Under the pieces are notes generated by a model. The model did not search any database. It was not told where the DNA came from and saw only the letters and a list, made by a program, of their open reading frames with translations. The translations under genes were made by a program, and so were the position numbers. A stretch of 64,000 bases of DNA from Bacillota bacterium (GTDB lineage Bacteria > Bacillota > Clostridia > Peptostreptococcales > Anaerovoracaceae). Positions 1 to 64,000 of this stretch are shown in pieces. The stretch spans positions 2,693 to 66,692 of the forward strand of contig JAQYCQ010000036.1 of NCBI GenBank assembly GCA_028724585.1. The letters are read 5' to 3'. Positions within the stretch are counted from its first letter, which is position 1. Each line of letters opens with the position of its first letter.

Positions 1-146
1 ACAGGGTCTACGCTCCTGCCAGATTCCTCGCTGAATCCTACGGCTATGATGTCGGATGGGACGGCCCTAACCGTATCGTGACCATCAATGCCAGCGACGA
101 CTGGATCTCATATATCATGAAGGAATTCGGCGATATAGACGTATAA
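1..146 (+). CDS. C-terminal fragment of a copper-amine-oxidase N-terminal ('stalk') domain-like protein; the 5' end lies outside the window
   Basis: Frame 3 reads RVYAPARFLAESYGYDVGWDGPNRIVTINASDDWISYIMKEFGDIDV and stops at TAA 144-146. The R.Y.P.RF..E..G..V.WD...TI pattern is typical of this domain. Confidence 0.45.
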   Translation, partial: RVYAPARFLAESYGYDVGWDGPNRIVTINASDDWISYIMKEFGDIDV

Positions 147-173
147 ATAAAAATACTGATTTTATGATAATAC

Positions 174-201
174 AGGCAGTCCTTCGAGACTGTCTTTTTT
201 T
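174..201 (+). terminator. Rho-independent terminator
   Basis: The stem aggcagtc / gactgtct (one G-T wobble) has the loop cttcga and is followed by a T7 run. Confidence 0.7.
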
Positions 202-308
202 ATGGTATTAGGTTATGATATAGATAAATATTATTGACATTGCATATTATTTTGATATGGAAACAGTCGAAAGGAGAGAGCCGGCGCGGATCGGCCAGAG
301 GATGTGAT

Positions 309-1238
309 ATGGATAAAAGGTTTCTGTTCGGATCGTTCGTTTCAACTGTGTTTATAGGGATCATGGCTGCTGCTTCGCAGGCCGTTGGCAGCCTGGAGGT
401 CATATTCCCGGAAGCCGCGGCGCTGCTGCTGGGGTCTTTTATCATGCCGGCCATGCCGTGGAAGGTGAAGCATATAGTCATGACCGCGGAGATGACCTTC
501 TGCGCGGCGGCGGGACTGGTCATAAGCAGGTACATGGAGGCTCCCGTCTATTTTAAGATGCTGCTCGCGGCAGCGGTAGTATTCCTGCTGCTGCCTGCTG
601 CGGGAAATACCCTGACTCCGTCTGTATCAGCCTGCGTGCTGCCTGTGCTGGTGGGAGCCAGAGCCTGGATCTATGTGGTGTCCGTAGCTGTGACGGCGGC
701 TGTATGCGATCTGGGCAGTTACATATTGGAACGGCGCGGGAAGGACAATGCCGGTGAAAGATCTGTTTCCAGACAGATTATGATACCTCTCTGGAGCCGT
801 ATGTTCCCGGTCCTGGCCGTTATCCTGCTGCTGCCGGGGCTGAGCGGACAGCTGTATTTTACCGCGCCTCCGCTGATAGTGGCATTTACCGCCCTCTGCG
901 GTCCGGGCATGGCGGGCAGGGATTCGAAAAATCCGCCCGTAAAGACGATACTGCTCTTTTTCCTGACATCTTCTATCGGCTATCTGTGCAGGCTGCTCTG
1001 CGATAATACCGCGCTGCCGCTCGCTGTATGCGTCATGCTGGCGGCGCTGGCGGCCTGGACAGTGATCACAGCTTCAGGCAGGTATTTTCCACCTGCCGCT
1101 GCCCTGGCGGTGCTCCCTTTCATACTTCCGGCGACTGCTCTATGGCGCTATCCGCTGGAGGTCACCGCCGGCATAGCTATATATTACGCGGGCGCGCTGA
1201 TAGTAGACTTGTGGATGAGAAAAAACAATAAGAGATAG
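309..1238 (+). CDS. Polytopic integral membrane protein of unknown function, possibly HPP-family-like
   Basis: The ORF track gives 234..1238. I prefer ATG 309 (MDKRF...) because AGAGGA lies 7 nt upstream. The protein is very hydrophobic throughout, with a reiterated (F/T)P..A..L.. motif, for example FPEAAALLLG and FPPAAALAVL. The TTGACA at 234 is more likely a -35 box than a start codon. Confidence 0.6.
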   Translation: MDKRFLFGSFVSTVFIGIMAAASQAVGSLEVIFPEAAALLLGSFIMPAMPWKVKHIVMTAEMTFCAAAGLVISRYMEAPVYFKMLLAAAVVFLLLPAAGNTLTPSVSACVLPVLVGARAWIYVVSVAVTAAVCDLGSYILERRGKDNAGERSVSRQIMIPLWSRMFPVLAVILLLPGLSGQLYFTAPPLIVAFTALCGPGMAGRDSKNPPVKTILLFFLTSSIGYLCRLLCDNTALPLAVCVMLAALAAWTVITASGRYFPPAAALAVLPFILPATALWRYPLEVTAGIAIYYAGALIVDLWMRKNNKR

Positions 1239-1330
1239 TGGAACTGTTTTTCTCACTATGTGAAATCCATCCTTTTCTCATGATATAATCATAATAAGAA
1301 GGATCAGCAGAGCGCGGGAAGGGGAGAACA

Positions 1331-2107
1331 GTGAACGAACGCAGCAGAAAAGAGAAGAGAAAGACCAGCGTGTTCAGGGCTGTATTTATAGCCTTCATCG
1401 CTGTGGCTCTGCTCATAGCCGGCTTTCGCGTGATCCACACCTACAGCATGTACAGAGAAGCGAGGACCGAGTACGATTCGCTGCGCAATGAGGCTGTCAA
1501 AGTAAACGAGAAGGCGCTCTTCGACAGCTCGTATCCTCCCGTTAGTGTCGATTTCGACAGGCTCAAAGAAAAGAATCCTGATATCCGCGCCTGGGTCTGC
1601 ATAGCTCCGATTGAGACCAGCTATCCGGTGGTGAGAGGAAGAGATAATTTCTATTACAGGAACAGGACCTTTATGGAAAAGGAAAACAGCGCGGGCTGTA
1701 TCTATATAGACTACAGATCAGACAGCGGCTTCAACGATCCTAACACGGTGATATATGGAGCGGCTGTCAAAAACGGTTCCATGTTTGGTTCTCTGCATAA
1801 GATCTCAAAAGACCATACCTTTTCGACAGATCCATATATCTGGGTGATGGTGCCGGGAAAGTCTATGCGTTACAGGATATTCAGCATCCATGAAGATGTA
1901 AGGGGATCCGGGGTATACTCCTTCTTCAACGGAAAGGACAGCGGGTTCGTCCAGTATGCCCAGAAAATGGCTTCGGAATCGGATATACCGCTGGATATAC
2001 CGGAGTTCAGTAAGTCGAGCAGGGTGATCACTCTGTCGGCAGAGACTTCTGAGGGCAGAGGAAACTACGTGGTACAGGCGGTACTCGACAAAACGGTGGA
2101 ATCCTGA
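1331..2107 (+). CDS. Class B sortase homologue lacking the His/Cys/Arg catalytic triad (pseudo-sortase)
   Basis: GTG start with an AGGGGAG RBS and an N-terminal membrane anchor. It aligns clearly with SrtB through NPDIRAWV...SYPVV.G.DN.YY, AGCIYIDYR and NTVIYG..V.NGSMFGSL. However, the YGH histidine is Ala (codon 1760-1762), the TLSTC cysteine position reads TLSAE (Glu, 2042-2044), and the R.VV arginine reads NYVV. Confidence 0.75.
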   Translation: MNERSRKEKRKTSVFRAVFIAFIAVALLIAGFRVIHTYSMYREARTEYDSLRNEAVKVNEKALFDSSYPPVSVDFDRLKEKNPDIRAWVCIAPIETSYPVVRGRDNFYYRNRTFMEKENSAGCIYIDYRSDSGFNDPNTVIYGAAVKNGSMFGSLHKISKDHTFSTDPYIWVMVPGKSMRYRIFSIHEDVRGSGVYSFFNGKDSGFVQYAQKMASESDIPLDIPEFSKSSRVITLSAETSEGRGNYVVQAVLDKTVES

Positions 2108-2115
2108 CAGGCCGG

Positions 2116-2149
2116 CTGCCCGGAGGGCAGTCATGTGCCGGGACGGCAC
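2116..2149. repeat. Twin GC hairpins with GGA triloops
   Basis: CTGCCC-GGA-GGGCAG (2116-2130) and GTGCCG-GGA-CGGCAC (2135-2149). Both stems are perfect 6 bp, and the two hairpins are separated by 4 nt. Confidence 0.8.
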
Positions 2150-2189
2150 GCAGGCTGAGGATCTTCGGAAGATCAATATCGGTAATTTC

Positions 2190-2226
2190 AGCAGAGCGGG
2201 CGCAGAAGCGTCTGCTCATTTTTTGT
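2190..2226 (+). terminator. Possible terminator of the sortase-like gene
   Basis: The stem AGCAGA/TCTGCT encloses a 15-nt loop and is followed by cattttttg. This is a weak candidate. Confidence 0.35.
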
Positions 2227-2227
2227 A

Positions 2228-2256
2228 TTGACATATACCCCAACGGGGTATATATT
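2228..2256 (+). promoter_or_regulatory. Sigma-A type promoter of csoR-copA
   Basis: TTGACA (2228-2233), an exact 17-nt spacer, then TATATT (2251-2256). The spacer is the first CsoR-type palindrome. Confidence 0.7.
2233..2253. promoter_or_regulatory. CsoR-type operator 1
   Basis: ATATACCCC-aac-GGGGTATAT has perfect 9-bp arms and a G/C tract flanked by AT, as in known CsoR operators. It overlaps the promoter spacer. Confidence 0.7.
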
Positions 2257-2268
2257 GTCATCAGATCG

Positions 2269-2287
2269 GATACCCATGGAGGGTATC
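2269..2287. promoter_or_regulatory. CsoR-type operator 2
   Basis: GATACCC-atgga-GGGTATC has 7-bp arms and lies between the promoter and the csoR RBS. Confidence 0.6.
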
Positions 2288-2321
2288 TGAGCATGGGGGT
2301 TAATAATTAGGAGGGAGAAAA

Positions 2322-2639
2322 ATGGACAAAAACAGCTGCACAGGGAAATGCGAACAGTGTAAGCGTACCAAGGACCGTTCTCCTGAGGAATACAAGTCGC
2401 TTATGAACAGGCTCAGCAGGATAGAGGGCCAGATACGCGGTATCAAGAGGATGGTCGAGGAGGACGCTTACTGCATCGATATCCTCACCCAGTCAGCCGC
2501 GGTGACGGCGGCTATGAATTCTTTTAATAAAGAGCTGCTGGCCAACCATATCAGGACCTGTGTCGCGGAGGATATAAGGAACGGCAATGACGAAACGATA
2601 GAGGAGCTGGTAAAGACCATCCAGAAGCTCATGAGGTAG
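2322..2639 (+). CDS. csoR: CsoR-family copper-sensing transcriptional repressor
   Basis: 105 aa containing [12 protein letters not shown] and the C-H-C ligand set (AYCIDIL ... HIRTC). GGAGGGAG RBS. Confidence 0.9.
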
Positions 2640-2653
2640 AGAGGAGTGAAATT

Positions 2654-5245
2654 TTGGACAAATATAATGTTACCGGCATGAGCTGCGCGGCATGCAGCGC
2701 CCATGTCGAAAAGGCGGTCAGCAAGGTGCCCGGAGTGGACAAGGTACAGGTAAACCTGCTTACAAATTCAATGACCGTAGAAGGATCGGCGCTGGTCGCA
2801 GAGATAGTGGCGGCTGTCGACAAGGCGGGCTACGGCGCTTCGCTGGCCGGCGGGAGCGGTCAGCAGCAGGCTGCGTCAGGCCTGGATGAGCTCAGGGATA
2901 CTGAGACTCCAGCCATGGTAAAGCGCCTGGCGGCATCGGTGGTCTTCCTGCTCATACTCATGTATTTCTCCATGGGCCACATGATGTGGGGATGGCCTCT
3001 GCCGGGATTTCTGGTGGACAACCATGTCGGTATGGGTATCGTGCAGATGCTCCTGGCCGGCATCGTTATGATCATCAACCAGAAGTTCTTCGTCAACGGC
3101 TTTAAGGGCGCCATCCACGGCGGGCCTAATATGGATACTCTGGTGGCTATGGGTTCAGGCGTATCGTTCGCGTGGAGCGTTTATGTGCTGCTCGATATGA
3201 CTGTCGCTGTGGTGAACGGCAGCGACACGAGGGTCATGAGCGATATGAACCAGCTCTATTTTGAGTCGGCCGCTATGATACTGGCGCTGATAACGATAGG
3301 AAAGACTCTGGAATCCTACTCTAAAGGGCGTACTACTGACGCCCTGAAGGGACTTATGAAGCTGGCACCTGAAACGGCGGTCCTGGTAAGGGACGGACAG
3401 GAAGTTGAGGTCAAGGTGGACCAGGTTCAGCCGGGTGACATCTTCGCCGTAAGGCCGGGAGCGAAGATCCCTGTCGACGGAGTCGTCGTAGAGGGAGCCA
3501 GCGCCGTAGACGAGTCGGCGCTGACAGGCGAAAGCATTCCTGTCGATAAAGAAACAGGAGACAGTGTTTCCGGAGGAACGGTCAACACTTCCGGCTACAT
3601 CAGATGCCGTGCCACCAGGGTCGGAAACGACACAGCCCTGTCGAAGATCATCAGCATGGTCGGGGACGCGGCAGCTTCCAAGGCTCCTATAGCGAGACTG
3701 GCTGACAGGGTGAGCGGTGTATTCGTGCCGGCGGTGCTCCTCATAGCGCTGGCGACATTCATCATCTGGATGCTGGTCGGCCAGAGTGTGGGATTTTCCC
3801 TGGCCAGGGCGATCTCCGTACTGGTCATCAGCTGCCCGTGCGCGCTGGGTCTCGCTACTCCTGTAGCTATCATGGTAGGAAACGGTATGGGAGCTAAGCA
3901 CGGGATCCTCTTTAAGACCGCTGAGACTCTGGAGTCAGCCGGGAAGGTTCAGATCATAGCTCTGGACAAGACGGGAACAATCACCGAAGGAAGGCCTTCA
4001 GTAACAGATATCATACCTGAGGAGGGTATGACTGAAGAGGATCTCATGACGACAGCGGCTTCCCTGGAAAGCAGGAGCGAGCACCCGCTGGCGGCAGCCA
4101 TCATGGACTGGGCGGAGGAGCATGACGTAAAGCTGGCGGAGATAGACGGATTCAAGATCCTCTCTGGCAGCGGACTTACTGCTAAGATTGGCGGGAGTAC
4201 AGTCACAGGAGGAAACCTGAAGTTCATAGAGAGCAAGGCTGAGGTATCAGACATGCTCAGGAGGAAGGCGGACGAGCTTGCCGACAAGGGCAGGACTCCT
4301 ATGTTCTTTGCCAGAGACGGCAGGGTCATAGGTATCGTTGCGGCGGCCGATACTATAAAGCCTGAGAGTGCCGAAGCTATACAGCAGCTCAGGAATATGG
4401 GCATCCATACGGTAATGCTCACAGGCGACAACGCGCGCACAGCCAGGGCGGTAGGCGCCGCGGCAGGCGTCGACGAGGTCGTGGCAGGCGTGCTCCCTGA
4501 CGGCAAGGAAAAAGTCATCAGGCAGCTCCAGCAGAGAGGCAAAGTTGCCATGGTCGGAGACGGCATAAACGATGCTCCGGCGCTCACAAGAGCCGATACA
4601 GGCATAGCCATAGGCGCCGGTACAGATGTCGCCATAGACGCGGCAGATGTAGTCCTTATGAACAGCAGACTGACAGACGTTCCGGCGGCGGTAAGGCTCA
4701 GCAGGGCCACCATCCGCAACATCAAGGAAAATCTGGGCTGGGCCTTCATCTACAACGTCATCTGCATACCGGTAGCCGCCGGCCTGTTCATTAACCTCAA
4801 CGGCTGGGCTATGAACCCTATGCTGGGCGCTCTCGCCATGAGCTTATCCAGCGTATGCGTAGTTTCCAACGCCCTCAGGCTAAACCTCTTTAAGCTGAAC
4901 GACAGCAGACGTGACAAGCCTGTTAAGAACGCGATAGAGCCGGGCGAATGCATCATAGAAGAGACATCAGCGGAGATATCCGATGATATAAACAAAAACG
5001 ACGATTTAACAGACAAGAAAACCACAACGGGGGAAAACGAAATGGAAAAAACTATCAAGATCAAAGGCATGATGTGCACACACTGCGAAGACCACGTAAG
5101 AAAGTCACTGGAATCACTTCCACAGGTAGACAGCGCCGCGCCAAGCCACGAAGCAGGCGAAGCTGTCCTCCAGCTCAACGCGGATGTTGCCGAGGCTGAT
5201 CTCAAGAAGGCTGTAGAGGAGGCTGGCTACGAATTCATCGGCTAG
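2654..5245 (+). CDS. copA: Copper-translocating P1B-type ATPase with N- and C-terminal HMA domains
   Basis: TTG start after AGAGGAG. Contains GMSCAACS (N-terminal HMA), TGES, the CPC motif ([11 protein letters not shown]), DKTGT and GDGINDAP, plus a second HMA ([11 protein letters not shown]) in the last ~70 aa. Confidence 0.93.
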
Positions 5246-5640
5246 AGCTTGTTAAAATTTCCTCTGACGTTGTCAGCTTCGCTGTTCTGCGGTGCTCACG
5301 TACTGCGTGTACGCTCCGCTCCTCGACAGCTCGCTTCCTAGTCAGAGAAAATTTTTCCTGCGCTCTGGTGCAATATAAAATAGTAGTATCTAAGAACGCA
5401 CAGCTTCACTGTTCTGCGGTGCTCACGTACTACGTGTACGCTCCGCTCCTCGGCAGCTTGCTTCCTCGCCAGAGAAAATTTTTCCTGCGCTCTGGTGCAA
5501 TATAAAATAGTATTATCTAAGAACGCTCAGCTTCACTGTTCTGCGGTGTTCACGTACTACGGGTACGCTCCGCTCCTCGACAGCTCGCTTCCTAGTCAGA
5601 GAAAATTTTTCCTGCGCTCTGACGAAATAGTATCTAGGCG
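5246..5640. repeat. Tandem repeat with a 127-bp unit: a partial lead-in, two full copies and one diverged copy
   Basis: Units start at 5274, 5401 and 5528 (cagcttc(a/g)ctgttctgcggtg...). Copies differ at only a few positions, and the third decays after ctgcgctctga. Each unit holds an imperfect hairpin (gcggtgctcacgta/tacgtgtacgctccgc) and a tgcaatataaaat element. Confidence 0.9.
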
Positions 5641-5652
5641 CGCTCCGCGCGC
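5638..5652. repeat. GC hairpin with a TCC triloop
   Basis: GCGCGC-TCC-GCGCGC. Confidence 0.75.
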
Positions 5653-5783
5653 GCTGCTCACGCTGCAGAGGCGTTCGGCTGCTCGCGGCGTAAAGCAGCC
5701 GGCTGCTTTCGCCGAAGCAATTTTGCAGCGAAAGCAATGTCAGCGGAGCTGTCGCAGGTCGGCGGATCCTTTGAAATTTAACC

Positions 5784-5810
5784 GGGCTGGTCATAGACCA
5801 GTCCTTTTTT
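5784..5810 (+). terminator. Rho-independent terminator ending the copA 3' region
   Basis: GGGCTGGTC-ata-GACCAGTCC (9 bp, one G-T wobble) followed by T6. It lies 540 nt after the copA stop codon. Confidence 0.75.
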
Positions 5811-5944
5811 CGTACCCCGATATCACACGAAGATGACGAATAGGGTTTTTGTTAAAAAAAAACAAGGTTGTACTTTCTTGTTACAGGCATTAAAATGTAC
5901 TTATGAGTTCAATACAATTCAGCTGAAGCACGGGAGCAGAGCTT

Positions 5945-6763
5945 ATGGCAGCTATCGACCTAAACAAATTTTACAGCGGGCTGGACCGGATTTTTGCGAA
6001 ATTCGACCCTAAAGCCGTCCAGGAATACCTGGAGAAAAATCTCGCTGAGGCCGATGCCTCCGGCGACATAAAGGGCGCGACCGCTGTGCTCAACGAGCTG
6101 AGCGGGCTGTATCGCGTACAGGGCAGGTTCGCCGACGCTGTAGAAGCGTCGAACAGGTCACTTTACAACCTGAGGCAGATGGGCCAGAAGGATACTGAAA
6201 ATTACGCCACCGCCCTTATAAACCTTGCGGATATATATGTAGCCGCGGGCCGTTATAAGGAAGCTCTGGATATGTTCAGGTCGGCCGAGAATATACTGGT
6301 ATCGCTGGGCCTTCAGGAAGACTATCGGATGGCTGCTCTCTATAATAACATAAGCTCCGTCTACAGGGCGCTGGGAGACAGGTATATGGCGCTGGAGACC
6401 GCGAATAAAGCTATGGAGATCATAGAAAACCATGATTTCGGAGCGGACGTGGAGACGGATATCGCTACTACGTGCATAAACCTGGGTGAGGCTCAGATAT
6501 CCTGCGGAATATACGATGATGCGGAGAAGAACCTCAACAGGGCCTGCGAGATATACGCGAGACGTACAGGAAACAGGGACGGCCATTATCCGGCCGCTCT
6601 ATACGCGCTGGCGCGCCTTGCTGTAAGGCGGGGCGATTATGAGTCAGCCGAAAAAAACATATCAGAAGCGATGCGTCTTGTTGAAAACGTATCGGGCAGG
6701 GGAAAATATTATCAGACTCTGGCGCGCGCCCTCGAGGCGGTCAGAGAACGGAGGAATCGTTAA
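5945..6763 (+). CDS. Tetratricopeptide-repeat protein
   Basis: 272 aa with repeated A..Y..LA..Y...G.Y..A TPR-like units. Confidence 0.8.
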   Translation: MAAIDLNKFYSGLDRIFAKFDPKAVQEYLEKNLAEADASGDIKGATAVLNELSGLYRVQGRFADAVEASNRSLYNLRQMGQKDTENYATALINLADIYVAAGRYKEALDMFRSAENILVSLGLQEDYRMAALYNNISSVYRALGDRYMALETANKAMEIIENHDFGADVETDIATTCINLGEAQISCGIYDDAEKNLNRACEIYARRTGNRDGHYPAALYALARLAVRRGDYESAEKNISEAMRLVENVSGRGKYYQTLARALEAVRERRNR

Positions 6764-7695
6764 TGAAGGGCTTGACACTGGCCAGAGAATTTTATCAGAC
6801 CTATGGACGCGAAATGCTGGAGACGCGCTTCGGCTCCTATATCAAATACATGGCTATGGGCCTTGTAGGAGAGGGATCAGAGTGCTACGGATACGATGAC
6901 GAGTATTCGAGAGACCATGACTTCGGACCGGATTTCTGCATATGGATGCCTTACGATGTCTATAAGGAGATCGGGGCTGATGTGCTGCGCGCTTACGATG
7001 AGCTTCCGGGTCAGTATCTGGGATTCGAGAGACAGCCTCAGCAGCTTAAGGTCATGAGGCGCGGTGTTATCCCGATCGAGGAATTTTACTTTAAGTATAC
7101 GGCATGCCGTGATGTCCCGGATTCTAACGTGAAATGGCTCAGGATCCCGGAAAACTTCCTCTCCATCGCTACAAACGGAGAGATCTTCGAGGACAGGCTG
7201 GGCGAGATGACGCGCATAAGAAAAGCCCTGATCGATTTCTATCCGGAGGATGTGCTGAGGAAGAAGCTTGCGGCCAGAGCCGCTATCATGGCTCAGTCGG
7301 GGCAGTATAATTACGGCCGCTGTATGAAGCGGGGCGATGCTGCCGCGGCCTATCTTTCATGCCAGAAATTCGTGGACGCTTCTCTTTCCGCGGTCTTCCT
7401 TCTCAACAGGGCCTACATTCCTTATTACAAATGGTCTTTCCGCGCGGCGGAGGATCTGAAGGCAATGAAAATGACTGTCGAAAAGATCAAGGCACTAACG
7501 GCGATCCCAGACAGGAAAGAAAACACACAGCTGAAGCTCAATATTATCGAAGACATCTGCAAGGATGTCGGCAGGGAACTCAACTCACAGGGATTTTCAA
7601 GATCGCATGACGCATTTCTGCAGATGCATCTCGAAGATATAATGTCCGGCATAAAAGATCCTATTATAAGGAGTATGCATGTGATGGCCGAATAA
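6763..7695 (+). CDS. DUF4037-type protein with a putative minimal nucleotidyltransferase fold
   Basis: The start ATG overlaps the TPR gene stop (TAATG). The N-terminus GLVGEGSECYGYDDEYSRDHDFGPDFC matches my recollection of DUF4037 and fits the GS...D.D NTase pattern. Confidence 0.65.
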   Translation: MKGLTLAREFYQTYGREMLETRFGSYIKYMAMGLVGEGSECYGYDDEYSRDHDFGPDFCIWMPYDVYKEIGADVLRAYDELPGQYLGFERQPQQLKVMRRGVIPIEEFYFKYTACRDVPDSNVKWLRIPENFLSIATNGEIFEDRLGEMTRIRKALIDFYPEDVLRKKLAARAAIMAQSGQYNYGRCMKRGDAAAAYLSCQKFVDASLSAVFLLNRAYIPYYKWSFRAAEDLKAMKMTVEKIKALTAIPDRKENTQLKLNIIEDICKDVGRELNSQGFSRSHDAFLQMHLEDIMSGIKDPIIRSMHVMAE

Positions 7696-7722
7696 CGGCC
7701 GAAAACTTGGAGGTTGAAATTT

Positions 7723-8337
7723 ATGATCAGGTTTTTGAAGGACGAGACAGCGAAGGATAAGGTGATCAACAGTATCATCGCTGAAGAATGGGAAATGTTC
7801 GACAAAGTCCAGAACGTAAACGGCAGGGCTGTGTGTCAGGATGACGCAAAGACTTTCTACATCATGAGATACGGCCAGTTCTCGGTTCTCTCTGATGAAA
7901 CTCTCGAGAGCTATCTCTCAGATCTGAGAGTATCCAAGAACGCAGGCATCAACATGGTTGCGCTCAAGTACGCTTACATGATGAAGTTCACAGATTACGC
8001 ATACTATGACGATAATCTTAGAAAGAACGTTCCGCCTGTAACAAGCGAAAAGGAAGAACTGGTAACAGGAATCGTAGCAAAGCTGGAAGAATACCAGAAG
8101 GCTTTCGCTGCTAAGTACCCTAAGTTCGCTTCACGTCAGCGCACAACTGCTGAAGGAGTAAATGAAACTTCTATCAGCGCTTACGCTACAGGTGAGCTCG
8201 AGACTTACACACCGATGACTCTTAAGCTCGTGCAGAAGGATGTAGAAGCTGATCCGGCTATCCTCGAAAAGATGCAGAATGTTGTAGCTGCACTTTCAGG
8301 CTATACAAGCCTCAGCGAAGCAGAGGCAGCTCTCTAA
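7723..8337 (+). CDS. DUF4125-like protein
   Basis: The ORF track starts at TTG 7714. ATG 7723 sits 9 nt after GGAGG. The family call comes from remembered sequence character (..EW.MFD.V.N..GRA.CQDD..TF..MR) and has not been searched. Confidence 0.55.
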   Translation: MIRFLKDETAKDKVINSIIAEEWEMFDKVQNVNGRAVCQDDAKTFYIMRYGQFSVLSDETLESYLSDLRVSKNAGINMVALKYAYMMKFTDYAYYDDNLRKNVPPVTSEKEELVTGIVAKLEEYQKAFAAKYPKFASRQRTTAEGVNETSISAYATGELETYTPMTLKLVQKDVEADPAILEKMQNVVAALSGYTSLSEAEAAL

Positions 8338-8412
8338 AAAGAACTGCTGATGTAACGGAGGACGGAAACAGGGTATCGGGTGGTCCGCTGCTCCGTAAGA
8401 TTTAATGAAACG

Positions 8413-8452
8413 AAAAAGGCATCTGCCGGGAAAACCGGCGGATGCCTTTTTT
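8413..8452. terminator. Bidirectional terminator between convergent genes
   Basis: aaaaaGGCATCtGCCGG-gaaaa-CCGGCgGATGCCtttttt, with A-run and T-run flanks. Confidence 0.8.
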
Positions 8453-8475
8453 AATACAGTCCGTATTAATCTTTG

Positions 8476-10779
8476 TTATTTCGATTTCTTGGAACCGAAG
8501 AGGCTGGGCTTCTTGCTCTTATCTGAAGATTCAGCCTTTTCGGACTTGCTGCTGTCCTTATCATCCGAAGTGACTTCAGCGGTCTTGTAGATGTACTTGA
8601 CGCTTGCTGTCTCGCCGTCGAGGACTCCGCCGTAAGGCTTCTCTGAATTTGCGTAATCCTTTACAGCGTTGAGTCTGTCGAATGTACCGGCCAGGTCGCC
8701 GTTTACAGCTTCAGTGAGCTTTTTGATTCCCTTCTGGTCGAATTCGTACATTCCGTCTGAGAGAGTTTTAGCTCCTGATTCGAGAGCTGTCATGCCGTTG
8801 GCGAGCTTTACGGCTCCTGCGTTCAGAGTGTTTGCTCCGGCAGCCAGCTTGGATGTTCCTGCCTTGAGCTGAGCTGCTCCGGCATTGAGGTCGAGAGCTC
8901 CCTGAGTAAGCTGACCCATGTTGGAAGCGAGAGCTACGGCTCCCTTCTGCAGCTGGTCTACGCCGGAAGTGAGCTGGCCTGAGCTGGCAGCCAGCTTGCT
9001 TACTCCGCCTATGATAGCGCCCAGGTTATCGTCAGATGTGATAGCCGATGCTCCTGCCGCCATTCTTCCTGCGGTAGAAGCTATCTGTTCAGAGCCGTCC
9101 GCTATAGCGCCGGCACCGCTTGCCAGGTCTGAAGCTCCCTTGGAGAGCTGTGAAGCTCCGCCGGAGAGCTTTTCAGCGCCGGCCTCCAGTGATTTAGCTC
9201 CTGATACAGCGCCGCCGATACCGCCCGAAACGCCGCTAGCGTATTTAGCGGTTGCGCCTGCAGCGGCCTTTGCCTGTTCGAGGGCTCCCAGGGCCTGAGA
9301 GTATCCCGGTGTGGAAGGATCGAGCCCTTTGACAGCTGCTTCAGCCGCGGAGATGGCGCTGGATGTGCTGTTAGCGTATTTAGCTGTTTCGCTTGCTGCT
9401 GACTGGGCACTGGAAAGTCCCGAGGAGATCTTAGAAGCTCCTGCAGCAAGTGACTGCGCGTTGGAAGCCAGGGCCTGTCCGCCTGATGCCACTTCCTTAG
9501 CGCCCGGTACCAGCCTGCCGTTTATAGACGATGAGATCTTGTTGGCTCCCTGCTGGATGCCTTCGGCGCCCGCATAAAGGGAATTGTCGCTGCCCTTTAT
9601 GCTGTAGCTGATCTGCTGCAGTCCCTTGAGCATCTTCTGGGAATTGCCGGCTATATCAGCCGAATCGAGTCCGCTCTTGACTGTGGTAAGGCCGCTGGCG
9701 AGCTTATCAGCACCGTCCTGGAGCTGTGAGGCTCCGCTGGCCAGCTTTGATGTACCGCCTGCGAAAGCCGATACGCCGCTGTCGAGAGTGTAGGCTCCGT
9801 TTGCCAGAGTATTGATGCCGCCTGTAAGCTGGTCAGCTCCGTTGGCGGCTGTGACTGTTCCGTCAGCCAGTTCCTTGCTGCCGTTGACCAGCTTTGTGCT
9901 GGCAGCCTGCAGCTCGTCCATCTTCTTGCTGAGCTCATCAGCGCTGGAGATACTGTCGAGGTCAAGCTTCTTAAGCGCGTCGGATGTGCCGATGGTGAGG
10001 GTGCCCATGAGGTCGAAGTCTTCCACATCGCCTTCTATAGTCACGCTCTCAGGGATCCCGGCGCTTTCGATGCCAAGGCTCTGCGCCAGTCCCGGGAAAG
10101 CCATGCCGACAGCTATAGAGCGGGTGCCGTCGTTGATGATCTTTCCGTTTTTGATGGAGAGGTTCTTGACGCTGCTGTCTTCGAATACAGTTCCCGATAC
10201 CATGGCGTAAGGCTCGTATATGGTAGCGGCTTTGCCGTTTATAGTGGTCTTCTTCGCTGTATTGTTTTTATATGTGAAGCTCATCTTGAGATGGCCGGTA
10301 ACGTCTTTGATATCCTTACCGTCTATCTTGCTGCCGTCCAGCTCGTAGTCTATGCTGACATCTACAGGCAGCTTTTCTGTTGATCTGCCTTCGTAATATA
10401 TGTCGTTGCCGCCGGCCTTCCAGGTGATGGTGCCGTCGTTGTTTTCGCTGTAGCTTTCACTGCCTTTTACGTTCTCGACACCTGTCAGCGTAGTCTTATC
10501 GTTTAAAGTATCCGCGTCATCCTTGTTCTTGAGCCAGGAATCAACTATGATATCCTGCTTATCGCCGTTGGCGTCGGATACTACGTAAACGGTCGATTCC
10601 TTGCTGTCTGAGCTGCTGTCATCTGAAACGCCGATATTGTCGGCTGCTTCCGCGACCTCGTCGAGGTCGGAGCCGGACGAGCTGCTGTCAGACTTCGATG
10701 AGGCGGCGAATGCCGTAGTCCCCATGCTGGTGAGCACGAGGGCTGCTGACAGTACCACCGAGATCAGTTTCCTTTTCAT
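8476..10779 (-). CDS. Secreted protein with a long Leu-x-x-Gly heptad-repeat region, similar to YhgE/Pip-type repeats
   Basis: Signal peptide MKRKLISVVLSAALVLTSMGTTAFA, a ~270-aa N-terminal domain, then dozens of ..L..G... heptads (KLASGASQLQDGADKLASGL...). The tail is Lys/Ser-rich and there is no C-terminal TM segment. It starts 21 nt downstream of the MMPL gene. Confidence 0.75.
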   Translation of the reverse strand: MKRKLISVVLSAALVLTSMGTTAFAASSKSDSSSSGSDLDEVAEAADNIGVSDDSSSDSKESTVYVVSDANGDKQDIIVDSWLKNKDDADTLNDKTTLTGVENVKGSESYSENNDGTITWKAGGNDIYYEGRSTEKLPVDVSIDYELDGSKIDGKDIKDVTGHLKMSFTYKNNTAKKTTINGKAATIYEPYAMVSGTVFEDSSVKNLSIKNGKIINDGTRSIAVGMAFPGLAQSLGIESAGIPESVTIEGDVEDFDLMGTLTIGTSDALKKLDLDSISSADELSKKMDELQAASTKLVNGSKELADGTVTAANGADQLTGGINTLANGAYTLDSGVSAFAGGTSKLASGASQLQDGADKLASGLTTVKSGLDSADIAGNSQKMLKGLQQISYSIKGSDNSLYAGAEGIQQGANKISSSINGRLVPGAKEVASGGQALASNAQSLAAGASKISSGLSSAQSAASETAKYANSTSSAISAAEAAVKGLDPSTPGYSQALGALEQAKAAAGATAKYASGVSGGIGGAVSGAKSLEAGAEKLSGGASQLSKGASDLASGAGAIADGSEQIASTAGRMAAGASAITSDDNLGAIIGGVSKLAASSGQLTSGVDQLQKGAVALASNMGQLTQGALDLNAGAAQLKAGTSKLAAGANTLNAGAVKLANGMTALESGAKTLSDGMYEFDQKGIKKLTEAVNGDLAGTFDRLNAVKDYANSEKPYGGVLDGETASVKYIYKTAEVTSDDKDSSKSEKAESSDKSKKPSLFGSKKSK

Positions 10780-10800
10780 GATCTGTCACGTCCCTTTCCT

Positions 10801-12867
10801 TTAATTCGTTAGATGTCTCATGCCGCCGGTAGTCTTGCAGATGAACTTGTCGCAGAGCATGAGCAGGCTCGGCAGGAGTACAAGTACCATTACCATGCTG
10901 ATGAGGGCTCCGCGGGCCATGAGTACGCAGATGGAGCTGATCAGGTCTACGTCGGAGTAGAGGCCTACGCCGAACGTCGCCGCGAAGAATCCAAGAGCGC
11001 TGGTTATTATCGAGTTCATAGAAGTGCTGAGTGCTGTGAGCACTGATGACTGTTTATCATTTCCGGCCATTCTCTCAGTCTTGTATCGCGTAGTCATCAG
11101 TATCGCGTAGTCGACTGTAGCGCCGAGCTGGATCGTTCCTATTACGATGTTGGCTATGAACGGCAGCTGCGTTCCGGTCAGACCGGATAATCCAAGGTTT
11201 ATGTATATGGCCTCTTCTATTACAAACACAAGTATCACAGGCAGCGACGCGGACTTCAGGACCAGAAGTATGATTATGAATATCATCAGTATAGAGACTG
11301 CCGATACTGTGTTAAAGTCGTGGTTAGATATCTTTATCAGATCCCGGGTTGCCGGAGCTTCTCCGACCAGCATTCCTCCGGAATCGTATTTCTTTATTAT
11401 CTTTTCTATCTGTGTGCACTGCTTGTTTACCTGATCTGTAGCGACCTGGTACTCGGACGAAACGAGCAGCATCTTCCATTTTCCTGACTCGAAGGTATCC
11501 TTGAGTTTATCAGGGATCATAACGTCAGGTACCGAAGCGCCTATGACCGAATCGTAGCCGGCCGCCATCTGGACTCCTTTTACATCGCTGATCTCATCCG
11601 TCATGTTTCTGGTATCCTGTCTGGACAGGTCTGAGTGGACGAGGACCATGGATATGGAGTTCATGCCGTATTCGTCTTTAAGCTTCTGGTTGGCTTGTAC
11701 CGACGGAAGGTCTTTAGGCAGGCTGTTGTCAAGCTTGTAGTAAAGGTTGATGTTGTTGTAGAAGATCACGGCAGGTATCCAGAGGACCAGCATTATGATG
11801 GCCACGGACCTGTGGTGCTTCACTATGAAAGCTGACAGCCTGTGAGGCGGCACCTGTATCTTGAAGTGGGCTGTCTTCTGTATAGGCTTGTCGAACATGA
11901 GCAGGAGCGACGGAAGTATCGTTACGCAGCAGACAACTCCCAGTACTACTCCCTTTGCCATTACCAGTCCCAGGTTGAGTCCCAGAGTAAATGACATGAA
12001 GCAGAGGGCTATGAATCCGGCTATGGTCGTGAGCGACGATCCACTGACGGATACTATCGTATTAGCTATCGCGTGGGCCATTGCTTCTTTACGGTCGCTG
12101 TATATCTCACGCTGCTCCTCGAAGTTTCCATACAGGAATATGGAGTAGTCCATGGTGACCGCCAGCTGCAGCACTGCCGCCAGCGCCATGGTTATGAAGG
12201 ATATCTCGCCTATCAGCCCGTTGGTGCCCAAGTTATATATGATCGCTATTCCTATATCAGCAAGGAAGAGCAGAGGGACCAGAAAGGAATCCATGAAGAG
12301 CATCATGACTCCGCAGGATAAGAGCACGGCGATCAGAACGTAGATGCCCTCTTCTTTATTGGTAAGATCTCTGGTATCAGCTGTTATCGACGACATGCTG
12401 GACAGGAAAGCCTGTTTGCCGGCCAGCTTCTGAATCTCGTCGATCGCGTCAAGAGTTTCCTCAGCCGATGTCGAAGTATCCATGAACATGAACATGAGCT
12501 GTCCGTTGCCCTTATTGGAGTAGAAGGTATCCTGGACCTTCTGAGGGAGCGCGGAGACCGGAATGTCTGTATCCGCGAGGGTGAGAACGCTCTTTACATG
12601 GTCCACTTTTTCTACTTTATGTTTGAGTTTCAGTACATCCGCGTCGGACATATCGTCACAGACGAAGATGCCGTATGCTCCGGTTCCAAATTCGTCCATC
12701 AGTATCTGCTGGCCCTCCATAGAATCGATAGAATCAGGCAGATAGTAAAGGACGTCGTAGTTTATTTTCGTATTGATAAATCCGAAGATCGATGGTATGA
12801 GAAGAATGACCGCGAGGATCAGTATCGGTATCCGGAATCTGACTATCGTTTTGCCAAACCTGAGCAA
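10801..12867 (-). CDS. MMPL/RND-superfamily membrane transporter
   Basis: 688 aa with two blocks of ~6 TM helices, each preceded by a large extracytoplasmic loop. TTG start 6 nt after GGAGGTG. Confidence 0.85.
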   Translation of the reverse strand: MLRFGKTIVRFRIPILILAVILLIPSIFGFINTKINYDVLYYLPDSIDSMEGQQILMDEFGTGAYGIFVCDDMSDADVLKLKHKVEKVDHVKSVLTLADTDIPVSALPQKVQDTFYSNKGNGQLMFMFMDTSTSAEETLDAIDEIQKLAGKQAFLSSMSSITADTRDLTNKEEGIYVLIAVLLSCGVMMLFMDSFLVPLLFLADIGIAIIYNLGTNGLIGEISFITMALAAVLQLAVTMDYSIFLYGNFEEQREIYSDRKEAMAHAIANTIVSVSGSSLTTIAGFIALCFMSFTLGLNLGLVMAKGVVLGVVCCVTILPSLLLMFDKPIQKTAHFKIQVPPHRLSAFIVKHHRSVAIIMLVLWIPAVIFYNNINLYYKLDNSLPKDLPSVQANQKLKDEYGMNSISMVLVHSDLSRQDTRNMTDEISDVKGVQMAAGYDSVIGASVPDVMIPDKLKDTFESGKWKMLLVSSEYQVATDQVNKQCTQIEKIIKKYDSGGMLVGEAPATRDLIKISNHDFNTVSAVSILMIFIIILLVLKSASLPVILVFVIEEAIYINLGLSGLTGTQLPFIANIVIGTIQLGATVDYAILMTTRYKTERMAGNDKQSSVLTALSTSMNSIITSALGFFAATFGVGLYSDVDLISSICVLMARGALISMVMVLVLLPSLLMLCDKFICKTTGGMRHLTN

Positions 12868-12905
12868 AATTTCACCTCCTCTTTTAATAATGCAGAATAA
12901 TATAT

Positions 12906-12993
12906 TGACTATCAGTCATTATTTCAAAGCACAGTATAAAATAGTTATGACCAGCGGTCAATACTTTTAAAAGATAAAAATGACTTACGGTCA
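12906..12993. promoter_or_regulatory. Three TGAC-N5-GTCA palindromes, candidate TetR operators
   Basis: TGACtatcaGTCA (12906-12918), TGACcagcgGTCA (12948-12960) and TGACttacgGTCA (12981-12993), all in the divergent spacer between the MMPL and TetR genes. Confidence 0.6.
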
Positions 12994-13000
12994 CTTTGTG

Positions 13001-13029
13001 TTGACGAATCAATTTTTAGAGCATACAAT
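13001..13029 (+). promoter_or_regulatory. Promoter of the TetR gene
   Basis: TTGACG, a 17-nt spacer, then TACAAT. Confidence 0.55.
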
Positions 13030-13093
13030 AATTACAAATTGGCAGGGAACTGGCAGATGCCGGCAAGGCAGATATCCCTATGGAGATGAAATT

Positions 13094-13819
13094 ATGGGTA
13101 AGATCGAAGACAAAAAACTTCATAAGCGGGAGAAGCTCCTGGAGACGGCCCTTTCATTATTCCTGGAGAAGGGGCTGAACAAGACTTCGATATCCGACAT
13201 AACGACGAACGCCGGAGTCGCGAAGGGAACCTTTTACCTGTATTTCCGCGACAAGTACGACTTGAGGAAAAAGCTGATAGTCAGCAAGTCCGCGGAGCTG
13301 TTCGACCACGCTATAGAAAAGCTGGAGCGATCAGGCGCCTCATGTTTTGAGGACCAGATGATAATACTGATAGACGATATAATAAACCAGCTGGCGGCGG
13401 ATACAGCTGTGCTGAAATTCATAAACAAAAATCTCAGCATGGGCATGGTAATGTCGGCCATGAAAATGGACGCAGACGCGGAGCACAACGATTATATGAC
13501 CTATCTTTCGGACCTGATGCGCAAGACACCTGATGTAGAATGGAAGGCTCCGCATATAATGCTCTTTTCGGTAGTGGAGCTGGTCAGCAGCACCTGCTAC
13601 AGCGTCATACTGGGCAACAATCCCGTGGACCTGGCTCATTTCAAGCCATATCTATACAATGACGTGAGGAGCATAATAAAAAACCATGAAGTCCCTTTAA
13701 AAAAAAAACCTGAAAAGACAAAGCTTGGGCAGAAGCTGGGCTCACTGAAGGAACTGCCGCTCGACCGCCTGAAAAATCAGATAATACCGTCGGGAGGCGG
13801 TTCGCTCCGGCACGCGTAA
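13094..13819 (+). CDS. TetR/AcrR-family transcriptional regulator
   Basis: ATG 13094 follows GGAGATG; the ORF track start at 12980 lies inside an operator. HTH region: LNKTSISDITTNAGVAKGTFYLYFRDKYDL. Confidence 0.85.
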   Translation: MGKIEDKKLHKREKLLETALSLFLEKGLNKTSISDITTNAGVAKGTFYLYFRDKYDLRKKLIVSKSAELFDHAIEKLERSGASCFEDQMIILIDDIINQLAADTAVLKFINKNLSMGMVMSAMKMDADAEHNDYMTYLSDLMRKTPDVEWKAPHIMLFSVVELVSSTCYSVILGNNPVDLAHFKPYLYNDVRSIIKNHEVPLKKKPEKTKLGQKLGSLKELPLDRLKNQIIPSGGGSLRHA

Positions 13820-13865
13820 ATAAAAAGCACCCTGTTTTTACAGCTGCTATAATGAAGCGGTTTCC

Positions 13866-13899
13866 GTCGGCTCCGCCGACGAGCGTCCGCGGAGCGGAC
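13866..13899. repeat. Twin GC hairpins (TCC loop then GGA loop)
   Basis: GTCGGC-TCC-GCCGAC (13866-13880) and GTCCGC-GGA-GCGGAC (13885-13899), enclosed by an imperfect outer inverted repeat (aagcggtttc ... gaaaagccgctt). Confidence 0.8.
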
Positions 13900-14153
13900 G
13901 AAAAGCCGCTTATATCCAGGCCTGTTTTCATCAATGCCTGCGCGCAGGATAAATGAATTGTTGATAAAGCTCTACAGGCTTGCGTGTCTATAGTATTTAG
14001 ATGTACAAAACAAGAAAACTGTATAGTACTGGATTCTGAGGCTGGATTGAATGGCCTGAATTAATGTGTTAGAATAACGCAACTGCGTTGGAACGGCGCT
14101 GACACGCCGTAAATTGAAACCTGCTTAATGCCAGTGTGTGGAGGTAGAGAAAA

Positions 14154-15545
14154 ATGAATATCCCAGAACCTGTCATGCGCTTCGGGATCACGCGCATGCT
14201 CAAATATGTAAAGAAAGATCCGGACAGGAACCTGATCAAGATCATGAACATGATAGATAAGATCATGGGCGACAAGTTCCAGCGCCAGAGAAAGGGCGTC
14301 AGGAAGGTCATCGAAAATCCGGCGGATCCGTATAATATTTTTATAAGGAAGGTGCTCACCGATACAGACTTCGAACAGCTGAAGACCTTTGTGGTAAATT
14401 TCTTCCTCAATGTAAACAACAAGGGCTGGCCTATCCAGGATAAGCTCAGGGAGCAGTACAACTGCAATATCCCGTGGGCGATCCTGCTGGACCCGACTTC
14501 AGCCTGCAATCTCCACTGCAAGGGCTGCTGGGCCGGCGAGTACGGCAACAGGCTCAACCTTTCCTTCGATGAGATAGACGATATCATAACACAGGGTAAG
14601 GAACTCGGCATTTATATGTACATTTATACAGGCGGCGAGCCGCTGGTAAGGAAGAACGACCTCATCAACATCTGCAGGAAGCACAGCGACTGTATCTTCC
14701 TGAACTTCACCAACGGAACGCTCATCGACGAAGAATTCGCGGACAGGATGCTGGAGGTAAAGAACTTCGTTCCGGCTATCTCGCTGGAGGGCTTCGAAGA
14801 AGCTACAGATTCAAGAAGAGGCACAGGCACATACCAGAAGGTGCTCAGAGCCATAGATATCCTCAAGAAGAAGCACCTCATCTACGGGATCTCGGCCTGC
14901 TATACGCGTGACAACATGGAGTCTATCACTTCAGAGGAATTCTACGACAAGCTGATAGAGCTCGGCGTGTACTTCATCTGGTACTTCCACTATATGCCGG
15001 TCGGAGCCGACGCTGTGCCTGACCTCATCCCGACACCTGAGCAGCGCGTCATGATGTTCAAGAGACTGAGGGATTATAGGTCGCGCAAGCCGCTCTTCGC
15101 CATGGACTTCCAGAACGACGGCGAATATGTGGGCGGATGCATTGCGGGAGGCAGAAGGTATCTGCACATCAACGCCAACGGCGATGTAGATCCTTGCGTA
15201 TTTATACATTATTCCAACGCTAATATCAGAAAGATGTCTCTGCTTGACTGCCTGAGGAGCCCGCTCTTCCAGGCTTATCACGACGGCCAGCCTTTCAACG
15301 ACAATATGCTGCGTCCGTGTCCTATGCTTGAGAACCCTGAGATACTGCCGGAGCTGGTTAAAAGGACCGGCGCTCATCCGACAGACTATACCGCTCAGGA
15401 AACTCCGGAACAGCTCTGTGAGAAGTGCAAGGCTTATTCCGAGAGCTGGGCGCCTGTAGCTGCGGATCTCTGGAAGCTGAGACAGGAAGAAAAGGCAGAG
15501 AGAGCCAGACAGGAAGAGGAAGAAGAGAAATCTGCTGTTAAATAG
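14154..15545 (+). CDS. Radical SAM protein of unknown specificity
   Basis: CNLHCKGCW (the CxxxCxxC cluster), GGEPL, and additional C-terminal Cys residues (CVFIHYS..., RPCPM). GGAGG RBS. Confidence 0.8.
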   Translation: MNIPEPVMRFGITRMLKYVKKDPDRNLIKIMNMIDKIMGDKFQRQRKGVRKVIENPADPYNIFIRKVLTDTDFEQLKTFVVNFFLNVNNKGWPIQDKLREQYNCNIPWAILLDPTSACNLHCKGCWAGEYGNRLNLSFDEIDDIITQGKELGIYMYIYTGGEPLVRKNDLINICRKHSDCIFLNFTNGTLIDEEFADRMLEVKNFVPAISLEGFEEATDSRRGTGTYQKVLRAIDILKKKHLIYGISACYTRDNMESITSEEFYDKLIELGVYFIWYFHYMPVGADAVPDLIPTPEQRVMMFKRLRDYRSRKPLFAMDFQNDGEYVGGCIAGGRRYLHINANGDVDPCVFIHYSNANIRKMSLLDCLRSPLFQAYHDGQPFNDNMLRPCPMLENPEILPELVKRTGAHPTDYTAQETPEQLCEKCKAYSESWAPVAADLWKLRQEEKAERARQEEEEEKSAVK

Positions 15546-15594
15546 GGCGGAAGCAGGCTCTTGAAGCAGACTTATAATGATAGAGATTTACGGC

Positions 15595-15623
15595 GCGGGT
15601 CCTGTGCGGATCCGCGTCTTTTT
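15595..15623 (+). terminator. Rho-independent terminator
   Basis: GCGGGTCC-tgtgc-GGATCCGC followed by gtcttttt. Confidence 0.7.
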
Positions 15624-15705
15624 AGATTATCCTATCGGCGTTACCACAGCTGATGGTATAATTAAAAAATACATCGGAATGAATTTTACAGACAGGAGAT
15701 AATAT

Positions 15706-16194
15706 ATGGCAGCAGAAACACTTATCGTTTACTATTCATGGAGCGGCAATTCCGAAAAGCTGGCTAAGAACCTTCACCAGGCGATCATAGGCAGCGACCT
15801 CTTCAAGATCGTCACCAAGCGCAAATATTCGGCCAGCTTTTTCCTGGCAGCCTTCCAGGCAGGCCGCGAGAAGAGGAAACACGCCAGACCTGAGATAGAG
15901 GGCGGCATAGCAGGCAAAAAAATGTCCAAATATGAAAGGATCATACTTATCTACCCTATATGGGACGGTTCCTGCCCTATGTGCGTGCTGACCTTCCTGG
16001 AGAGCATAAAGACAAAAGACCTGGACATTTTCCCGATCTCCACCAGCTCATCTGTGACCCTGGGCTCCAGCCTCAAGGCTATCAGAGAATCAGCGCCTGA
16101 AGCAAACATCGCGGAAGGCCTTGCGGTTCCGGGCAAGGCGGCGGATACCCAGAAGGCTGTCAATACGGTATTCCATTATCTCGGATTAAAATAG
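15706..16194 (+). CDS. Flavodoxin-family protein
   Basis: N-terminus TLIVYYSWSGNSEKLA, 162 aa, AGGAGA RBS. Confidence 0.7.
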   Translation: MAAETLIVYYSWSGNSEKLAKNLHQAIIGSDLFKIVTKRKYSASFFLAAFQAGREKRKHARPEIEGGIAGKKMSKYERIILIYPIWDGSCPMCVLTFLESIKTKDLDIFPISTSSSVTLGSSLKAIRESAPEANIAEGLAVPGKAADTQKAVNTVFHYLGLK

Positions 16195-16205
16195 GAGGCG
16201 GGATC

Positions 16206-16610
16206 ATGATACTCATGGCATGCGTAGACGACGGAATGGGAATGATGTTCAACCACAGGCGCCAGAGCAGCGACAGCGTACTTAGACTGAGGATGCTGAG
16301 CGTAACGGCAGGCCATAAGTTCTGGATGAATGAATATACTGCTTCCCAGTTCGACAGCGCTGACAGTATAAATGTAAGCGAAGACCCGCTGGGATCCGCC
16401 GGCGAGGATGATTTCTGCTTCGTGGAAAATGTAGATCCGACCGCTCACGCGGACAAGATCCTCCGGATATATCTGTATAGATGGAACAGGGCATATCCTT
16501 CGGACTTTAAGTTCATGCTGGACCTGTCAGGATACCAGTTAGAGAGCAGCGTCGATTTTGCCGGCAATTCCCATGAAAAGATCACAGAAGAAGTCTATAT
16601 AAAGAAATAG
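16206..16610 (+). CDS. Hypothetical protein
   Basis: 134 aa with an AGGAGG RBS, 11 nt after the flavodoxin gene. The N-terminus MILMACVDDGMGMMF faintly resembles a DHFR-like start, but I cannot support a family call. Confidence 0.55.
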   Translation: MILMACVDDGMGMMFNHRRQSSDSVLRLRMLSVTAGHKFWMNEYTASQFDSADSINVSEDPLGSAGEDDFCFVENVDPTAHADKILRIYLYRWNRAYPSDFKFMLDLSGYQLESSVDFAGNSHEKITEEVYIKK

Positions 16611-16731
16611 AGAAGGCAGGCTGAACACCTGTAAATTACAGGGATACCGGGGGGACAGACCTCTGCTGGAATCTGTGTTTTTTTGAAAGAACAAAAAGCT
16701 TAAAATTTGCTTTAACTTAAGATAAAAAGCC

Positions 16732-16760
16732 TTGACAATTGATAGAGTTTAATAGATACT
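16732..16760 (+). promoter_or_regulatory. Promoter-like element in the non-coding gap
   Basis: TTGACA, a 17-nt spacer, then GATACT. No ORF follows it. Confidence 0.35.
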
Positions 16761-16939
16761 AAGTATATACATAGCTGATACAAAGCTATCACATATAAAG
16801 GGTAAAATTAAGCTGTCAGTAAGTTAAGAAGACAATCCCAATCAAAAGCAGACGCTGACGGCCGGCCTGTTCCCCGCAGGCGGTATTAAATTTGCAAAAT
16901 ACCTATAATCCCTTTGTAGAATAATAGAAAAATTGACAG

Positions 16940-16981
16940 CGAAAATGCAGAGTTCTCCCCGACTCTGCATTTTCGTTTTTT
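16940..16981 (+). terminator. Strong orphan rho-independent terminator
   Basis: CGAAAATGCAGAGT / ACTCTGCATTTTCG (14 bp perfect) with an 8-nt loop, followed by T6. No CDS lies upstream within 330 nt. Confidence 0.8.
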
Positions 16982-16989
16982 GTAAGGCG

Positions 16990-17029
16990 CGGCGGCCGGG
17001 ACTTCTTCAATTGACAGTCCCGGCCGCCG
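16990..17029. repeat. 14-bp perfect GC-rich hairpin overlapping the putative asnS promoter
   Basis: CGGCGGCCGGGACT - 12-nt loop - AGTCCCGGCCGCCG. The loop contains TTGACA (17011-17016), and 17 nt later comes TACATT. Confidence 0.75.
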
Positions 17030-17093
17030 GTGTTACATTTGTTTCAAATCGCTTGCTCTAAGCGTTGGAAACAGATAAACAGAGGTGGAAGGT

Positions 17094-18470
17094 TTGAAGA
17101 CGACAGATATAAGCGCGCTGTTCAGGAACAGCGCTGTGTATGGAGGAAAGGACATAGCGGTAAACGGCTGGGTGAGGACAAACAGGGCTTCCGGGAAATT
17201 CGGTTTTCTGGAGATCACAGACGGCAGCTGCTTCCGCGGACTGCAGATAGTATATGAAGAAAAGTTTCTGGATAATTTCAGCGAGATCTCTTCGCTGACG
17301 GCGGGCTGCGCCGTTTCGGCAGAGGGCAGGCTGGAGCTGACTCTGGAAAGCAGGCAGCCGTTTGAGCTTAAGGCTTCTTCCGTAAAGGTGGAGGCTCTGG
17401 CTGACAGCAGCTATCCTCTCCAGAAGAAGAGGCACAGCATGGAATTCCTGAGGGAGATAGCCCATCTGAGACCAAGGAGCAACACTTTTTCGGCTGTATT
17501 CAGAGTCAGGTCGCTTGCTGCGGCTGCTATCCACAGCTTTTTCCAGGAGAGAGGCTTCGTGTATGTGAACACGCCTCTGCTGACTGGAAGCGACGCTGAG
17601 GGCGCCGGCGAAATGTTCCAGGTGACTGCTCTTGATCCGCTCAAGGGAGCGGAGGATTACAGCGGCGACTTTTTCGGCAGGAAAGCGTCGCTTTCTGTAA
17701 GCGGACAGCTGGAGGCAGAGGCCTTTGCGCTCGCTTTCGGCAAGGTCTACACGTTCGGGCCGGCCTTCAGGGCTGAGGATTCTAACACAGCCCGCCACGC
17801 GGCTGAGTTCTGGATGATAGAGCCGGAGATAGCTTTCGCCGACCTTAAGGACGATATGGATCTGGCTGAGGATATGACAAAATATGTCATTAAATACGTT
17901 ATGGATAAAGCGCCGGACGAGTACGAATTTTTCGAAAAGCGCATATCTAAGGGAATCATAGATAAACTCAATAAAGCAGCATCGACAGATTTCGCGAGGA
18001 TCCCTTATACGGACGCGATAGAGATACTGCAGAGATCCGGCGAAGATTTTAAGTTCCCGGTAAGCTGGGGTATAGACCTGCAGACAGAACACGAGCGCTA
18101 TATTTCAGAAAAATACGTCGGCGGGCCGGTCTTCATCACAGACTATCCGAAAGACATAAAAGCCTTCTATATGAGGATGAACGAAGACGGGAAGACCGTC
18201 GCGGCAGCCGATATGCTGGTGCCTGGGATAGGCGAGCTGGTCGGAGGAAGCCAGAGAGAAGAGAGATATGATGTGCTCGTCAGCCGGATGAAGGAGCTGG
18301 GCATGGATATGGAGCCTTACGACTGGTATCTGGACCTCAGAAAATACGGCGGCGTTAAACACGCCGGATTCGGCATAGGCTTCGAGCGTCTGATCATGTA
18401 TCTGACAGGCATGTCCAATATAAGAGACGTTATACCTTTCCCGAGAACACCGGGAAATCTGGAGTTTTAA
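17094..18470 (+). CDS. asnS: Asparagine--tRNA ligase
   Basis: Class IIb aaRS motifs ([25 protein letters not shown]). TTG 17094 lies 6 nt after AGGTGG. GTG 17085, the ORF track start, is the alternative. Confidence 0.92.
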
Positions 18471-18485
18471 CTATCGGAGATATAT

Positions 18486-19166
18486 ATGGAAGAAATGAAA
18501 AAGAAAGCGGTGCTGTTCGACTTCGACGGCACTATCATGGACACGAACGACCTCATAAACAGATCGTGGAGATATACGTTCGAGCAGATAAGCGGCAATG
18601 TACCTTCGGACGAAGTCATATACAGCACATATGGCGAGATCCTCGAGGATACAATGAGGGATTTCTTCGGCGGGACAGATGAGGATATCCAAAAGCACAT
18701 TGAAATTTACAGGAGCTACCACAAGAAGCACTTCGACGAGGATATACATCTCTTCCCGGGGATAAAGGAACTGCTTTCAGATCTTAAAGACAGAGGATAT
18801 ACAGTGGCGCTGGTCACATCACGTCTGGCCCAGACTACCTACAAGGGTCTTGATGACTTCGGAATCAGGGAAATGTTCGACGCTCTGGTGACGGCTGACG
18901 ACACGGATATCCATAAGCCGCAGCCTGAGCCTGCTCTGGCGGCTCTGAGAAAGATCGGCATGAAGCCCGGGGAAGCGGTAATGCTGGGCGATACCTGGAT
19001 GGATATGGAGTGCGCCCGCAGAGCGGGTGTGACACCGGTACTGGCCGGCTGGAGCGAAGCGTATAAATATAGTAAGGAAAAGGTGATGGGGAAACCGGAA
19101 TATACTGTCCATAAGCCGGCGGAATTTCTGGACCTTCTCGATAAGCTGAACGGCGGTGAGAACTGA
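18486..19166 (+). CDS. HAD-superfamily phosphatase (PpaX / phosphoglycolate-phosphatase-like)
   Basis: Contains the DFDGT motif, VTS.., and a late GD...D. Confidence 0.8.
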   Translation: MEEMKKKAVLFDFDGTIMDTNDLINRSWRYTFEQISGNVPSDEVIYSTYGEILEDTMRDFFGGTDEDIQKHIEIYRSYHKKHFDEDIHLFPGIKELLSDLKDRGYTVALVTSRLAQTTYKGLDDFGIREMFDALVTADDTDIHKPQPEPALAALRKIGMKPGEAVMLGDTWMDMECARRAGVTPVLAGWSEAYKYSKEKVMGKPEYTVHKPAEFLDLLDKLNGGEN

Positions 19167-19167
19167 T

Positions 19168-19971
19168 ATGGGAATGGTTTTTATCTCAGAGCTGGCCTGT
19201 GACCAGCTGAAGGACGACCTCAGAAGGGCAGGTCACGAAGTGTTCGAGCTGCTGCCTGGAGACACTGTTTACGAGGCTGTCGCTGCCCATCCGGATATCT
19301 ACATGTGCCGCACTCTTCGCACATTGTCAATAGACGATTCGATAAAGACCCGGCCTGATATCAGGGAGATCTACGACCGCCAGATGGCTGAAAAGCTGGA
19401 CGGCGACTCCGAAACACCGATGATACCGGCAATGAACACGGAAGGGAATACGGCTGTCGTTTTCCAGATGGGAAATATAGGGCCGGAATATCCTTACGAC
19501 GTTCCTTACAACGCGGTCTGCACTGACAAGTATTTTATACACAATCTGGAATACACTTCCCCTATACTCGCGGAAAGAGCGCGGGCAGAGGGTCTGGAGC
19601 TGATAAATGTGAAGCAAGGCTACACTAAATGCTCCTGTATAGTCGTGGGCGGAGCCCTCGTGACAGCGGACCGGGGGATAGCGAATACCATAGAGGCGTA
19701 TAATTCTATGCTCAAGGAGGACGGACAGGAAGAAGACGGCATAGACCTTCTGCTTGTCGAACCAGGCCATGTGAAGCTGCCGGGTTTTGATACAGGATTT
19801 ATAGGCGGGACCAGCGGACAGGTCAGGGACAAGGTCTACTTTAACGGGGATCTGAGCGAGCATCCTGATTTTGAGAAGATAGCTGAGTTCGTCTGGAAGC
19901 ACGGCGCGGAGCCTGTCTGGTACAGCGGCGAGCCGCTCACAGATATAGGGTCCATAATATACATAGACTAA
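19168..19971 (+). CDS. Hypothetical protein, possibly DUF6873/GME-fold-like
   Basis: ATG 19168 lies 7 nt after GGTGAGA. It contains HPDIYMC and GYTKCSC segments. The family call is from memory only. Confidence 0.5.
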   Translation: MGMVFISELACDQLKDDLRRAGHEVFELLPGDTVYEAVAAHPDIYMCRTLRTLSIDDSIKTRPDIREIYDRQMAEKLDGDSETPMIPAMNTEGNTAVVFQMGNIGPEYPYDVPYNAVCTDKYFIHNLEYTSPILAERARAEGLELINVKQGYTKCSCIVVGGALVTADRGIANTIEAYNSMLKEDGQEEDGIDLLLVEPGHVKLPGFDTGFIGGTSGQVRDKVYFNGDLSEHPDFEKIAEFVWKHGAEPVWYSGEPLTDIGSIIYID

Positions 19972-20172
19972 TTACGATATAAAATTTCGGCCGGGAATGG
20001 CGCGGGCTGCCTGGTTTCTGATCACGCAGGACAGACGGCAGCTTAAAGAACAATGATAATTTACTTAAATCATTGAGAAAAAGGCCGTGATGTTGTAATA
20101 TTAAAGCGTTGTAAAACGCCGATAAAAAGGCGTGAATTTATAAAAAGGTTTTTAAGGAGAAAGGAAAGTTAT

Positions 20173-21045
20173 ATGAAAAAGTTCAAGAAGCTCGCAGTAA
20201 TAGCTCTTGCTGCTGCTATGGCTATTTCGATGGCTGCCTGCGGAAGCAGCTCAAGCTCGTCATCATCTTCAGCAGCTTCCTCTGCTGACTCGGCTAATGC
20301 TTCAGCTGAGGCTGGAAATGCGGCAAACGTTAAGGGACAGACTTTTAAGGCTGCCCTCGAGCCTACATTCCCTCCGTTCGATACTTCTGACGACCAGGGC
20401 AATCTCACAGGCCTCGACGTTGACCTCGTAAACGCTATCGCAGAGGACCAGGGCTTTACAGTAGAGTGGGAAAACCTCCAGTTCGACGGACTCATCCCAG
20501 CTCTTCAGTCAGGCAATATCGATATCGTAGCATCAGGCATGAGCATCAATAAGAAGAGAGCTAAACAGGTAGACTTCTCTGACCCTTACTATGATTCAGG
20601 TCTTGTTGTAGCGGTCAAGTCCGACAACGACACTATCAAGAGCGAGAAGGATCTCACTCCTGACATGAAGGTAGCTGCTCAGATCGGAACTACAGGTGCT
20701 CAGGAAGCTCAGAAGCTCAAGGATGACGGCAAGATCGCTGACGTAGTCATTCTCCCTCAGCTCGACACAGCTATGATGCAGCTCATCAACGGAGATGTCC
20801 AGGCTGTTATCAACGACAAGCCTGTAACTGAAGCATATATCGCTAAGCAGCAGGGCAAGATCAAGATGGTCGGAGACGTTATCAACGCTGACTCATACGG
20901 CATCGCTGTACAGAAGGGCAATAAGGATCTCCTGGCTGCTATCAACGCAGGACTCAAGAATGTCAAGGACAACGGCACTTACGACCAGATCGTAAGCCAG
21001 TGGTTCAGCGACACTTCAAGCCTCGCTGAAGGTTCAGCTGAGTAA
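20173..21045 (+). CDS. Polar amino-acid ABC transporter substrate-binding lipoprotein
   Basis: Lipobox AMAISMAAC-G, a Ser-rich linker, and SBP_bac_3-type motifs (GLDVDL..AIA, DI..SGMSI...R). Confidence 0.88.
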   Translation: MKKFKKLAVIALAAAMAISMAACGSSSSSSSSSAASSADSANASAEAGNAANVKGQTFKAALEPTFPPFDTSDDQGNLTGLDVDLVNAIAEDQGFTVEWENLQFDGLIPALQSGNIDIVASGMSINKKRAKQVDFSDPYYDSGLVVAVKSDNDTIKSEKDLTPDMKVAAQIGTTGAQEAQKLKDDGKIADVVILPQLDTAMMQLINGDVQAVINDKPVTEAYIAKQQGKIKMVGDVINADSYGIAVQKGNKDLLAAINAGLKNVKDNGTYDQIVSQWFSDTSSLAEGSAE

Positions 21046-21095
21046 GGCGCGTATTGCGGCCCTCCGGGCAGTAAAACAGAACAAAGCTGATATAC

Positions 21096-21126
21096 ACAGT
21101 TCCGGCCTGGCCGGAACTGTTTTTTT
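21096..21126 (+). terminator. Terminator between the binding-protein and permease genes
   Basis: ACAGTTCCGGCC / GGCCGGAACTGT followed by T6. Confidence 0.8.
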
Positions 21127-21209
21127 GTGGGCGGAGCCCTCGAAAACGGCTTTCTTTAGCCTGAAAACGGTCTTAAATCGCATATTTTACACGCCGAAAC
21201 AACAAATAA

Positions 21210-21238
21210 TTGTCATGAATGATAAAAAGCTGTATAAT
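21210..21238 (+). promoter_or_regulatory. Internal promoter for the permease and ATPase genes
   Basis: TTGTCA, a 17-nt spacer, then TATAAT. Confidence 0.6.
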
Positions 21239-21323
21239 GCATGTTAGTTATGCGGTTCTGCTGGATACGCGGCGCCGCGGCGCAGTAATAGTACAATTTT
21301 TTTCGAACAGGGGTTTTTTTCAC

Positions 21324-22025
21324 ATGGACTATTTGACAGGTATAGTGACGGCGGCCCACGGCATAGGCATGACGCTCTATGTTACCGCGTGCGCGATCCT
21401 GATAGGTATTGTGATCGGTCTGGTGATGGCGCTCTTCAAGATGAGCCATAACATCATTCTCAAGATCATCTCCAATGTCTATATCGAGGTCGTCAGGGGC
21501 ACGCCGCTTTTTGTTCAGATCCTTATCTTCGCGTATGGTATACCGTACCTTGTTACACAGGTATCGGGAGGGTCTGTAAGCTTCAACTGGAAGCCTATCG
21601 TTATCGTGGGCGTGCTGGCGTGCGGACTCAACAGCGGCGCTTATCTCGCCGAGATCATCCGAAGCGGAATACAGGCGGTCAATAAGGGCCAGGAGGAAGC
21701 TTCGAGGTCGCTGGGACTGAGCAGCGGACAGACTATGAGATACGTCATCCTGCCTCAGGCCTTCAGGATCATACTTCCGGCCATGGCCAACGAGTTCGTA
21801 ACTCTCATCAAGGAGACTTCGATACTTTCATATATCGGGATCGTCGAGATCACGAGAGAAGGAATGCTCTGGGCGGCGAGGGATTTCAAGTCCTTCCCGG
21901 CTTATATAGGTGTAGCGATCGTATATATGTGCCTTACCATCCCTCTGTCGAGGCTGGTTGCGTACATGGAGAAGCGTATGGATCCTGCGGCGCCTAAGAC
22001 TAAGAAGAGAAAGCCTGGTATATAA
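21324..22025 (+). CDS. Amino-acid ABC transporter permease
   Basis: His/Glu/Gln/Arg permease signature (EVVRGTPLFVQI, ...EIIRSGIQAV..GQ.EA..SLG). I chose ATG 21324, which gives a typical 233 aa; the RBS is weak. Confidence 0.85.
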   Translation: MDYLTGIVTAAHGIGMTLYVTACAILIGIVIGLVMALFKMSHNIILKIISNVYIEVVRGTPLFVQILIFAYGIPYLVTQVSGGSVSFNWKPIVIVGVLACGLNSGAYLAEIIRSGIQAVNKGQEEASRSLGLSSGQTMRYVILPQAFRIILPAMANEFVTLIKETSILSYIGIVEITREGMLWAARDFKSFPAYIGVAIVYMCLTIPLSRLVAYMEKRMDPAAPKTKKRKPGI

Positions 22026-22742
22026 ATGATAGAGATAAAGAATCTTGTAAAGAGCTTCGGCGACAACGAAGTATTAAAAGGAATAACTGAGACTATCCAT
22101 GACAATGAGGTGGTCTGCGTCATAGGCCCTTCGGGATCAGGAAAGAGTACCTTTTTAAGGTGCATCAACCTGCTGGAGAAGCCGACATCGGGCGAGATCT
22201 ACCTCGACGGAAAACTGATAGAAGAGAAGACTATCAATGAGACCCGCGCCAGAATGGGCATGGTGTTCCAGCAGTTCAACCTCTTCCCTCATAAGTCGGT
22301 GATGGATAACCTGACGCTGGCTCCTATGAAGGTCAAGAACATGAGCAAGGCTGACGCTGAGAAAAAGGCGCAGGAGCTTCTGGAAAAGGTCGGCCTGGGT
22401 GACAGGGGATCCTCTTTCCCTGCTGAGCTTTCCGGAGGACAGCAGCAGCGTGTCGCTATAGCGAGAGCGCTTGCCATGGACCCTGAGATCATGCTCTTCG
22501 ATGAGCCTACCTCCGCGCTCGACCCTGAGATGGTAGGGGAAGTTCTCGAGGTTATGAAAGATCTGGCTGCCCAGGGTATGACGATGGTCATAGTCACACA
22601 TGAGATGGGATTCGCGAGAGAGGCCGCGGACAGGGTCTTCTTTATGGACCAGGGCTATGTCATGGAACAGGGTACTCCTGACGAGGTCTTTGGAAATCCA
22701 CAGAACGAGAGGACCAAGAGCTTCCTGAGCAAAGTGCTCTAG
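22026..22742 (+). CDS. Amino-acid ABC transporter ATP-binding protein
   Basis: [24 protein letters not shown] and [10 protein letters not shown]. Confidence 0.93.
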
Positions 22743-22803
22743 AGGCTGTAATGACGCGGATCATCCATATGATGAACATCTGTTTAGAAGGGAGATAGTA
22801 CGG

Positions 22804-24501
22804 GTGAAGATAAGATTCTGCGGCGCTGCCGATGGAGTTACCGGCTCGTGCCACCTGATAGAGACCGATAAATACAAGTTTCTGCTGGACTGCGGCATGT
22901 TCCAGGGCGGGCGCAGGAATGAGGAGCGCAATAAGGTTCCTTTTCCGTTCAATCCGAGCGATATCGATTTCGTGATACTGAGTCACGCCCATGTTGACCA
23001 CTGCGGCAGGCTGCCGCTGCTGGTCAAGCAGGGCTTCAGGTCTCAGATCTACTGTACGGACGCGACAGTCGACCTGGCTGACCTGATCCTCAGGGACAGC
23101 GCCTACATCAATCAGCGCGAGGTCGAGTACAGAAATAAAAAGAACCACCGTCTGGGGCGAAAGCTGGAGGAACCGGTCTATACGATCAACGATGCTATCG
23201 AGGCGGTAAAATATCTCACGCCTGTCTTTTACGGGCAAAAAAAAGAGATACGTGACGGCATAACGGTCAGGTTCAGCGAAGCCGGTCATATGCTGGGTTC
23301 GTCTATCATAGAGCTCTGGATCGACGAGACGGATAAAAACGGACATATCGAGACTACAAAGCTCGTCTTCAGCGGCGACCTGGGAACGGTCGGCAGGCCT
23401 ATCCTCAGGGATCCGGAACTGATCAGCGAAGCGGACGCTGTCATCATGGAAACCACCTACGGCGACAGGCTCCATCCTACGACGAACAGCGGAATAGAAG
23501 ACCTGAGCAAGGCGGTCCAGAAGACCATAAAGCGCGGAGGGACCGCGGTCATTCCGGCCTTTGCGGTAGGCAGGACTCAGGATATAGTCTATTATTTCAA
23601 CAGGCTGTTTGATGAAGACCCTGATTTCGCGAAGACGATGAAGGATATAAAGTTCTATGTCGACAGCCCTATGGCGGAATCAGCCACTGAGGTGTTTAAA
23701 AAGAACGCTCAGGATTACGACGAGGAATCCAGAGAGCTGCTCCTTGAGGGAAAGAACCCGCTCAACTTTAAAAATCTGGTATTCGTCAAAGACGTTTTCG
23801 AGTCTCAGGCGCTCAATCACGACAGCAGCCCTAAGGTCATAATATCGGCAAGCGGTATGTGCGAAGCGGGCAGGATAAAGCATCACCTCAAGCACAACCT
23901 CTGGGATTCGAGGAACAGCATAATCTTCGTAGGTTATCAGGCGGAGGGCACTCTGGGCCGTTCTATAATCGACGGGCAGAAGGACATAAAGATCTTCGGA
24001 GAACCTATACACATAGCCGCTGAGATAATCAACCTGAGAGGATTTTCAGGACACGCGGACAGGGACGGGCTCTACAAATGGATCACCTCGTTCAATCCAG
24101 TACCGGAAAAGATCTTCCTGGTACATGGAGAACAGGAATCAAAGAAGGCCTTTGCTGAATATCTGAAGGAAAAAGCGGGTATAAATGCAATTGCGGTCAT
24201 GGGCGAGAGTACGACTGACCTTTCGGCAGGAGAAGGCCTTAAGAAAGTCCGCGTAAATGAACAGAACGCGAAGATGGACGAGCTCATAAGTATGAGAGAT
24301 AAGCTCGCTCAGGTCCATCACGGGCTCGAGCACATCCTGTACACCACCACGCTCGCTGCTGATGAAAGCATGACTGACGAGCGCATCAACAGGATAAACG
24401 AGATCATACTTAATCTTGAAAAGGACACCCTCAATCTGGGATCGGCAGTGACCGATATGGGAGAGCCCGGCGCTTATGAGGTCGGGGAAGACCAGAAATA
24501 G
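22804..24501 (+). CDS. MBL-fold beta-CASP family hydrolase (RNA-metabolising type)
   Basis: HAHVDHCG, the beta-CASP segment and a late SGHAD motif. GTG start after AAGGGAGA, with a ~100-aa C-terminal extension. Confidence 0.8.
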   Translation: MKIRFCGAADGVTGSCHLIETDKYKFLLDCGMFQGGRRNEERNKVPFPFNPSDIDFVILSHAHVDHCGRLPLLVKQGFRSQIYCTDATVDLADLILRDSAYINQREVEYRNKKNHRLGRKLEEPVYTINDAIEAVKYLTPVFYGQKKEIRDGITVRFSEAGHMLGSSIIELWIDETDKNGHIETTKLVFSGDLGTVGRPILRDPELISEADAVIMETTYGDRLHPTTNSGIEDLSKAVQKTIKRGGTAVIPAFAVGRTQDIVYYFNRLFDEDPDFAKTMKDIKFYVDSPMAESATEVFKKNAQDYDEESRELLLEGKNPLNFKNLVFVKDVFESQALNHDSSPKVIISASGMCEAGRIKHHLKHNLWDSRNSIIFVGYQAEGTLGRSIIDGQKDIKIFGEPIHIAAEIINLRGFSGHADRDGLYKWITSFNPVPEKIFLVHGEQESKKAFAEYLKEKAGINAIAVMGESTTDLSAGEGLKKVRVNEQNAKMDELISMRDKLAQVHHGLEHILYTTTLAADESMTDERINRINEIILNLEKDTLNLGSAVTDMGEPGAYEVGEDQK

Positions 24502-24611
24502 AGGGCCGCGCTTGTGTTTGCGGTTTCGCTGTGATATACTTCATCGGTATATTTTGCGTTTGCCGGCTCTGAATGCTATACGTCAGAGAAAGACCGGCGG
24601 GAGGAGACCAT

Positions 24612-25235
24612 ATGGAAATTGAGCTGAAATACGGGATACCGGACCCGGCGATCATAGACAGCCTCTGGAAAGAGGAAGTGTTCGGCGGATACGGGTCAGT
24701 AGATAAAAATACCATGATCTCTATGTCTGCGACTTACTATGACACCAGAGAAGGTGATCTGAGGAAAGCGAAAGCTGCCTTCAGGATCCGCAGAGAGGGA
24801 GACCAGCCGGTAGCTACGCTCAAATGGAATGACAGCGTGCGCGAAGGACTCTTCGAACGCGAAGAACTGAACATAAATCTGACAGACAGCGACTGCGATG
24901 CGCCGACGCTCAAGAAATTCGCGGAGAGCGAGAGCGCGGTGCCGCTTATAGAAACTGTAGGTGACAGGCCGCTCATACCTGTGATAAAGACAAACTTTAC
25001 ACGCAGGATAATGAGGATAGATACAGGTACCACGATATTTGAAGCCGATCTTGATACCGGCATCATTATAACATCAAAGAAGAACCTGGACATATGCGAG
25101 CTGGAGATCGAGCTTTATTCAGGAAGCCGAGAAGAGCTCGTGCATATCGGAGAGGATCTTGCGAAGCGCTTCGGCCTTATTCCCGGCGTAAAATCAAAGT
25201 ACCAGCGCGGGATAGAAGCGTGCGATGAAAAATAA
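24612..25235 (+). CDS. CYTH-domain protein (triphosphate tunnel metalloenzyme)
   Basis: The protein starts MEIELKY (the ExExK signature). GGGAGGAG RBS. Confidence 0.8.
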   Translation: MEIELKYGIPDPAIIDSLWKEEVFGGYGSVDKNTMISMSATYYDTREGDLRKAKAAFRIRREGDQPVATLKWNDSVREGLFEREELNINLTDSDCDAPTLKKFAESESAVPLIETVGDRPLIPVIKTNFTRRIMRIDTGTTIFEADLDTGIIITSKKNLDICELEIELYSGSREELVHIGEDLAKRFGLIPGVKSKYQRGIEACDEK

Positions 25236-25282
25236 AAAGTATAATTTCAAAACCATTTAATATTTTGGGAGGAAAAATACCA

Positions 25283-26677
25283 ATGAAGGCAGAATTCTTA
25301 AACAGAGATGTAAACACTATCAGCTTAGACATGGAAGTTACTGCTGATGAGTTTGAAGACGCTATTAATGCGGTATATTTAAGAAATAAGAGCCAGATCA
25401 CTGTTCCGGGATTCAGAAAGGGCAAAGCTCCTAGAAGGATCATCGAAAACAACTACGGCAAGGGCATCTTCCTTGAAGACGCTGTAACTGATGTATTCAA
25501 CAAGTTCTATCCGGAAGCTATCGAAGAAGTAGGCTACGAGCCGGTAGACCATCCTGAGATCGACCTCGGCGACCAGGAAGTAAAGTCAGGAAACGGAATC
25601 GTATTCCACGTAAAGTACCTGACAGAGCCTGAAGTACATCTCGAAAGATACAAGGGCGTAGAAGTAGAAGTGCCTGAGATCGAAGTTTCGAACAGGGACA
25701 TTGAAAACGCTCTTAACGGATTCGCTATGAGAAACGCGAGACTCGTACACGCAGACAGAGAAGTAAGAATGAACGACACAGTCGTTCTCGACTATAAGGG
25801 ATTCCTCGAAGACGGTACTCAGTTCGAAGGCGGCACTGCTGAGAACTATAAGCTCAAGATCGGTTCCAACGCATTCATCCCTGGCTTCGAAGACCAGCTC
25901 ATCGGAGCAGAGCCTGATGAAGAGAGGACTGTAGAAGTTAAGTTCCCTGAAAACTACCACGCTGAAGAACTTCAGGACAAGGTAGCTAAGTTTGACTGCA
26001 AGATCAAAGAAGTCCTCGAGGAAGAGCTTCCTCCTATCGACGACGACCTCGCGAGAGAGTGCAGCGAATTCGATACTCTCGACGAATGGAAGGAAGATAT
26101 CAGGAAGAATATCAAAGAGAGCAGAGAGACTCAGAGAAGAGACCACATCAAGAACGAGGCTGTAAAGGTATTATACGATGAAGCTGTTATCGACATCCCT
26201 GAAGTGATGATCGACCATGAAGTCGACAACCTTCTCCAGCAGTTTGACCAGCAGCTCAGCTACAGCGGCATGAGCCTTGACGAATATCTCTCAGCTACTC
26301 AGGACAGCATCGACAACTTCAAGGATACTGTAAGAGGCGACGCTGAAAGAAAGGTAAGATCAAACCTCGTCGTTCAGGAAGTAGCGAGACAGGAAGGCTT
26401 CAGTGCTACTGACGAAGAAGTTGACGCTGAGCTCGAGAGGATGAGCCACCAGTACGGAGTAACTGCTGACAAGATGAAAGAGATGGTAGGCCCTGATATC
26501 AGGATCATCAGAAAGGACATCGCTTCCAAGAAAGCTCTCGATGTCATCGCTGACAACGCTGTAGTTACAGAGATCCCTGTAATGCCTGAGGACGGACTCG
26601 AAGAAAAAGAAGCAACTAAGGAAGAAGCTGCTGTAGCGGCAGCTGAAGCTGAACCTGCTGAGACTCCGGCAGAATAA
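25283..26677 (+). CDS. tig: Trigger factor
   Basis: GFRKGKAPR and an FKBP-type middle domain (GF..QLIG). ATG 25283 follows GGGAGG. Confidence 0.93.
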   Translation: MKAEFLNRDVNTISLDMEVTADEFEDAINAVYLRNKSQITVPGFRKGKAPRRIIENNYGKGIFLEDAVTDVFNKFYPEAIEEVGYEPVDHPEIDLGDQEVKSGNGIVFHVKYLTEPEVHLERYKGVEVEVPEIEVSNRDIENALNGFAMRNARLVHADREVRMNDTVVLDYKGFLEDGTQFEGGTAENYKLKIGSNAFIPGFEDQLIGAEPDEERTVEVKFPENYHAEELQDKVAKFDCKIKEVLEEELPPIDDDLARECSEFDTLDEWKEDIRKNIKESRETQRRDHIKNEAVKVLYDEAVIDIPEVMIDHEVDNLLQQFDQQLSYSGMSLDEYLSATQDSIDNFKDTVRGDAERKVRSNLVVQEVARQEGFSATDEEVDAELERMSHQYGVTADKMKEMVGPDIRIIRKDIASKKALDVIADNAVVTEIPVMPEDGLEEKEATKEEAAVAAAEAEPAETPAE

Positions 26678-26722
26678 TAAAGCCGGACCGCGGGCGAAAG
26701 CGGAACATAAGAAGGAGATCAA

Positions 26723-27307
26723 ATGGCATTAATACCTATGGTAGTTGAACAGACTTCATATGGCGAACGTTCATATGATATCTACTCAAGACTGCTGAAG
26801 GACAGAATTATTTTTCTGAGCGAAGAAGTAAATGATCATACAGCGAGCCTTATCGTAGCTCAGCTGCTGTTCCTGGAATCGGAGGATCCGGACGCTGATA
26901 TCAGTTTCTATATCAACAGCCCGGGAGGTGTGATCACTTCCGGCATGGCTATCTATGATACCATGCAGTATATAAAGCCTGATGTGTCCACTATCTGCGT
27001 AGGCATGGCGGCAAGCATGGCGTCATTCCTGCTGGCAGCCGGAGCAAAGGGCAAGAGATACGCTCTCCCGAACGCGGAGATAATGATCCATCAGCCGCTC
27101 GGAGGAATGCAGGGACAGGCATCCGATCTCAAGATACACGCGGATCATATCATCAGAATCCGGGAAAAGATGAACAAAATACTGGCTGCTAATACAGGAC
27201 AGAGGCTTTCGAAGGTTGAGAAGGATACAGACAGAGACAACTTCCTTACGGCTGAAGAAGCTCTCGATTACGGTCTGATAGACAGCATTATCACATCAAG
27301 AGACTAG
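26723..27307 (+). CDS. clpP: ATP-dependent Clp protease proteolytic subunit
   Basis: [11 protein letters not shown], the GMAASMA active-site Ser, and IHQPLGG. Confidence 0.96.
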
Positions 27308-27369
27308 TTCCCATATGGCGTCGGCCATGTCGGCGCCTTAAGTGATAATTAGATAAGGAGAAAAGATTA

Positions 27370-28647
27370 ATGGCCAGATACGATGACTCAAAACAGCTTA
27401 AGTGCTCATTCTGCGGCAAGACGCAGGATCAGGTACGAAGGCTCGTAGCCGGACCGGGTGTATATATCTGCGATGAATGCATCGCTCTCTGCAATGACAT
27501 CATAAATGAAGAATTCGCTGTTTCCGGCGATGACGCGGAAGCCGCTGCTCTCCCGCAGGAGCTCCCAAAGCCTAGGGAAATAGCTGAAAAGCTTTCAGAG
27601 TATGTCATTGACCAGGACGAAGCAAAGAAAGACCTGGCGGTTGCGGTATACAACCACTACAAGAGGATAAACAGCATAAACGACGGAGATGATGACGTAG
27701 AGCTCCAGAAGAGCAATATACTCATGATCGGACCTACAGGATCAGGAAAGACGCTGCTCGCACAGACTCTGGCGAAGATACTCGACGTACCTTTCGCTAT
27801 TGCGGACGCTACAGCCCTTACCGAAGCCGGATATGTAGGCGAGGATGTCGAAAATATACTCCTGAAGCTCATTCAGGCAGCTGATTTCGATATCGAAAGA
27901 GCTCAGAAGGGCATCATATATATCGACGAGATAGATAAGATCGCCAGAAAATCAGAGAACGTATCGATCACCAGAGATGTAAGCGGCGAAGGCGTACAGC
28001 AGGCGCTGCTGAAGATCCTGGAAGGCACAGTGGCCAGCGTCCCTCCTCAGGGAGGCCGCAAGCACCCTCATCAGGATTTCATCCAGATCGACACTACTAA
28101 TATACTGTTCATCTGCGGAGGCGCGTTCGACGGACTTTCAAAAGTCATCCAGCGCCGCGTAGGGGAAAAGACTATCGGATTCAACTCAAACGTAAAGTCT
28201 GACAAAGAGATCGAGGCAGAGGCACTCACGCATCTTACTCCTGAAGATCTGCTGAAATACGGTCTTATCCCTGAGTTCATCGGCAGACTGCCGGTGCTCG
28301 TAACTCTTCAGGAACTTGGAACAGATGCTCTTGTCAGGATCATCAATGAACCTAAAAACGCACTTTTGAAGCAGTACAAGAAGCTGTTCTCTATGGATAA
28401 TGTTGAGCTCGAGATAGAGGATGACGCTGTCAGAGAGATAGCAAACAAAGCTATAGAGCGTAAAACGGGAGCACGAGGACTCAGAAGCATCATGGAGGCT
28501 CTCATGACCGACATAATGTTTGAGATCCCATCCCGAAACGACATTAGAAAATGCATCATCACAAAGGAAACGGTCGATAAGGAAACAGAACCGACACTTA
28601 TCCTCGGTGATGAAGAAGCAGCACAGGACGATTCAAAAGGGGCATAA
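27370..28647 (+). CDS. clpX: ATP-dependent Clp protease ATP-binding subunit ClpX
   Basis: Zinc finger CSFCGK...CDEC, Walker A GPTGSGKT, and IYIDEIDK. Confidence 0.96.
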
Positions 28648-28662
28648 TATGCCCCTTTTTTT
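28635..28662 (+). terminator. Terminator overlapping the clpX stop codon
   Basis: AAAGGGGCAT-aat-ATGCCCCTTT followed by Ts. Confidence 0.7.
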
Positions 28663-28696
28663 ATAGGACCGCACGGTCCTGGGAGGTGATTGAACA

Positions 28697-31162
28697 ATGG
28701 CTGATAATGAAAAGAATCTTTCAGACGCTCCGGAAAACGAAGCGATGATGGACAGCCAGATAACTCCTCTTCATGGAGAAATAACAGATACAGAAGACAT
28801 CGAGGACCTGGTACATATCGTCGAAGACGATGATGACGGACTGCCAGTGATACCTCTTAGAGGTGTTACTATCTTTCCGACCATGCTCCTCCATTTCGAC
28901 GTAGGCAGGGAAAAATCCATAAGCGCTCTTGAGAACGCTATGATGAACGACCAGAAGGTATTCCTTATCACCCAGAAGAACGCTGAGACGGATCTGCCTA
29001 CAGAAGAAGATTTTTACGAAGTCGGCACTACAGCCCACATCAAGCAGATGCTGCGCCTGCCGGGCAACTCTATCAGAGTCCTCGCTGAAGGCATTTCAAG
29101 AGGCCGCATAGAGCACATGATACATGAAGTGCCTTTCTTCAAGGCGAGGATAGAAACTCTCCGTGATGTAGTCAGGGAGGAGGATGAGATCCGCGTGACT
29201 GCCCTGCGCAGAGTAGTTCTCGAGCAGTTCAGGGAATACCTGAACTATTCGCAGAAAGTCTCGTCTGAGATCTACCCGGGCATCGAAGCTATAGAAGACT
29301 CAGGCAGGATGGCAGACATCATCACATCGCATCTCGACATCAGCATGGATGACAAAGAAGCCGTCCTTTCATGCATAGATGTAAGGGACAGGCTCGAGAG
29401 AGTCAGCGACATAATACTCAAGGAAATCGAAGTGACCAAGATCGAAAGCGAGATCGCCGAGAAAGTAAGGTCAAATATTTCCGAGAGCCAGAAGGAATAT
29501 TTCCTCAGGGAACAGATAAGGACGATACAGCAGGAGCTGGGACAGGACGAGACTCTCGACGAGGAAGTCGAAAAATGGCTGGCTAAGCTGGAAGAACTGG
29601 ACCTCGACCAGCCGGTACACGACAAGATAGAGAAAGAGATAAAGCGTGTCCGCAAGCTGCAGCCGCAGTCGCCTGACGTATCCGTCATGAGGACATACAT
29701 AGAGCTCGTCCTCGGGCTGCCGTGGCACGAATCGACCAGGGACCGTCTGGACCTCAAGAAAATGCAGAAGATCCTCGACGAAGACCACTACGGCCTCGAA
29801 AAGGTCAAGGAAAGGATCATCGAGTACATGGCAGTAAGGATCCTCTCAAAGGACTTCAAGGGTCATATACTCTGCCTGGTAGGACCTCCGGGAGTCGGCA
29901 AGACTTCCATAGCCAGGTCTGTAGCCAGATCTATGAACCGTAAATTCGTCCGTATGTCGCTGGGCGGCGTACGCGATGAAGCTGAGATCAGGGGCCACAG
30001 AAGGACTTATGTCGGCGCTATTCCGGGACGCATCATATCGTCGATAAACGATGCCGGCGTTAACAATCCTGTATTCCTGCTCGACGAGATAGACAAGGTG
30101 GGAAGCGACTACAGAGGAGATCCGGCTTCGGCTCTTCTGGAAGCTCTCGACCCTGAGCAGAACAGCGATTTCAAGGATCACTATCTCGACGTTCCGTTCG
30201 ACCTGTCGCACGTGCTCTTCATTACGACTGCCAATACGACAGATACGATCCCGGGACCTCTGCTCGACAGGATGGATATAATCCAGCTGGCAAGCTATAC
30301 GCTCGAGGAAAAGGTCAAGATCGCCGAGCAGCACCTGGTGCCTAAGCAGATAAAGGAAAACGGTCTCAAGGCCAGCCAGATCACTTTCTCCGAGGGAGCT
30401 GTCAGGGGCATGATCAACTACTACACGAGAGAAGCCGGCGTGCGTAACCTGGAGAGGACGATCGGAAAGATCTGCCGCAAGGCTGCCAGAAAGATCGTCG
30501 AAGGAGGCGCTTCAGAAAAGAAGAAGAACCACCGTATCACAGCGGGCAACCTCACTTCGTATCTGGGGAAAAAGCTGGCCGACTACGATAAGATAGAGCC
30601 GGGCAGCGAGGTCGGCGTGACTACAGGCATGGCCTGGACAGCTGTCGGCGGCGTGACTCTCTTCATAGAGACAGGCGTCATGCACGGCACAGGCAAGCTC
30701 ATGCTCACGGGTCAGATGGGCGATGTGATGCAGGAATCAGCCAAGATAGCGCTTTCAGTCATAAGGGAGCGTTCTGACAAGCTGGGCCTGCCGTCCGACT
30801 TCTACGAGAAGAACGATATCCACATCCATATCCCTGAAGGAGCTACCCCTAAGGACGGCCCTTCAGCAGGCGTAACTATGTGCACGTCTATGGTATCCGC
30901 GCTCACCAACACTCCTGCCAGGAGAGAAGTCGCCATGACAGGCGAGATAACCCTGAGAGGCAAAGTCCTTCCTATAGGCGGAGTCAAGGAAAAGGTCATC
31001 GCGGCCCATCGCGCGGGCGCGGTCGAGATACTCCTTCCTGAAGACAACATGAAGGATATAGACGAGCTGCCGGCAAACGTACGCAACAGCCTGACATTCA
31101 AGCCGCTCAAGACTATCGACGACGTATTCGAAGAAGTTCTCGTAAAGAAACAGGATTCATAA
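28697..31162 (+). CDS. lon: Lon protease (LonA)
   Basis: LON N-domain, GPPGVGKTS, and the PKDGPSAG active-site Ser. Confidence 0.95.
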   Translation: MADNEKNLSDAPENEAMMDSQITPLHGEITDTEDIEDLVHIVEDDDDGLPVIPLRGVTIFPTMLLHFDVGREKSISALENAMMNDQKVFLITQKNAETDLPTEEDFYEVGTTAHIKQMLRLPGNSIRVLAEGISRGRIEHMIHEVPFFKARIETLRDVVREEDEIRVTALRRVVLEQFREYLNYSQKVSSEIYPGIEAIEDSGRMADIITSHLDISMDDKEAVLSCIDVRDRLERVSDIILKEIEVTKIESEIAEKVRSNISESQKEYFLREQIRTIQQELGQDETLDEEVEKWLAKLEELDLDQPVHDKIEKEIKRVRKLQPQSPDVSVMRTYIELVLGLPWHESTRDRLDLKKMQKILDEDHYGLEKVKERIIEYMAVRILSKDFKGHILCLVGPPGVGKTSIARSVARSMNRKFVRMSLGGVRDEAEIRGHRRTYVGAIPGRIISSINDAGVNNPVFLLDEIDKVGSDYRGDPASALLEALDPEQNSDFKDHYLDVPFDLSHVLFITTANTTDTIPGPLLDRMDIIQLASYTLEEKVKIAEQHLVPKQIKENGLKASQITFSEGAVRGMINYYTREAGVRNLERTIGKICRKAARKIVEGGASEKKKNHRITAGNLTSYLGKKLADYDKIEPGSEVGVTTGMAWTAVGGVTLFIETGVMHGTGKLMLTGQMGDVMQESAKIALSVIRERSDKLGLPSDFYEKNDIHIHIPEGATPKDGPSAGVTMCTSMVSALTNTPARREVAMTGEITLRGKVLPIGGVKEKVIAAHRAGAVEILLPEDNMKDIDELPANVRNSLTFKPLKTIDDVFEEVLVKKQDS

Positions 31163-31163
31163 C

Positions 31164-31784
31164 ATGATCATAAAAAAAGCGGAGCTCCGCTGTGTTGCGG
31201 TGCGGGAGAACCAGTATCCTCCCGCCGACCTGCCCGAGATCGCTTTCGCGGGCAGGTCCAATGTCGGAAAATCTACGCTGCTGAACTACCTGACCAACCG
31301 TAAAAAGCTGGCCAGGGTCAGCGGCAGCCCGGGCAAGACCCGTACTATCAACTTCTATGAGATAAACGACAAGCTCAGGATCGTCGATCTGCCGGGCTAC
31401 GGATATGCTAAAACCTCAAAATCCCTTACTCAGGGATGGGGCAAGATGATGGAAGACTACCTGGGCAGCCGTCCTAATCTCGTAGCGGTCGTCCAGCTGG
31501 TGGACTCCCGCCACGACCCCACGGCGCAGGATGTCCAGATGTACCAGTATCTTCAGTACTACAATCTCGATGGCATAGTGGCTGCTACAAAATCCGACAA
31601 GATTTCAAGGAATGAAAAGCAGAAGAACGGCAGCCGCATCCGCAGGACTCTCGGCATGGGAGCCGATGACAAGCTCATCTTCATATCGGCCCTTAAAAAG
31701 ACAGGCGGGGACGAGCTGTCCGACGAGCTCGAACGCCTGGCGGACGAATTCACAGCCGCGGGAAGCTCTCCGCGCACATACTGA
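31164..31784 (+). CDS. engB: Ribosome-biogenesis GTPase YihA/YsxC
   Basis: GRSNVGKST, DLPGYG and TKSDK. Confidence 0.93.
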   Translation: MIIKKAELRCVAVRENQYPPADLPEIAFAGRSNVGKSTLLNYLTNRKKLARVSGSPGKTRTINFYEINDKLRIVDLPGYGYAKTSKSLTQGWGKMMEDYLGSRPNLVAVVQLVDSRHDPTAQDVQMYQYLQYYNLDGIVAATKSDKISRNEKQKNGSRIRRTLGMGADDKLIFISALKKTGGDELSDELERLADEFTAAGSSPRTY

Positions 31785-31829
31785 TCGGCCGGCACAGCTT
31801 AAACTGCCGGCTTGCGGAGGTGTCTGACC

Positions 31830-32180
31830 ATGTTCCATTCCGTGGTTAAGTTCTTTTCGCGCTTCAGGTACATAAAAAGATTTATGCAGGACCCTGAAAC
31901 GCCAAAGAAAAAGAAATTTTTGATTATTTTTGGTATAATATATCTATTATCCCCAATTGATCTGGTCCCGGAACCGGTATTCGGAGTCGGATTTATAGAC
32001 GATATCATCCTATGGGTATTTCTCATCACATATCTGGGCGCGAGCCTGGATAAGTACGAGGAAGCAGAGCCCCTGCCGAGGAGAAGACGCCGTAAATTCG
32101 AAGGCAAAGACGTATACGAAGCCGAGGGCAGAGTAGTTGAGGATGAAGAAGAATCAGAGGGAGAGAGAAAAAGTGATTAA
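31830..32180 (+). CDS. DUF1232 (YkvA-like) membrane protein
   Basis: YLLSPIDLVPEPVFGVGFIDD. ATG 31830 lies 8 nt after GGAGGTG. Confidence 0.75.
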   Translation: MFHSVVKFFSRFRYIKRFMQDPETPKKKKFLIIFGIIYLLSPIDLVPEPVFGVGFIDDIILWVFLITYLGASLDKYEEAEPLPRRRRRKFEGKDVYEAEGRVVEDEEESEGERKSD

Positions 32181-32718
32181 CGTACCTGGTTATGAGCTGG
32201 GCGATGTACTCTTATCGGCCGAGCAGATCCACAAACGCGTAGCTGAGCTCGGAAAGCAGATATCTGCTGACTACGCGGGCAAAAAGATTACAGTAGTAGG
32301 AATCCTCAAGGGTTCTCTGGTGTTCATGTCCGACCTCATCCGTGAGATAGACGGAGATGTCGAGATAGACTTCATGGAAGTTTCGAGCTACGGCAACAGC
32401 ACGACATCCTCAGGCAATGTCCGCATAGTAAAGGACATGGATATTTCGCCGGCAGGCAAAAACATCCTTATCGTCGAGGATATAGTGGACACCGGCAATA
32501 CGCTGAAATACCTGAAGGATACGTTCCTCAAGAGCAAAAATCCAGAATCAGTAAAGATCGTTACACTCCTGGACAAGCCTGCGCGCAGAGGTGCCGACAT
32601 AGTTCCGGATTACTGCGGTTTTACTGTCGGAGACGTATTCATCGTAGGCTACGGGCTCGACTATGCCCAGCAGCTCAGACAGCTGCCGTATATCGCTTAT
32701 CTTAAGGAAAAGAAATAA
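32173..32718 (+). CDS. hpt: Hypoxanthine phosphoribosyltransferase
   Basis: GILKGS..F..DL and the PRPP loop LIVEDIVDTGNTL. I chose GTG 32173 for a typical length of 181 aa. ATG 32137 and ATG 32143 are alternatives. Confidence 0.9.
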   Translation: MINVPGYELGDVLLSAEQIHKRVAELGKQISADYAGKKITVVGILKGSLVFMSDLIREIDGDVEIDFMEVSSYGNSTTSSGNVRIVKDMDISPAGKNILIVEDIVDTGNTLKYLKDTFLKSKNPESVKIVTLLDKPARRGADIVPDYCGFTVGDVFIVGYGLDYAQQLRQLPYIAYLKEKK

Positions 32719-32818
32719 CAGTTTCCGGAACGGCTTTTTTGCGAGATCATGTATTTACGCACGAACGAATGACGCGTACAGGCAGCGCTCGCGCGCAGAA
32801 GTGCCTCCGGCAGCGCCC

Positions 32819-32833
32819 GCGGACGGAGTCCGC
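32819..32833. repeat. GC hairpin with a GGA triloop
   Basis: GCGGAC-GGA-GTCCGC, 11 nt outside the left inverted-repeat arm. Confidence 0.75.
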
Positions 32834-32844
32834 AATGTCCGCGC

Positions 32845-32959
32845 GTGACCCTAACACAGTGATTGCCAAGCTGAAAGCGAAGGCAGAACTGATGTAGGGT
32901 CTGTGCAAAGCCGGCCCGCGAATTTACAGCATTAGCATGAGCGGCTAGCCGGCGACTGC
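32845..32959 (+). repeat. Left arm of the 115-bp inverted repeat
   Basis: gtgaccctaacacagtgattgcc...ggctagccggcgactgc matches the reverse complement of 37849-37963 at 109/115 positions. Confidence 0.9.
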
Positions 32960-33067
32960 GGAGCGGTCGTAAATGTAAATACAGATCCGCGAAACCGGAC
33001 TGTTAATATGGTTCCTTCGATCTGAGCATACGAGTTGTATCATCTTGTTTAAGGAAGGAAAATAACT

Positions 33068-33640
33068 ATGGGTTACAAGGTTCCTGCCGGAATTTCAGGC
33101 AGACATATTCATTTAACTGAATCACAGTTCGAAAAGCTTTTCGGTAAGGGTAAAGAACTGACTGTGATGAAACCTCTTACACAGCCGAGACAGTTTGCGG
33201 CAGAAGAGAAGGTGGATATCGTAGGTCCCAGAGGTACTCTTAAAGATGTAAGGATCATAGGGCCTTACAGGGAGCACCAGCAGATAGAGCTGAGCATGAC
33301 AGACTGCTTCAACTCGGGGATAGAGCCTGTGCTCAGAGTGTCAGGTCATTACGAGGGAACTCCGGGATGCAAAGTCATAGGACCTGCGGGAGAGCTTGAC
33401 CTTGAAGACGGAGTCATGGTAAACAAGAGGCACCTGCATCTTTCCGCAAAGCAGGCTGAGGAAGCCGGTCTCAAAGACGGGCAGCTGGTAAAGATCAGAT
33501 TTGCCGGGGATCGCGGCATCGTCTTCGAAAATGTTGTAGTCAGAGCCGGAGACGGCAATGAGCTTGATTTCCACCTCGATATAGATGAAGCCAATTCGGG
33601 ATGTATCCATACCGGCGATATCGGCGAGATCGTGGAATAA
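33068..33640 (+). CDS. pduL: Phosphate propanoyltransferase / phosphotransacylase PduL
   Basis: Two PduL repeats: VPAGISGRHIHLT...QFAAEE and VNKRHLHLS...HLDIDEAN. Confidence 0.88.
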   Translation: MGYKVPAGISGRHIHLTESQFEKLFGKGKELTVMKPLTQPRQFAAEEKVDIVGPRGTLKDVRIIGPYREHQQIELSMTDCFNSGIEPVLRVSGHYEGTPGCKVIGPAGELDLEDGVMVNKRHLHLSAKQAEEAGLKDGQLVKIRFAGDRGIVFENVVVRAGDGNELDFHLDIDEANSGCIHTGDIGEIVE

Positions 33641-33669
33641 AAATAAATTATCTGGGAGTAAAATAAAAC

Positions 33670-34311
33670 ATGGAAGATTTAAATCGTTTAATCGAGTATA
33701 CTAACGTGAAATTCGGCGCTGGCATCGGCGACATCAGATCGCTTTGCACACAGGCCATCCTTCACAAGTACAGAGCGGTATGCGTAAACAGCGCGTTCGT
33801 TGAGCCTGCTTTCAAGGAGCTCAGGGAGCATCCTGAGGTTATCATCGTATCGACAGCAGGTTTCCCTCTGGGAGCAGCTTCAGCGAGAGCCAAGATCTAC
33901 GAAGCTATCGTAGCGGGCGAGGAAAACGCCAAGGAGATAGACTACGTCCTCAACATCGGTTATGTAAAGGAACGTAAGGATAAGGAAACACGCAGCGAGA
34001 TAAAGCAGATAGTCCGCAACACTATGGGACTCTGCGACGTAAAGATCATCATAGAAGCTCCGGCCCTCACAGAGGAAGAGATAGTAAGGGTAAGCACTAT
34101 CGCGGCAGAGGAAGGCGCTGCCTACATCAAGACAGCTACAGGCTTCCACGGCGCTACTACTCCGGAGATGGTATCCCTGATCAGGAGAACTGTCGGTGAC
34201 AAGTGCAAGATCAAGGCTGCCGGCGGCATCAAGACCAGCGAAGACGTAATGAAGATGGTAAGGGCAGGCGCTGATACTATCGGAACTTCAACTCTGATCG
34301 AGTTCGAGTAA
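33670..34311 (+). CDS. deoC: Deoxyribose-phosphate aldolase
   Basis: AYIKTATGF (Schiff-base Lys) and KAAGGI. Confidence 0.9.
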   Translation: MEDLNRLIEYTNVKFGAGIGDIRSLCTQAILHKYRAVCVNSAFVEPAFKELREHPEVIIVSTAGFPLGAASARAKIYEAIVAGEENAKEIDYVLNIGYVKERKDKETRSEIKQIVRNTMGLCDVKIIIEAPALTEEEIVRVSTIAAEEGAAYIKTATGFHGATTPEMVSLIRRTVGDKCKIKAAGGIKTSEDVMKMVRAGADTIGTSTLIEFE

Positions 34312-34371
34312 GATCGGACGGATATGCATGATATCCAGTCAGGATCTGGATCATTGATATTATGGAAACAT

Positions 34372-34402
34372 AAAAACCCGCGGTCTTTTGGACCGCGGGT
34401 TT
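34372..34402. terminator. Bidirectional terminator between deoC and the AbrB-family gene
   Basis: AAACCCGCGGTC-ttttg-GACCGCGGGTTT, with a T-run on the - strand. Confidence 0.75.
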
Positions 34403-34457
34403 CTGCATATCAGCCGCTGGATAAAGCCAGCCGGCGTCTATGAAATTTTCAGCTGAA

Positions 34458-34706
34458 CTAGAGCTCTTCGTTCTTGAGCTCGGCGATGCAGTTAGCGCAT
34501 ACATTCTTGCCGTGGATGACACGGACGTCTTTTGCATTTCCGCAGAAGATGCATGCAGGCTCGTACTTCTTGAGCATGATATAATCGCCGTCTACAAAGA
34601 TCTCGATAGGGTCGTGGATGTTGATGTTGAGGTTTCGTCTGAGCTCGATAGGAAGTACGATTCTGCCGAGTTCATCGACTTTTCTTACTATACCAGTTGC
34701 TTTCAC
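34458..34706 (-). CDS. AbrB/SpoVT-family DNA-binding protein with a C-terminal Cys-rich tail
   Basis: The N-terminus MKATGIVRKVDELGRIVLPIELRR is the swapped-hairpin AbrB fold signature. The tail carries CIFCG...CANC. GTG start after GGAGA. Confidence 0.88.
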   Translation of the reverse strand: MKATGIVRKVDELGRIVLPIELRRNLNINIHDPIEIFVDGDYIMLKKYEPACIFCGNAKDVRVIHGKNVCANCIAELKNEEL

Positions 34707-34820
34707 AGTTGATCTCCTTTAAATTCTATCTAATTGCAAGATTGATATAAGTCATAGGTTAAAATATATGATCCTTCTCAGGATTAACCCATTATATGTA
34801 ATAAATTAACCTTAGTCAAG

Positions 34821-35141
34821 TCATTTTGTGCCAAATAATTGTTTAATCGCAACCACAGCATTTATGAAGCTGACTAATGCTTTTACAGTGCTTTTGTTGT
34901 TTTTTATGAATTCGGTCATGTCTTCTGTGCTGTCCATGATGGATGTAACAGCGTCCTCGGCGCCTGAAGCGGCGTTGGCAGCCATACCAGTCAGCTGGCC
35001 GGCGTCCTCAGTGATCTTCTGAACGTTCTTCAGCGTCGGGAGAAGAGCCCTTACCACGCGTATGAGATATATCAGAAGCAGTATGACGCATATGCCGATG
35101 ATCAGAAGCAGCCCATCCTTTAGAGTTAAAGCTGTGTCCAT
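34821..35141 (-). CDS. DUF948-like small membrane-anchored protein
   Basis: One N-terminal TM helix followed by a helical Ala-rich segment, 106 aa. Confidence 0.6.
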   Translation of the reverse strand: MDTALTLKDGLLLIIGICVILLLIYLIRVVRALLPTLKNVQKITEDAGQLTGMAANAASGAEDAVTSIMDSTEDMTEFIKNNKSTVKALVSFINAVVAIKQLFGTK

Positions 35142-35444
35142 GTAATGATAAACTCCTCATTCAGCTGAAAGAAACAGGTTCTGCTTTTAAAAATTTAATA
35201 TAATTATCATAAATTAATTAAAACACATTTTTGGATATTTTTCAAGAAAACAGGGAAAAGATACACTTTTCTGCAAGTTAGATTTCGGTAAATGCGCATA
35301 TTGTTATGTATAGCCGATTGATGTATAATAGATGAACGATTGGACCAAGAAAAATTCGGCTGGATTAAGAGAACAGCCGGTATCGAAAATGATGATCGCG
35401 GCGGCCGGCCGGTCGTGCGTTTTTATATTTACGGAGGGATTAAG

Positions 35445-36716
35445 TTGGCAAAATTTCTGGTTGAGAACAGAGGACCGCTTCACGGCGAAGTGACTATAAG
35501 CGGCTCAAAAAACTCGGTACTTCCGATCATGGCGGCTACGCTGCTGTCCGATGACGAATGTACGATACTCGACGTTCCCGCGCTCAGGGACGTGGAAGTA
35601 ATGTGCGAGATCCTGGAGAGCGTAGGGGCTACAGTTGAAAAGGATTACCCGAGCGGCAAGATCACCATCGGAGCGGGAAACAAGCTGAAGAACGAGACTC
35701 CTCCAGATCTGGTAAAGAGAATGAGAGCGTCCATCCTTACTATGGGACCTCTTCTCGCGAGGGACGGAAGCGCGAGAGCTGCCCTCCCGGGAGGCTGCGC
35801 TATAGGCGCCAGGCCTATAGACCTTCATCTCAAAGGCTTTGAGATCATGGGCGCTACTATAGATTACGAGGAAAAACAGGGATACGTTATCGCCAAGACA
35901 GACGGCAGGCTGCACGGAGGCCGCATCTATCTCGATTACCCGAGCGTAGGCGCCACAGAGAACATCATGTCCGCTGCTGCTCTGGCAGACGGTACCACTA
36001 TCATAGAAAACGTGGCTCAGGAGCCTGAGATCGTCGATCTGGCCAACTACCTCAATAAGATGGGAGCCAGAGTAAAGGGCGCGGGCACAGACGTGATCAA
36101 GATCGAAGGCGTAGAGCATCTCCACGGCACTACACACCACGTCATCCCTGACAGGATAGAGACAGGCACATTTATGGTAGCGGCAGCTATCACAAGAGGA
36201 AACGTACTGGTGAAGAACGTAGTTCCTGACCACGTAAGGCCTGTCATCGCCAAGCTGACAGAGTGCGGATGCGTAGTAGAGGAAGAGCCTGAAGGACTCA
36301 GGGTAAGAGGCGATGTCAACCAGCTGGTCGGCACAGATATAAAGACTTTACCGTATCCTGGATTCCCGACCGACATGCAGTCGCCGTTCATGGCTTTCCT
36401 GACTACTGTACACGGAGTCAGCACAGTGACAGAGACTGTATTCGAGAACAGGTACATGCATATCACAGAGCTCAACCGTATGGGAGCAGGTATCATGATA
36501 GAAGGCAAGAGCGCCATCGTTCCGGGAGACGCAAAGCTCCACGGAGCTCAGGTAGTATCCACTGACCTGAGAGCGGGAGCGGCTCTGGTACTCGCGGGCC
36601 TGACTGCCGACGGCCAGACCGAGATCGCTGAGATCCGCCATATAGAAAGAGGCTATTCAGAGTTCGCTGAAAAGCTCAAGGGCCTGGGCGCGTCTATCGA
36701 GCGTGTCGAAAACTAG
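35445..36716 (+). CDS. murA: UDP-N-acetylglucosamine 1-carboxyvinyltransferase
   Basis: TTG 35445 follows GGAGGG and gives [24 protein letters not shown], a typical MurA N-terminus. The ORF track start at 35340 would add an atypical 35 aa. Confidence 0.92.
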
Positions 36717-36747
36717 AGAACGATTCTTTTAATATAAAGATATCCGG

Positions 36748-36776
36748 CAGCCGCTGATCTCCAGCGGCTGTCTTTT
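36748..36776 (+). terminator. murA terminator
   Basis: CAGCCGCTG-atctc-CAGCGGCTG followed by tctttt. Confidence 0.7.
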
Positions 36777-36812
36777 ACTAAGTACCTTTTTACTGAGACC
36801 GAGGAAAAGATT

Positions 36813-37799
36813 ATGGGAAAGACGATCGTATATAACTACAGAGCCGATGAGGACAAGTATTTCAAGTACTACACGCCCAAGCTGGGCATAGAGCTGGTCA
36901 AGGTGCTGGAAAGGCCTGACGAGGGGAACGCCCGCCTGGCACAGGGCTGCGACCAGGTGACGGTCCTCACCGACGCCGATGTTACTGAGCCGATGATAAA
37001 GATCTACGCGGAATGCGGGGTCAAGCTCATCACCACCAGGACCATAGGCGCTGACCACATAGACATGAAGGCCGCTAAAAAGTACGGCATAGCGGTATCC
37101 CGCATAACCTATTCGCCTTACAGCGTGGCTGACTATACGATCATGCTGATGCTCATGGTGCAGAGGCACGTAAAGACCATAGTTTCCAGATACTACGGCC
37201 AGGATTACACCATCCTCGGCAGCATGGGCCAGGAGCTGCCGGGCAAAACGGTGGGCATCATAGGCGGAGGCCGTATAGGCAGGGCAGTAGCCAGGCATCT
37301 GAGAGGCTTCGACTGCAGGATCCTCATGAGCGACCACCATCCTTCTGATGAGCTGGAAGGCATAGTAGAGTACTGCGATCTCGACAGGATCATAGAGGAG
37401 AGCGATATAATCTCGCTTCACGTTCCATACACAGAAGCCAATCACCACATGATAAACGCCGACACCATCGCCCGTATGAAGGACGGAGTCATCATCATCA
37501 ATACAGCCCGTGGAGGACTGATAGACACAGGCGCCCTTATCGACGCTATAGAGAGCGGCAAGGTGGGCGGCGCCGGTCTTGACCTGGTGGAAGGCGACAG
37601 AACAGTCTACTACAGGGATTTCAAGGATCAGGTCTTCAGCTTCAGGGAAAAGGCCATACTCGACTCTTTCCCTAATGTCATCATGATGCCCCATATGGCC
37701 TTCTACACTGACCAGGTGGTAGATGACATGATCCGCTATACTCTTGAGGACTGCGTAAACTTCTTAGAGGGTAAGGAACTTCCATTCAGGCTGGTATAA
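36813..37799 (+). CDS. D-isomer-specific 2-hydroxyacid dehydrogenase (D-lactate dehydrogenase-like)
   Basis: GIIGGGRIGRAVA NAD-binding fold, ...INTARG, and MPHMAF (catalytic His). Confidence 0.85.
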   Translation: MGKTIVYNYRADEDKYFKYYTPKLGIELVKVLERPDEGNARLAQGCDQVTVLTDADVTEPMIKIYAECGVKLITTRTIGADHIDMKAAKKYGIAVSRITYSPYSVADYTIMLMLMVQRHVKTIVSRYYGQDYTILGSMGQELPGKTVGIIGGGRIGRAVARHLRGFDCRILMSDHHPSDELEGIVEYCDLDRIIEESDIISLHVPYTEANHHMINADTIARMKDGVIIINTARGGLIDTGALIDAIESGKVGGAGLDLVEGDRTVYYRDFKDQVFSFREKAILDSFPNVIMMPHMAFYTDQVVDDMIRYTLEDCVNFLEGKELPFRLV

Positions 37800-37848
37800 A
37801 AACAGGATCCCGCGACCGTTCGACCGCTCACGCGGACAGAGACGCTGA

Positions 37849-37963
37849 GCAGTCGCCGGCTAGCCGCTCATGCAGGTATTGTAAATTCGCGGGCCGGCTT
37901 TGCACAGACCCTACATCAGTTCTTCCTTCGCTTTCAGCTTGGCAATCACTGTGTTAGGGTCAC
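37849..37963 (-). repeat. Right arm of the 115-bp inverted repeat
   Basis: This is the reverse complement of 32845-32959. It has 6 mismatches, 5 of them clustered in one 7-nt patch (gcattag vs atacctg). Confidence 0.9.
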
Positions 37964-37988
37964 GGCGCGTAAACCGCCGCAGGCGTAT

Positions 37989-38003
37989 GTGAGCGGAGCT
38001 CAC
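37989..38003. repeat. GC hairpin with a GGA triloop
   Basis: GTGAGC-GGA-GCTCAC, 25 nt outside the right arm. The 14-bp palindrome gccgggcgcccggc follows it. Confidence 0.75.
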
Positions 38004-38035
38004 GCCGGGCGCCCGGCATGAGCATAATAAAGATA

Positions 38036-38072
38036 CTAAAAAAGGAGACCCTCAGCCGCGGGTCTCCTTTTT
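38036..38072. terminator. Bidirectional terminator (murC on the - strand; the dehydrogenase gene on the + strand)
   Basis: aaaaaAGGAGACCC-tcagccgc-GGGTCTCCTtttt. Confidence 0.75.
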
Positions 38073-38140
38073 CGCTCCTGCCCCGGCACAGGGCCGGGCG
38101 CGGAGCGGTATTTTTAATATTTGTTTTTCAGATTGCCAGA

Positions 38141-39532
38141 TTACTGGTCGTCGCGTTTCATAAGCATGTCAGCGATCTTGTAGATGTCGCCGGCGCCCAT
38201 TGTGATGACGATGTCTCCCGGCATAGCGTTGTTGCCGACGAAGTCAGCGATCTCTTCGAGAGTCTTGAAGTAGAAGGCTTCCTTCTCAGGCTGGTCCTTC
38301 CTTATCTCGCGGATGAGCTCCCTGGAGCTGATCTTGTAGATGTTCTTTTCGCGAGCCGCGAAGATCTCGGCCATGCAGAGGACGTCAGCGTCGCCGAAGG
38401 CTTTGGTGAACTCGTCGAAGAGGGCCAGAGTACGCGTATAGGTATGAGGCTGGAAGAGGCACCAGATCTTCTTGTGAGGCATGTTCTGGGCAGCCTTGAG
38501 GGTCGCCTTTATCTCTGTCGGGTGATGAGCGTAGTCGTCGATGATCTTGACGCCGTTGGAGGTCGTGCCGATGACGTCGAAACGTCTCTGTGTTCCGGAG
38601 AAGCCGGCGAGGACCTCGGTGATGACAGCAGGGTCTACACCGAGAGTGTGGCATGAAGCGAATGCTGCCAGAGCGTTGGCAATGTTGTGTTCGCCAGGGA
38701 TGCGCAGATGTACGTGAGCGAGGGTCTCGCCCGCCTTGACTACATCGAACTCAGGGTATCCGTTGGAATCGAACTTGATGTTCCTCGCCGCGTAAGTGCT
38801 GCTCTCGGAGAATCCGAATGTGATGATCCTCTCGTCCTTGATGCTGTTGATGATGTTGGATACGAACGGGTTGGCGTCGTAGGCGACGATGAATCCGCCC
38901 TGAGGCACCAGTCTCGCGAACTTGTCGAAGGACTGGACTATGTGGTCTATGTCCTTGAAATAGTCGAGATGGTCGGAATCTATGTTGAGGATGATCTCGA
39001 TATTAGGGCGCAGGTGGAGGAAGCTGTCCATGTATTCGCAGGCTTCTGTTACGAAGTACTGGCTGTGGCCGATCTTGGCGTTGCCGTGGAATTCAGGGAC
39101 GTTGCCGCCGATCAGGACTGTAGGGTCTGTGCCCGCCTTCTCCAGGATGAGGGATACCATAGATGTGGTAGTAGTCTTGCCGTGGGTTCCGGATACGGCT
39201 ATGCTGGTGCCGTACTCGCTCATGAGGGCGCCGAGGGCTTCAGCCCTGGAAACTACAGGGATGCCCTTTTCTTTGCCGGCCAGGATCTCCGGGTTCTCCG
39301 GGGAGACCGCTGAAGAGTAGACTACGATGTCCGCGTCTTTGACGTTGTCAGCGTCGTGGCCGATGTAGACTGTGATGCCCTGCTGCTGAAGGCGCTCGGT
39401 GGTGTCTCCTGACTTCATGTCTGAGCCGGAAACCTCGTATCCCTGTGATTTGAGGATCTCGGCTACCGCGCTGAGCCCAATGCCGCCGATGCCGATGCAG
39501 TGGACGTGCTTATATTTAGTTATATCCAGCAT
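38141..39532 (-). CDS. murC: UDP-N-acetylmuramate--L-alanine ligase
   Basis: HCIGIGGIGLSAVAE and GTHGKTTTT (Mur ligase motifs). Confidence 0.95.
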   Translation of the reverse strand: MLDITKYKHVHCIGIGGIGLSAVAEILKSQGYEVSGSDMKSGDTTERLQQQGITVYIGHDADNVKDADIVVYSSAVSPENPEILAGKEKGIPVVSRAEALGALMSEYGTSIAVSGTHGKTTTTSMVSLILEKAGTDPTVLIGGNVPEFHGNAKIGHSQYFVTEACEYMDSFLHLRPNIEIILNIDSDHLDYFKDIDHIVQSFDKFARLVPQGGFIVAYDANPFVSNIINSIKDERIITFGFSESSTYAARNIKFDSNGYPEFDVVKAGETLAHVHLRIPGEHNIANALAAFASCHTLGVDPAVITEVLAGFSGTQRRFDVIGTTSNGVKIIDDYAHHPTEIKATLKAAQNMPHKKIWCLFQPHTYTRTLALFDEFTKAFGDADVLCMAEIFAAREKNIYKISSRELIREIRKDQPEKEAFYFKTLEEIADFVGNNAMPGDIVITMGAGDIYKIADMLMKRDDQ

Positions 39533-39736
39533 TTTATGCTCCTTTTCATAAACGGTGCTTTAAATCTAAATCTATAATATACTACCCGAAAATATCTTTG
39601 TAAAGCAATCAATGATCAATAGACGACAGCTCCGCTGACGGATGCCTGGCCGCGGGATCTGCCGCCTTTGTATTTTTCTTAAAGTGATGTCCGTGGAGCG
39701 GACGCGAATGCTTTACTGCATTAATGTGATTTTTCC

Positions 39737-39765
39737 TTGACAAGCGCGAACTGCCAAATTATAAT
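39737..39765 (+). promoter_or_regulatory. Consensus sigma-A promoter of the T-box operon
   Basis: TTGACA, a 17-nt spacer, then TATAAT. All 12 hexamer positions match the consensus. Confidence 0.8.
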
Positions 39766-39771
39766 ACGAGT

Positions 39772-40062
39772 AATCAGATTAATAAGGTAAATCCTGTGAT
39801 CAGAATTAGTAGCCTGCCTGTCAGGTGCTTCAGAGAGCCGGCGGCTGGTGTGAGCCGGTGTATCGGGGCAGTGTGAATGGATCTGTGAGGAGCTTCGGGG
39901 AAGGGCCTGAGCCTGTATACGAAGACGCGTTCCCGCGTTACAGGGAGGAGATATCGCGGTATCTTTAGGATAGCTGCTGTATCTTGCTGAGGGGAGAGCG
40001 ATCTCCCGAATAAGGGTGGCACCACGGTCTATCGTCCCTGTGACGATAGACCTTTTTGTTTT
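39772..40062 (+). promoter_or_regulatory. T-box riboswitch leader with a UGG (Trp) specifier
   Basis: GA/AGTA box (gatcagaattAGTAgcc), AG bulge cAGAGAg, distal loop gCTGGTGTGAg, and specifier loop gtGAA-TGG-A (TGG at 39878-39880). T-box sequence AATAAGGGTGGCACCACGG (40008-40026). Terminator GGTCTATCGTC-cctgt-GACGATAGACC followed by Ts. Confidence 0.85.
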
Positions 40063-40080
40063 TTCTAGGAGGAAAGTAAT

Positions 40081-41121
40081 ATGAAAATCAGAAAAGTCAT
40101 GGCGGTATCACTGGTCGCTGTAATGGCAATGTTCACACTCGCTGGCTGCGGAAGCACGAGCTCCGGTTCAGCTTCTTCGGACACGTCTTCCGATTCAGGC
40201 AAGACATATACTGTAGGCATCACTCAGTTCGCTGAGCACGGTTCCCTCGACAACTGCAGGAAGGGTTTCCTCAAGGGCCTCGCTGACGAAGGCATCAAAG
40301 AAGGAGACAACCTCAAGGTAGATTACCAGAACGCTCAGGCAGATACAGGCACTGCCAGCCAGATAGCCGACAGCTTAGTATCGAGCAAGGTAGACATGAT
40401 CTGCGGTATAGCTACACCGACAGCACAGAGCGCCTTCAACGCAGCTCAGAGCACTGACATACCAGTTATCTACACAGCGGTTTCAGATCCTGTAGCCGCA
40501 GGCTTCGCTGACGAAGACGGCAACAGCGTTGGAAACATCACCGGCTCTTCCGATAAGCTCCCTGTTAAGGAACAGCTGGAAATGATCAGGAAGATGATGC
40601 CGGACGCCAAGAAGATCGGTATCCTCTATACTACGAGCGAGACTAACTCAGTTTCCACTATCAAGGAATACAAGAAGCTGGCTCCGGACTACGGATTCGA
40701 GATCGTAGAAAAAGGAATCAACACCATCGCCGATGTAGACATGGCTGCTTCAGACCTGGTAACTAAGGTAGACTGCATCAGCAACCTCACAGACAATACA
40801 GTAGTAGAGTCTCTGCAGACTGTTCTCGACAAGGCTAACGCCGCAGGTATCCCTGTATTCGGATCAGAGATAGAGCAGGTAAGGAACGGCTGCGTCGCTT
40901 CTATGGGTATAGACTACACAGCACTCGGCGAAGAGACAGGCAAGATGGCAGCCAAGATCCTCAAGGGCGAAGCGACTGCCGAAGACACTAAATACATCAC
41001 TGCGTCAAAAGCGCTCCTTTATGTAAACACTGAGGCAGCCGAGAAAGTAAACCTGACTCTCGACCAGGATTACATCAAGGACGCAGCTGAGACCTTCGAC
41101 AAGATCGAAGCCAGCAAATAG
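40081..41121 (+). CDS. ABC transporter substrate-binding lipoprotein (ABC_sub_bind / PF04392-like)
   Basis: Lipobox FTLAGC-G and a Ser-rich linker. The YTVGITQFAEH..LD start is typical of this family. Confidence 0.8.
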   Translation: MKIRKVMAVSLVAVMAMFTLAGCGSTSSGSASSDTSSDSGKTYTVGITQFAEHGSLDNCRKGFLKGLADEGIKEGDNLKVDYQNAQADTGTASQIADSLVSSKVDMICGIATPTAQSAFNAAQSTDIPVIYTAVSDPVAAGFADEDGNSVGNITGSSDKLPVKEQLEMIRKMMPDAKKIGILYTTSETNSVSTIKEYKKLAPDYGFEIVEKGINTIADVDMAASDLVTKVDCISNLTDNTVVESLQTVLDKANAAGIPVFGSEIEQVRNGCVASMGIDYTALGEETGKMAAKILKGEATAEDTKYITASKALLYVNTEAAEKVNLTLDQDYIKDAAETFDKIEASK

Positions 41122-41149
41122 CAAATATAACTTATAGGAGGCCGTTAAA

Positions 41150-42124
41150 TTGAATCTGCTGCTCAGTGTGCTCGAACAGGGCATGATATACGCCATCATG
41201 GGACTCGGCGTATATATAACTTATAAAATACTAGACTTCCCTGACCTTACGGTCGACGGAAGCTTTCCGCTGGGAGCGGCTATAGGCGCCGCTATGATAT
41301 CCCGCGGCATGAACCCGCTGCTGGCGGTGTTCGCCGCGCTAGCCGCCGGTGCCGTCGTCGGCATGTGTACAGGCATCATACACGTAAAGTTCAAGGTGCG
41401 TGACCTGCTGGCCGGCATCATAATGATGACCGCTCTCTACACGGTACATATCAGGATAGCCGGAAGGGCAAACCTGCCTATCTACGGCAAGGACACCATA
41501 TTCCACAACAGCTTAGTCGACGGGATATTCCAGGGACCTCTGGCTCAGTTTAAGACCGTCATCATCATCCTGATCGTAACCCTCATCTCCAAGTACGTTC
41601 TCGACTGGTACATGAGCACCAAGTCGGGCTTCATGCTCAGGGCTGTAGGCGACAACGAGACTATCGTTACCTCGATGGGCGTCGACATGGGACATGTAAA
41701 GATCCTGGGACTGGCTATCTCCAACGCGCTCGTGACCATGAGCGGCTGCATCTACGCGCAGCAGCAGAGGTTCTACGACGCCGCTATGGGACCTGGTACT
41801 GTAGTAATAGGCCTGGCCAGCGTTATCATCGGCACCAGCCTCTTCAAGAACGTTAGCTTCCTGCGCGTGACCAGCAGCGTAGTGATAGGCTCCATCATCT
41901 ACAAAGCCTGCGTGGCCCTGGCCATCAAAGCCGGCCTGCCGTCGACAGACCTCAAGATGATCACAGCCGTTCTCTTCCTGATCATACTCATCATCAGCAT
42001 GGACAGAAAGAAGAAGCGCAAGCAGGTTTCTGACAGCTACTATGACGGCGGAGACAGGGACGATCCTGCCGGCATGAAGGACAGGGCTTATACGGAAGGA
42101 GGCGGAACGGATGCTCGAGCTTAA
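41150..42124 (+). CDS. ABC transporter permease
   Basis: Starts LLSVLEQGMIYAIMGLGVYITY and has ~8 TM helices. TTG start after GGAGG. The C-terminus is a charged tail. Confidence 0.82.
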   Translation: MNLLLSVLEQGMIYAIMGLGVYITYKILDFPDLTVDGSFPLGAAIGAAMISRGMNPLLAVFAALAAGAVVGMCTGIIHVKFKVRDLLAGIIMMTALYTVHIRIAGRANLPIYGKDTIFHNSLVDGIFQGPLAQFKTVIIILIVTLISKYVLDWYMSTKSGFMLRAVGDNETIVTSMGVDMGHVKILGLAISNALVTMSGCIYAQQQRFYDAAMGPGTVVIGLASVIIGTSLFKNVSFLRVTSSVVIGSIIYKACVALAIKAGLPSTDLKMITAVLFLIILIISMDRKKKRKQVSDSYYDGGDRDDPAGMKDRAYTEGGGTDARA

Positions 42125-42884
42125 GCACATCTACAAGACATATAATCCGGGCACTGTAAACGAACACGTCCTCTTCCAGGATTTCAACCTGAAGATAGAC
42201 GACGGCGAATTCGTGACCGTCGTAGGCTCCAACGGTTCCGGCAAAACATCAATGCTCAACGTCATCTGCGGCAGCGTGGACATAGACGCGGGGCAGGTAG
42301 TGATAAACGACAAGGACATTTCCGACGAAAAGGACTTCATCCGCCACAGGAGGATAGGCCGCGTGTTCCAGGATCCCGCCAAGGGAACCTGCCCGAGCAT
42401 GAACATAGTCGAAAACCTTTCCATCGCTGACAACAAGGGCAAAAAGTACGGTCTCTCCAGAGGCCTCAACAAAGCCAGGATGAACTATTACCGCGATATC
42501 CTCGCTGACCTCGGGCTCGGCCTTGAGAACCAGATGGATTCTCCGGTGGGCTCGCTCTCAGGCGGCCAGCGCCAGGCGGTGGCTCTGCTGATGGCGACTC
42601 TGCAGCCTATAGAGTTCCTGATCCTCGACGAGCATACAGCGGCGCTCGACCCTAAGACGGCTGAGATCATCATGCAGCTGACCGACAGGATCGTAAAGGA
42701 AAAGAAAGTCACGACCATCATGGTCACTCATAACCTCAGGTACGCCGTAGATTACGGCTCCCGCCTGATAATGATGCACCAGGGAGAGGCCATCCTCGAC
42801 AAGGATGAAGAAGAAAAAAGCGCAATGTCAATAGACGATATACTGGCGCTCTTCAATGAAATAAGCATTGAGTGCGGAAATTAA
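42111..42884 (+). CDS. ABC transporter ATP-binding protein
   Basis: GSNGSGKTS, LSGGQRQAVALL and LILDEHTAALD. It overlaps the permease gene by 14 nt. Confidence 0.9.
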   Translation: MLELKHIYKTYNPGTVNEHVLFQDFNLKIDDGEFVTVVGSNGSGKTSMLNVICGSVDIDAGQVVINDKDISDEKDFIRHRRIGRVFQDPAKGTCPSMNIVENLSIADNKGKKYGLSRGLNKARMNYYRDILADLGLGLENQMDSPVGSLSGGQRQAVALLMATLQPIEFLILDEHTAALDPKTAEIIMQLTDRIVKEKKVTTIMVTHNLRYAVDYGSRLIMMHQGEAILDKDEEEKSAMSIDDILALFNEISIECGN

Positions 42885-42909
42885 CGGCCTCCGCATTCTA
42901 AATAAAAGG

Positions 42910-42936
42910 CAGGCTCCGGAAACGGGGCCTGTTTTT
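42910..42936 (+). terminator. Operon terminator
   Basis: CAGGCTCC-ggaaac-GGGGCCTG followed by T5. Confidence 0.7.
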
Positions 42937-43180
42937 CTCTGCCCGCGACGGCTCCGCCGACAGGGCGCTGGCGCGCGGGTCTACCTGCCGCAGCGGATTA
43001 ATATATTATAAGCTGTGCAATTTGCTGAAATCTGTGATTTTGTATTGGGAAATAAACAATATGAATGGCTTAAAGGTGTCTTTTTACGTAGAAATATATT
43101 AAGCAATCATTTATAATTGGTTTGTCAGAAATGATTTTAAATGACTTATTGTATCCAGATGATTGGAGCGACTAATCTAT

Positions 43181-44587
43181 ATGAACTGTAAAACAGCCGT
43201 GATCCTGGCGGCAGGCGCCGGGACACGTATGAAATCAGCAAAACCTAAGGTCCTTCACGAAATAATGGGGCGGCCGATGGTATCCCACGTCATCTCTCAG
43301 GTAAGAAAGTCAGGCACAGAAAAGATCATAGTCGTGGTAGGACACGGCGCGCAGGAAGTCCAGGAGGCCCTCTCAGGCGAAGGCGTCAGCTTTGCTGTTC
43401 AGGAGGAGCAGCTCGGCACAGGACATGCGGTGATCCAGGCCCTGGACCAGATCCCTGAAGAAGGTGACGTTTTTATTGTCTGCGGAGACACTCCGCTCAT
43501 CACCGGCGAAACTTTATCGAAGTTTGCGGATCACCATGGGAAAAGCGGGGCGGCACTCACAGTGCTCACCGCCGAGTATGACGATCCGACAGGCTACGGC
43601 AGGATCATCAGGGACGCGGACGGAAGGCTGCTCAGGATCGTAGAGCAGAAGGACGCTGATGATGAAGAAAAAGCTGTTAAGGAAGTAAATGCCGGGATGT
43701 ACTGCGTGAGCGCGGCATTCCTCAGGGAATCCCTTCCTAAGCTTACAAACGACAATGCCCAGAAGGAATATTACATCACAGACCTCATAGCTATGGCGGC
43801 AGCGACTGATAAGGGCGCGGCTGCTTACTGCGCGGAGGATGCTGACGAGATCATGGGCGTCAACAACAGGGTGCAGCTGGCGGCAGCCGCTAAGATCATG
43901 AGAAAGCGCGTCAACGAACGCCTCATGATGGACGGCGTCACTATCATAGACCCGGATTCCACATATATCGACGATACCGTAGAGATCGGAAGCGATACCG
44001 AGATCGGCCCCAATACTATAATCAAGGGCGCGACTAAGATCGGCAGCAATGTTTCCGTCGGCGCGGGATGTCAGATAGAAGACAGCGTCATAGAAGACGG
44101 CGTCGACATACTCAAGTCGGTAGTGAAGGAAAGCCATATAGGCGCCAGGACTCATGTCGGACCTTTCGCTTACCTCAGGCCGGGCAACGAGATTGGAGAA
44201 GAATGCAAGGTCGGCGACTTCGTCGAGTTCAAGAATTCGGTATTCGGCGACGGCTCAAAGGCTTCCCACCTCGCTTACATAGGAGACGCTGATGTCGGCA
44301 ACGACTGCAACGTAGGATGCGGCGTTATCTTCGCCAACTACGACGGCAAGCACAAGCACCGCACTACCGTGGGCGACAGGGTCTTCATCGGCAGCAATTC
44401 CAACCTGGTGGCTCCGGTGAAAGTGAACGACGACGCTTTCATAGCGGCAGGCACTACAGTTACTAAAGAAGTCGGCGAAGGCGCTTTATGCGTAGGCCGC
44501 GTCAGAGACTACACAGAAGAAGGCTGGGTCGACAAGAAAGACCTTAAGCGCGAGAAGCTTCACGGGTCTCACAGAGAAAAGAAATAA
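43181..44587 (+). CDS. glmU: Bifunctional UDP-GlcNAc pyrophosphorylase / GlcN-1-P acetyltransferase
   Basis: AVILAAGAGTRMKS and C-terminal left-handed beta-helix hexapeptide repeats. I chose ATG 43181. Confidence 0.93.
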   Translation: MNCKTAVILAAGAGTRMKSAKPKVLHEIMGRPMVSHVISQVRKSGTEKIIVVVGHGAQEVQEALSGEGVSFAVQEEQLGTGHAVIQALDQIPEEGDVFIVCGDTPLITGETLSKFADHHGKSGAALTVLTAEYDDPTGYGRIIRDADGRLLRIVEQKDADDEEKAVKEVNAGMYCVSAAFLRESLPKLTNDNAQKEYYITDLIAMAAATDKGAAAYCAEDADEIMGVNNRVQLAAAAKIMRKRVNERLMMDGVTIIDPDSTYIDDTVEIGSDTEIGPNTIIKGATKIGSNVSVGAGCQIEDSVIEDGVDILKSVVKESHIGARTHVGPFAYLRPGNEIGEECKVGDFVEFKNSVFGDGSKASHLAYIGDADVGNDCNVGCGVIFANYDGKHKHRTTVGDRVFIGSNSNLVAPVKVNDDAFIAAGTTVTKEVGEGALCVGRVRDYTEEGWVDKKDLKREKLHGSHREKK

Positions 44588-44623
44588 ATAAACCGTCACT
44601 AATCATTTATCGGAGGAAATAAT

Positions 44624-45592
44624 ATGAAAAACGGTGTGTTCAGCGAATACAAAATCTTTGCAGGAAATTCAAATCCGGCCCTTGCCGAGGAGATCGCTTC
44701 CATCATGGGACACCCTCTTGGCAAGTCAACGATCAGCAAATTCAGCGACGGTGAAATTTCAGTAAGCATCTGGGAGAGTGTCCGCGGCGAAGACGTATAT
44801 ATCATCCAGTCGACATGCGCTCCTACAAATGACAACCTCATGGAGCTCCTCATCATGATAGACGCCATGAAGAGAGCTTCAGCTTCCAGGATCAACGCGG
44901 TCATCCCTTACTACGGATACGCAAGACAGGACAGGAAGGCTAAGTCAAGAGACCCTATCACAGCAAAGCTCACAGCTGACCTTCTCAGCGTTGCCGGCGT
45001 AGACAGAGTCATCACTATGGACCTTCACGCTGCGCAGATCCAGGGCTACTTCGATGTACCTGTAGACCACCTGGTAGGCTCTCCTATCCTCGGAAAGTAC
45101 TTTAAGGAACAGATCCAGGAAGGCAAGATCGACAAGGACGTAGTAGTAGTTTCTCCTGACCTCGGCAGCGTAACAAGAGCGCGTACCTTCTCCAATATCC
45201 TGGACTGCCCTATCGCTATCGTAGACAAGAGAAGACCTAAGCCAAACGTTTCAGAGATCATGAACATCATCGGCGACATAGAAGGCAAGACAGCTATCCT
45301 GGTAGACGATATGGTAGATACAGCAGGAACTATCACAAACGCAGCAAACGCTCTTAAGAAGCTGGGCGCAAAGGAAGTATACGCCTGCGCTACACATCCT
45401 GTACTTTCAGGCCCTGCCTTCAAGAGGATCGAAGACTCAGAGATCAAGGAAATGGTTCTCCTGAACACTATTCCGCTTCCTGAGGACGTTCCTACAGACA
45501 AGATCAAGATGCTCTCAGTAGCGCCTATGTTTGCTGAAGCAATGAAGAGGGTATTCACAAACGAGTCTCTCAGCATGCTCTTCAACGAATAA
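44624..45592 (+). CDS. prs: Ribose-phosphate pyrophosphokinase
   Basis: YARQDRK, and DLHA.QIQGFF-type and [10 protein letters not shown] motifs. Confidence 0.95.
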
Positions 45593-45854
45593 TATCGAAG
45601 ATCAAACGGGCCTGCGTCCGATCCTCGGACAGGGCCGCTTAGCTGGATCCGGCGGCGGGCGCCGGTCTCGCTCCATAAGCCGCCTGCGGCGGCAGAAAAC
45701 AAAACATCAAGGACAGAACAAGCCGGGGGTGGTATTTCCATCCGTGGCTTCTCTGTCGTTATGCGGATTCGGCCGGCTGGGGCCGGCCCTTCGCTAAGAG
45801 GCGGGCGTGTGAGGACGCCCTTAAGATCCGCGGATACGGGAGGAAAAAGCAGAT

Positions 45855-46541
45855 ATGAAGATAATAGCAGGACTGGGGAATCCCGGCCGCGAATACGAAA
45901 AGACAAAACACAATGTAGGCTTCATGACAGTTGACCTGCTGGCGGAGAGACTGGGCATAAGCGTTACCAGGCTCAAGTTCAAGGCCCTTATAGGCGACGG
46001 CAGGATCGGTACCGAGAAAGTCATCATAGTCAAGCCGCAGACCTACATGAACCTGTCCGGCGACAGCATCAGGGAGATAATGAACTTCTATAAGCTGGAC
46101 CCGGAAGACCTCATAGTCATCTACGACGACATAGATATTCCAGTTGGAACCCTGCGCATCAGGCAGAAGGGCTCGGCGGGCACTCATAACGGCATGAGAT
46201 CCGTGGTCAGCCAGCTGGGCAGCGAGGCTTTCCCGAGAGTCCGCGTCGGCATCGGCTCGGAAAACAGGGGTGACCTGGTCAACTATGTCATCAGCGGCTT
46301 CAAGGGCTCGGATAAGGACAACGTCAGGCAGGCTATAGAGAAGGCGGCAGACGCTGTAGAATGCATGGTCAGGGAAGGAGTTTCCATGGCTATGAACAAG
46401 TACAATACCAAGAAGGCGAAGAAAAAGAAGAAAGCCGCGGAAGAGGACCCTGCCCCTAAGGCGGAGGCGGCGGATAAAAAGGCGGAGAACGGCGCCGCAG
46501 CGGCTGAAAGCAGTAAGGAAGCAGCACAGAAGACCGAATAG
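45855..46541 (+). CDS. pth: Peptidyl-tRNA hydrolase with a Lys/Ala/Glu-rich C-terminal extension
   Basis: GLGNPG.EY..T.HN.GF and GTHNG, plus a ~45-aa low-complexity tail (KKAKKKKKAAEEDPAPKAEAADKK...). Confidence 0.92.
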   Translation: MKIIAGLGNPGREYEKTKHNVGFMTVDLLAERLGISVTRLKFKALIGDGRIGTEKVIIVKPQTYMNLSGDSIREIMNFYKLDPEDLIVIYDDIDIPVGTLRIRQKGSAGTHNGMRSVVSQLGSEAFPRVRVGIGSENRGDLVNYVISGFKGSDKDNVRQAIEKAADAVECMVREGVSMAMNKYNTKKAKKKKKAAEEDPAPKAEAADKKAENGAAAAESSKEAAQKTE

Positions 46542-46553
46542 GAGGAAACTCTA

Positions 46554-49500
46554 ATGGCAAATGGGATCAGAGGACTTATCGAAGCGGTGGAAAAAGGCGG
46601 CATAGTCTGCGCTGCCGGAGCGAACAGGGGCAGGACGGCATACGCCTGCGCGCGGCTCATGAAGGAAAAGGGCGGCCAGATGCTCATCATAGTGCCGTCG
46701 GAAGAACGGGCCAGGGAAATGAAGGATTTCCTCAATTTCTTCAGCCCCGATAAAGAGGTTTTCGTATTTCCGGATGAGGAGAGGCACACCTTCCACTACG
46801 ATGCTATGAGCAGGTCGGGCAGCTTCGGCAGGATAGAGTGCCTGACAGCTATGCTGGCAGGCAAGGAAGGCTTTTTTGTAGCACCGGTGATGGCGGCGTC
46901 CAGAGGCATGGTGTCTAAGGAAGAGTTCGCCGCCAGCGAGGCGCGTCTTGTCCGCGGAGCGGACGTGGAGGGCGACCTCAGGGAAATGCTTGCCAGCGCG
47001 GGCTATGAGAGATGCTCCATGGTAGAGGCTCCGGGCCAGTTCAGCGTCAGGGGCGGGATAGTGGACGTATTTCCGCCGGGCAGCGAGAATCCTTACAGGA
47101 TAGATTTTTTCGACACAGAGGTAGATGACATCAGGCAGTTCGAGACCTTCTCGCAGAGGTCCCTGGGCTCGCTGGACAGTCTGGTCATCCCGCCGGCGGC
47201 AGCCAGGGATCCGGAGGACAGCGGCAGCGCTTCATATATCTGGGACTACATGGCAGAGGGCAGCATGATCTGCGCCGATGACTGGAACAGGATCTGCGAG
47301 GCCCGGGATCTGGCCGACAGGGAGTGGGCGGCTTCCGCGGCAGCTGACAGCGGCCGTGACGATGAGGAAGACGCTGATGGAGCAGACAGGCAGGAAAGTA
47401 CAGAGGTTTTCCTGGATCTCAAGGATCTGGCGGCAGGGCTTGATAAGGCGGGAGATTTCTTCATAACGGAACCGCTCGACGCCCAGCTTAAGGAAATGAG
47501 CGGGGATGTGGAGAGAGTACGCGTGTCCTGCGCGCCGGCCTCTTCTTACAGCGGACAGATGAAATTCTTCGGCGACGACCTTAAGAGAATGTCAGGGGAG
47601 GGCTATGAGATCCATGTGGCATGCTCCACAGACGAGAGGCTTTCCAACCTCAGGGGCTTCGTGGACAGGATGGAGATAGTCGGGAGCATCTTCTTCGACA
47701 GCGGTTTCCTGCCGGAAGGCATGATCTTCTCGGACGATAAGCTGGCTTTTATCTCGGACAGCGATATCTTCAGGTCGGCTAAGAAGAAGAGAAAGAAGAA
47801 AAAGAAGAGCCGCAATAAGATGGCGGCCTTCGCGGACTTCAACGAAGGAGATTACGTCGTTCACGAGAACCGCGGCATCGGCATATTCCTGGGCATAGAG
47901 CCTATGGTGGTCGATGACGTGAGACGCGATTACATGGCTATCCAGTACGCCGGCGGGGACATGCTCTATGTGCCTGTAGAGCAGATGGACCTGGTGCAGC
48001 CGTATATCGGTTCGGGCGGAAACACGCCTAAGGTCAGCAGGCTGGGGTCGGCTGACTGGACAAAGACGAAGGCCAAGGCAAGGGCGGCTGTCGAGAATAT
48101 GGCAGAGGAGCTGGTAGAGCTCTCGGCCGAGCGCAAGATGGAGCCGGGCTTCCAGTTCAGCCCTGACACAGTGTGGCAGAAGCAGTTCGAGGACCAGTTC
48201 CCTTACGAGGAGACTGACGACCAGCTGCGCTGTATAGATGAGATAAAGATGGATATGGAGAGCCCCTGGCCTATGGATAGGCTGCTCTGCGGAGACGTGG
48301 GCTTCGGCAAGACCGAGGTCGCGGCGCGCGCCGTGTTCAAGTGCATCATGGATGGAAAGCAGGCGGCGGTGCTGGTACCTACGACCATCCTGGCCAACCA
48401 GCACTACGAGAAGTTCAAGGAACGTTTCAGCAAGTTCCCTTGCACTATCGATATGCTTTCAAGGTTCAGGTCGGACGCCGAGCAGAAAAAGACCGTGGAG
48501 GCTGTAGCGGAAGGAAAGGTGGATGTGCTCATCGGAACTCACCGCCTGCTCTCCCAGGATGTAAAATTCAAGGATCTGGGCCTGCTGGTCATAGACGAGG
48601 AGCAGCGCTTCGGCGTACAGCATAAGGAAGCTATCAAAAAGCTCAAAAAGAATGTGGACGTGCTGTCGCTCTCAGCTACCCCTATACCTCGTACCCTCCA
48701 CATGTCCCTTTCAGGGATCAGGAGCATGAGCACCATAGAAGAGGCGCCTGAGGACAGGTTCCCGGTACAGACCTATGTGCTGGAGGAGGACGATTCGCTT
48801 CTGCGCGGCATCATCATGCGCGAGCTGGACCGCGGCGGCCAGTGCTTCGTCATCTACAACAGGGTGCGCGGCATCAATATGATCGCCGACAGGATACGCG
48901 ATCTGGTGCCTGAGGCAAGGGTGGCATGCGCCCACGGCCGCATGGACGAACGCAAGCTCGAGGATATCATGGACGAGTTCGTGGGACACGAGTACGATGT
49001 CCTGGTGGCGACGACCATCATAGAGTCCGGCATAGACATACCGGCGGCCAATACGCTCATAGTCCTCGATTCCGACAGGTACGGGCTGGCCCAGCTCTAC
49101 CAGCTGAGAGGCAGGGTGGGCCGTTCCAATGTCGCGGCCTACGCCTATTTCATGTATCAGAAGAACAAGGTGCTCAGCGATGTGGCAGAGCGCCGTCTCA
49201 GAGCTATCCGCGAGTTCACGGAGTTTGGCTCGGGCTTCAGGATCGCCATGAAAGACCTGGAGATCCGCGGAGCCGGCAATCTGATCGGCACCGAGCAGTC
49301 CGGCCACATGATGACGATAGGCTACGAGCTCTACTGCAAGATGATAGACGACGCGGTAAGGCGCCTCAGGGGCGAAAAGGTCGAAGAGGAAGAGATGGAG
49401 GTCACGGTCGATATCAGCGCCGACGCCTTCATTTCATCCGACTACATCAGCGACGAGAGCGTCAAGCTCGACATGTACAAGCGCATAGCCGGCATAAGGA

Positions 49501-49832
49501 CAGAGGAAGACGTGAGGGATGTTACAGACGAGCTGATAGACCGCTTCGGCGACGTGCCTAAGGAAACAGTTTCCCTCATGAAGGTTGCGCTCATAAAATC
49601 CAAGTGCATGAATCTGGGCATATCGCGCGTGGCCTACTTCGGCGGCAAGATCATGTTCTCCTTCGACGCTGAGAAAACACCGGACCCGCAGATATTCTCA
49701 AATGTATCAAAGGCCTACGGCAACGCGGCCATAATAAATATGGGCAGGAAGCCTTTCGTAAAGATAGGAGTAAAGAAAATATCGGACGTCATAGACAGCG
49801 CGATTGATTTTCTTAATAAGGCTGCAGCCTGA
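46554..49832 (+). CDS. mfd: Transcription-repair coupling factor
   Basis: CarD/RID segment ([13 protein letters not shown]), DEAD-box helicase motifs ([18 protein letters not shown]) and a TRCF C-terminal domain. Confidence 0.95.
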
Positions 49833-49926
49833 CGACGACTCCGTCGACATCAAACCTCCGGTCTATGTGGTATAATATTTTACAAGCGTAATGAGGCGGA
49901 CCGGCGTAAGCGGAGGGACGGTAATC

Positions 49927-50853
49927 ATGAAAAGACATATAAATTTAAAGAAAACAGCCGCGATACTGATAGCGGCTTTGATGATACTGGCGCTGGCGGG
50001 CTGCGCTGACAGCGGAGACCAGAACAGGCAGACAGCCAGGATAGGAGATGAAGTCATCACACAGGGACAGCTGGACAACTTCACCATGCTGACCCTGTAC
50101 AGGCAGGGCTACGATCTGTCCGGCACTACAAAGGCTCTTAAAGAAGAGTGCCTTCAGGATATGATAGACGCCGAAGCCCTGAGCCAGTACTGCCAGGATA
50201 ACGGCATCGACCTTTACGACGATACATATAATTCCGGCAAATCGGCATTTATGGATTCTATAAAGAAAAACGACGCTGATTTTCTGGACCAGAACGGTAT
50301 CAAAGACTCTGACCTTATAACTTATTACAGGTCCCAGTACCTGAGTAGCAAGCTGCTGGAGCGGGTACAGAGCGAGTACAGCGCCGACCAGATCGCCAGG
50401 GAAGCTCAGGCCTACTATGACAAACATAAAGATGAGTATAAGGTGGAAAGCGAGAAGCGCATCAGCGAGATACTGACCCATAAAAAGAAGATCGCTGAAG
50501 AGGCGGTGAGCCGTCTGGACAGCGGCGAGCAGTTCGCTGACGTGGCAAGGGATCTTTCTGAGGACATCAACAGCGCGGCAAACGGCGGCGATATGGGCTT
50601 TTTCACCAAGAGCGAGATAAAGGACGAGTTCGGCAGTGAAGTGTTCAAGATGGCTGTAGGCCAGTATTCACAGCCTATAAAGACGACCGACGGTTACGCT
50701 GTCGTCATGGTGACGGCGTCGAACGACTCCGGCTATAAGTCCTTCGATGAGGTCTCTCAGGAGATCAGCTACAGCCTTTACAAAAAATACGGCGACGCTA
50801 AGGTCAAAGAGATCGAAAAAGACATGGACATAGAAAAAGATGAAGTCAAGTAG
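49927..50853 (+). CDS. Peptidyl-prolyl isomerase lipoprotein (PrsA/parvulin-like)
   Basis: Lipobox LALAGC and a parvulin core (ISEIL...A..GGDMGFF...F..A.....G..S.P..T..GY.VV). ATG 49927 follows GGAGGG. Confidence 0.82.
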   Translation: MKRHINLKKTAAILIAALMILALAGCADSGDQNRQTARIGDEVITQGQLDNFTMLTLYRQGYDLSGTTKALKEECLQDMIDAEALSQYCQDNGIDLYDDTYNSGKSAFMDSIKKNDADFLDQNGIKDSDLITYYRSQYLSSKLLERVQSEYSADQIAREAQAYYDKHKDEYKVESEKRISEILTHKKKIAEEAVSRLDSGEQFADVARDLSEDINSAANGGDMGFFTKSEIKDEFGSEVFKMAVGQYSQPIKTTDGYAVVMVTASNDSGYKSFDEVSQEISYSLYKKYGDAKVKEIEKDMDIEKDEVK

Positions 50854-50879
50854 CAGCTGCTGATCTGAAGGAGAACAAA

Positions 50880-51491
50880 ATGCACATATGGGGACATTTC
50901 AAAACAATAACCAGGCACAGGCATATGGTCATGAAGCTGTGCTTTAAGGCCGGGCTCTACAGGCAGGGACTGGCTCACGATCTGTCCAAGTACTCTATCA
51001 CTGAGTTCTCCAAGGGCATCAGGTATTATCAGGGAGTGCGGAGCCCTAACAACTACGAGAGAGAGGTCACGGGCATCTCTCTCTCCTGGCTCCATCACAA
51101 GGGCAGGAACAAGCACCATTTCGAGTACTGGCTTGATTACGATATTAAGGATCCGGGGCGCATGACGGGAATGCTCATGCCGCGGAAGTATGTCGCGGAG
51201 ATGTTCTGCGACCGTATTGCGGCGTGCCGGGTTTATGAAAAAGACGCGTACACGCCGGCAAGTCCGGCGCGTTTTTTTTACAGGAGCAGCGGACGCTTCA
51301 TGATGAATGACGTGACGCGCAGGGAACTGGGCTACCTTCTGACAATGCTCAGCGTAAAAGGAGTGGACGAGTCGCTGCGCTATGTAAAACACGAATTCCT
51401 CAAAGGAACCGAGATCCCGGATGATTACGTGGAATGCGAGAATCTCAGGGACTTTGACGAGAGATACGAAGCAGGTGAGTTAGGGATATGA
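50880..51491 (+). CDS. DUF5662-like protein
   Basis: HFKTITRHRHMVMKLCFKAGLYRQGLAHDLSK. The family call is from memory. The stop codon overlaps the dnaE ATG (ATGA). Confidence 0.55.
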   Translation: MHIWGHFKTITRHRHMVMKLCFKAGLYRQGLAHDLSKYSITEFSKGIRYYQGVRSPNNYEREVTGISLSWLHHKGRNKHHFEYWLDYDIKDPGRMTGMLMPRKYVAEMFCDRIAACRVYEKDAYTPASPARFFYRSSGRFMMNDVTRRELGYLLTMLSVKGVDESLRYVKHEFLKGTEIPDDYVECENLRDFDERYEAGELGI

Positions 51492-54400
51492 GCTTTACAC
51501 ATCTACACGTACATACCGAATACAGCCTGCTGGACGGGGCCTCGCGCCTGCAGCCGCTCATAGACAGGGCTGTGGAGCTGGGCATGGATTCCATGGCTAT
51601 CACCGACCACGGTGTCATGTTCGGCGTGGTGAATTTCTGGAAGGCCTGCAGGAAGGCCGGGATAAAGCCGGTCATAGGCTGTGAGGTCTACACAGCTGCC
51701 CGCACCCGCTTCGACAAGGACCCGGAAAGGGACAAGAGAAGGGGCCATCTCATCCTGCTGGCCGAGAATAATGAAGGCTACAAAAATCTCATAAAGATAG
51801 TCTCGAGATCATTTACAGAGGGCTTTTACTACAAGCCGCGTACGGATATGGACCTGCTCAGGCAGTACAGCGGCGGGATAATAGCTACCAGCGCCTGCCT
51901 GGCCGGTGATGTGCAGAGGTTGCTGATGGCCGGCGACTATGACGGCGCAAAAAAGAAGGCGCTTGAGTTTCAGGACATATTCGGCAAGGGCAATTTCTTT
52001 CTGGAGATCCAGAACCAGGGCCTGCCGGAAGAGAAAAGGATAAACCCGCTGCTGATAAAGCTGAGCAGGGAGACCGGAATAGAGATGGTGGCCACAAACG
52101 ACGTCCACTATATCCGCAGAGAGGACGCTTCCTATCACGATGTCCTGCTCTGCATACAGACCGGAGCCTATCTCACAGATACCGACAGGCTGAGATTCGC
52201 CAACGACCAGTTCTACCTTAAGTCCGAGGAAGAGATGCGCAGCCTGTTCCCGGAGATTCCGGAAGCTATAGAAAACACCCATAAGATAGCGGAGCGCTGC
52301 AATGTGGAGTTCGAGTTCGGCCACCTTCACCTGCCGAAATTCGATCCGCCTGCCCAGTATCCTGATACAGAATCCTATCTCAGGGCGCTGTGCGAGAAGG
52401 GCGTCAAAGAGAGATACGGCACGGTCACTCCGGAGCTCAGGGAAAGACTGGAGTACGAGCTCAGCACTATAGTAAACATGGGCTATGTGGAATACTTCCT
52501 CATAGTCTGGGATTTCATAAACTACGCAAAATCAAAGGGTATACCGGTGGGACCGGGCAGAGGCTCCGCGGCGGGAAGCGTCGTCGCCTATTGCCTGAGG
52601 ATCACGGATATAGACCCTATAAGATACAACCTCATCTTCGAGCGTTTCCTCAATCCGGAGAGAGTCAGCATGCCTGATATAGACGTCGACTTCTGCTTCG
52701 AACGCAGAGGAGAGGTAATAGAATATGTAGTCAGGAAATACGGGCGCGACCACGTGTCCCAGATCATCACATTCGGCACGATGAAGGCCAAGCAGGCCAT
52801 CAGGGATGTGGGCCGCGTTATGCAGATCAGCTACGCCAGGACAGACGCTGTAGCCAAGATGATCCCCTTCGACCTGCATATGACTCTGGATAAGGCGATA
52901 AGTATCAATCCAGAGCTCAAGCGTGTCTACGATACTGATCCGGAGATACACAGGATGCTGGATGTAGCAAAGTCTATAGAGGGCATGCCGAGAAACGCCG
53001 GCACACACGCCGCCGGAGTCGTCATTTCCAGGGATCCGCTCGACAGCTACGTTCCTCTGTATCTGTCGGATAAAGGCATATCCGCCCAGTTCGAAAAGGA
53101 CACTATAGAAGAACTGGGACTGCTGAAGATGGACTTCCTCGGCCTGAGAACCCTGACAGTCATACAGGACGCGGTCGACGCCATAAAAGACTCATACGGC
53201 ATAGACGTCGATTTCACGGAGATGGATTTCGACGATCCGGAAGTGTATAAGATGATCTCGTCCGGAGACACCCTGGGAGTATTCCAGCTGGAGTCGGGCG
53301 GGATGACCCAGTTCATGAAGAACCTGGAGCCAGACTGCATAGACGATATCATAGCCGGCATATCCCTATACAGGCCGGGCCCTATGGATTCTATACCTAC
53401 ATATATAGCGAACAAGAAGAATCCGGCAGGGATAACCTATCTGGATCCCCATCTCGAGCCTATACTCAAGGTCACCTACGGCTGCCTGGTATACCAGGAG
53501 CAGGTAATGCAGATAGTAAGGGACCTGGCGGGATACTCATACGGACGGAGCGACCTGGTCCGCAGGGCCATGTCCAAGAAAAAAGAAGACGTCATGCTGA
53601 AGGAAGAGGAGTACTTCATCTACGGCAGGCCGGCAGAGGACGGTCAGGCCGCAGTCAAGGGCTGCATAGCCAACGGCATTCCCGAGGAAGTGGCAAAAGA
53701 GATCTTCGCCCACATGGTCAGCTTCGCTTCATACGCTTTCAACAAGTCGCACGCTGCTGCTTACGCGGTCGTAGCCTACGAGACGGCCTGGCTCAAATGC
53801 CACTATCCGGCTGAGTTCATGGCAGCCCTGATGACTTCCGTCAGCGACGATCCGGCCAAGGTGGCTAAATACATCAGGAACTGCAGGGAACACGGAGTCG
53901 ACGTGCTGCCGCCTGACATAAACCAGAGCAGCAGGAAGTTCACAGCTCACAAGGGGACCGTAAGGTTCGGCATGAGCGGCATCAAGAACGTCGGCGACGG
54001 AGTGATTGAGGAGATCCTCCGTGCACGCGGAGCGTGCGGAAGTTTTCAGGATTTTCCGGGCTTCATAGATTCTCTGGATATTTCCAGGATCAACAAGAAA
54101 GCCATCGAGAGCCTGATAAAAGCGGGCACTTTCGATTCCCTTGAGCCTAACAGGGCCAGGCTGATGGCAGTCTACGAGGACCTTATAGATACAGCCCACG
54201 ATCTCTCCAAAAACAACGTGGCGGGCCAGCTTTCCCTCTTCAGCGATTTCGAGGAGCTGGGCGGCATAGACATGGGCAGCAGCATGACCTTTAAGATGCC
54301 TGAGGTGAAGAACTTCAGCAAAAAGACCATGCTGGAGATGGAGAAAGAGATGCTGGGAGTGTACGTCTCGGGCCACCCGCTCGACGACTACAGGGACAGG

Positions 54401-54946
54401 CTCAGCGAAATATCGAGCATAGATACAGAGAAGATGCTCCATCCTGAGGAGCACGGTATCAATGACGGCGACAGGGTAGTACTGGGCGCCATGATCCGTT
54501 CGCTGCGCACAGTCATAACAAAGAAAAACACGATAATGGCTTTTGTCCAGGTCGAGGATCTCTACGGAGAGACCGAGGTCATCGTATTCCCGCGCACCTA
54601 CGAGCGTGTAAGGAGCATGCTCGCCGACGACAGGATAGTCGTGATAAACGGCAGGATCCAGCTCAGGGACGATGACGACGCGAGGATAATAGCCGACGAG
54701 CTCGTAGACATAGACGATTACTATACAGTAGAGGACGACAGGGACGTCTACCTGACCATACCTGCCGGAACAGACGAACGCAGAGCCCTGAGCGCTATCT
54801 CGGGCGTGATCTCGAAGTATCCGGGAAAGCGCAGGGTCTACATACTGCTGAGCCGGAACGGCAAAAGGCTGGCGGCTAACAGCACGGTCAGCCCGTGCAG
54901 CAGATTTTTTGCTGAGATACAGAGCATCATCGGAAAGGAGCGATAG
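51488..54946 (+). CDS. dnaE: DNA polymerase III alpha subunit
   Basis: PHP domain (FTHLHVHTEYSLLDG), GPGRGSAAGS, and DIDVDF. Confidence 0.96.
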   Translation: MSFTHLHVHTEYSLLDGASRLQPLIDRAVELGMDSMAITDHGVMFGVVNFWKACRKAGIKPVIGCEVYTAARTRFDKDPERDKRRGHLILLAENNEGYKNLIKIVSRSFTEGFYYKPRTDMDLLRQYSGGIIATSACLAGDVQRLLMAGDYDGAKKKALEFQDIFGKGNFFLEIQNQGLPEEKRINPLLIKLSRETGIEMVATNDVHYIRREDASYHDVLLCIQTGAYLTDTDRLRFANDQFYLKSEEEMRSLFPEIPEAIENTHKIAERCNVEFEFGHLHLPKFDPPAQYPDTESYLRALCEKGVKERYGTVTPELRERLEYELSTIVNMGYVEYFLIVWDFINYAKSKGIPVGPGRGSAAGSVVAYCLRITDIDPIRYNLIFERFLNPERVSMPDIDVDFCFERRGEVIEYVVRKYGRDHVSQIITFGTMKAKQAIRDVGRVMQISYARTDAVAKMIPFDLHMTLDKAISINPELKRVYDTDPEIHRMLDVAKSIEGMPRNAGTHAAGVVISRDPLDSYVPLYLSDKGISAQFEKDTIEELGLLKMDFLGLRTLTVIQDAVDAIKDSYGIDVDFTEMDFDDPEVYKMISSGDTLGVFQLESGGMTQFMKNLEPDCIDDIIAGISLYRPGPMDSIPTYIANKKNPAGITYLDPHLEPILKVTYGCLVYQEQVMQIVRDLAGYSYGRSDLVRRAMSKKKEDVMLKEEEYFIYGRPAEDGQAAVKGCIANGIPEEVAKEIFAHMVSFASYAFNKSHAAAYAVVAYETAWLKCHYPAEFMAALMTSVSDDPAKVAKYIRNCREHGVDVLPPDINQSSRKFTAHKGTVRFGMSGIKNVGDGVIEEILRARGACGSFQDFPGFIDSLDISRINKKAIESLIKAGTFDSLEPNRARLMAVYEDLIDTAHDLSKNNVAGQLSLFSDFEELGGIDMGSSMTFKMPEVKNFSKKTMLEMEKEMLGVYVSGHPLDDYRDRLSEISSIDTEKMLHPEEHGINDGDRVVLGAMIRSLRTVITKKNTIMAFVQVEDLYGETEVIVFPRTYERVRSMLADDRIVVINGRIQLRDDDDARIIADELVDIDDYYTVEDDRDVYLTIPAGTDERRALSAISGVISKYPGKRRVYILLSRNGKRLAANSTVSPCSRFFAEIQSIIGKER

Positions 54947-54949
54947 ACG

Positions 54950-55912
54950 ATGAAGAGGATCGGCGTACTGACGAGCGGAGGAGACGCTCCCGGCATGAAC
55001 GCGGCCGTAAGAGCCGTAGTGAGGGGAGCCATTTTTAACGAAATGCAGGTTTACGGGATATTCGACGGTTACGAAGGCCTTATGAACGGCGAGATAGAGG
55101 AGCTGGGAAGGTCGTCCGTCTCCGACATCATCCACAGGGGAGGCACGATACTCAGGAGCTCGAGGAGCCCTAAGTTCAAGACACCTGAAGGCACGAGAAG
55201 GGCGATAGAACAGGCTGAGAAGTTCGGCCTGGAAGGTATCGTTGTCATAGGCGGCGACGGCTCCTTCAGGGGTTCGGTCAACCTGCTCCGCGGAGGGATA
55301 GTGACGGTGGGAGTGCCGGGCACCATCGACAACGACCTGGGCTACACCGACGAGACAATAGGCTTCGATACCGCTGTAAACACTGTAGTATCGTTATTAG
55401 GCAATATACGCGACACGACCATAGCCCACGGCTGTGCGACCGTAGTCGAGGTAATGGGCAGGAACTGCGGTGACATAGCCCTGCGCGCGGGACTGGCGGC
55501 CGGCGCCGAGTCCATCCTGATCCCGGAGGTCCCTTATGATATAGACGCTATATGCGACAAGATGATCGCCGGCAAAAAGCGCGGAAAACACCACAGCATA
55601 ATAATGAAGGCAGAGGGAGTGGATATCCCGACGCCTGAGCTGGCCCACCTGCTGGAGGAACGCACCGGCATCAAGACACGTACCGTCATCCCGGCTTACA
55701 TCCAGAGAGGCGGATCGCCTACAGCCTTCGACAGGCTCCTTGCCAGCCGCCTGGGCTACAAAGCGGTAGAGCTCCTGAGGGACGACGTGCGCGGCGTGGC
55801 GGTCGGCGTCCGCGGCGAGGAGATCATAGTCAAGGATATCGAAGAAGCCATAGACAGCAAAAATAAGCCGGACCTTAAGAATATTGAGCTTGCCTCGATA
55901 TTGTCAATATAA
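54950..55912 (+). CDS. pfkA: ATP-dependent 6-phosphofructokinase
   Basis: [26 protein letters not shown] and PGTIDND. Confidence 0.96.
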
Positions 55913-55966
55913 CAGCTGTCTGCTATAATCCTAAATTATATTCAGGCAAAGAACATCTGATCTTAC

Positions 55967-56000
55967 GTGGACTCCGTCCACGACCGGCCGCGGAGCGGCC
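55967..56000. repeat. Twin GC hairpins (TCC loop then GGA loop)
   Basis: GTGGAC-TCC-GTCCAC (55967-55981) and GGCCGC-GGA-GCGGCC (55986-56000), followed by a third hairpin with the stem GAGACGCGC/GCGCGTCT. Confidence 0.8.
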
Positions 56001-56075
56001 GAAGAGACGCGCTCCGCGCAGGTCCGCAGCGCGCGTCTTACGTGCCTTTAAACACAGAATAGGAGTATTGGATTA

Positions 56076-57914
56076 ATGTGTGGAATAGTCGGATATATCG
56101 GTGAGGAGAATGCCACCGGAATTATTATAGAAGGGCTTAAAAAGCTCGAGTACAGAGGCTATGACTCTTCAGGCATAGCGCTGTGCACAAAAGAAAACAA
56201 ACTGCTTGTAAGGAAGAAGAAGGGCAGGATAGCCAACCTCGAGAAGATGATAAAGGGCGAGGACCTGACCGCTAACCTGGGCATAGGCCATACCAGATGG
56301 GCAACCCACGGCGCGCCTTCGGATGTCAACGCTCATCCTCATACAGACATGAGCGGTAAGATAGCCGTAGTCCATAACGGTATCATCGAGAACTTCATGG
56401 AGCTCAAGAAAGAGCTGACCGAGAAGCATGGGGTTGAATTCAAGTCAGAGACAGATACAGAGGTCGTAGCCAACCTTATAGGCGTCTGCTACGAAGAAGA
56501 AAAGGACCTTGAGGCCGCTGTCTACAAAGCCCTTAAAAGAGTGAGAGGCTCATACGGACTGGGAGTCGTGTGCGCTGACGAGCCTGACAAGCTGGTGGCA
56601 GCCCGCAAGGACAGCCCGCTGATCATCGGCCTCGGAAAGCGCGGCAACTTCATAGCCAGCGATATCCCGGCAGTCCTCAAATACTGCCGCCAGATCTACC
56701 TGCTCGAGAACAACGAGATGGCAGTCATCAAAGAGAACGACGTCAAGATCTACGACGCTGACCATAAGGAAGTCCAGAGAGAAGTCTTCAACGTAACATG
56801 GGACGCTGACGCTGCCGAGAAAGAAGGCTACGAGCACTTCATGCTCAAGGAGATCCACGAACAGCCTGACGGTATCAGGGACACTCTGGTGCGCCGCATG
56901 GACGACGACGGCGAGATAGTCCTCGACGGCATCAATCTCACTAAGGAAGATATAGAAAATTTCGATAAGGTCTACATCGTAGCCTGCGGTACGGCTTACC
57001 ACGCCGGTCTGATCGGCAAATACGCCATCGAGAAGCTGGCAAAGATCAGCGTAGAGGTAGATGTGGCATCCGAGTTCAGGTACAGAGACCCGTTCATAGA
57101 TGACAAGACCCTCTTTATAGCTATAAGCCAGTCGGGCGAGACCCTCGATACCCTGGCAGCCCTGCGCGAAGCCAAGAAGAAGGGAGCCCGCGTGCTCTCG
57201 GTGGTAAACGTGGTAGGCAGCTCGGTGGCACGTGAGTCAGACGACGTATTCTACACATGGGCAGGCCCTGAGATAGCGGTGGCATCCACAAAGGCCTACA
57301 CCACACAGCTGGTCTGCATGTACATGATCGGCCTCTATATGGGCCGCAAAAAGGGCATAGTTTCCGACGAGACCTACAGGAAATACATAGACGAGCTCAT
57401 GGCTGTTCCTGAAAAGGTATCGAAGATCCTGGATCAGGAAGAAAAGATCGCTGATATCGCCAAGAAGCTCTATACTAAGAACGGTGTGTTCTACATAGGC
57501 AGAGGCATTGACTCGGCTGTATCCTACGAAGGCTCCCTCAAGCTCAAGGAGATCTCATACATCAACTCCTTCGCCATAGCTGCAGGCGAGCTCAAGCACG
57601 GCACCATCGCCCTCATAGAACAGGGCACCCTGGTGATCGCCATCGCCACACAGGATAAGCTCTTCGAAAAGATGCTCTCCAACATCAAGGAAGTAAAGGC
57701 AAGGGGCGCTTTCGTCATGGCGGTAGCCAAGGAAGGCAACACCGCTATAGAAGAAGAGTCAAACGAAGTCATCTACATTCCTCAGTGCATGGATGAGATA
57801 ACACCGCTGCTCTCCATAGTACCTCTCCAGCTCTTCGCTTATTACGTAGCCAGGAACAGAGGCTGCGACATCGATAAGCCTAAGAATCTGGCTAAGAGCG
57901 TTACAGTAGAATAA
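56076..57914 (+). CDS. glmS: Glutamine--fructose-6-phosphate aminotransferase
   Basis: MCGIVGY N-terminal nucleophile, two SIS domains, and a C-terminal ...KSVTVE. Confidence 0.96.
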   Translation: MCGIVGYIGEENATGIIIEGLKKLEYRGYDSSGIALCTKENKLLVRKKKGRIANLEKMIKGEDLTANLGIGHTRWATHGAPSDVNAHPHTDMSGKIAVVHNGIIENFMELKKELTEKHGVEFKSETDTEVVANLIGVCYEEEKDLEAAVYKALKRVRGSYGLGVVCADEPDKLVAARKDSPLIIGLGKRGNFIASDIPAVLKYCRQIYLLENNEMAVIKENDVKIYDADHKEVQREVFNVTWDADAAEKEGYEHFMLKEIHEQPDGIRDTLVRRMDDDGEIVLDGINLTKEDIENFDKVYIVACGTAYHAGLIGKYAIEKLAKISVEVDVASEFRYRDPFIDDKTLFIAISQSGETLDTLAALREAKKKGARVLSVVNVVGSSVARESDDVFYTWAGPEIAVASTKAYTTQLVCMYMIGLYMGRKKGIVSDETYRKYIDELMAVPEKVSKILDQEEKIADIAKKLYTKNGVFYIGRGIDSAVSYEGSLKLKEISYINSFAIAAGELKHGTIALIEQGTLVIAIATQDKLFEKMLSNIKEVKARGAFVMAVAKEGNTAIEEESNEVIYIPQCMDEITPLLSIVPLQLFAYYVARNRGCDIDKPKNLAKSVTVE

Positions 57915-57934
57915 ACAAAATACGGATAAAATAC

Positions 57935-58000
57935 AAAAGGGCCGCGAGGGCGGTGGAAGCACGATATCAGAGCTTCCGCCGTCTTCGCGGCCCTTGCTTT
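57935..58000. terminator. Long imperfect hairpin terminator after glmS
   Basis: aaaaGGGCCGCGAGGGCGGTGGAAGC - 11-nt loop - GCTTCCGCCGTCTTCGCGGCCCtt, forming a ~27-bp stem. Confidence 0.7.
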
Positions 58001-58009
58001 TACGCTGTC

Positions 58010-58042
58010 GTCAGCTCCGCTGACATTGCGCGCGGAGCGCGC
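58010..58042. repeat. Twin GC hairpins (TCC loop then GGA loop)
   Basis: GTCAGC-TCC-GCTGAC (58010-58024) and GCGCGC-GGA-GCGCGC (58028-58042). A further hairpin GCGGGCGA...TCGCCCGC lies at 58048-58077. Confidence 0.8.
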
Positions 58043-58083
58043 GGGACGCGGGCGAGGCGCAGCCGCGCTTCGCCCGCGCTCTG

Positions 58084-58857
58084 TTATTTTTTCGTATCCT
58101 TTGCTATCTGTATCCTGACAGCTTCGACAGCTGCTTTTACTGAAGTGTCCACGGAGTGGTCGACAGGATTAGGCAGGCCTTTTTTAGCCCTTTCCTGGTT
58201 GGCCATGACATGGAGTACAGTCGCCGCCCTGACACCCAGATACTGGGCGACCGTGAAAATGGCGGCCGATTCCATCTCTGAAGCCAGGCAGCCCATCTTG
58301 AGCCAGGCCTGCCATTTGTACTGCAGCATATCGCCGACTGGCATGAGGGAAGGGTCGTGCTGGCCGTAGAATGAATCCTTGCACTGGACAACGCCCGTGT
58401 GGTAAGGAATGCCGGACTTTTCCGCCGCTTCGACCAGTGAAGTCGTGAGTTCGAAATCAGCTACGGCAGGATATTCTATCGGCGCGTACTCGACGCTGGT
58501 GCCCTCGGCGCGGACCGCTCCTGTAGCGATGACCAGGTCTCCGCTCATTACATCGTCCTGCATGCCTCCGCATGTTCCCGTCCTTATGAAGGTATCGGCG
58601 CCGGCCTTGACCAGCTCTTCGACGGCTATGGCCGCGGAAGGGCCGCCTATGCCTGTGGATGTGACGCTGACCCTTGTCCCGTCCAGAGTCCCGGTGTAAG
58701 TGACGAACTCCCGGTTGTCAGCTATGAACTCCGCGTCGTCGAAATATGACGCTATCAGCTTGCACCTCTTAGGATCGCCGGGCAGGATCACGTATCTGCC
58801 CACGTCTCCGTTCTTTATCCCCAGATGGTACTGGGTACCTTCTTCTGCGTATTTCAT
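58084..58857 (-). CDS. udp: Uridine phosphorylase
   Basis: Closely parallels E. coli Udp: [35 protein letters not shown] and EMESA. Confidence 0.88.
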
Positions 58858-59014
58858 CGTTTATCTCCTATGTAATATCACTGAAAGCAATGTCATGAAA
58901 ATGAAATCTTAATGCTTGCTTAATACGATAGCACGAGTTTTTGATTTATTGTATAATATGTTGACGATAATTCTGACAATTTTCATATACTTTACCACAC
59001 AGGAGGTAATCTGA

Positions 59015-59839
59015 ATGTTAAAGAAAAATTCAAACTTAAAGAGGACCCTGGCCGTCCTGCTGGCGCTGGCCATGACACTGGCCTTTGCCGGATGCGCGTC
59101 CTCGACAGGATCGGGTTCGGACCAGAGCTCGGTATCTGACAGGTCAGCCCTTTCGGGCGAGGTTAACGGAGCATCAGGAAGCAGCTCGGCAGAGAGCGAG
59201 ACGGCGGATAAGGCCCAGTCTTTCCAGGCTATGCTCAGTTACGTAAACTATAACTATATAGAGACAGGCGATGAGTCGCAGCCTAAGCTAATCAGAAAGA
59301 TAAACGCTCAGCTGACACCTAAGGCCAACAGCGAAAGCTCCAAGGTGGAGGCAGTAGTAGACGCGCTGGCCTCTGTGCCTGAGAGCGCCAAGGGCGGCGA
59401 GAGCGTAGTGGACGGCCGCGTAGATATCAATTTCGTCAAGATAAGCGGGGGCACCGCGGTAGTGGACGTGGCTTCTTCAAATCTCGACAGCCTCAGCGAG
59501 ATGGATGAACAGTTCTTCATCTACCAGATCTCAGACTCTGTACTCAACACCTTCAGCGACATCAAGGGCGTGCGTTTCACAGTAGACGGAACAAATACCG
59601 ATGTCCTGGTGAGCATGGATATCTCACAGCCGTTCGACAGAGCCGCTGTATCGGAGTTCCTCAATGAGAAGGCTGACAGCGCTGAGGCAGCAGAAGCCTC
59701 TTCTTCAGCTGAGAGTGGAGCAGTATCGGCCGCAGGAACGTCAGACCAGACCCAGACGGGCGTAGTAAACGACGACCAGACGGCGTCGGGCAGCGCGTCA
59801 GGCAGCGGCGTAGTAGATGACGACGCCCAGCAGCAGTAA
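59015..59839 (+). CDS. Lipoprotein, GerMN-domain-like
   Basis: Lipobox LAFAGC, Ser-rich linkers at both ends, and a central ~120-aa segment resembling GerMN (..GGTAVVD......L...). Confidence 0.6.
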   Translation: MLKKNSNLKRTLAVLLALAMTLAFAGCASSTGSGSDQSSVSDRSALSGEVNGASGSSSAESETADKAQSFQAMLSYVNYNYIETGDESQPKLIRKINAQLTPKANSESSKVEAVVDALASVPESAKGGESVVDGRVDINFVKISGGTAVVDVASSNLDSLSEMDEQFFIYQISDSVLNTFSDIKGVRFTVDGTNTDVLVSMDISQPFDRAAVSEFLNEKADSAEAAEASSSAESGAVSAAGTSDQTQTGVVNDDQTASGSASGSGVVDDDAQQQ

Positions 59840-59882
59840 AGAGGATACCGCAGAGGAACAGAAGGGAAAAGGGAAGCAGTAA

Positions 59883-61142
59883 ATGTCAGAAGACAAGCAG
59901 TATGATATTAAAGATATAAATCTGGCGGCCTCCGGCCGCGAAAAGATAGACTGGGTAAGGGCGAACATGCCTGTACTGGCCGACATAGAAAAGGAATTCA
60001 AGAAGACCAGGCCTTTCGAGGGCGTAAAGATCTCCCTTTCAGTACATCTGGAAGCCAAGACAGCCTATCTGTGCGAAACGCTGGCTGCCGGCGGAGCGAT
60101 CATGTCCGTGACGGGCAGCAATATCCTGTCCACCCAGGACGATGTCGCGGCGGCACTGGCTGCGGAGGGTCTCAGGGTATACGCTGTACACGGCGAGTCC
60201 GAGGGAGACTATAAAAAGCATATAAAGATGACCCTGGCTAACGGACCGCAGATCATCATAGACGACGGCGGCGATCTGGTCAGCATGCTCCACACAGAGA
60301 TGTCAGATCTGGCTGACGGCGTATACGGCGGCTGCGAGGAGACTACTACAGGCGTCATCAGGTTGCGCGCTATGGACGCTGACGGAGTGCTCAGGTTCCC
60401 GATGGTAGCTGTAAACGATGCCAAGTGCAAGCACCTCTTCGACAACAGGTATGGTACAGGCCAGTCGGTCTGGGAGAGCATTATGCACAATACAAATCTG
60501 ATCGTGGCTTCAAAGACTGTAGTAGTAGCAGGCTACGGCTGGTGCGGCAAGGGCGTTGCCATGAGAGCCGCGGCTATGGGCGCGAGAGTCATCGTCACAG
60601 AGATAGATCCGGTCAAGGCTATAGAAGCCAGGATGGACGGCTACGATGTCATGACTATGGAAAAAGCGGCTGAGTACGGCGATTTCTTCGTAACTGTAAC
60701 AGGCTGCGACAGAGTCATCACAGAGCAGCATTTCGCTAAGATGAAGGACGGAGCCATACTCGCCAACGCCGGCCACTTCGATGTGGAGATAGACGTGGAC
60801 TGGCTCAATAAGAACTGCGCGGAGAAGAAGGAAGCCCGCGAGAACATCACAGGCTATATCCTCAAGGACGGAAAGCAGATAAACGTCATGGCAGAGGGCA
60901 GGCTGGTCAACATAGCGGCTTCCAACGGCCATCCGGCTGAGATCATGGATATGTCCTTCGCGGTTCAGGCTCTTTCGGCTCTGTACATCCTGCAGAATCA
61001 CGACAAGCTTGAGAACCATGTTATCAACGTTACAGACAGGATAGACGACCAGGTAGCGCGCAGGAAGCTGGCTGCCTGGGGCACTGAGATAGACACCCTG
61101 TCGGACGAGCAGGAGAAGTACCTGCACAGCTGGCAGCTCTAA
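59883..61142 (+). CDS. ahcY: Adenosylhomocysteinase
   Basis: EETTTGV, the NAD fold AGYGWCGKG, and GHFD.EID. Confidence 0.94.
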   Translation: MSEDKQYDIKDINLAASGREKIDWVRANMPVLADIEKEFKKTRPFEGVKISLSVHLEAKTAYLCETLAAGGAIMSVTGSNILSTQDDVAAALAAEGLRVYAVHGESEGDYKKHIKMTLANGPQIIIDDGGDLVSMLHTEMSDLADGVYGGCEETTTGVIRLRAMDADGVLRFPMVAVNDAKCKHLFDNRYGTGQSVWESIMHNTNLIVASKTVVVAGYGWCGKGVAMRAAAMGARVIVTEIDPVKAIEARMDGYDVMTMEKAAEYGDFFVTVTGCDRVITEQHFAKMKDGAILANAGHFDVEIDVDWLNKNCAEKKEARENITGYILKDGKQINVMAEGRLVNIAASNGHPAEIMDMSFAVQALSALYILQNHDKLENHVINVTDRIDDQVARRKLAAWGTEIDTLSDEQEKYLHSWQL

Positions 61143-61189
61143 CAGCGTGAGCAATGTCCGCGTGAGCGGACGCCATACGGATATTACAG

Positions 61190-61222
61190 CCGGCAGATGC
61201 CAGAGGGCGCTGCCGGTTTTTT
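61190..61222 (+). terminator. ahcY terminator
   Basis: CCGGCAG - 13 nt - CTGCCGG followed by T6. It is preceded by the hairpin GTCCGC-GTGA-GCGGAC at 61156-61171. Confidence 0.7.
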
Positions 61223-61233
61223 CGTGCATTCGC

Positions 61234-61262
61234 TTGATATGAAGGTGAACTGTCTGTAAAAT
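61234..61262 (+). promoter_or_regulatory. thrC promoter
   Basis: TTGATA, a 17-nt spacer, then TAAAAT. Confidence 0.55.
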
Positions 61263-61319
61263 AAGACGAGTGGACAAAACATGATATTGATTTCTTTAAC
61301 ATATATAAGGAGCACGTAA

Positions 61320-62795
61320 ATGATAAAGTACATAAGCACAAGGGGCGGCGGCCAGCCGCGTTCGGCAGCGTCAGCGGTTATCAAGGGCATTTCAGAGGAC
61401 AAGGGACTTTTCGTACCTGAATCTATCCCGGCTCTGCCTTTTAAACCGGGCGACATGGTCGGCAAACCATATAAGGAAGTTGCTAAGGCAGTCATCGGAG
61501 CATTCTTCGACGACTACACAGCTGATGAGATCCAGGCATGCGTAGACGGAGCTTATGATTCGAAGTTCGAGGCAGAGGACGTAGTTCCTGTAGTCCACGC
61601 GGGCGGAGCCTATTTCCTGGAGCTCTACCATGGACGCACAGCCGCTTTCAAGGATATGGCGCTCTCTATCCTGCCTTATCTCATGACTACAGCGGTCAGG
61701 AAGGAACACGAGGAGAAGAAGATCGTCATTCTGACAGCTACTTCCGGAGATACAGGCAAGGCTGCTCTGGAGGGCTTCGCGGATGTTCCGGGTACTGAGA
61801 TCGTGGTATTCTATCCTTCCACAGGTGTTAGCGAGGTGCAGAAGCGCCAGATGACAACTCAGACAGGCGACAACACTCACGTATTCGGCATAAACGGCAA
61901 CTTCGACGACGCTCAGACAGGCGTAAAGCAGATATTCGATGACGATGCTTTCAACGAAAAGGTCAACGAAGCGGGCTGCAGGCTTTCTTCAGCTAACTCC
62001 ATCAACATCGGCAGGCTCGTGCCGCAGGTAGCTTACTATGTTTACGGCTATATCAAGCTGATAGAGAAGGGAGTCATCAAGGACGGAGACCCTGTCAATG
62101 TCGTAGTTCCTACAGGCAACTTCGGCAACATCCTCGCTTCCTACTACGCTTCGCTGATGGGCATTCCTGTTAAGCAGTTCATCTGCGCTTCCAACAAGAA
62201 CAAGGTCCTCACAGACTTCATAAATACAGGCGTTTACAGCACAGACAGGCAGTTCTACGTTACAAACTCTCCTTCCATGGACATCCTCATCTCCAGCAAT
62301 CTGGAGAGGCTTCTCTATCACCTGAGCGGCGATCCGGCAGAGGTCAAGGATCTCATGGAACAGCTCTCGACCAAGGGCGTTTACGAGGTAAGCGACAAGA
62401 TCAGGAAGGGCATGGATAAGCTTTCCGGCGGCTTCGCCGACGAGCAGGAGACTCTGGACGCTATAGCTAAGATCTATGACGAGGACAATTACCTCATCGA
62501 TACTCATACTGCCGTTGCCTGGAAGGTTTACAACGACTACAGGGAAAAGACAGGCGACGAGACACCGGCTCTCATAGCTTCTACAGCTTCAGCATATAAA
62601 TTCGCGGCTGACGTAGCAAAGGCTCTCGGCATGCCTGAGGAAGAAAACGGATTCGCTTATGTAAAGGCTCTCGAGAAGAAGACAGGTGTTCCTGTACCGT
62701 CAGGCCTCAAGGACCTCGACAAGAAGGCAGTACGCCATTCAGGAGTTATAGAAAAGGACGCGCTCAGGGACGCGGTCCTCGGATCGCTCAAATAG
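61320..62795 (+). CDS. thrC: Threonine synthase (long form)
   Basis: YISTRG, the PLP lysine motif FKDMAL, and 491 aa. Confidence 0.92.
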   Translation: MIKYISTRGGGQPRSAASAVIKGISEDKGLFVPESIPALPFKPGDMVGKPYKEVAKAVIGAFFDDYTADEIQACVDGAYDSKFEAEDVVPVVHAGGAYFLELYHGRTAAFKDMALSILPYLMTTAVRKEHEEKKIVILTATSGDTGKAALEGFADVPGTEIVVFYPSTGVSEVQKRQMTTQTGDNTHVFGINGNFDDAQTGVKQIFDDDAFNEKVNEAGCRLSSANSINIGRLVPQVAYYVYGYIKLIEKGVIKDGDPVNVVVPTGNFGNILASYYASLMGIPVKQFICASNKNKVLTDFINTGVYSTDRQFYVTNSPSMDILISSNLERLLYHLSGDPAEVKDLMEQLSTKGVYEVSDKIRKGMDKLSGGFADEQETLDAIAKIYDEDNYLIDTHTAVAWKVYNDYREKTGDETPALIASTASAYKFAADVAKALGMPEEENGFAYVKALEKKTGVPVPSGLKDLDKKAVRHSGVIEKDALRDAVLGSLK

Positions 62796-62827
62796 CGTTT
62801 GGGATACGTTTCAGTTAAGGAGGAAAT

Positions 62828-63802
62828 ATGGCTTTAAAGGAAGAATACACGATCAGCTCCCAGGACGGAAAGTCGAACCTGCACTGTATCATGTGGAAGC
62901 CGCAGGGCGAGCCTGTGGCAGTGCTGCAGATAGCGCACGGCATGGTAGAGTACCTGGAGAGATACGCTCCATTCGCGGAGTTCCTCACCTCTAAAGGATT
63001 CGTAGTAGCTGGCCACGACCACATCGGCCACGGCAGCTCGGTCCGTAATACAGCCGACTGGGGCGTTATGGACTGCGAGAACCCTAACGATGTAATGGTG
63101 GACGACATGTACTTCCATTACAGGCTGCTCAACCGCCGCTTTTCGGACAAGCCGTACTTCATCCTGGGACACAGTATGGGCTCCTATCTGCTGAGGCAGA
63201 TGCTGTCGCAGAAGGCTGACCGTATCATAGGCCTGGACGGAGCGATAATAATGGGTACTGGCAGCGAGAAGGATTCCATGATAGACATGGGGCTGGCTAT
63301 AGTCAAGTTCCTCGCCGCCTTCAGGGGCTGGCGCTACAAGAGCCCTCTGGTGGCAAAGATGATGTTCACAAGACCTTACCGCGACTACGATATAACCGGC
63401 ACATATACCGAGAACAGCTGGCTGACCCGCGACAAGGAGATCGTCCATAAGTACTATAAAGATCCGAAATGCACATTTATGTTCTCTCTGGGTGCTTTCA
63501 AGGGTCTTTTCCAGGCCTGCAAGTACGACAACGATCCGGAGCACATAGATAGGATCCCTAAGAAGCTGCCGATACTGCTGGCTTCGGGAGACAAGGACCC
63601 TGTAGGCTGCATGGGCGAGGCTGTCAAGAAGGTCTATCAGGAGTTTAAGGACGCCGGGATCAAGGATGTTACCCTTAAGCTCTTTAAGGACGACCGCCAC
63701 GAGATCCTGAACGAGCTGGACCGTCAGGACGTCTATGATTATATCTACAACTGGATGAAGGCTATCATAGACAGCGGCCATTACACGAGTATAGCAAAAT
63801 AA
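62828..63802 (+). CDS. Alpha/beta hydrolase (lysophospholipase / monoacylglycerol-lipase-like)
   Basis: HGMVEY, the nucleophile elbow GHSMGS, and late D and H (DDRHEI). Confidence 0.82.
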   Translation: MALKEEYTISSQDGKSNLHCIMWKPQGEPVAVLQIAHGMVEYLERYAPFAEFLTSKGFVVAGHDHIGHGSSVRNTADWGVMDCENPNDVMVDDMYFHYRLLNRRFSDKPYFILGHSMGSYLLRQMLSQKADRIIGLDGAIIMGTGSEKDSMIDMGLAIVKFLAAFRGWRYKSPLVAKMMFTRPYRDYDITGTYTENSWLTRDKEIVHKYYKDPKCTFMFSLGAFKGLFQACKYDNDPEHIDRIPKKLPILLASGDKDPVGCMGEAVKKVYQEFKDAGIKDVTLKLFKDDRHEILNELDRQDVYDYIYNWMKAIIDSGHYTSIAK

Positions 63803-63823
63803 AATAACAGGATAGTGATCTAC

Positions 63824-63858
63824 AGACGGAGACTGCGAACGCGGCCTTCGTCTTTTTT
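63824..63858 (+). terminator. Rho-independent terminator
   Basis: AGACGGAG / CCTTCGTCT (one G-T wobble) followed by T6. Confidence 0.65.
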
Positions 63859-64000
63859 GCTTTTGCAAGGGCGGGTTATTGCATTAGCATGACATAGATT
63901 AATGAGATTGTAATTACTGGAACTATAATAATATTATTCATAGCAAGATGGATGGCAGAGGATCGTTTAATTACGATATAAATAAAGTAACTGCTGAACG

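Follow-up and report, generated by a model that had tools for sequence, protein, structure and literature searches.

A class B sortase homologue without its catalytic residues is conserved in a small clade of gut Anaerovoracaceae-like bacteria

Sortases are cysteine transpeptidases that serve as drug targets and as tools for protein engineering, and the family is regarded as catalytic throughout. In the stretch of DNA analyzed here (64 kb, hereafter the window), the original prediction, made by reading the letters, described a class B sortase (SrtB) homologue in which all three catalytic residues are replaced, and regarded it as a retained, non-catalytic protein rather than as a decaying pseudogene. 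This locus raises the question of whether the protein, here called the pseudo-sortase, is still a sortase in fold, whether its catalytic residues are indeed lost and, if so, what the gene is kept for.

Gene, fold and membrane anchor of the pseudo-sortase

The pseudo-SrtB coding sequence (1331..2107, + strand) is an intact open reading frame of 258 aa with a GTG start. By direct reading of the sequence, a ribosome-binding site, GGAAGGGGAG, is located at 1317..1326 (+), 4 nt 5′ of the GTG codon. The intact frame and the good ribosome-binding site described originally were thus confirmed. In the orthologues, the ribosome-binding sites are GGAGGGAG and AAAGGAG, each ahead of a TTG start. GTG or TTG starts are used in all three lineages that carry the gene, which suggests low expression. 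In metatranscriptome libraries from bovine and pig gut, the gene is covered in part by a few short contigs of low depth, which DNA carry-over could explain.

A consensus scan detected a promoter-like site with an extended -10 element (GTGAAA, 18 nt spacer, TG-n-TATAAT) 5′ of the gene at 1260..1289 (+). It agrees with the consensus at 10/12 positions and has the TG extension; as a consensus match only, it is a putative promoter. A TGnTAnAAT element occurs at the equivalent place in both orthologous loci. On the 3′ side, an intrinsic-terminator-like hairpin (2194..2217, +), with 10 pairs of which 7 are G-C and a T-run behind them, is predicted to close the pseudo-sortase transcription unit. The hairpin directly precedes the csoR-copA promoter (TTGACA, 17 nt spacer, TATATT; 2228..2286, +), which belongs to a separate transcription unit and forms the downstream boundary.

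The protein was matched by the TIGR03064 sortase_srtB profile with an E-value of 7.5e-32, at 110.5 bits against a cut-off of 153.75, and thus below the threshold. With PF04203 it was also below the threshold (21.8 bits against a gathering score of 26.6), and two orthologues have no precomputed Pfam hit. In a PDB sequence search, solved SrtB chains were matched at E-values of 2.5e-20 and weaker. An AlphaFold model of the pseudo-sortase (pLDDT 86.7, pTM 0.82) was compared with the PDB by Foldseek, and the top 19 matches were all class B sortases, with E-values down to 3.7e-18 and target TM scores of 0.62-0.89, mostly at least 0.77. In the model, a helix (residues 204-215) lies between β6 and β7. 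The predicted structure is therefore the eight-stranded β-barrel of the class B sortases, MEROPS C60B, including the SrtB-type N-terminal helix and the long, helix-bearing β6-β7 loop.

The first part of the coding sequence (1331..1432, +) specifies a K/R-rich N-terminus (residues 1-13), predicted to be cytoplasmic, and a single putative transmembrane anchor (about residues 14-34). The N-terminal sequence is MNERSRKEKRKTS, followed by VFRAVFIAFIAVALLIAGF, and the hydrophobic segment has a length of ~20 residues. In the AlphaFold model, residues 3-55 form one long helix. The pattern of charge followed by hydrophobicity is also found in the orthologues, though only 21% of the residues are invariant there. 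Sequence and model together predict a type II topology, in which the sortase-fold domain would be outside the membrane. The profile match, the AlphaFold model and the Foldseek matches to SrtBs agree with the SrtB architecture and the N-terminal membrane anchor that had been proposed.

Loss of the catalytic residues and conservation of the gene

The catalytic positions were assigned from a 15-sequence MAFFT alignment and a 187-sequence alignment. At the catalytic His position, YGH is changed to YGA, and the residue is Ala144 (GCG, 1760..1762, +). The TLSTC motif reads TLSAE, with Ser236-Ala237-Glu238 encoded at 2036..2044 (+), so that the Cys position is occupied by Glu238 (GAG, 2042-2044). The catalytic Arg of RYVVQ is replaced by Asn245 (NYVVQ; AAC, 2063..2065, +), the first residue of β8. 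These three replacements are those named in the original prediction, and the two codon positions given there (1760 and 2042) are exact. A fourth replacement had been missed: the Thr preceding the Cys nucleophile is Ala237 in the pseudo-sortase. Among the 184 other SrtB homologues in the larger alignment, His is present in 183, Thr in 179, Cys in 181 and Arg in 178. The substrate-contact Ser (Ser236) is kept in the pseudo-sortase, and this position is Ser in 168/184 other homologues.

Pairwise HMMER alignments with the B. anthracis and C. perfringens SrtBs also placed Ala144 at the His of YGH; they end at TLSA/TLST, one residue short of the Cys position. In the AlphaFold model, Glu238 is the last residue of strand β7 and Asn245 the first of β8, and these are the Cys and Arg sites of sortases. 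Thus, profile, multiple-sequence and structure-based comparisons all give Ala, Glu and Asn, not His, Cys and Arg, as the original prediction had stated. Because the nucleophile is lost, we infer that the protein has no transpeptidase activity and cannot perform sortase chemistry. The possibility of an unusual charge around the old active site was considered and rejected, as the clade is within the spread of other SrtBs.

The replacements are confined to one small clade of three species-level lineages, represented by Anaerovoracaceae-like MAGs from pig and ruminant gut. In the other two lineages, the orthologues are full-length, share 64% and 54% identity with the protein, carry the same Glu and Asn, and lie in intact synteny. 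The genomes GCA_029007395.1 and GCA_050946535.1 represent these lineages. In an exhaustive HMMER search of 1.84 billion representatives, one 50% cluster was detected at 496 bits and the next match was at 205 bits. The exhaustive profile search, a word-indexed search and a GTDB genome scan revealed no further clade members beyond the three lineages. The same protein has been recorded on 51 contigs, and many pig-gut metagenome runs contain a nearly identical locus. The clade is tiny, and the evidence from conservation therefore comes from few independent lineages, all of uncultured organisms.

Between species, omega was 0.044-0.162, where dS was saturated (1.5-6) and YN00 mostly failed. The unsaturated strain pair L002 and L026 gave a dN of 0.0137, a dS of 0.208 and an omega of 0.066, with 28 synonymous against 8 non-synonymous codon changes; under neutrality, a non-synonymous count this low has a probability of 1.5e-12. 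For copA in the same pair, omega was similar, at 0.075. Three L001-type copies differ by 3 nucleotides only and are uninformative for dN/dS. Among the P0001-lineage variants from metagenomes, a few carry frameshifts or truncations (P0218, P0221 plus P0223), which may be assembly errors or real losses. The pseudo-sortase gene is not decaying; it is under purifying selection. The intact syntenic orthologues and an omega of 0.066, near the 0.075 of copA, favor the retained, non-catalytic protein of the original prediction over its alternative, the decaying pseudogene, and in the orthologues the Glu and Asn are conserved under purifying dN/dS (0.04-0.16 between species). Homology to sortases with loss of the catalytic residues, combined with intact orthologues under purifying selection, supports the classification of this protein as a retained pseudoenzyme.

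A non-functional relic, i.e. a pseudogene that is still undisrupted, would be in keeping with the loss of all catalytic residues, the scores under the curated family cut-offs, the frameshifts in some metagenome variants, the non-ATG starts and the narrow distribution. However, the open reading frames of 253-258 aa are intact across lineages that are 54-64% identical, and the omega of the strain pair stands against neutrality with a p-value of about 1e-12. Conservation is also uneven, with invariant residues ranging from 21% to 70% by region, and does not have the form of uniform decay. Moreover, the ribosome-binding site and the promoter-like element are conserved and the fold prediction is confident. 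No conserved opposite-strand open reading frame overlaps the pseudo-sortase gene. The relic reading is strongly disfavored, and we regard it as very improbable.

Within the clade, Ala237 (GCx), Glu238 (GAG) and Asn245 (AAC or AAT) are fixed in 4/4 sequences, and the old His position varies (A/E/C/S). Position 144 is thus unconstrained. Strict fixation of Glu and Asn while the His position drifts would be expected if the two residues had a specific new role, and no part of the protein is more constrained than the groove that surrounds them. Glu238 and Asn245 might accordingly form a new active site, for example that of a Glu-dependent hydrolase with a peptide or a cell-wall component as its substrate. 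However, no conserved partner acid, base or set of metal ligands is evident, and position 144, the natural place for such a partner, is variable. The literature searched contained no earlier example of such chemistry on a sortase fold, and the fixed polar residues may equally serve binding or stability. A new enzyme of this kind is quite unlikely.

The former substrate groove and the gene neighborhood

The most conserved block in the clade is the end of β6 together with the long β6-β7 loop and its helix (residues 185-231, including Tyr196; 1883..2023, +). In this block, pairwise identity is 79% in the clade versus 20% among active SrtBs in the same columns. The β6-β7 loop and helix form the substrate-specificity wall in real sortases, and it is on them that the strongest constraint in the clade falls. 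Tyr196 and Ser236, two residues known to contact the substrate without taking part in catalysis, are still present. Tyr196 aligns, with a register uncertainty of one residue, with the Tyr in the β6-β7 loop of B. anthracis SrtB that binds the P4 Asn. In the B. anthracis enzyme, Y191 and S231, the counterparts of Tyr196 and Ser236, bind the P4 Asn, and mutation of either abolishes binding (PMC11987632). The catalytic Arg of real SrtB is also needed for substrate binding (PMC11987632), and its replacement by Asn245 may have destroyed the canonical binding mode. The loss of this Arg speaks against the idea that the protein is simply a decoy for canonical sorting signals. Alternatively, the loop may be conserved because it forms a new protein-protein interface.

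Given the constrained walls of the groove and the survival of Tyr196 and Ser236, the protein most likely has a non-enzymatic binding function on the outer side of the membrane. We consider it reasonably probable that the pseudo-sortase is a type II membrane-anchored non-enzyme of the SrtB fold that serves as an extracytoplasmic binding module via its old groove. The gene stems from an active SrtB and was afterwards maintained in functional form in the small gut Anaerovoracaceae-like clade. Selection is strongest along the walls of the former sorting-signal groove, which comprise the last part of β6, the helix-bearing β6-β7 loop, β7 and β8. A specific ligand would sit in the groove, for example a stretch of peptide from a secreted or surface protein, or a precursor of peptidoglycan; the protein would then be a receptor, holdase or scaffold, with the ligand neither cleaved nor transferred. 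The fold, the four catalytic losses, the restriction to one clade, the purifying selection, the pattern of constraint and the membrane anchor are direct results of the analysis; from these we infer that the groove still binds something, the nature of its ligand and the physiological role.

Pseudoenzymes commonly act on their active paralogues. The pseudo-sortase might thus be a regulator or partner of a real sortase elsewhere, which sequesters the substrates of that enzyme or lipid II, or tunes its activity as a heterodimer. In keeping with this, the pseudo-sortase still has the fold, the membrane anchor and the walls of the groove, and the gene has its own promoter-like element, so that it could be regulated independently. 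The surrounding DNA was searched for the other components of such a system. An alignment-built HMM applied to six-frame translations of the 64-kb window and five loci found no second sortase, the pseudo-sortase itself being the only match. A six-frame regular expression detected no proteins with a C-terminal sorting signal in the window or in L001, L002, L004, L008 and L009; the orthologous loci covered in these searches amount to about 90 kb. Furthermore, the neighboring surface proteins bear SLH or Cu_amine_oxidN1 domains, not sorting signals. These results, namely neither an active sortase nor a sorting-signal protein in the window or the orthologous loci examined and surface proteins with other domains, speak against a partner of a sortase, and the loss of the Arg should weaken binding of canonical signals. 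This role is rather unlikely.

The neighborhood of the gene was as originally described, with a polytopic membrane protein at 309-1238 and a fragment of a stalk-domain protein at the start of the window. The latter (3-143) corresponds to the C-terminal part of a protein with a Cu_amine_oxidN1 ("stalk") domain (Pfam E-value 4.3e-07). The former, encoded at 309..1238 (+), has 309 aa and consists of a tandem-duplicated unit distantly similar to HPP (PF04982). The window copy of this HPP-like protein has no Pfam hit; two homologues have a faint PF04982 match, and one is named "HPP family protein". Its motifs are IFPE..A...G / P..SA..LP and APPL / FPPA.A...LP. Its AlphaFold model has a pLDDT of 88.8, and comparison of the fold with the PDB gave no significant match (best E-value 0.047, TM 0.29). 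The HPP-like gene precedes the pseudo-sortase gene in every clade genome, and the pseudo-sortase gene is always located between it and csoR-copA. The adjacency to csoR-copA is seen in syntenic relatives only and counts as a single evolutionary event. In two more distant lineages without the pseudo-sortase, a Firmicutes MAG and Ruminococcus flavefaciens, the HPP-like gene also adjoins csoR-copA; other HPP-like homologues are not beside cop genes. In the P0001 and P0002 lineages, genes for a DUF364/DUF4213 "putative heavy-metal chelation" protein and for MerR lie just upstream.

This arrangement would be compatible with an accessory role in copper homeostasis, in which a pocket with Glu in place of Cys and Arg would bind a metal ion or the protein would work at the cell surface with the HPP-like protein and csoR-copA. 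Such a role would explain why the gene is flanked by the HPP-like gene and csoR-copA in every clade genome, and the DUF364/DUF4213 and MerR genes upstream in the P0001 and P0002 lineages would fit it; the adjacency of the HPP-like gene and csoR-copA in the two distant lineages suggests a functional link of that pair. Two CsoR-type operators (2235-2251 and 2270-2286) were found in the csoR-copA promoter. A pattern search that allowed up to 3 mismatches found no comparable site upstream of 1331 or 309. Control of the pseudo-sortase by CsoR was therefore rejected, as good operator sites exist only in the csoR-copA promoter. The restriction of the operators to that promoter, and the terminator that separates the two units, argue against the copper role. 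On inspection of the alignments, neither a CxxC motif nor a Met-rich or His-rich one is present in the protein, and Cys123, the sole clade-invariant Cys, is also present in 36/184 active SrtBs. In addition, the charge of the pseudo-sortase is unremarkable compared with other SrtBs, the adjacency is a single event in syntenic relatives, and HPP-like homologues elsewhere do not accompany cop genes. A copper-homeostasis accessory is thus unlikely. That the Glu238/Asn245 pocket is a newly evolved cation- or copper-binding site or a catalytic site, working with the HPP-like protein and CsoR-CopA, is doubtful to the same degree.

Significance and comparison with known systems

The clade shows that selection can keep the sortase B fold without its chemistry, and the implication is that the sorting-signal groove is used for binding or scaffolding. 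In the literature searched, with subscription-only papers outside it, no published pseudo-, inactive or degenerate sortase was found. If the ligand is identified, the protein would be a natural example of a sortase "reader" domain, and it might expose an unrecognized step in the handling of surface proteins or the cell wall in gut Clostridia. If the pocket were indeed a metal-binding or catalytic site, the pseudo-sortase would be the first case of a sortase fold turned to metal homeostasis or non-thiol chemistry. The label "class B sortase" that public annotation pipelines assign to the orthologues overstates their function, and sortase counts in genome surveys may include dead copies.

The pseudo-sortase was compared with solved SrtB structures of B. 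anthracis (1RZ2, 2OQW), C. perfringens (5B23), C. difficile (4UX7, 5GYJ) and S. aureus (1NG5, 4LFD). It resembles them in overall fold (target TM up to 0.89), in the long N-terminal helix, the helix in the β6-β7 loop and the N-terminal anchor, and its β7-β8 loop is of typical length (6 residues). The motifs NPDI.AW, SYPVV, DN..Y, AG.I.ID.R, DPNTVIYG, GSMFGSL, TLS and YVVQA are held in common. In contrast, the His, Thr, Cys and Arg of the solved enzymes correspond to Ala (variable), Ala, Glu and Asn. The pseudo-sortase also differs from them in scoring below the TIGR03064 and Pfam cut-offs, in having no cognate substrate gene nearby and in being encoded outside any Isd-type or pilus locus.

The closest active relative is a P0003-type SrtB with 37% identity, which matches in length and architecture. 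The β6-β7 loop and helix of the two are recognizably similar (YTLFQGTSDEFIEYLQKMKTNSQ against YSFFNGKDSGFVQYAQKMASESD), whereas P0003 retains YGH, TLSTC and RYVVQ. P0003 is encoded on short contigs, where its neighbors are a serine recombinase, ParA and small cargo genes. This context resembles a mobile element, in contrast to the conserved chromosomal block that contains the pseudo-sortase gene. Degenerate SrtB homologues from metagenomes, such as P0023 (His to Arg, Cys to Gly), also lack part of the triad. However, they are singletons on short contigs with other substitutions, the Arg is retained, and no series of orthologues accompanies them.

In Gram-negative bacteria, the amidase activators EnvC and NlpD are envelope pseudoenzymes with degenerate LytM domains. 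By analogy, the pseudo-sortase may be comparable with them as a conserved extracytoplasmic homologue of a cell-wall enzyme that has lost its catalytic residues and would reuse its old groove non-catalytically. In fold and family, EnvC and NlpD are unrelated to the pseudo-sortase, and the likeness is one of analogy, not of homology.

Fold and catalytic positions of the sortase B homologue

The open reading frame at 1331-2107 (+) encodes a class B sortase homologue of 258 aa, here called pseudo-SrtB. The original prediction of an intact reading frame with a ribosome-binding site (RBS) was borne out, as the frame begins with GTG and GGAAGGGGAG lies ahead of it. A K/R-rich N-terminus leads into a hydrophobic stretch some 20 residues long, the form of the type II anchor that sortases typically carry. 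This anchor holds the ectodomain outside the membrane. The NCBIfam model TIGR03064 (sortase_srtB) matched the protein with an E-value of 7.5e-32 and 110.5 bits, below the curated cut-off of 153.75, and the Pfam Sortase score of 21.8 bits likewise fell short of its gathering score, 26.6. Chains of known SrtB structures, from B. anthracis, C. perfringens, L. monocytogenes, C. difficile and S. aureus, matched with E-values from 2.5e-20 to 2e-12. The AlphaFold model, for which a 15-sequence alignment was the input, was confident (pLDDT 86.7, pTM 0.82), and each of its best 19 Foldseek matches in the PDB was a class B sortase (target TM-score up to 0.89). Therefore, pseudo-SrtB belongs to the SrtB fold family by descent.

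The residue assignments were made by pairwise HMMER, 15-sequence and 187-sequence alignments, which were concordant where they overlapped; the pairwise alignments reach only the His site and end one residue short of the Cys position. The catalytic His of YGH is replaced by Ala144 (codon GCG, 1760-1762), the Cys of TLSTC by Glu238 (GAG, 2042-2044) and the Arg of R(Y/F)VVQ by Asn245 (AAC, 2063-2065). In the AlphaFold model, Glu238 ends β7 and Asn245 begins β8, the places that the Cys and the Arg take in the fold. The alignments and the model together confirmed in full the three replacements that had been proposed by eye. A fourth had been missed: the Thr directly before the Cys is Ala237. A stabilising effect of this Thr on the acyl-enzyme intermediate has been proposed (PMC11987632). 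Among 184 other SrtB homologues, the four residues are present in 183 (His), 179 (Thr), 181 (Cys) and 178 (Arg). Pseudo-SrtB has therefore lost the nucleophile, the His, the Arg and the Thr.

Pseudo-SrtB thus lacks two marks that define the family: it has lost the catalytic residues and scores under the curated thresholds. It therefore ought not to be classified as a sortase enzyme, although 'class B sortase' is the name that its orthologues receive from public pipelines. We consider it highly probable that pseudo-SrtB is not such an enzyme. In the four distinct sequences of its clade, Ala237, Glu238 and Asn245 are all fixed, and the former His position holds Ala, Glu, Cys or Ser. This pattern fits a His site freed from constraint beside sites under newly gained constraint. 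That the fixed Glu marks a new Glu-based enzyme is, in our estimate, very unlikely.

Distribution and selection of pseudo-SrtB

A word-indexed search, which covered 5.8 billion proteins, identified two relatives that share the replacements: P0001 (64% identity), from an 'Eubacteriales' MAG, and P0002 (54%), from an Anaerovoracaceae MAG. Aligned matches at 37% identity or less have normal YGH, TLSTC and RYVVQ motifs, except for two isolated degenerate sequences, P0023 and P0035. P0023 (320 aa, on a 2.7-kb contig) is an unrelated SrtB homologue with His changed to Arg, Cys to Gly and the Arg retained; it is an independent, isolated degenerate sortase. When 1.84 billion 50%-identity representatives were searched exhaustively with HMMER, a single cluster scored 496 bits and the next match 205 bits. 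Therefore, the clade is small and sharply set apart from the other family members. Of the GTDB species representatives scanned, only the P0002 genome had pseudo-SrtB. The protein of the window itself is recorded on 51 contigs, and many pig-gut metagenome runs contain the locus in near-identical form. Among active relatives, the closest is P0003 (37% identity), whose β6-β7 loop is recognisably similar. P0003 is encoded on short contigs next to a serine recombinase and ParA, which makes a mobile-element origin plausible.

The orthologues, at only 54-64% identity, are full-length (253-258 aa) and retain the RBS and an upstream TGnTAnAAT extended -10 element. Between species, the NG86 omega was 0.04-0.16 with dS saturated. 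For the unsaturated pair of loci, L002 and L026, dN was 0.0137 and dS 0.208, giving an omega of 0.066; the omega of copA in the same genome pair was 0.075. The codon changes in pseudo-SrtB comprised 28 synonymous and 8 non-synonymous ones, and the binomial probability under neutrality of so few non-synonymous changes is 1.5e-12. Two of the eight amino-acid changes (H142Y and C144S) fall in the old His motif. These results support the original view of a retained gene rather than a decaying pseudogene. In the P0001 cluster, a few variants (P0218, P0221 and P0223) are frameshifted, split or truncated, each on a single metagenome contig, reflecting either assembly error or occasional real inactivation. 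Pseudo-SrtB is very probably a functional gene kept by selection, and a non-functional relic, which the selection data contradict, is highly improbable.

Purifying selection acts on pseudo-SrtB most strongly at the groove walls. Over the three species, 21% of positions are invariant in the N-terminal anchor and stalk, 38-63% across most of the barrel and 70% at residues 185-231, which comprise the end of β6, the β6-β7 loop and its helix. Pairwise identity in residues 185-231 is 79% within the clade, whereas it is 20% among twelve active SrtBs, in which these columns are the least conserved region. In real SrtBs, the β6-β7 loop determines substrate specificity; three residues, a Tyr of this loop, a Ser of β7 and the catalytic Arg, grip the P4 Asn of the sorting signal, and binding is abolished when any of the three is lost (PMC11987632). 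Pseudo-SrtB keeps the Tyr (Tyr196, with a register uncertainty of one residue) and the Ser (Ser236), and the Arg is Asn. With the loop conserved in the clade, the groove walls are therefore preserved in a clade-specific form. Judged from these residues, the canonical mode of sorting-signal binding is probably altered.

Gene neighbourhood

Upstream of pseudo-SrtB, the gene at 309-1238 (+) encodes a polytopic membrane protein of 309 aa with an internal (tandem) duplication and the motifs IFPE..A...G / P..SA..LP and APPL / FPPA.A...LP. The HPP family is its distant relative. Its AlphaFold model was confident (pLDDT 88.8), and a PDB search with the model gave no significant match. Similar duplicated HPP-like proteins of about 310 aa are encoded at two related loci (L008 2521-3507; L009 5001-5954), and most members have no Pfam match. 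Downstream of pseudo-SrtB lie a terminator-like hairpin (2194-2217), csoR (2322-2639) and the copper P-type ATPase gene copA (2654-5245, +), whose product, like all its orthologues, has HMA metal-binding domains at both termini. The csoR-copA control region (2228-2286) is of textbook form: a strong promoter-like site (2228-2256; TTGACA, 17 nt spacer, TATATT) is overlapped by a perfect palindromic CsoR-type operator, ATACCCCAACGGGGTAT (2235-2251), and a second operator (2270-2286) lies 35 bp downstream.

All clade genomes keep the order HPP-like gene, pseudo-SrtB, csoR, copA, TPR, DUF4037, DUF4125, a gene of about 760 aa and MMPL. The HPP-like gene adjoins csoR-copA in at least three separate Firmicutes lineages, including Ruminococcus flavefaciens and a distant Firmicutes MAG with no gene between; in two further lineages it is not beside csoR-copA. 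Since this adjacency exists elsewhere without pseudo-SrtB, pseudo-SrtB appears to have been inserted between those genes. The HPP-like gene and csoR-copA may be linked to each other, and the HPP-like family may be an uncharacterised copper-handling component. That pseudo-SrtB is itself a copper-homeostasis accessory is quite unlikely: gene adjacency is the one observation in its favour, but pseudo-SrtB has its own promoter-like element, a CsoR operator for it was sought and none was found, and the protein has no metal-binding motif.

Neither the window nor five related loci contained another sortase or a sorting-signal ORF, and the surface proteins near pseudo-SrtB carry SLH or Cu_amine_oxidN1 domains. 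An active sortase encoded elsewhere on the genome could have pseudo-SrtB as its partner or decoy, but this is considered unlikely. Just 5' of the block, a Cu_amine_oxidN1 surface-protein gene is intact (195 aa) in one strain (L004 8229-8816) and divided between two ORFs in two further strains (L005 493-1080; L007 529-1080). In the two sister lineages (L001 375-6796; L002 1-6851), not in the species of the window, several SLH-anchored surface proteins that have Shr-like haem-interacting domains are encoded 5' of the block, along with MerR and DUF364/DUF4213 genes and, in one strain (L027), a Peripla_BP_2 binding protein. The SrtB genes of Bacilli are classically located in haem-uptake (Isd) loci; the haem-domain surroundings may be a trace of the ancestral SrtB context, or a coincidence.

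A 127-bp tandem repeat (5274-5621; 2.7 copies, 93% match) occupies part of the gap of about 700 bp between copA and the TPR gene. In one contig from a public run, a joint from 5400 to 5274 goes back 127, which indicates that the copy number varies between strains. The TPR, DUF4037 and DUF4125 trio (5945-8337, +), directly 3' of copA, is conserved in the three species. On the minus strand (8476-12867), a 767-aa protein without a Pfam match is followed by the MMPL-family transporter, divergent from which is a TetR-family regulator (12980-13819, +); the pair is also conserved in the three species. At 14154-16194 (+), the gene of a radical SAM/SPASM-domain enzyme precedes that of a flavodoxin; the two could form a pair of the peptide-maturation or anaerobic sulfatase-maturase type. 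A T-box leader (Rfam RF00230, 114.6 bits; 39787-40042, +) precedes the gene at 40081-41121. The remaining window is ordinary chromosome, with tig-clpP-clpX-lon, an aminoacyl-tRNA synthetase and ABC transporters.

Proposed role and known systems

We propose that pseudo-SrtB would no longer catalyse transpeptidation and that its former sorting-signal groove may bind a particular ligand on the outer side of the membrane, where the protein could act as a receptor, holdase or scaffold. The combined reading, a selected gene for a non-catalytic, groove-binding protein, is reasonably probable; the specific groove-binding mechanism is put forward tentatively. Full-text searches of non-subscription literature turned up no account of a conserved sortase without catalytic residues, which is absence of evidence only; pseudo-SrtB is apparently an undescribed, conserved pseudo-sortase B. 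It is a clean case, restricted to uncultured gut bacteria of one very small clade, and would be somewhat surprising to sortase specialists.

Pseudo-SrtB is homologous to class B sortases, yet it lacks their catalytic residues and falls below their family cut-offs. Bacterial envelope pseudoenzymes include EnvC and NlpD, which are degenerate LytM factors. By analogy, not homology, pseudo-SrtB would behave like them as a pseudoenzyme of the envelope.

What the first reader, a model, noticed from the sequence alone, without database searches (positions are those of the whole stretch)
2116..58042. Dispersed family of GC-rich 6-bp-stem hairpins with a GGA/TCC triloop, seen only in intergenic spacers and often paired as twins
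I found eleven perfect N6-(GGA or TCC)-revcomp(N6) hairpins by eye: 2116, 2135, 5638, 13866, 13885, 32819, 37989, 45616, 55967, 55986, 58010 and 58028 start eleven to twelve of them depending on how the 5638 copy is counted with the near-perfect set. Five near-perfect copies (one mismatch or wobble) start at 5739, 39625, 39689, 42947 and 49833. For a perfect 6-bp stem with one of two fixed triloops I estimate about 0.5 chance hits in 64 kb. All the copies I saw lie in non-coding spacers, which make up roughly a tenth of the window. Many share the core GCGGAGC/GCTCCGC. Four times they occur as twins separated by 3-4 nt, and three of those twins have the same TCC-then-GGA polarity (13866-13899, 55967-56000, 58010-58042). 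Because that pattern reads the same on either strand, the twin module is symmetric. Some copies are clearly homologous rather than merely iso-structural. The 18-mer gcaatgtcagcggagctg occurs at 5735 (+) and 58003-58029 (-), and gtcagcggagctgtcg recurs at 39621-39641 (-). A GTGA-tetraloop variant, GTCCGC-GTGA-GCGGAC, lies at 61156. Together these look like a REP/BIME-like intergenic element family that I do not recognise for Clostridia. Possible roles include 3'-end mRNA stabilisation, termination or pausing, a protein-binding site, or the relic of a tiny mobile element. GGA loops are what CsrA-type proteins bind, but the mix of polarities argues against a simple RNA-only model.
Basis: partly seen in the sequence, partly recalled or inferred. 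Interest (0 to 1): 0.7.

Follow-up and report, generated by a model that had tools for sequence, protein, structure and literature searches.

The report
REP-like mini-hairpin repeats in a Clostridia genome
The window carries a real family of about two dozen tiny GC-rich hairpin repeats between genes, best read as a new lineage-specific family of the well-known bacterial REP/REPIN type of miniature repeat rather than a new kind of element.

Summary
The window has 15 perfect N6-(GGA|TCC)-revcomp(N6) hairpins, against 0.69 expected from shuffles. Twelve lie in the 10% of the window that is non-coding, and about 10 one-mismatch or tetraloop copies lie there too. The copies are homologous, not merely iso-structural. 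They share a polarity (T before the stem, G after it), flank-defined subfamilies and a common T:T mismatch variant. Paired copies nearly always run TCC then GGA.

The loops are really GNA/GNNA (GGA, GAA, GTGA, GCGA) closed by C:G. The core is therefore GCGNAGC/GCGNNAGC, the published "mini-hairpin DNA" motif.

The organism is an uncultured Anaerovoracaceae (window = GCA_034087305.1). The family recurs in 17.5 kb of held-out sequence from the same species, in a sister species and in four metagenome contigs. It is at background level in 1.3 Mb from other relatives.

Two Acidobacteria (Pyrinomonadaceae) loci carry a RayT-type IS200-like transposase gene flanked by the same kind of hairpin, and one shares a 10-nt flank with a window copy.

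Best reading: a REP/REPIN-like family. A cognate transposase in this genome was not found and could not be searched for. The CsrA, terminator and CGTC-REP readings fail their tests.

The parts
2116..2149 (+). Direct doublet: CTGCCC-GGA-GGGCAG, linker tcat, GTGCCG-GGA-CGGCAC. It starts 9 nt after the stop of gene 1331-2107 and lies upstream of a canonical terminator.
   Evidence: In two other strains the first stem has a G>A mismatch.
5638..5652 (-). GCGCGC-TCC-GCGCGC, left member of a wide TCC..GGA pair.
5724..5754 (+). Subfamily A unit: GCGAAAGC mini-hairpin, AAT, GTCAGC-GGA-GCTGTC, G (T:T mismatch variant).
13855..13910 (.). Twin module (REPIN-like): AAGCGGTTTCC, GTCGGC-TCC-GCCGAC, gagc, GTCCGC-GGA-GCGGAC, GAAAAGCCGCTT. 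It can also fold as one long hairpin.
   Evidence: D16; -41 kcal/mol long hairpin
21057..21141 (.). Wide TCC..GGA pair of one-mismatch copies (CGGCCC-TCC-GGGCAG and GTGGGC-GGA-GCCCTC) bracketing a canonical terminator.
32801..32833 (.). Short TGCC-TCC-GGCA hairpin followed by GCGGAC-GGA-GTCCGC, next to the 122-nt repeat.
32954..32968 (+). GACTGC-GGA-GCGGTC (one mismatch) at the end of the 122-nt repeat, followed by GTAAAT.
37822..37837 (-). Subfamily B unit: CAGCGTCTCT, GTCCGC-GTGA-GCGGTC, G.
   Evidence: Same flank as L123 13933.
37989..38003 (+). GTGAGC-GGA-GCTCAC between convergent genes.
39625..39703 (.). Wide TCC..GGA pair (GACAGC-TCC-GCTGAC and GTCCGT-GGA-GCGGAC) in the divergent murC / T-box spacer.
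42947..42961 (-). GACGGC-TCC-GCCGAC (mismatch subfamily), just after a canonical terminator.
45616..45630 (-). GTCCGA-TCC-TCGGAC, 24 nt after the prs stop codon.
49834..49848 (-). GACGAC-TCC-GTCGAC immediately after the mfd stop codon. The sister species has a different family hairpin in the same spacer.
55961..56010 (.). Twin module: TTAC, GTGGAC-TCC-GTCCAC, gacc, GGCCGC-GGA-GCGGCC, GAAGAGACGC. It lies between a promoter-like site and glmS.
58000..58042 (.). Twin module: TTACGCTGTC, GTCAGC-TCC-GCTGAC, att, GCGCGC-GGA-GCGCGC. It lies between convergent glmS and a phosphorylase gene.
61143..61172 (+). Subfamily A unit with a tetraloop: CAGCGTGAGCAAT, GTCCGC-GTGA-GCGGAC, G. It starts 14 nt after the ahcY stop. 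The orthologous copies in two related species have a GGA loop.
46950..46964 (+). Look-alike inside mfd coding sequence (GTCCGC-GGA-GCGGAC). It is conserved as coding sequence in the sister species and is probably not an element.
54023..54037 (+). Look-alike inside dnaE coding sequence.
59925..59939 (-). Look-alike inside the 5' part of ahcY coding sequence.

Best explanation
This is a lineage-specific family of REP-type (repetitive extragenic palindrome) miniature elements in an uncultured Anaerovoracaceae bacterium. Each unit is a polar GC-rich hairpin of about 17-35 nt. Its consensus on the G-loop strand is T, GTCNGC, GNA or GNNA, GCNGAC, G, followed by GTAAG, GAAAA-CCGC or GCAGG. The core is GCGNAGC/GCGNNAGC, the sequence known to form unusually stable single-stranded DNA mini-hairpins. 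Units often sit as inverted doublets (TCC then GGA on either strand) that can fold as two small hairpins or one long one, like REPINs/BIMEs. Shown: the family exists, is confined to spacers, is structurally constrained, has copy-and-paste subfamilies, is specific to this clade, and some copies persist at orthologous sites. Inferred: the copies spread as single-stranded DNA hairpins handled by an IS200-like HUH tyrosine transposase of the RayT type, as with classical REPs. Once inserted, mostly just past stop codons, they are tolerated and may act as 3'-UTR or leader RNA structures.
For: The excess over chance and the restriction to spacers are clear. The copies are homologous. The T(-1)/G(+1) polarity is seen 12 times against 1 for its mirror (p=0.003). 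Four copies share the same T:T mismatch. Subfamilies share 10-13 nt flanks. A 48-nt twin module is 79% identical at two unlinked loci and recurs in the rplJ-rplL spacer of a related metagenome contig. Within spacers that hold two copies, the order is TCC then GGA six times and GGA then TCC never. One twin folds best as a single long hairpin. In held-out sequence of the same species, 17.5 kb carries 6 perfect copies, 5 of them intergenic, against about 0.2 expected. For clade specificity, the density is 0.23 per kb here, 0.18 in the sister species L119, 0.05 in L006 and 0.009 in 1.3 Mb from 75 other relatives. Orthologous copies persist in L119 and L006. A Y1 transposase gene (PF01797, E=2.6e-27, named RayT by JGI) is flanked by 5-6 hairpins of the same design in two Pyrinomonadaceae loci. 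One of these shares the flank TTACGCTGTC with window position 58000. The loops fit the GNA/GNNA mini-hairpin rule: the 7-mer GCGGAGC alone melts at 73 C (PMC13037366).
Against: No transposase gene was found in the window, the 17.5 kb extension or any related locus held, and the rest of the genome could not be searched. The canonical unpaired 5' GT[AG]G foot of RAYT-associated REPs (PMC6006769) is absent; here GT[C/G]N is base-paired. The units are shorter than the usual 20-40 nt. Three strains at about 99% identity show no clean presence/absence polymorphism of a unit, so recent mobility is not demonstrated. At two orthologous sites the related species has a hairpin with a similar stem but another loop (GCG, or a 10-nt loop). 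That could also mean remodelling in place.
Confidence: 0.65

Rival explanations
1. The hairpins evolved in place and were not moved. Pre-existing intergenic hairpins, such as 3'-end mRNA stabilisers, would have been reshaped in this lineage towards GC-rich stems with GNA loops. The driver would be selection, for example a lineage-specific hairpin-binding protein, or gene conversion among copies.
For: At the pfkA-glmS spacer L006 has GGCCGC-GCG-GCGGCC where the window has GGCCGC-GGA-GCGGCC. At rplJ-rplL the L006 genome has two unrelated-loop hairpins where L107 has a family twin, with conserved outer flanks. The ahcY copy differs only in its loop (GGA or GTGA) across three species. No unit presence/absence polymorphism is seen among strains.
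Against: Flanks of 10-13 nt outside the stem and a 48-nt module are shared between unlinked loci. The same T:T mismatch recurs in four copies. The orientation rule for pairs is fixed. All of these are hard to obtain by independent local evolution. Gene conversion would still imply a repeat family.
Confidence: 0.18
2. The hairpins are RNA-level regulatory sites: GGA-loop hairpins bound by CsrA or another RNA-binding protein, or processing or pause sites in transcripts.
For: Many copies lie 1-55 nt after stop codons or in a leader. GGA is the CsrA core motif (general knowledge). A T...G flank would extend the stem by a U.G pair on the GGA strand only.
Against: About half the copies present UCC, not GGA, on the sense strand of the adjacent gene. 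Copies also occur after terminators and between convergent genes. The loop set GGA/GAA/GTGA/GCGA with a C:G closure fits the DNA mini-hairpin rule better than a CsrA site, which needs GGA in a larger loop.
Confidence: 0.07
3. The hairpins are factor-independent transcription terminators, or binding palindromes for a double-stranded DNA regulator.
For: GC-rich hairpins downstream of genes; 15-bp palindromes resemble operators.
Against: None is followed by a T-run, and none was called by the terminator scan, whereas canonical terminators sit beside them. The stems vary freely with compensating changes while the loop is conserved, the opposite of a sequence-specific operator.
Confidence: 0.05
4. 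The signal is a chance or compositional artefact of GC-rich spacers.
For: Some host spacers are GC-rich (0.53-0.64).
Against: 15 observed against 0.69 in dinucleotide-preserving shuffles. GGA/TCC make up 12 of the 19 perfect triloop hairpins in spacers. The family is replicated in held-out sequence. It is absent from relatives of similar GC content.
Confidence: 0.01

Closest known systems
REP / BIME / REPIN elements with their RAYT (TnpA-REP) transposases (E. coli, Pseudomonas, Stenotrophomonas; PMC3116915, PMC6006769)
   Same: Short GC-rich extragenic palindromes, many per genome, mostly just downstream of genes. Inverted doublets can fold into one long hairpin. Subfamilies occur within a genome. 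The family is lineage-specific with long vertical persistence. Single-stranded hairpins are the likely substrate.
   Different: The core is only 15-17 nt with a 3-4 nt loop. There is no unpaired 5' GT[AG]G foot. The host is a Clostridia (Anaerovoracaceae) genome. No cognate RAYT has been identified in this genome.
RayT-flanking hairpins in Pyrinomonadaceae (Acidobacteria) metagenome contigs (L088, L116-L118), found here
   Same: 6-bp GC-rich stem with a GGA/TCC triloop and GCGGAGC core. Both orientations occur. The flank ACAGC(G/A)TAAA / TTACGCTGTC is shared with window 58000-58024. Several copies sit on both sides of a 148-aa PF01797 transposase.
   Different: Different phylum. The stems are GCCYGC rather than GTCNGC. 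There the unit is fused to a second CCTGGGGC-GYAA-GCCCCAGG hairpin. Only one window copy shares the full 10-nt flank.
CGTC-tagged REP superfamily (Di Nocera et al. 2013, PMC3733652)
   Same: Many copies read CGTC...GACG at the stem base. Dimers in opposite orientation predominate. No associated transposase is known. Copies lie mostly downstream of genes.
   Different: In that superfamily the CGTC tag is unpaired, stems are 8-9 bp starting with A:T pairs, loops are 4-5 nt and a CCA tail follows. None was reported in Firmicutes. Here GTC is paired, stems are 6-7 bp, loops are 3-4 nt and there is no CCA tail.
Mini-hairpin DNA motif GCGNAGC / GCGNNAGC (Hirao and co-workers; review PMC13037366)
   Same: The conserved core (GCGGAGC in 14 of 24 copies, plus the GCGTGAGC, GCGCGAGC and GCGAAGC variants and the GCGAAAGC/GCGTAAGC flank modules) obeys the published sequence rule.
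   Different: The motif is a physical-chemistry finding, also noted at phage and plasmid priming sites. It has not, to my knowledge, been described as the core of a dispersed repeat family.

Membership tests
REP/REPIN-RAYT system | Short imperfect palindromes repeated many times, essentially confined to intergenic DNA | tested here: met
   15 perfect and about 10 near copies in 64 kb. Twelve of the 15 perfect copies lie in the 10% non-coding DNA, against 0.69 expected. Replicated in 17.5 kb of held-out sequence.
REP/REPIN-RAYT system | Conserved unpaired 5' GT[AG]G tetranucleotide at the foot of the hairpin | tested here: not met
   The foot is GT[C/G]N and pairs with N[G/C]AC. The recurrent asymmetric tags are a 3' GTAAG/GAAAA/GCAGG on the G-loop strand. 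Definition taken from PMC6006769.
REP/REPIN-RAYT system | Inverted doublets (REPIN/BIME) able to form a larger hairpin | tested here: met
   Three tight and three wide TCC-then-GGA pairs, and no GGA-then-TCC pair. The 13855-13910 module folds as one long hairpin. Further twins occur in L090, L106, L107 and L113.
REP/REPIN-RAYT system | A cognate, usually single-copy RAYT gene flanked by the same REPs in the same genome | not testable with these tools
   tblastn with a RayT found nothing in the window or in any of the roughly 1.5 Mb of loci held at the time. The rest of GCA_034087305.1 could not be read. The arrangement is seen only in Pyrinomonadaceae contigs.
REP/REPIN-RAYT system | Lineage-specific family, vertically inherited, with copies at orthologous sites | tested here: met
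   Density is 0.23 per kb here, 0.18 in L119, 0.05 in L006 and 0.009 in 75 other relatives. Orthologous copies lie after ahcY, in the glmS-PNP spacer and after mfd.
CGTC-tagged REPs (Di Nocera 2013) | Unpaired CGTC tag, 8-9 bp stem beginning with A:T pairs, 4-5 nt loop, CCA tail | tested here: not met
   GTC is paired, stems are 6-7 bp and G:C-rich, loops are 3-4 nt and there is no CCA tail. Compared with the paper's definition.
CsrA-binding GGA hairpins | GGA exposed in a loop on the transcribed strand, typically in leaders or overlapping the ribosome-binding site | tested here: not met
   About half the copies show TCC on the sense strand. Most lie 3' of genes or after terminators.
Intrinsic terminators | GC-rich hairpin followed directly by a T/U run | tested here: not met
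   No family hairpin has a T-run, and none was called in the 45-64 kb scan. Canonical terminators lie next to them.
Mini-hairpin DNA motif | Sequence GCGNAGC or GCGNNAGC (C:G closing pair, G...A loop ends) | tested here: met
   14 of 24 copies have GCGGAGC. Variants are GCGTGAGC, GCGCGAGC and GCGAAGC. Flank modules are GCGAAAGC, GCGTGAGC and GCGTAAGC. The rule comes from PMC13037366. Actual folding was not measured.
MITE (miniature inverted-repeat transposable element) | Terminal inverted repeats of a parent IS, plus target-site duplications | tested here: inconclusive
   Wide pairs have unrelated interiors. No direct repeats flanking units were seen on reading the flanks. No parent IS is available.

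The most novel reading that the evidence does not exclude
This would be an undescribed REP class shared between Clostridia (Anaerovoracaceae) and Acidobacteria (Pyrinomonadaceae). It would be built from the GCGNAGC/GCGNNAGC DNA mini-hairpin, would lack the canonical GT[AG]G foot, and would be served by a compact 148-aa IS200-like RayT. That implies either horizontal transfer of a RayT/REP system across phyla or convergence on the most stable possible single-stranded DNA hairpin as the transposase substrate.
Probability: 0.25. Interest if true: 0.6.

Novelty: new member of a known kind. Interest (0 to 1): 0.4.

Why it matters
REP/REPIN families are best known in Proteobacteria, and I found no description of one in Clostridia. 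Di Nocera 2013 lists no Firmicutes among its hosts, and the RAYT/REPIN papers I retrieved do not mention Firmicutes.

This family gives a very small, clean example. Its conserved core coincides with the physically characterised DNA mini-hairpin. That points to recognition at the single-stranded DNA level and makes it directly testable with oligonucleotides and a candidate transposase.

Practically, the repeats mark a genus-level clade of gut or anaerobic-digester Anaerovoracaceae. They can confound assembly and small-RNA or terminator prediction in these MAGs. They also sit in the leader or 3' UTR of core genes (glmS, rplJ-rplL, mfd, ahcY), where they may affect expression.

Tried and rejected
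- **Rfam.** The gathering scan of the window found only a T-box. Permissive scans of the 127-nt and 122-nt repeat regions gave nothing credible.
- **tRNA scan.** None found.
- **CGTC-REP membership.** Considered because many copies read CGTC...GACG. Rejected after reading the family definition.
- **Strain comparison for mobility.** Three strains at about 99% identity showed only point changes in stems. They also showed an 11-nt and an 80-nt indel outside the units. One search produced a mostly useless dump because an anchor failed.
- **Metagenome pattern scan.** About 25 of the 30 hits were chance matches in contigs above 55% GC. Five were informative.
- **Viral contig scan.** Zero hits.
- **Search for a Clostridial RayT.** The homologue search returned only relatives at 78% identity or more; the few that carry an organism name are Pyrinomonadaceae. 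The representative search and the cluster look-up gave no taxonomy, so this line was dropped.
- **Look-ups that failed.** Two used ORFs whose start or strand I had guessed wrongly.
- **Covariation statistics.** Not used as evidence, because the copies were ascertained by requiring pairing. The 7-mer-anchored test replaces them.

Full report
**The observation**

A direct scan finds 15 perfect N6-(GGA|TCC)-revcomp(N6) hairpins in the window.

One hundred dinucleotide-preserving shuffles give 0.69 +/- 0.89 such hairpins, with a maximum of 3. With a simple gene map, 6,381 nt (10%) of the window is non-coding, and 12 of the 15 perfect copies lie there. One-mismatch copies in spacers are at 5739, 21057, 21127, 32954, 39625, 39689, 42947, 49834 and 58038. 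Among all perfect 6-bp triloop hairpins in spacers, 12 of 19 have a GGA or TCC loop.

The copies were found by requiring pairing, so I also ran a test anchored only on the 7-mer GCGGAGC/GCTCCGC.
- The 7-mer is eight times denser in spacers (2.64 against 0.33 per kb).
- At least 3 of the next 4 flanking positions are complementary in 12 of 17 spacer occurrences, but in only 3 of 19 genic ones.

A few look-alikes sit in genes, and the loop is not strictly GGA (see below).

**The copies are related, not just similar in shape**

I oriented all copies so that the loop reads GGA. The consensus is T, GTCNGC, GGA, GCNGAC, G.
- The pair T before the stem and G after it occurs in 12 of 24 copies. Its mirror image occurs once (p=0.003). 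The units therefore have a polarity beyond the loop.
- Four copies (5739, 39625, 42947, 49834) share the same T:T mismatch at the second stem position.
It shows subfamilies with shared flanks.
  - Subfamily A is CAGCG(W)RAGCAAT, GTCMGC, loop, GCKGWC, G. Copies are at 5739, 58010 on the minus strand and 61156, plus three in the flanking sequence of the same species.
  - Subfamily B is CAGCGTCTCT, GTCCGC-GTGA-GCGGTC, G. Copies are at 37822 on the minus strand, plus two outside the window.
- The twin modules share about 48 nt at 79% identity between 13862-13909 and 55963-56010 (family D16). The same module recurs in metagenome contigs, for example L107.

When two copies share a spacer, the order is TCC then GGA in six cases: 13866/13885, 55967/55986, 58010/58028, 5638/5739, 21057/21127 and 39625/39689. 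The opposite order never occurs. Two pairs are GGA-GGA: 2116/2135, and one in the extension.

The 13855-13910 module folds best as one long hairpin of -41 kcal/mol. The other two twins fold as two small hairpins.

**The loop rule**

In the window and in 17.5 kb of adjoining sequence from the same species, family members carry GGA, GAA, GTGA or GCGA loops, always closed by C:G. The core is thus GCGNAGC or GCGNNAGC.
- A 2026 review of "mini-hairpin DNA" states that exactly these sequences form extraordinarily stable single-stranded DNA hairpins.
- Among all 64 triloops, only GNA does so.
- The 7-mer GCGGAGC alone melts at 73 C (PMC13037366).

Subfamily A units are preceded by a second minimal motif (GCGAAAGC, GCGTGAGC or GCGTAAGC) and then AAT. 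My inference is that the G-loop strand as single-stranded DNA is the form that matters. The complementary TCC loop has no such property. The loop set also does not match a CsrA site.

**The organism and the distribution of the family**

The window is 100% identical to NCBI GCA_034087305.1 contig JAXDYP010000020.1. The closest named relatives are Anaerovoracaceae MAGs (Clostridia, Peptostreptococcales). GlmS is 88% identical to L006 and 89% identical to an unnamed sister species, L119.

| Sequence set | Perfect family hairpins per kb |
|---|---|
| Window | 0.23 |
| L119 (sister species) | 0.18 |
| L006 | 0.05 |
| 75 other related loci (1.3 Mb) | 0.009 |

Across all 80 related loci (1.41 Mb), perfect GGA/TCC hairpins number 12.

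Held-out sequence of the same species is L123 11174-20975 and L125 1-7678. It has six perfect copies, five of them intergenic, against about 0.2 expected.

One metagenome scan with a twin pattern returned 30 loci. Most were chance hits in contigs above 55% GC. Four contigs of 48-51% GC (L090, L106, L107, L113) carry true twins with the same flanks. L107 is the secE-nusG-rplKAJL region of a close relative of L006. Its NusG is 85% identical to a NusG-family protein encoded on the same 299-kb contig as L006, and the twin sits in the rplJ-rplL spacer. No viral contig matched.

**Orthologous spacers**

- The hairpin after ahcY is present in all three species. It is GTCCGC-GGA-GCGGAC in L006 and L119 and has a GTGA loop in the window.
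- The first hairpin of the glmS-PNP twin is identical in L119, the second is degenerate there, and the twin is absent in L006.
- The pfkA-glmS twin is absent in L119. L006 has GGCCGC-GCG-GCGGCC where the window has GGCCGC-GGA-GCGGCC.
- In the rplJ-rplL spacer, the L006 genome has two hairpins with other loops where L107 has a family twin.
- After mfd, the window and L119 carry different family hairpins at slightly different offsets.
- Three strains at about 99% identity differ only by point changes in stems and by indels outside the units.

So copies persist for a long time, the repertoire differs between species, and recent movement is not demonstrated. The "same stem, other loop" cases leave room for remodelling in place or gene conversion.

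**The link to a transposase**

One of the metagenome hits, L088 (55% GC), has a 148-aa ORF that matches PF01797, the IS200-like Y1 transposase, at E=2.6e-27. Five to six hairpins of the same design flank it on both sides, for example ttacgctgtc-GTCCGC-TCC-GCGGAC.

Its relatives are annotated by JGI as "REP element-mobilizing transposase RayT" and by NCBI as Pyrinomonadaceae IS200/IS605 transposases. A second locus encodes a protein 83% identical to the L088 transposase (L116-L118). It is likewise flanked by GCCTGC-GGA-GCAGGC-GACAGCATAAAGCC units.

The 10-mer TTACGCTGTC that precedes the L088 hairpins also precedes the window hairpin at 58010. It occurs only twice in the window, against about 0.1 expected.

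This shows that 6-bp GGA-triloop hairpins are a real RayT-associated REP type, and it suggests homology with the window family. It does not show that this Clostridia genome has such a gene. tblastn found none in the window or in any locus held. My attempts to reach a Clostridial RayT through the protein tools gave no taxonomy.

**Position relative to genes**

Copies start 1-55 nt after stop codons: mfd 1-2 nt, gene 1331-2107 9 nt, ahcY 14 nt, prs 24 nt, tetR 47 nt and pfkA 55 nt. They lie before or after canonical terminators, between convergent genes, and once in a divergent promoter spacer.

The 55967 twin lies between a strong promoter-like site (TTGTCA-17-TATAAT, 55901-55929) and glmS, so probably in the glmS leader. 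That site is conserved in L006 and, as I read the spacer, in L119.

None of the hairpins has a T-run and none was called terminator-like. The G-loop strand is the sense strand in about half the cases.

**Comparison with known families**

The architecture matches REP/BIME/REPIN elements in these respects: intergenic location, GC-rich palindrome, inverted doublets, subfamilies, lineage specificity and persistence.

It fails the defining unpaired 5' GT[AG]G foot (PMC6006769). It also fails every structural criterion of the CGTC-tagged REPs, despite the CGTC...GACG look of many copies (PMC3733652). That survey lists no Firmicutes hosts.

I therefore file it as a new family of the REP kind, not as a member of a named REP family. 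The mini-hairpin core is the most distinctive feature.

**Verdict**

- REP-like dispersed element family: about 0.65 confidence.
- Mobilisation by a RayT-type enzyme in this lineage: plausible but unproven, perhaps 0.35.
- Main rival: remodelling in place or gene conversion of pre-existing hairpins, about 0.18.

Interest is moderate. This is a known kind of element in an undescribed host clade, with a neat and testable structural core.

Noticed in passing
window 5274-5621 (region 5246-5830): A 127-nt tandem repeat of 2.7 copies at 93% identity lies downstream of the copA-like ATPase gene. Each unit folds as a long hairpin (-41 kcal/mol, z=-3.7). The region varies between strains: one has an extra 80 nt between hairpins 5638 and 5739, and another has a scaffold gap. 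There is no Rfam match. The ORF 5495-5836 over it is probably spurious.
   Followed up: partly
window 32844-32965 and 37843-37964: A 122-nt repeat is present as an inverted pair (93% identical) bracketing 4.9 kb of housekeeping genes (pduL, deoC-like, murA, a 2-hydroxyacid dehydrogenase). It is strongly structured (-59.9 kcal/mol, z=-4.6) and has no Rfam match. Family hairpins sit just outside both ends of each copy, so it may be another mosaic repeat or a small RNA gene.
   Followed up: partly
window 55901-56075: glmS has a conserved promoter-like site and a leader of about 140 nt, but no glmS ribozyme match in Rfam. The leader is unalignable with those of the two nearest species apart from the promoter and ribosome-binding site.
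   Followed up: partly
window 39787-40042 (+): A T-box leader (Rfam RF00230, 114.6 bits) lies upstream of gene 40081-41121. The small minus-strand ORF 39774-40025 over it is spurious.
   Followed up: no
L123 14600-14720 and 19960-20063 (same genome, just right of the window): A repeat of about 75 nt (CCCCGGAATCGCGGC..AACGCGTCATACAGA..CAGCGTAAGC.ATGTCCGCG..GCGG.CGTAAG) ends in a family hairpin. This shows that some units are the tail of longer repeated modules.
   Followed up: no
L088 1-1000 and L116 9700-10800 (Pyrinomonadaceae contigs): RayT genes are flanked by composite repeats: a GGA-triloop hairpin, then GACAGCATAAAG, then a CCTGGGGC-GYAA-GCCCCAGG hairpin. This is a REPtron-like arrangement in Acidobacteria that I did not find described in the papers read.
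   Followed up: partly
window 57915-57935 compared with L124: An 11-nt indel (a short A-rich duplication) lies just after the glmS stop codon between two strains of about 99% identity. It is unrelated to the hairpins.
   Followed up: yes
window 16439-16454 (-): A GTCCGC-GTGA-GCGGTC hairpin of the subfamily B type lies inside the called 134-aa ORF 16206-16610, which has no Pfam match. Either an element sits in a gene or the ORF is not real.
   Followed up: no

Follow-up and report, generated by a model that had tools for sequence, protein, structure and literature searches.

The inverted repeat around a murA housekeeping block in an Anaerovoracaceae genome is very probably a pair of structured interspersed elements

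The window, a 64,000-nucleotide stretch of one contig from the 1.77 Mb metagenome-assembled genome of a gut bacterium of the family Anaerovoracaceae, contains a run of genes between hpt and murC that is bracketed by a long inverted repeat. The features of this locus are given below in window coordinates. The copy of the repeated element in each arm was delimited with R1, a covariance model built from ten copies; P2 and H2 denote parts of the predicted fold described further on.

32137..32718, + strand: hpt (phosphoribosyltransferase), left outer flank
32819-32833, + strand: GC-rich 6-bp hairpin with a GGA triloop (GCGGAC-GGA-GTCCGC), immediately 5' of the left copy
32835..32972, + strand: left copy of the structured element (R1 match G000:C36:35527-35664, 145 bits)
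32884 (C) against 37924 (A, right arm): single mismatch between the arms, in the P2 stem, which pairs UGCC/GGCA in the left arm and is mismatched in the right
32885-32928, partner 37880-37923: identical core of 44 nt, the longest tract of perfect homology between the arms
32929-32934 against 37874-37879: patch of five mismatches in the variable terminal loop of hairpin H2 (alignment, consensus structure, SNP table)
33068..37799, + strand: bracketed block (open reading frames, gene calls, Pfam)
33068-33640, + strand: pduL (Pfam PduL/PTAC)
33670-34311, + strand: deoC (Pfam DeoC)
34458-34706, - strand: AbrB/MazE-fold gene (Pfam)
34821-35141, - strand: 106-aa open reading frame (gene call; Pfam search without match)
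about 35415-36716, + strand: murA (Pfam MurA)
36813-37799, + strand: 2-hydroxyacid dehydrogenase gene (Pfam)
37836..37974, - strand: right copy of the structured element (R1 match C36:40528-40666, 127 bits)
37989-38003, - strand: GC-rich 6-bp hairpin with a TCC triloop (GTGAGC-TCC-GCTCAC), 5' of the right copy in element orientation
38073-38038, - strand: murC terminator, between murC and the right arm
38141..39532, - strand: murC, right outer flank

The original prediction described a 115-bp inverted repeat with 109 identical positions, and a repeat search both confirmed and extended it, placing the arms at 32844-32965 and 37843-37964 (122 nt, 93% complementary, separated by 4877 nt). The runner-up inverted repeats within 7 kb reach just 20-25 nt at 72-85%, which puts the 122-nt pair far above chance expectation. 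Direct reading of both arms reproduced the predicted layout of one single mismatch and one five-mismatch patch, and the triloop hairpins outside the arms and the internal GACCCTA...TAGGGTC pairing were all found; besides the 44-nt core, a second perfect tract of 39 nt is shared. Both arms recur with the same diagnostic differences in independent assemblies of 12 metagenome samples, so the repeat is no assembly artefact. Pfam searches on the called genes bore out the proposed content of the block, with no match for the 106-aa reading frame, and upheld the absence of any recombinase, integrase or transposase, none being called in the block or within ~8 kb on either side. The accompanying description of the gene order as strictly co-oriented was wrong, as the abrB-like gene, the 106-aa reading frame and murC all lie on the - strand.

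A BLASTN check for further copies of the arm had been proposed, and together with nhmmer it returned 8 full and many partial copies in the genome, a number that R1 raised to 19 matches, 12 of them full length, in a family of three subfamilies. Eighteen of the 19 are intergenic, the exception being a partial match (C39:37867-37965) that runs ~40 nt into the 3' end of a gene. Copies occur solo, in tandem and in direct arrangements, their orientation relative to neighboring genes is mixed, and the genes that adjoin them are unrelated (ddl, xdhC-like, ftsH, EamA, an XRE regulator and others). The family also has truncated and modular derivatives, some of them short forms in which the 5' end is joined to the 3' end, and a small GC hairpin of varying sequence precedes most full-length copies on their 5' side. 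With the arm scattered at least 19 times through the genome, its bracketing of the murA block looks incidental, which counts against a block-specific role, with the caveat that the two arms form a subfamily of their own.

Structure and covariance analysis of the aligned copies revealed a strongly covarying fold, comprising a closing stem (P0), a long hairpin (H1, with stems P1/P2) and a second hairpin (H2, with stem P3 and a GA motif). RNAalifold on 10 copies gave 39 pairs, and compensatory changes occur in 17 of these. In 39 sequences drawn from 20 genomes, 94.0% of cells are paired, a share that falls to 26-35% once the partners are slid, and double changes occur in 36 of the 39 pairs; none of 500 shuffles reached the observed pairing and covariation values. 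The G-U pairs and the better fold on one strand indicate that the structure is strand-specific, and several unpaired motifs are conserved (UGCAAAG, the tandem G-A of CGCGAA...GUGAGCG, and CGACUGC). A search of Rfam 15 at gathering score left the arms unmatched, the best hit below that score being off-target at E = 0.33, and seven further loci carrying the element had no match at E <= 0.5.

Within this family the two arms are each other's closest relatives. They are 93% identical to one another and 80% or less identical to any other copy (BLAST/nhmmer), they constitute a two-member subfamily with no further members, and contig C36 carries no other R1 match. This relationship points to local duplication or gene conversion: one arm may have been copied locally from the other, the pair may have been homogenized by gene conversion, or both. 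The left copy has a predicted RNA fold of -59.9 kcal/mol (z = -4.1) and the right copy one of -47.5 kcal/mol (z = -1.4), with the P2 stem of the right copy weakened by the single mismatch. The closing stem reads ACGC/GCGT in the right copy and CCGC/GCGG in the left, a compensatory change, and the H2 terminal loop, site of the five-mismatch patch, differs among all family members. The few differences between the arms thus appear to sit where the fold would tolerate change, in a loop and at one weakened stem pair.

Comparison with relatives shows when the arms arrived. R1 finds between 0 and 5 matches per related genome, 16 of 401 genomes of the order are positive, and homologues occur in at least three of its families; four genomes of the same genus have 0-3 matches each, compared with 19 here. 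The proposed synteny comparison from hpt to murC showed that G004 and G001, the two sister species at 88-93% amino-acid identity, both keep the window's gene order and orientation, which are identical from lon to murC. At their hpt-pduL and dehydrogenase-murC spacers R1 has no match, and in G004 these spacers measure 138 and 217 nt, compared with 349 and 341 nt here. The shorter, element-free spacers mark both arms as species-specific insertions, which entered the two spacers after the split from the sister species. The strains of the species did not differ in presence or absence of the element at any of the three loci checked, which lends no support to recent mobility.

No direct repeats indicative of target-site duplication flank the 12 full-length copies, and apart from the closing stem the copies lack terminal inverted repeats. 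The 6-bp 'terminal repeat' of that stem covaries between subfamilies (GTCGGC/GCCGTC, GTCCGC/GCGGTC, GTCAGC/GCTGAC and GCGCGC/GCGCGC), and is therefore a stem and not a transposase site. Y1 transposase genes are present in this genome, but a search for a mobilizing enzyme found none: the ends of the genome's IS200/IS605 copies do not resemble the element, whose distribution does not track that of Y1. Y1_Tnp occurs in 9 of 20 genomes that have the element and in 9 of 20 that do not, and one genome (G379) carries 5 copies with the Y1 gene absent.

Being multi-copy and intergenic, with a covarying fold and modular derivatives, the family has the features of a structured interspersed repeat of the ERIC/BOX/bcr1 kind. 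ERIC/IRU elements are found in enterobacteria, BOX and RUP in pneumococcus and bcr1 in the Bacillus cereus group. These families resemble the element in their length of 100-200 nt, their multi-copy, intergenic occurrence in either orientation, their modular or truncated derivatives, a copy number that changes sharply from one close species to the next, and a stable predicted fold maintained by compensatory changes. They have no known sequence relationship to it, and the element differs in its architecture of three helices, with a closing stem that covaries and a hairpin with a GA motif, in its three diverged subfamilies within one genome, and in having copies that overlap the coding 3' end of rumA. 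Like MITEs, the element is small, non-coding and dispersed (19 matches), has insertions lacking in sister species (at both orthologous spacers), and can bracket genes as inverted copy pairs; in contrast to MITEs, no terminal inverted repeats serving as a transposase site, no target-site duplications and no parent IS with matching ends were found, and we rejected this classification. The strand-specific fold, the absence of target-site duplication, the nearby small GC hairpins and the resident Y1 genes recall REP/BIME/REPIN elements (RAYT, Y1 HUH) and PATEs. REPs, in contrast, are single hairpins of 20-40 nt, whereas the element is a 140-nt multi-helix fold, and neither a REP/REPIN (RAYT) nor an IS200/IS605 PATE assignment was retained given the lack of IS-end similarity and of co-occurrence with Y1_Tnp.

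Taken together, these data make it very probable that each arm is a copy of a ~140-nt, strand-specific, structured non-coding element belonging to an interspersed family of the Anaerovoracaceae/Peptostreptococcales that has expanded in this species, with the bracketing of the block incidental, the pair locally copied or converted, spread non-autonomous and rare inversion possible. Of the two interpretations first offered for the repeat, this agrees with the second, which took the arms for two copies of a ~115-nt non-coding element; the dispersed family, the covarying fold and the element-free sister spacers all favor it. We envisage that dispersal of the element, past or continuing, is that of a non-autonomous unit and goes through a folded single-stranded intermediate. 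The bracketing of pduL through the dehydrogenase gene would then be a by-product of two nearby insertions and would involve no dedicated switch.

Certain features are accounted for by a functional RNA at least as well as by selfish DNA, namely the deep conservation of unpaired positions and a recurrent site at rumA. The element overlaps the 3' end and stop codon of a rumA-family m5U RNA methyltransferase gene in five other genomes. There the 5' strand of H1, besides pairing with the 3' UTR, codes for the conserved C-terminus of RumA (...H(V/I/T)E(A/C/D/V)VTLL...); this position is conserved across three families, and the rumA-overlapping copies are conserved and probably the oldest members of the family. 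It is conceivable, if doubtful, that the element serves mainly as a functional RNA, be it a cis-acting UTR module, a small RNA or an RNA that binds protein, rather than being selfish DNA, in which case the left arm would act on the pduL-deoC or hpt transcript. The very strong, strand-specific covariation, the occurrence of homologues in several families, the shared rumA stop-codon site and the co-orientation of the left arm with both its neighbors, hpt and pduL, argue for such a role. Against it stand the unrelated neighbors of the 19 copies and their mixed orientations, which include antisense copies abutting convergent 3' ends. Moreover, no promoter-like or terminator-like signal accompanies either arm, the right arm runs antisense to the 3' UTR of the dehydrogenase gene and is located past the murC terminator, the genome's own two rumA-family genes are without the element, and comparison with 23S rRNA, the RumA substrate, turned up no similarity. 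A riboswitch or other cis-regulatory leader was rejected on the grounds of unrelated neighboring genes and mixed orientations. The 23S-methyl RNA motif (RF01065), a candidate cis-regulator, is likewise a structured RNA tied to rumA/trmA methyltransferase family genes, but it lies upstream of the gene and has a terminator at its end, whereas our element sits at and after the stop codon, and RF01065 did not match it at any threshold.

RecA-type inversion between the arms is compatible with their origin as dispersed-repeat copies, and the 122-bp, 93% pair may be a substrate for rare homologous inversion. The minimal processing segment for RecA recombination is about 25-70 bp, and the uninterrupted homology required is present in the 44- and 39-nt perfect tracts, which exceed typical minimal segments. 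We regard it as rather unlikely that the block inverts in nature by this route, placing hpt against the dehydrogenase gene and murC against pduL. Two Logan contigs, L069 (ERR14203375, 3669 nt) and L071 (SRR17241640, 2760 nt), do read from the dehydrogenase gene through an arm into hpt in reverse. They derive from two unrelated run series, are 99.7-99.9% identical to the window, and carry the left-outer/right-inner chimeric arm that a crossover in the 44-nt core predicts; their different flanking SNP haplotypes make them independent of one another. Both, though, are k=31 de Bruijn assemblies in which the switch falls inside the 44-nt shared core, and because this stretch is longer than k both orientations yield one and the same graph, making a chimeric path indistinguishable from a true crossover. 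Most Logan contigs merely end at 32873, 32899 or 37909, whereas every arm-spanning long-k or paired-end contig (ENA, JGI) and three Logan contigs have the reference junctions, seen in 12 samples (hpt-pduL spanned in 8 samples and dehydrogenase-murC in 8, 16 junctions in total). The reciprocal murC-pduL junction is absent among the 23 + 23 contigs read, and the reference orientation is also that of both sister species. Flipping of the block is thus hinted at by two k=31 contigs, possibly assembly chimeras, and is unproven. Inversions between IS copies, rRNA operons or other repeats similarly involve two inverted homologous copies flanking a segment, and a recombinant-type junction is seen here in two assemblies, but the homology is only 122 bp at 93% and the inverted form is a putative one, seen in short-k contigs only. 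The window's orientation would be the ancestral and prevailing one, although the inverted junction in the two Logan contigs means that it may not hold in every population.

The proposal that the arms are recognition sites of a programmed, invertase-driven switch (inverton- or shufflon-like) controlling the enclosed genes draws its sole support from the geometry of a long inverted repeat (122 nt, 93%) around a gene block and is close to refuted, given the lack of a serine or tyrosine recombinase called in the block or within ~8 kb, 'sites' that are themselves structured elements of 140 nt with 19 occurrences in the genome, solo, tandem and direct ones included, housekeeping contents with their own spacers, and the reference orientation in 12 of 12 resolved samples.

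The arms and their homologues very probably represent a previously undescribed structured interspersed repeat family with no Rfam counterpart. A bolder and distinctly improbable extension holds that the family is a class of functional structured RNA not described before, either protein-binding or catalytic, which arose in the Peptostreptococcales as a stop-codon-spanning 3' structure of rumA mRNA and then dispersed as a multi-copy module, the pair described here making the murA block naturally invertible as a side effect. If this were true, the murA housekeeping block of this gut bacterium would be naturally invertible, as the two recombinant-junction contigs suggest.

The inverted repeat that encloses murA consists of two neighbouring members of a repeat family found throughout the genome, rather than a switch. 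The 115-bp inverted repeat of the original prediction was recovered in a repeat search of the 7-kb region as a pair of arms of 122 nt, 93% complementary and 4877 nt apart, with no other inverted repeat in that region above 25 nt at 72-85%. Both arms, with identical differences, recur in independent assemblies from 12 metagenome samples. Gene calls and Pfam place them in the following order (window coordinates where given):

hpt, + strand
32819-32833, GC-rich triloop hairpin
32844-32965, left arm
pduL and deoC, + strand
AbrB-fold gene and a 106-aa ORF, - strand
murA and 2-hydroxyacid dehydrogenase gene, + strand
37843-37964, right arm
37989-38003, GC-rich triloop hairpin
murC, - strand

Read inwards, the arms agree over an outer tract of 39 nt, differ at one base (32884, C vs A), agree again over a 44-nt core (32885-32928), then show a patch of five mismatches (32929-32934) and match over a further ~25-30 bases. 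The two triloop hairpins and the internal GACCCTA/TAGGGTC pairing are present as first described, and Pfam on the called genes agrees that no recombinase or transposase lies within ~8 kb of the block. Two local features were recorded in passing. The start of murA (35340-35445) varies by gene call, with a longest ORF of 458 aa from a TTG start and public calls of 433 or 423 aa, and a strain SNP at 35418 falls within this variable stretch. A T-box leader (Rfam RF00230, 114.6 bits) occupies 39787-40042 on the + strand, upstream of an ABC-transporter substrate-binding gene (40081-41121).

The alternative offered by the original prediction, that the arms are copies of a non-coding element that flank the block by chance, is supported by a dispersed family in the same genome, a 1.77-Mb MAG of 47 contigs (C numbers below) in which the window lies on C36. 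BLAST and nhmmer found eight full-length copies, 70-80% identical to the arms, together with many partial ones, and a covariance model built from ten copies (R1) gave 19 matches, 12 of them full length; the arms are the sole matches on C36. Three subfamilies can be distinguished: the arms pair, type A (C19, C38, C40 and C5, members 88-92% alike) and type B (three copies on C46, with C33, C40 and C2). Abbreviated copies that join the 5' end to the 3' tail also occur. On a rough gene call, 18 of the 19 copies lie within intergenic spacers and one partial match overlaps a gene 3' end by ~40 nt; orientation relative to neighbouring genes is mixed, and the neighbours are functionally unrelated. The 25-kb contig C46 alone carries five copies (4903-9004 and 24790-24936, outside the window). 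On that contig an EamA transporter gene (7827-8708) sits between two direct copies, and the copy at 8771-8990 has a ~70-nt internal insertion. Small GC-rich hairpins with 3-4-nt loops (GGA, GAA, TCC) and varying stems stand directly 5' of most full-length copies in this genome (for example at window 32819-32833, and on C38, C40, C33 and C46); they are absent at the element copies of other genomes.

The element is a well-supported, uncatalogued structured repeat family. Folding of the alignment gives three parts. P0 is a stem that closes the element; H1 is a long hairpin with interruptions, made up of P1 and, at its tip, the variable P2; H2, a further hairpin, has a short helix on the outside, one of 10 bp that ends in CGCGAA...GUGAGCG (tandem G-A), and a loop that varies. 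RNAalifold on ten copies returned 39 pairs, 17 with compensatory changes. Across 39 model-aligned sequences from 20 genomes, standard pairs fill 94.0% of cells, compared with 26-35% after the 3' partners have been shifted one to three columns, and 36 of the 39 pairs change on both sides, with the observed values reached in none of 500 shuffles; as this alignment was fitted to R1 the covariation figures are somewhat inflated, although the margin is still very large. The left arm folds at -59.9 kcal/mol (z = -4.1) and its complement at -51.0 (z = -2.5); this better fold and the conserved G-U pairs show the structure to be a property of one strand. Where the arms differ, they do so in keeping with the fold: the H2 loop, which is variable, takes up the 5-nt patch, P2 of the right arm is weakened by the lone mismatch and, outside the inverted-repeat identity, P0 is kept by compensatory change (CCGC/GCGG vs ACGC/GCGT). 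Membership of a known RNA family was rejected, since neither the arms nor seven other element loci matched any family in Rfam 15 at gathering or permissive thresholds. A literature search found nothing specific describing an equivalent, and plasmid and phage collections gave zero matches. Exact scans of public collections returned chance-level single matches in unrelated genomes for a 19-nt core and one already known JGI contig for a 35-nt core.

Comparison with two sister species of the same genus (G004 and G001, 88-93% protein identity) enabled us to polarize the arrangement. Gene order and orientation are identical in all three (lon-engB-DUF1232-hpt-pduL-deoC-abrB-orf106-murA-dehydrogenase-murC), and therefore the orientation seen in the window is ancestral. 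The element is absent from both orthologous spacers of the sister species; in G004 these measure 138 nt (hpt-pduL) and 217 nt (dehydrogenase-murC), against 349 and 341 nt here. The spacers of the sister species are too diverged for base-by-base alignment. As the sister spacers are shorter and lack the element, each arm is a species-specific insertion. They share 93% identity with each other and at most ~80% with any other copy, and they make up their subfamily on their own, from which we infer that the pair arose by local copying, was homogenised by gene conversion, or both.

A dedicated switch at the murA block is very unlikely. Homologous inversion of the block is possible, and is hinted at by public contigs, which were gathered by exact-protein look-up of pduL, the dehydrogenase, hpt and murC and then mapped to the window. 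Contigs span the left arm from hpt to pduL in eight samples and the right arm from the dehydrogenase to murC in eight (12 samples in total), and every arm-spanning ENA or JGI assembly contig shows the reference junction. Most Logan contigs, which are k=31 de Bruijn assemblies, break off precisely at 32873, 32899 or 37909, where the shared k-mers begin or end. Two of them, L069 (ERR14203375) and L071 (SRR17241640), read from the dehydrogenase through an arm into reversed hpt, an inversion-type junction; their arm joins the left-arm outer base to the right-arm inner patch, placing the switch in the 44-nt identical core, and the flanking haplotypes differ between the two contigs. The stretch common to both arms is 84 nt (counting a popped single-base bubble) and exceeds k, so that the k=31 graph is the same for both orientations of the block. 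Contigs can cross this stretch only once the graph has been simplified, at which point a chimeric path and a true recombinant cannot be told apart. The reciprocal murC-pduL junction was seen in none of the contigs mapped. A control pair for chimeras (the C46 and C33 copies, sharing 96 nt) yielded no chimera rate, as one flanking protein had no database record and, for the other, the Logan contigs shown all start ~130-190 nt before the gene, either at the element or slightly within it. On this evidence we consider a real, natural inversion of the block unlikely. More generally, short-k public contigs can show apparent inversions across repeats longer than k.

Two further irregularities were seen among public contigs. 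Five Logan contigs from different runs (L063, L064, L071, L075 and L252) end or start within 35483-35511 in murA, suggesting that a k-mer is shared there or that the graph branches at a strain variant. In L086 (ENA ERZ27280432 k141_1448592) the final 239 nt (7293-7531), where the dehydrogenase should continue, match nothing in this genome, and the contig may be chimeric or come from a divergent strain.

Beyond this species, BLAST with a type A copy found no matches in 40 relatives; the covariance model was positive in eight of 41 genomes (the relatives and this one) and in 16 of the 401 Peptostreptococcales genomes searched, most of which have one to five copies, often in tandem. Five genomes, representing three families, carry the element at the 3' end of a rumA/trmA-family (uracil-5) RNA methyltransferase gene, where it overlaps the stop codon at about position 1500 of the locus:

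L121, genome G028
L123, genome G029
L124, genome G010
L152, genome G379
L164, genome G115

Translation of the five genes revealed that the 5' strand of H1, GAAGCCGTAACACTNCTT and its variants, encodes the conserved RumA C-terminus (...HVEAVTLLVKE*, ...HTECVTLLVRATK*, ...HIEAVTLLSRAK*, ...GIEDVTLLTRT* and ...HVEVVTLLTKNNEA*). H2 and the complementary H1 strand lie past the stop codon, and in many cases the units form H1-H2-H1 tandems, which duplicate the last ~30 nt of the gene. Because one H1 strand codes for the RumA C-terminus and its complement lies with H2 past the stop, the family seems, from these sequences, to have originated in a structure across the rumA stop codon. The two rumA-family genes of the genome studied here are without the element.

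Evidence for mobility is comparative only: an increase in copy number (0-5 in relatives, at least 19 in this small genome), the absence at sister orthologous sites, and the subfamilies and shortened forms would fit a family that has moved. No target-site duplications were found at the copies, and the short terminal complementarity is a stem, not a transposase site, because the ends covary. Metagenome strains of this species are ~99.9% identical, and all of those sampled at three loci have the element there, with no difference in its presence or absence. IS200/IS605 elements with genes for Y1 TnpA and TnpB are present in the genome; descent from an IS200/IS605 end, or a role as TnpB guide RNA, was rejected, as their flanks and ends show no similarity to the element and Y1 presence is uncorrelated with it across 40 genomes (nine of 20 element-positive and nine of 20 element-negative; G379 has five copies and no Y1). 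IS200/IS605-type elements of at least two kinds, with Y1 TnpA and in some cases also TnpB, lie at contig ends (C3, C6, C20, C27, C33, C41 and C46), evidently breaking the assembly, and another copy is at C29:16000-19997. Assemblies of other strains have such a copy beside the MFS gene where C33 ends, and in one contig this gene is called in two pieces (L255, L256).

A small peptide gene was set aside: several copies have an open frame of 20-24 codons, but the changes in it show no synonymous bias, and near-identical copies would keep it open trivially. A riboswitch or leader is contradicted by the unrelated genes downstream of the copies and, at the right arm, by a seeming downstream ORF that is the shadow of the + strand dehydrogenase gene. 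Mimicry of 23S rRNA, the RumA substrate, found no covariance-model match in one relative's 23S rRNA and only local alignments within the shuffled null.

For the inverted repeat itself the outcome is mostly deflationary, and is relevant to annotation and to the reading of inverted repeats as invertons. The positive outcome is an uncatalogued structured element, covarying in nearly all of its pairs and absent from Rfam 15, in Anaerovoracaceae, a poorly studied family of gut anaerobes. Two of its traits are unusual: expansion without a recognisable transposase partner, and conserved copies in which the coding 3' end of rumA supplies part of the element. If the element is active as RNA, it would be a new motif with a specific candidate protein partner, RumA; if it is selfish DNA, it would be a repeat family without a recognisable mobiliser.
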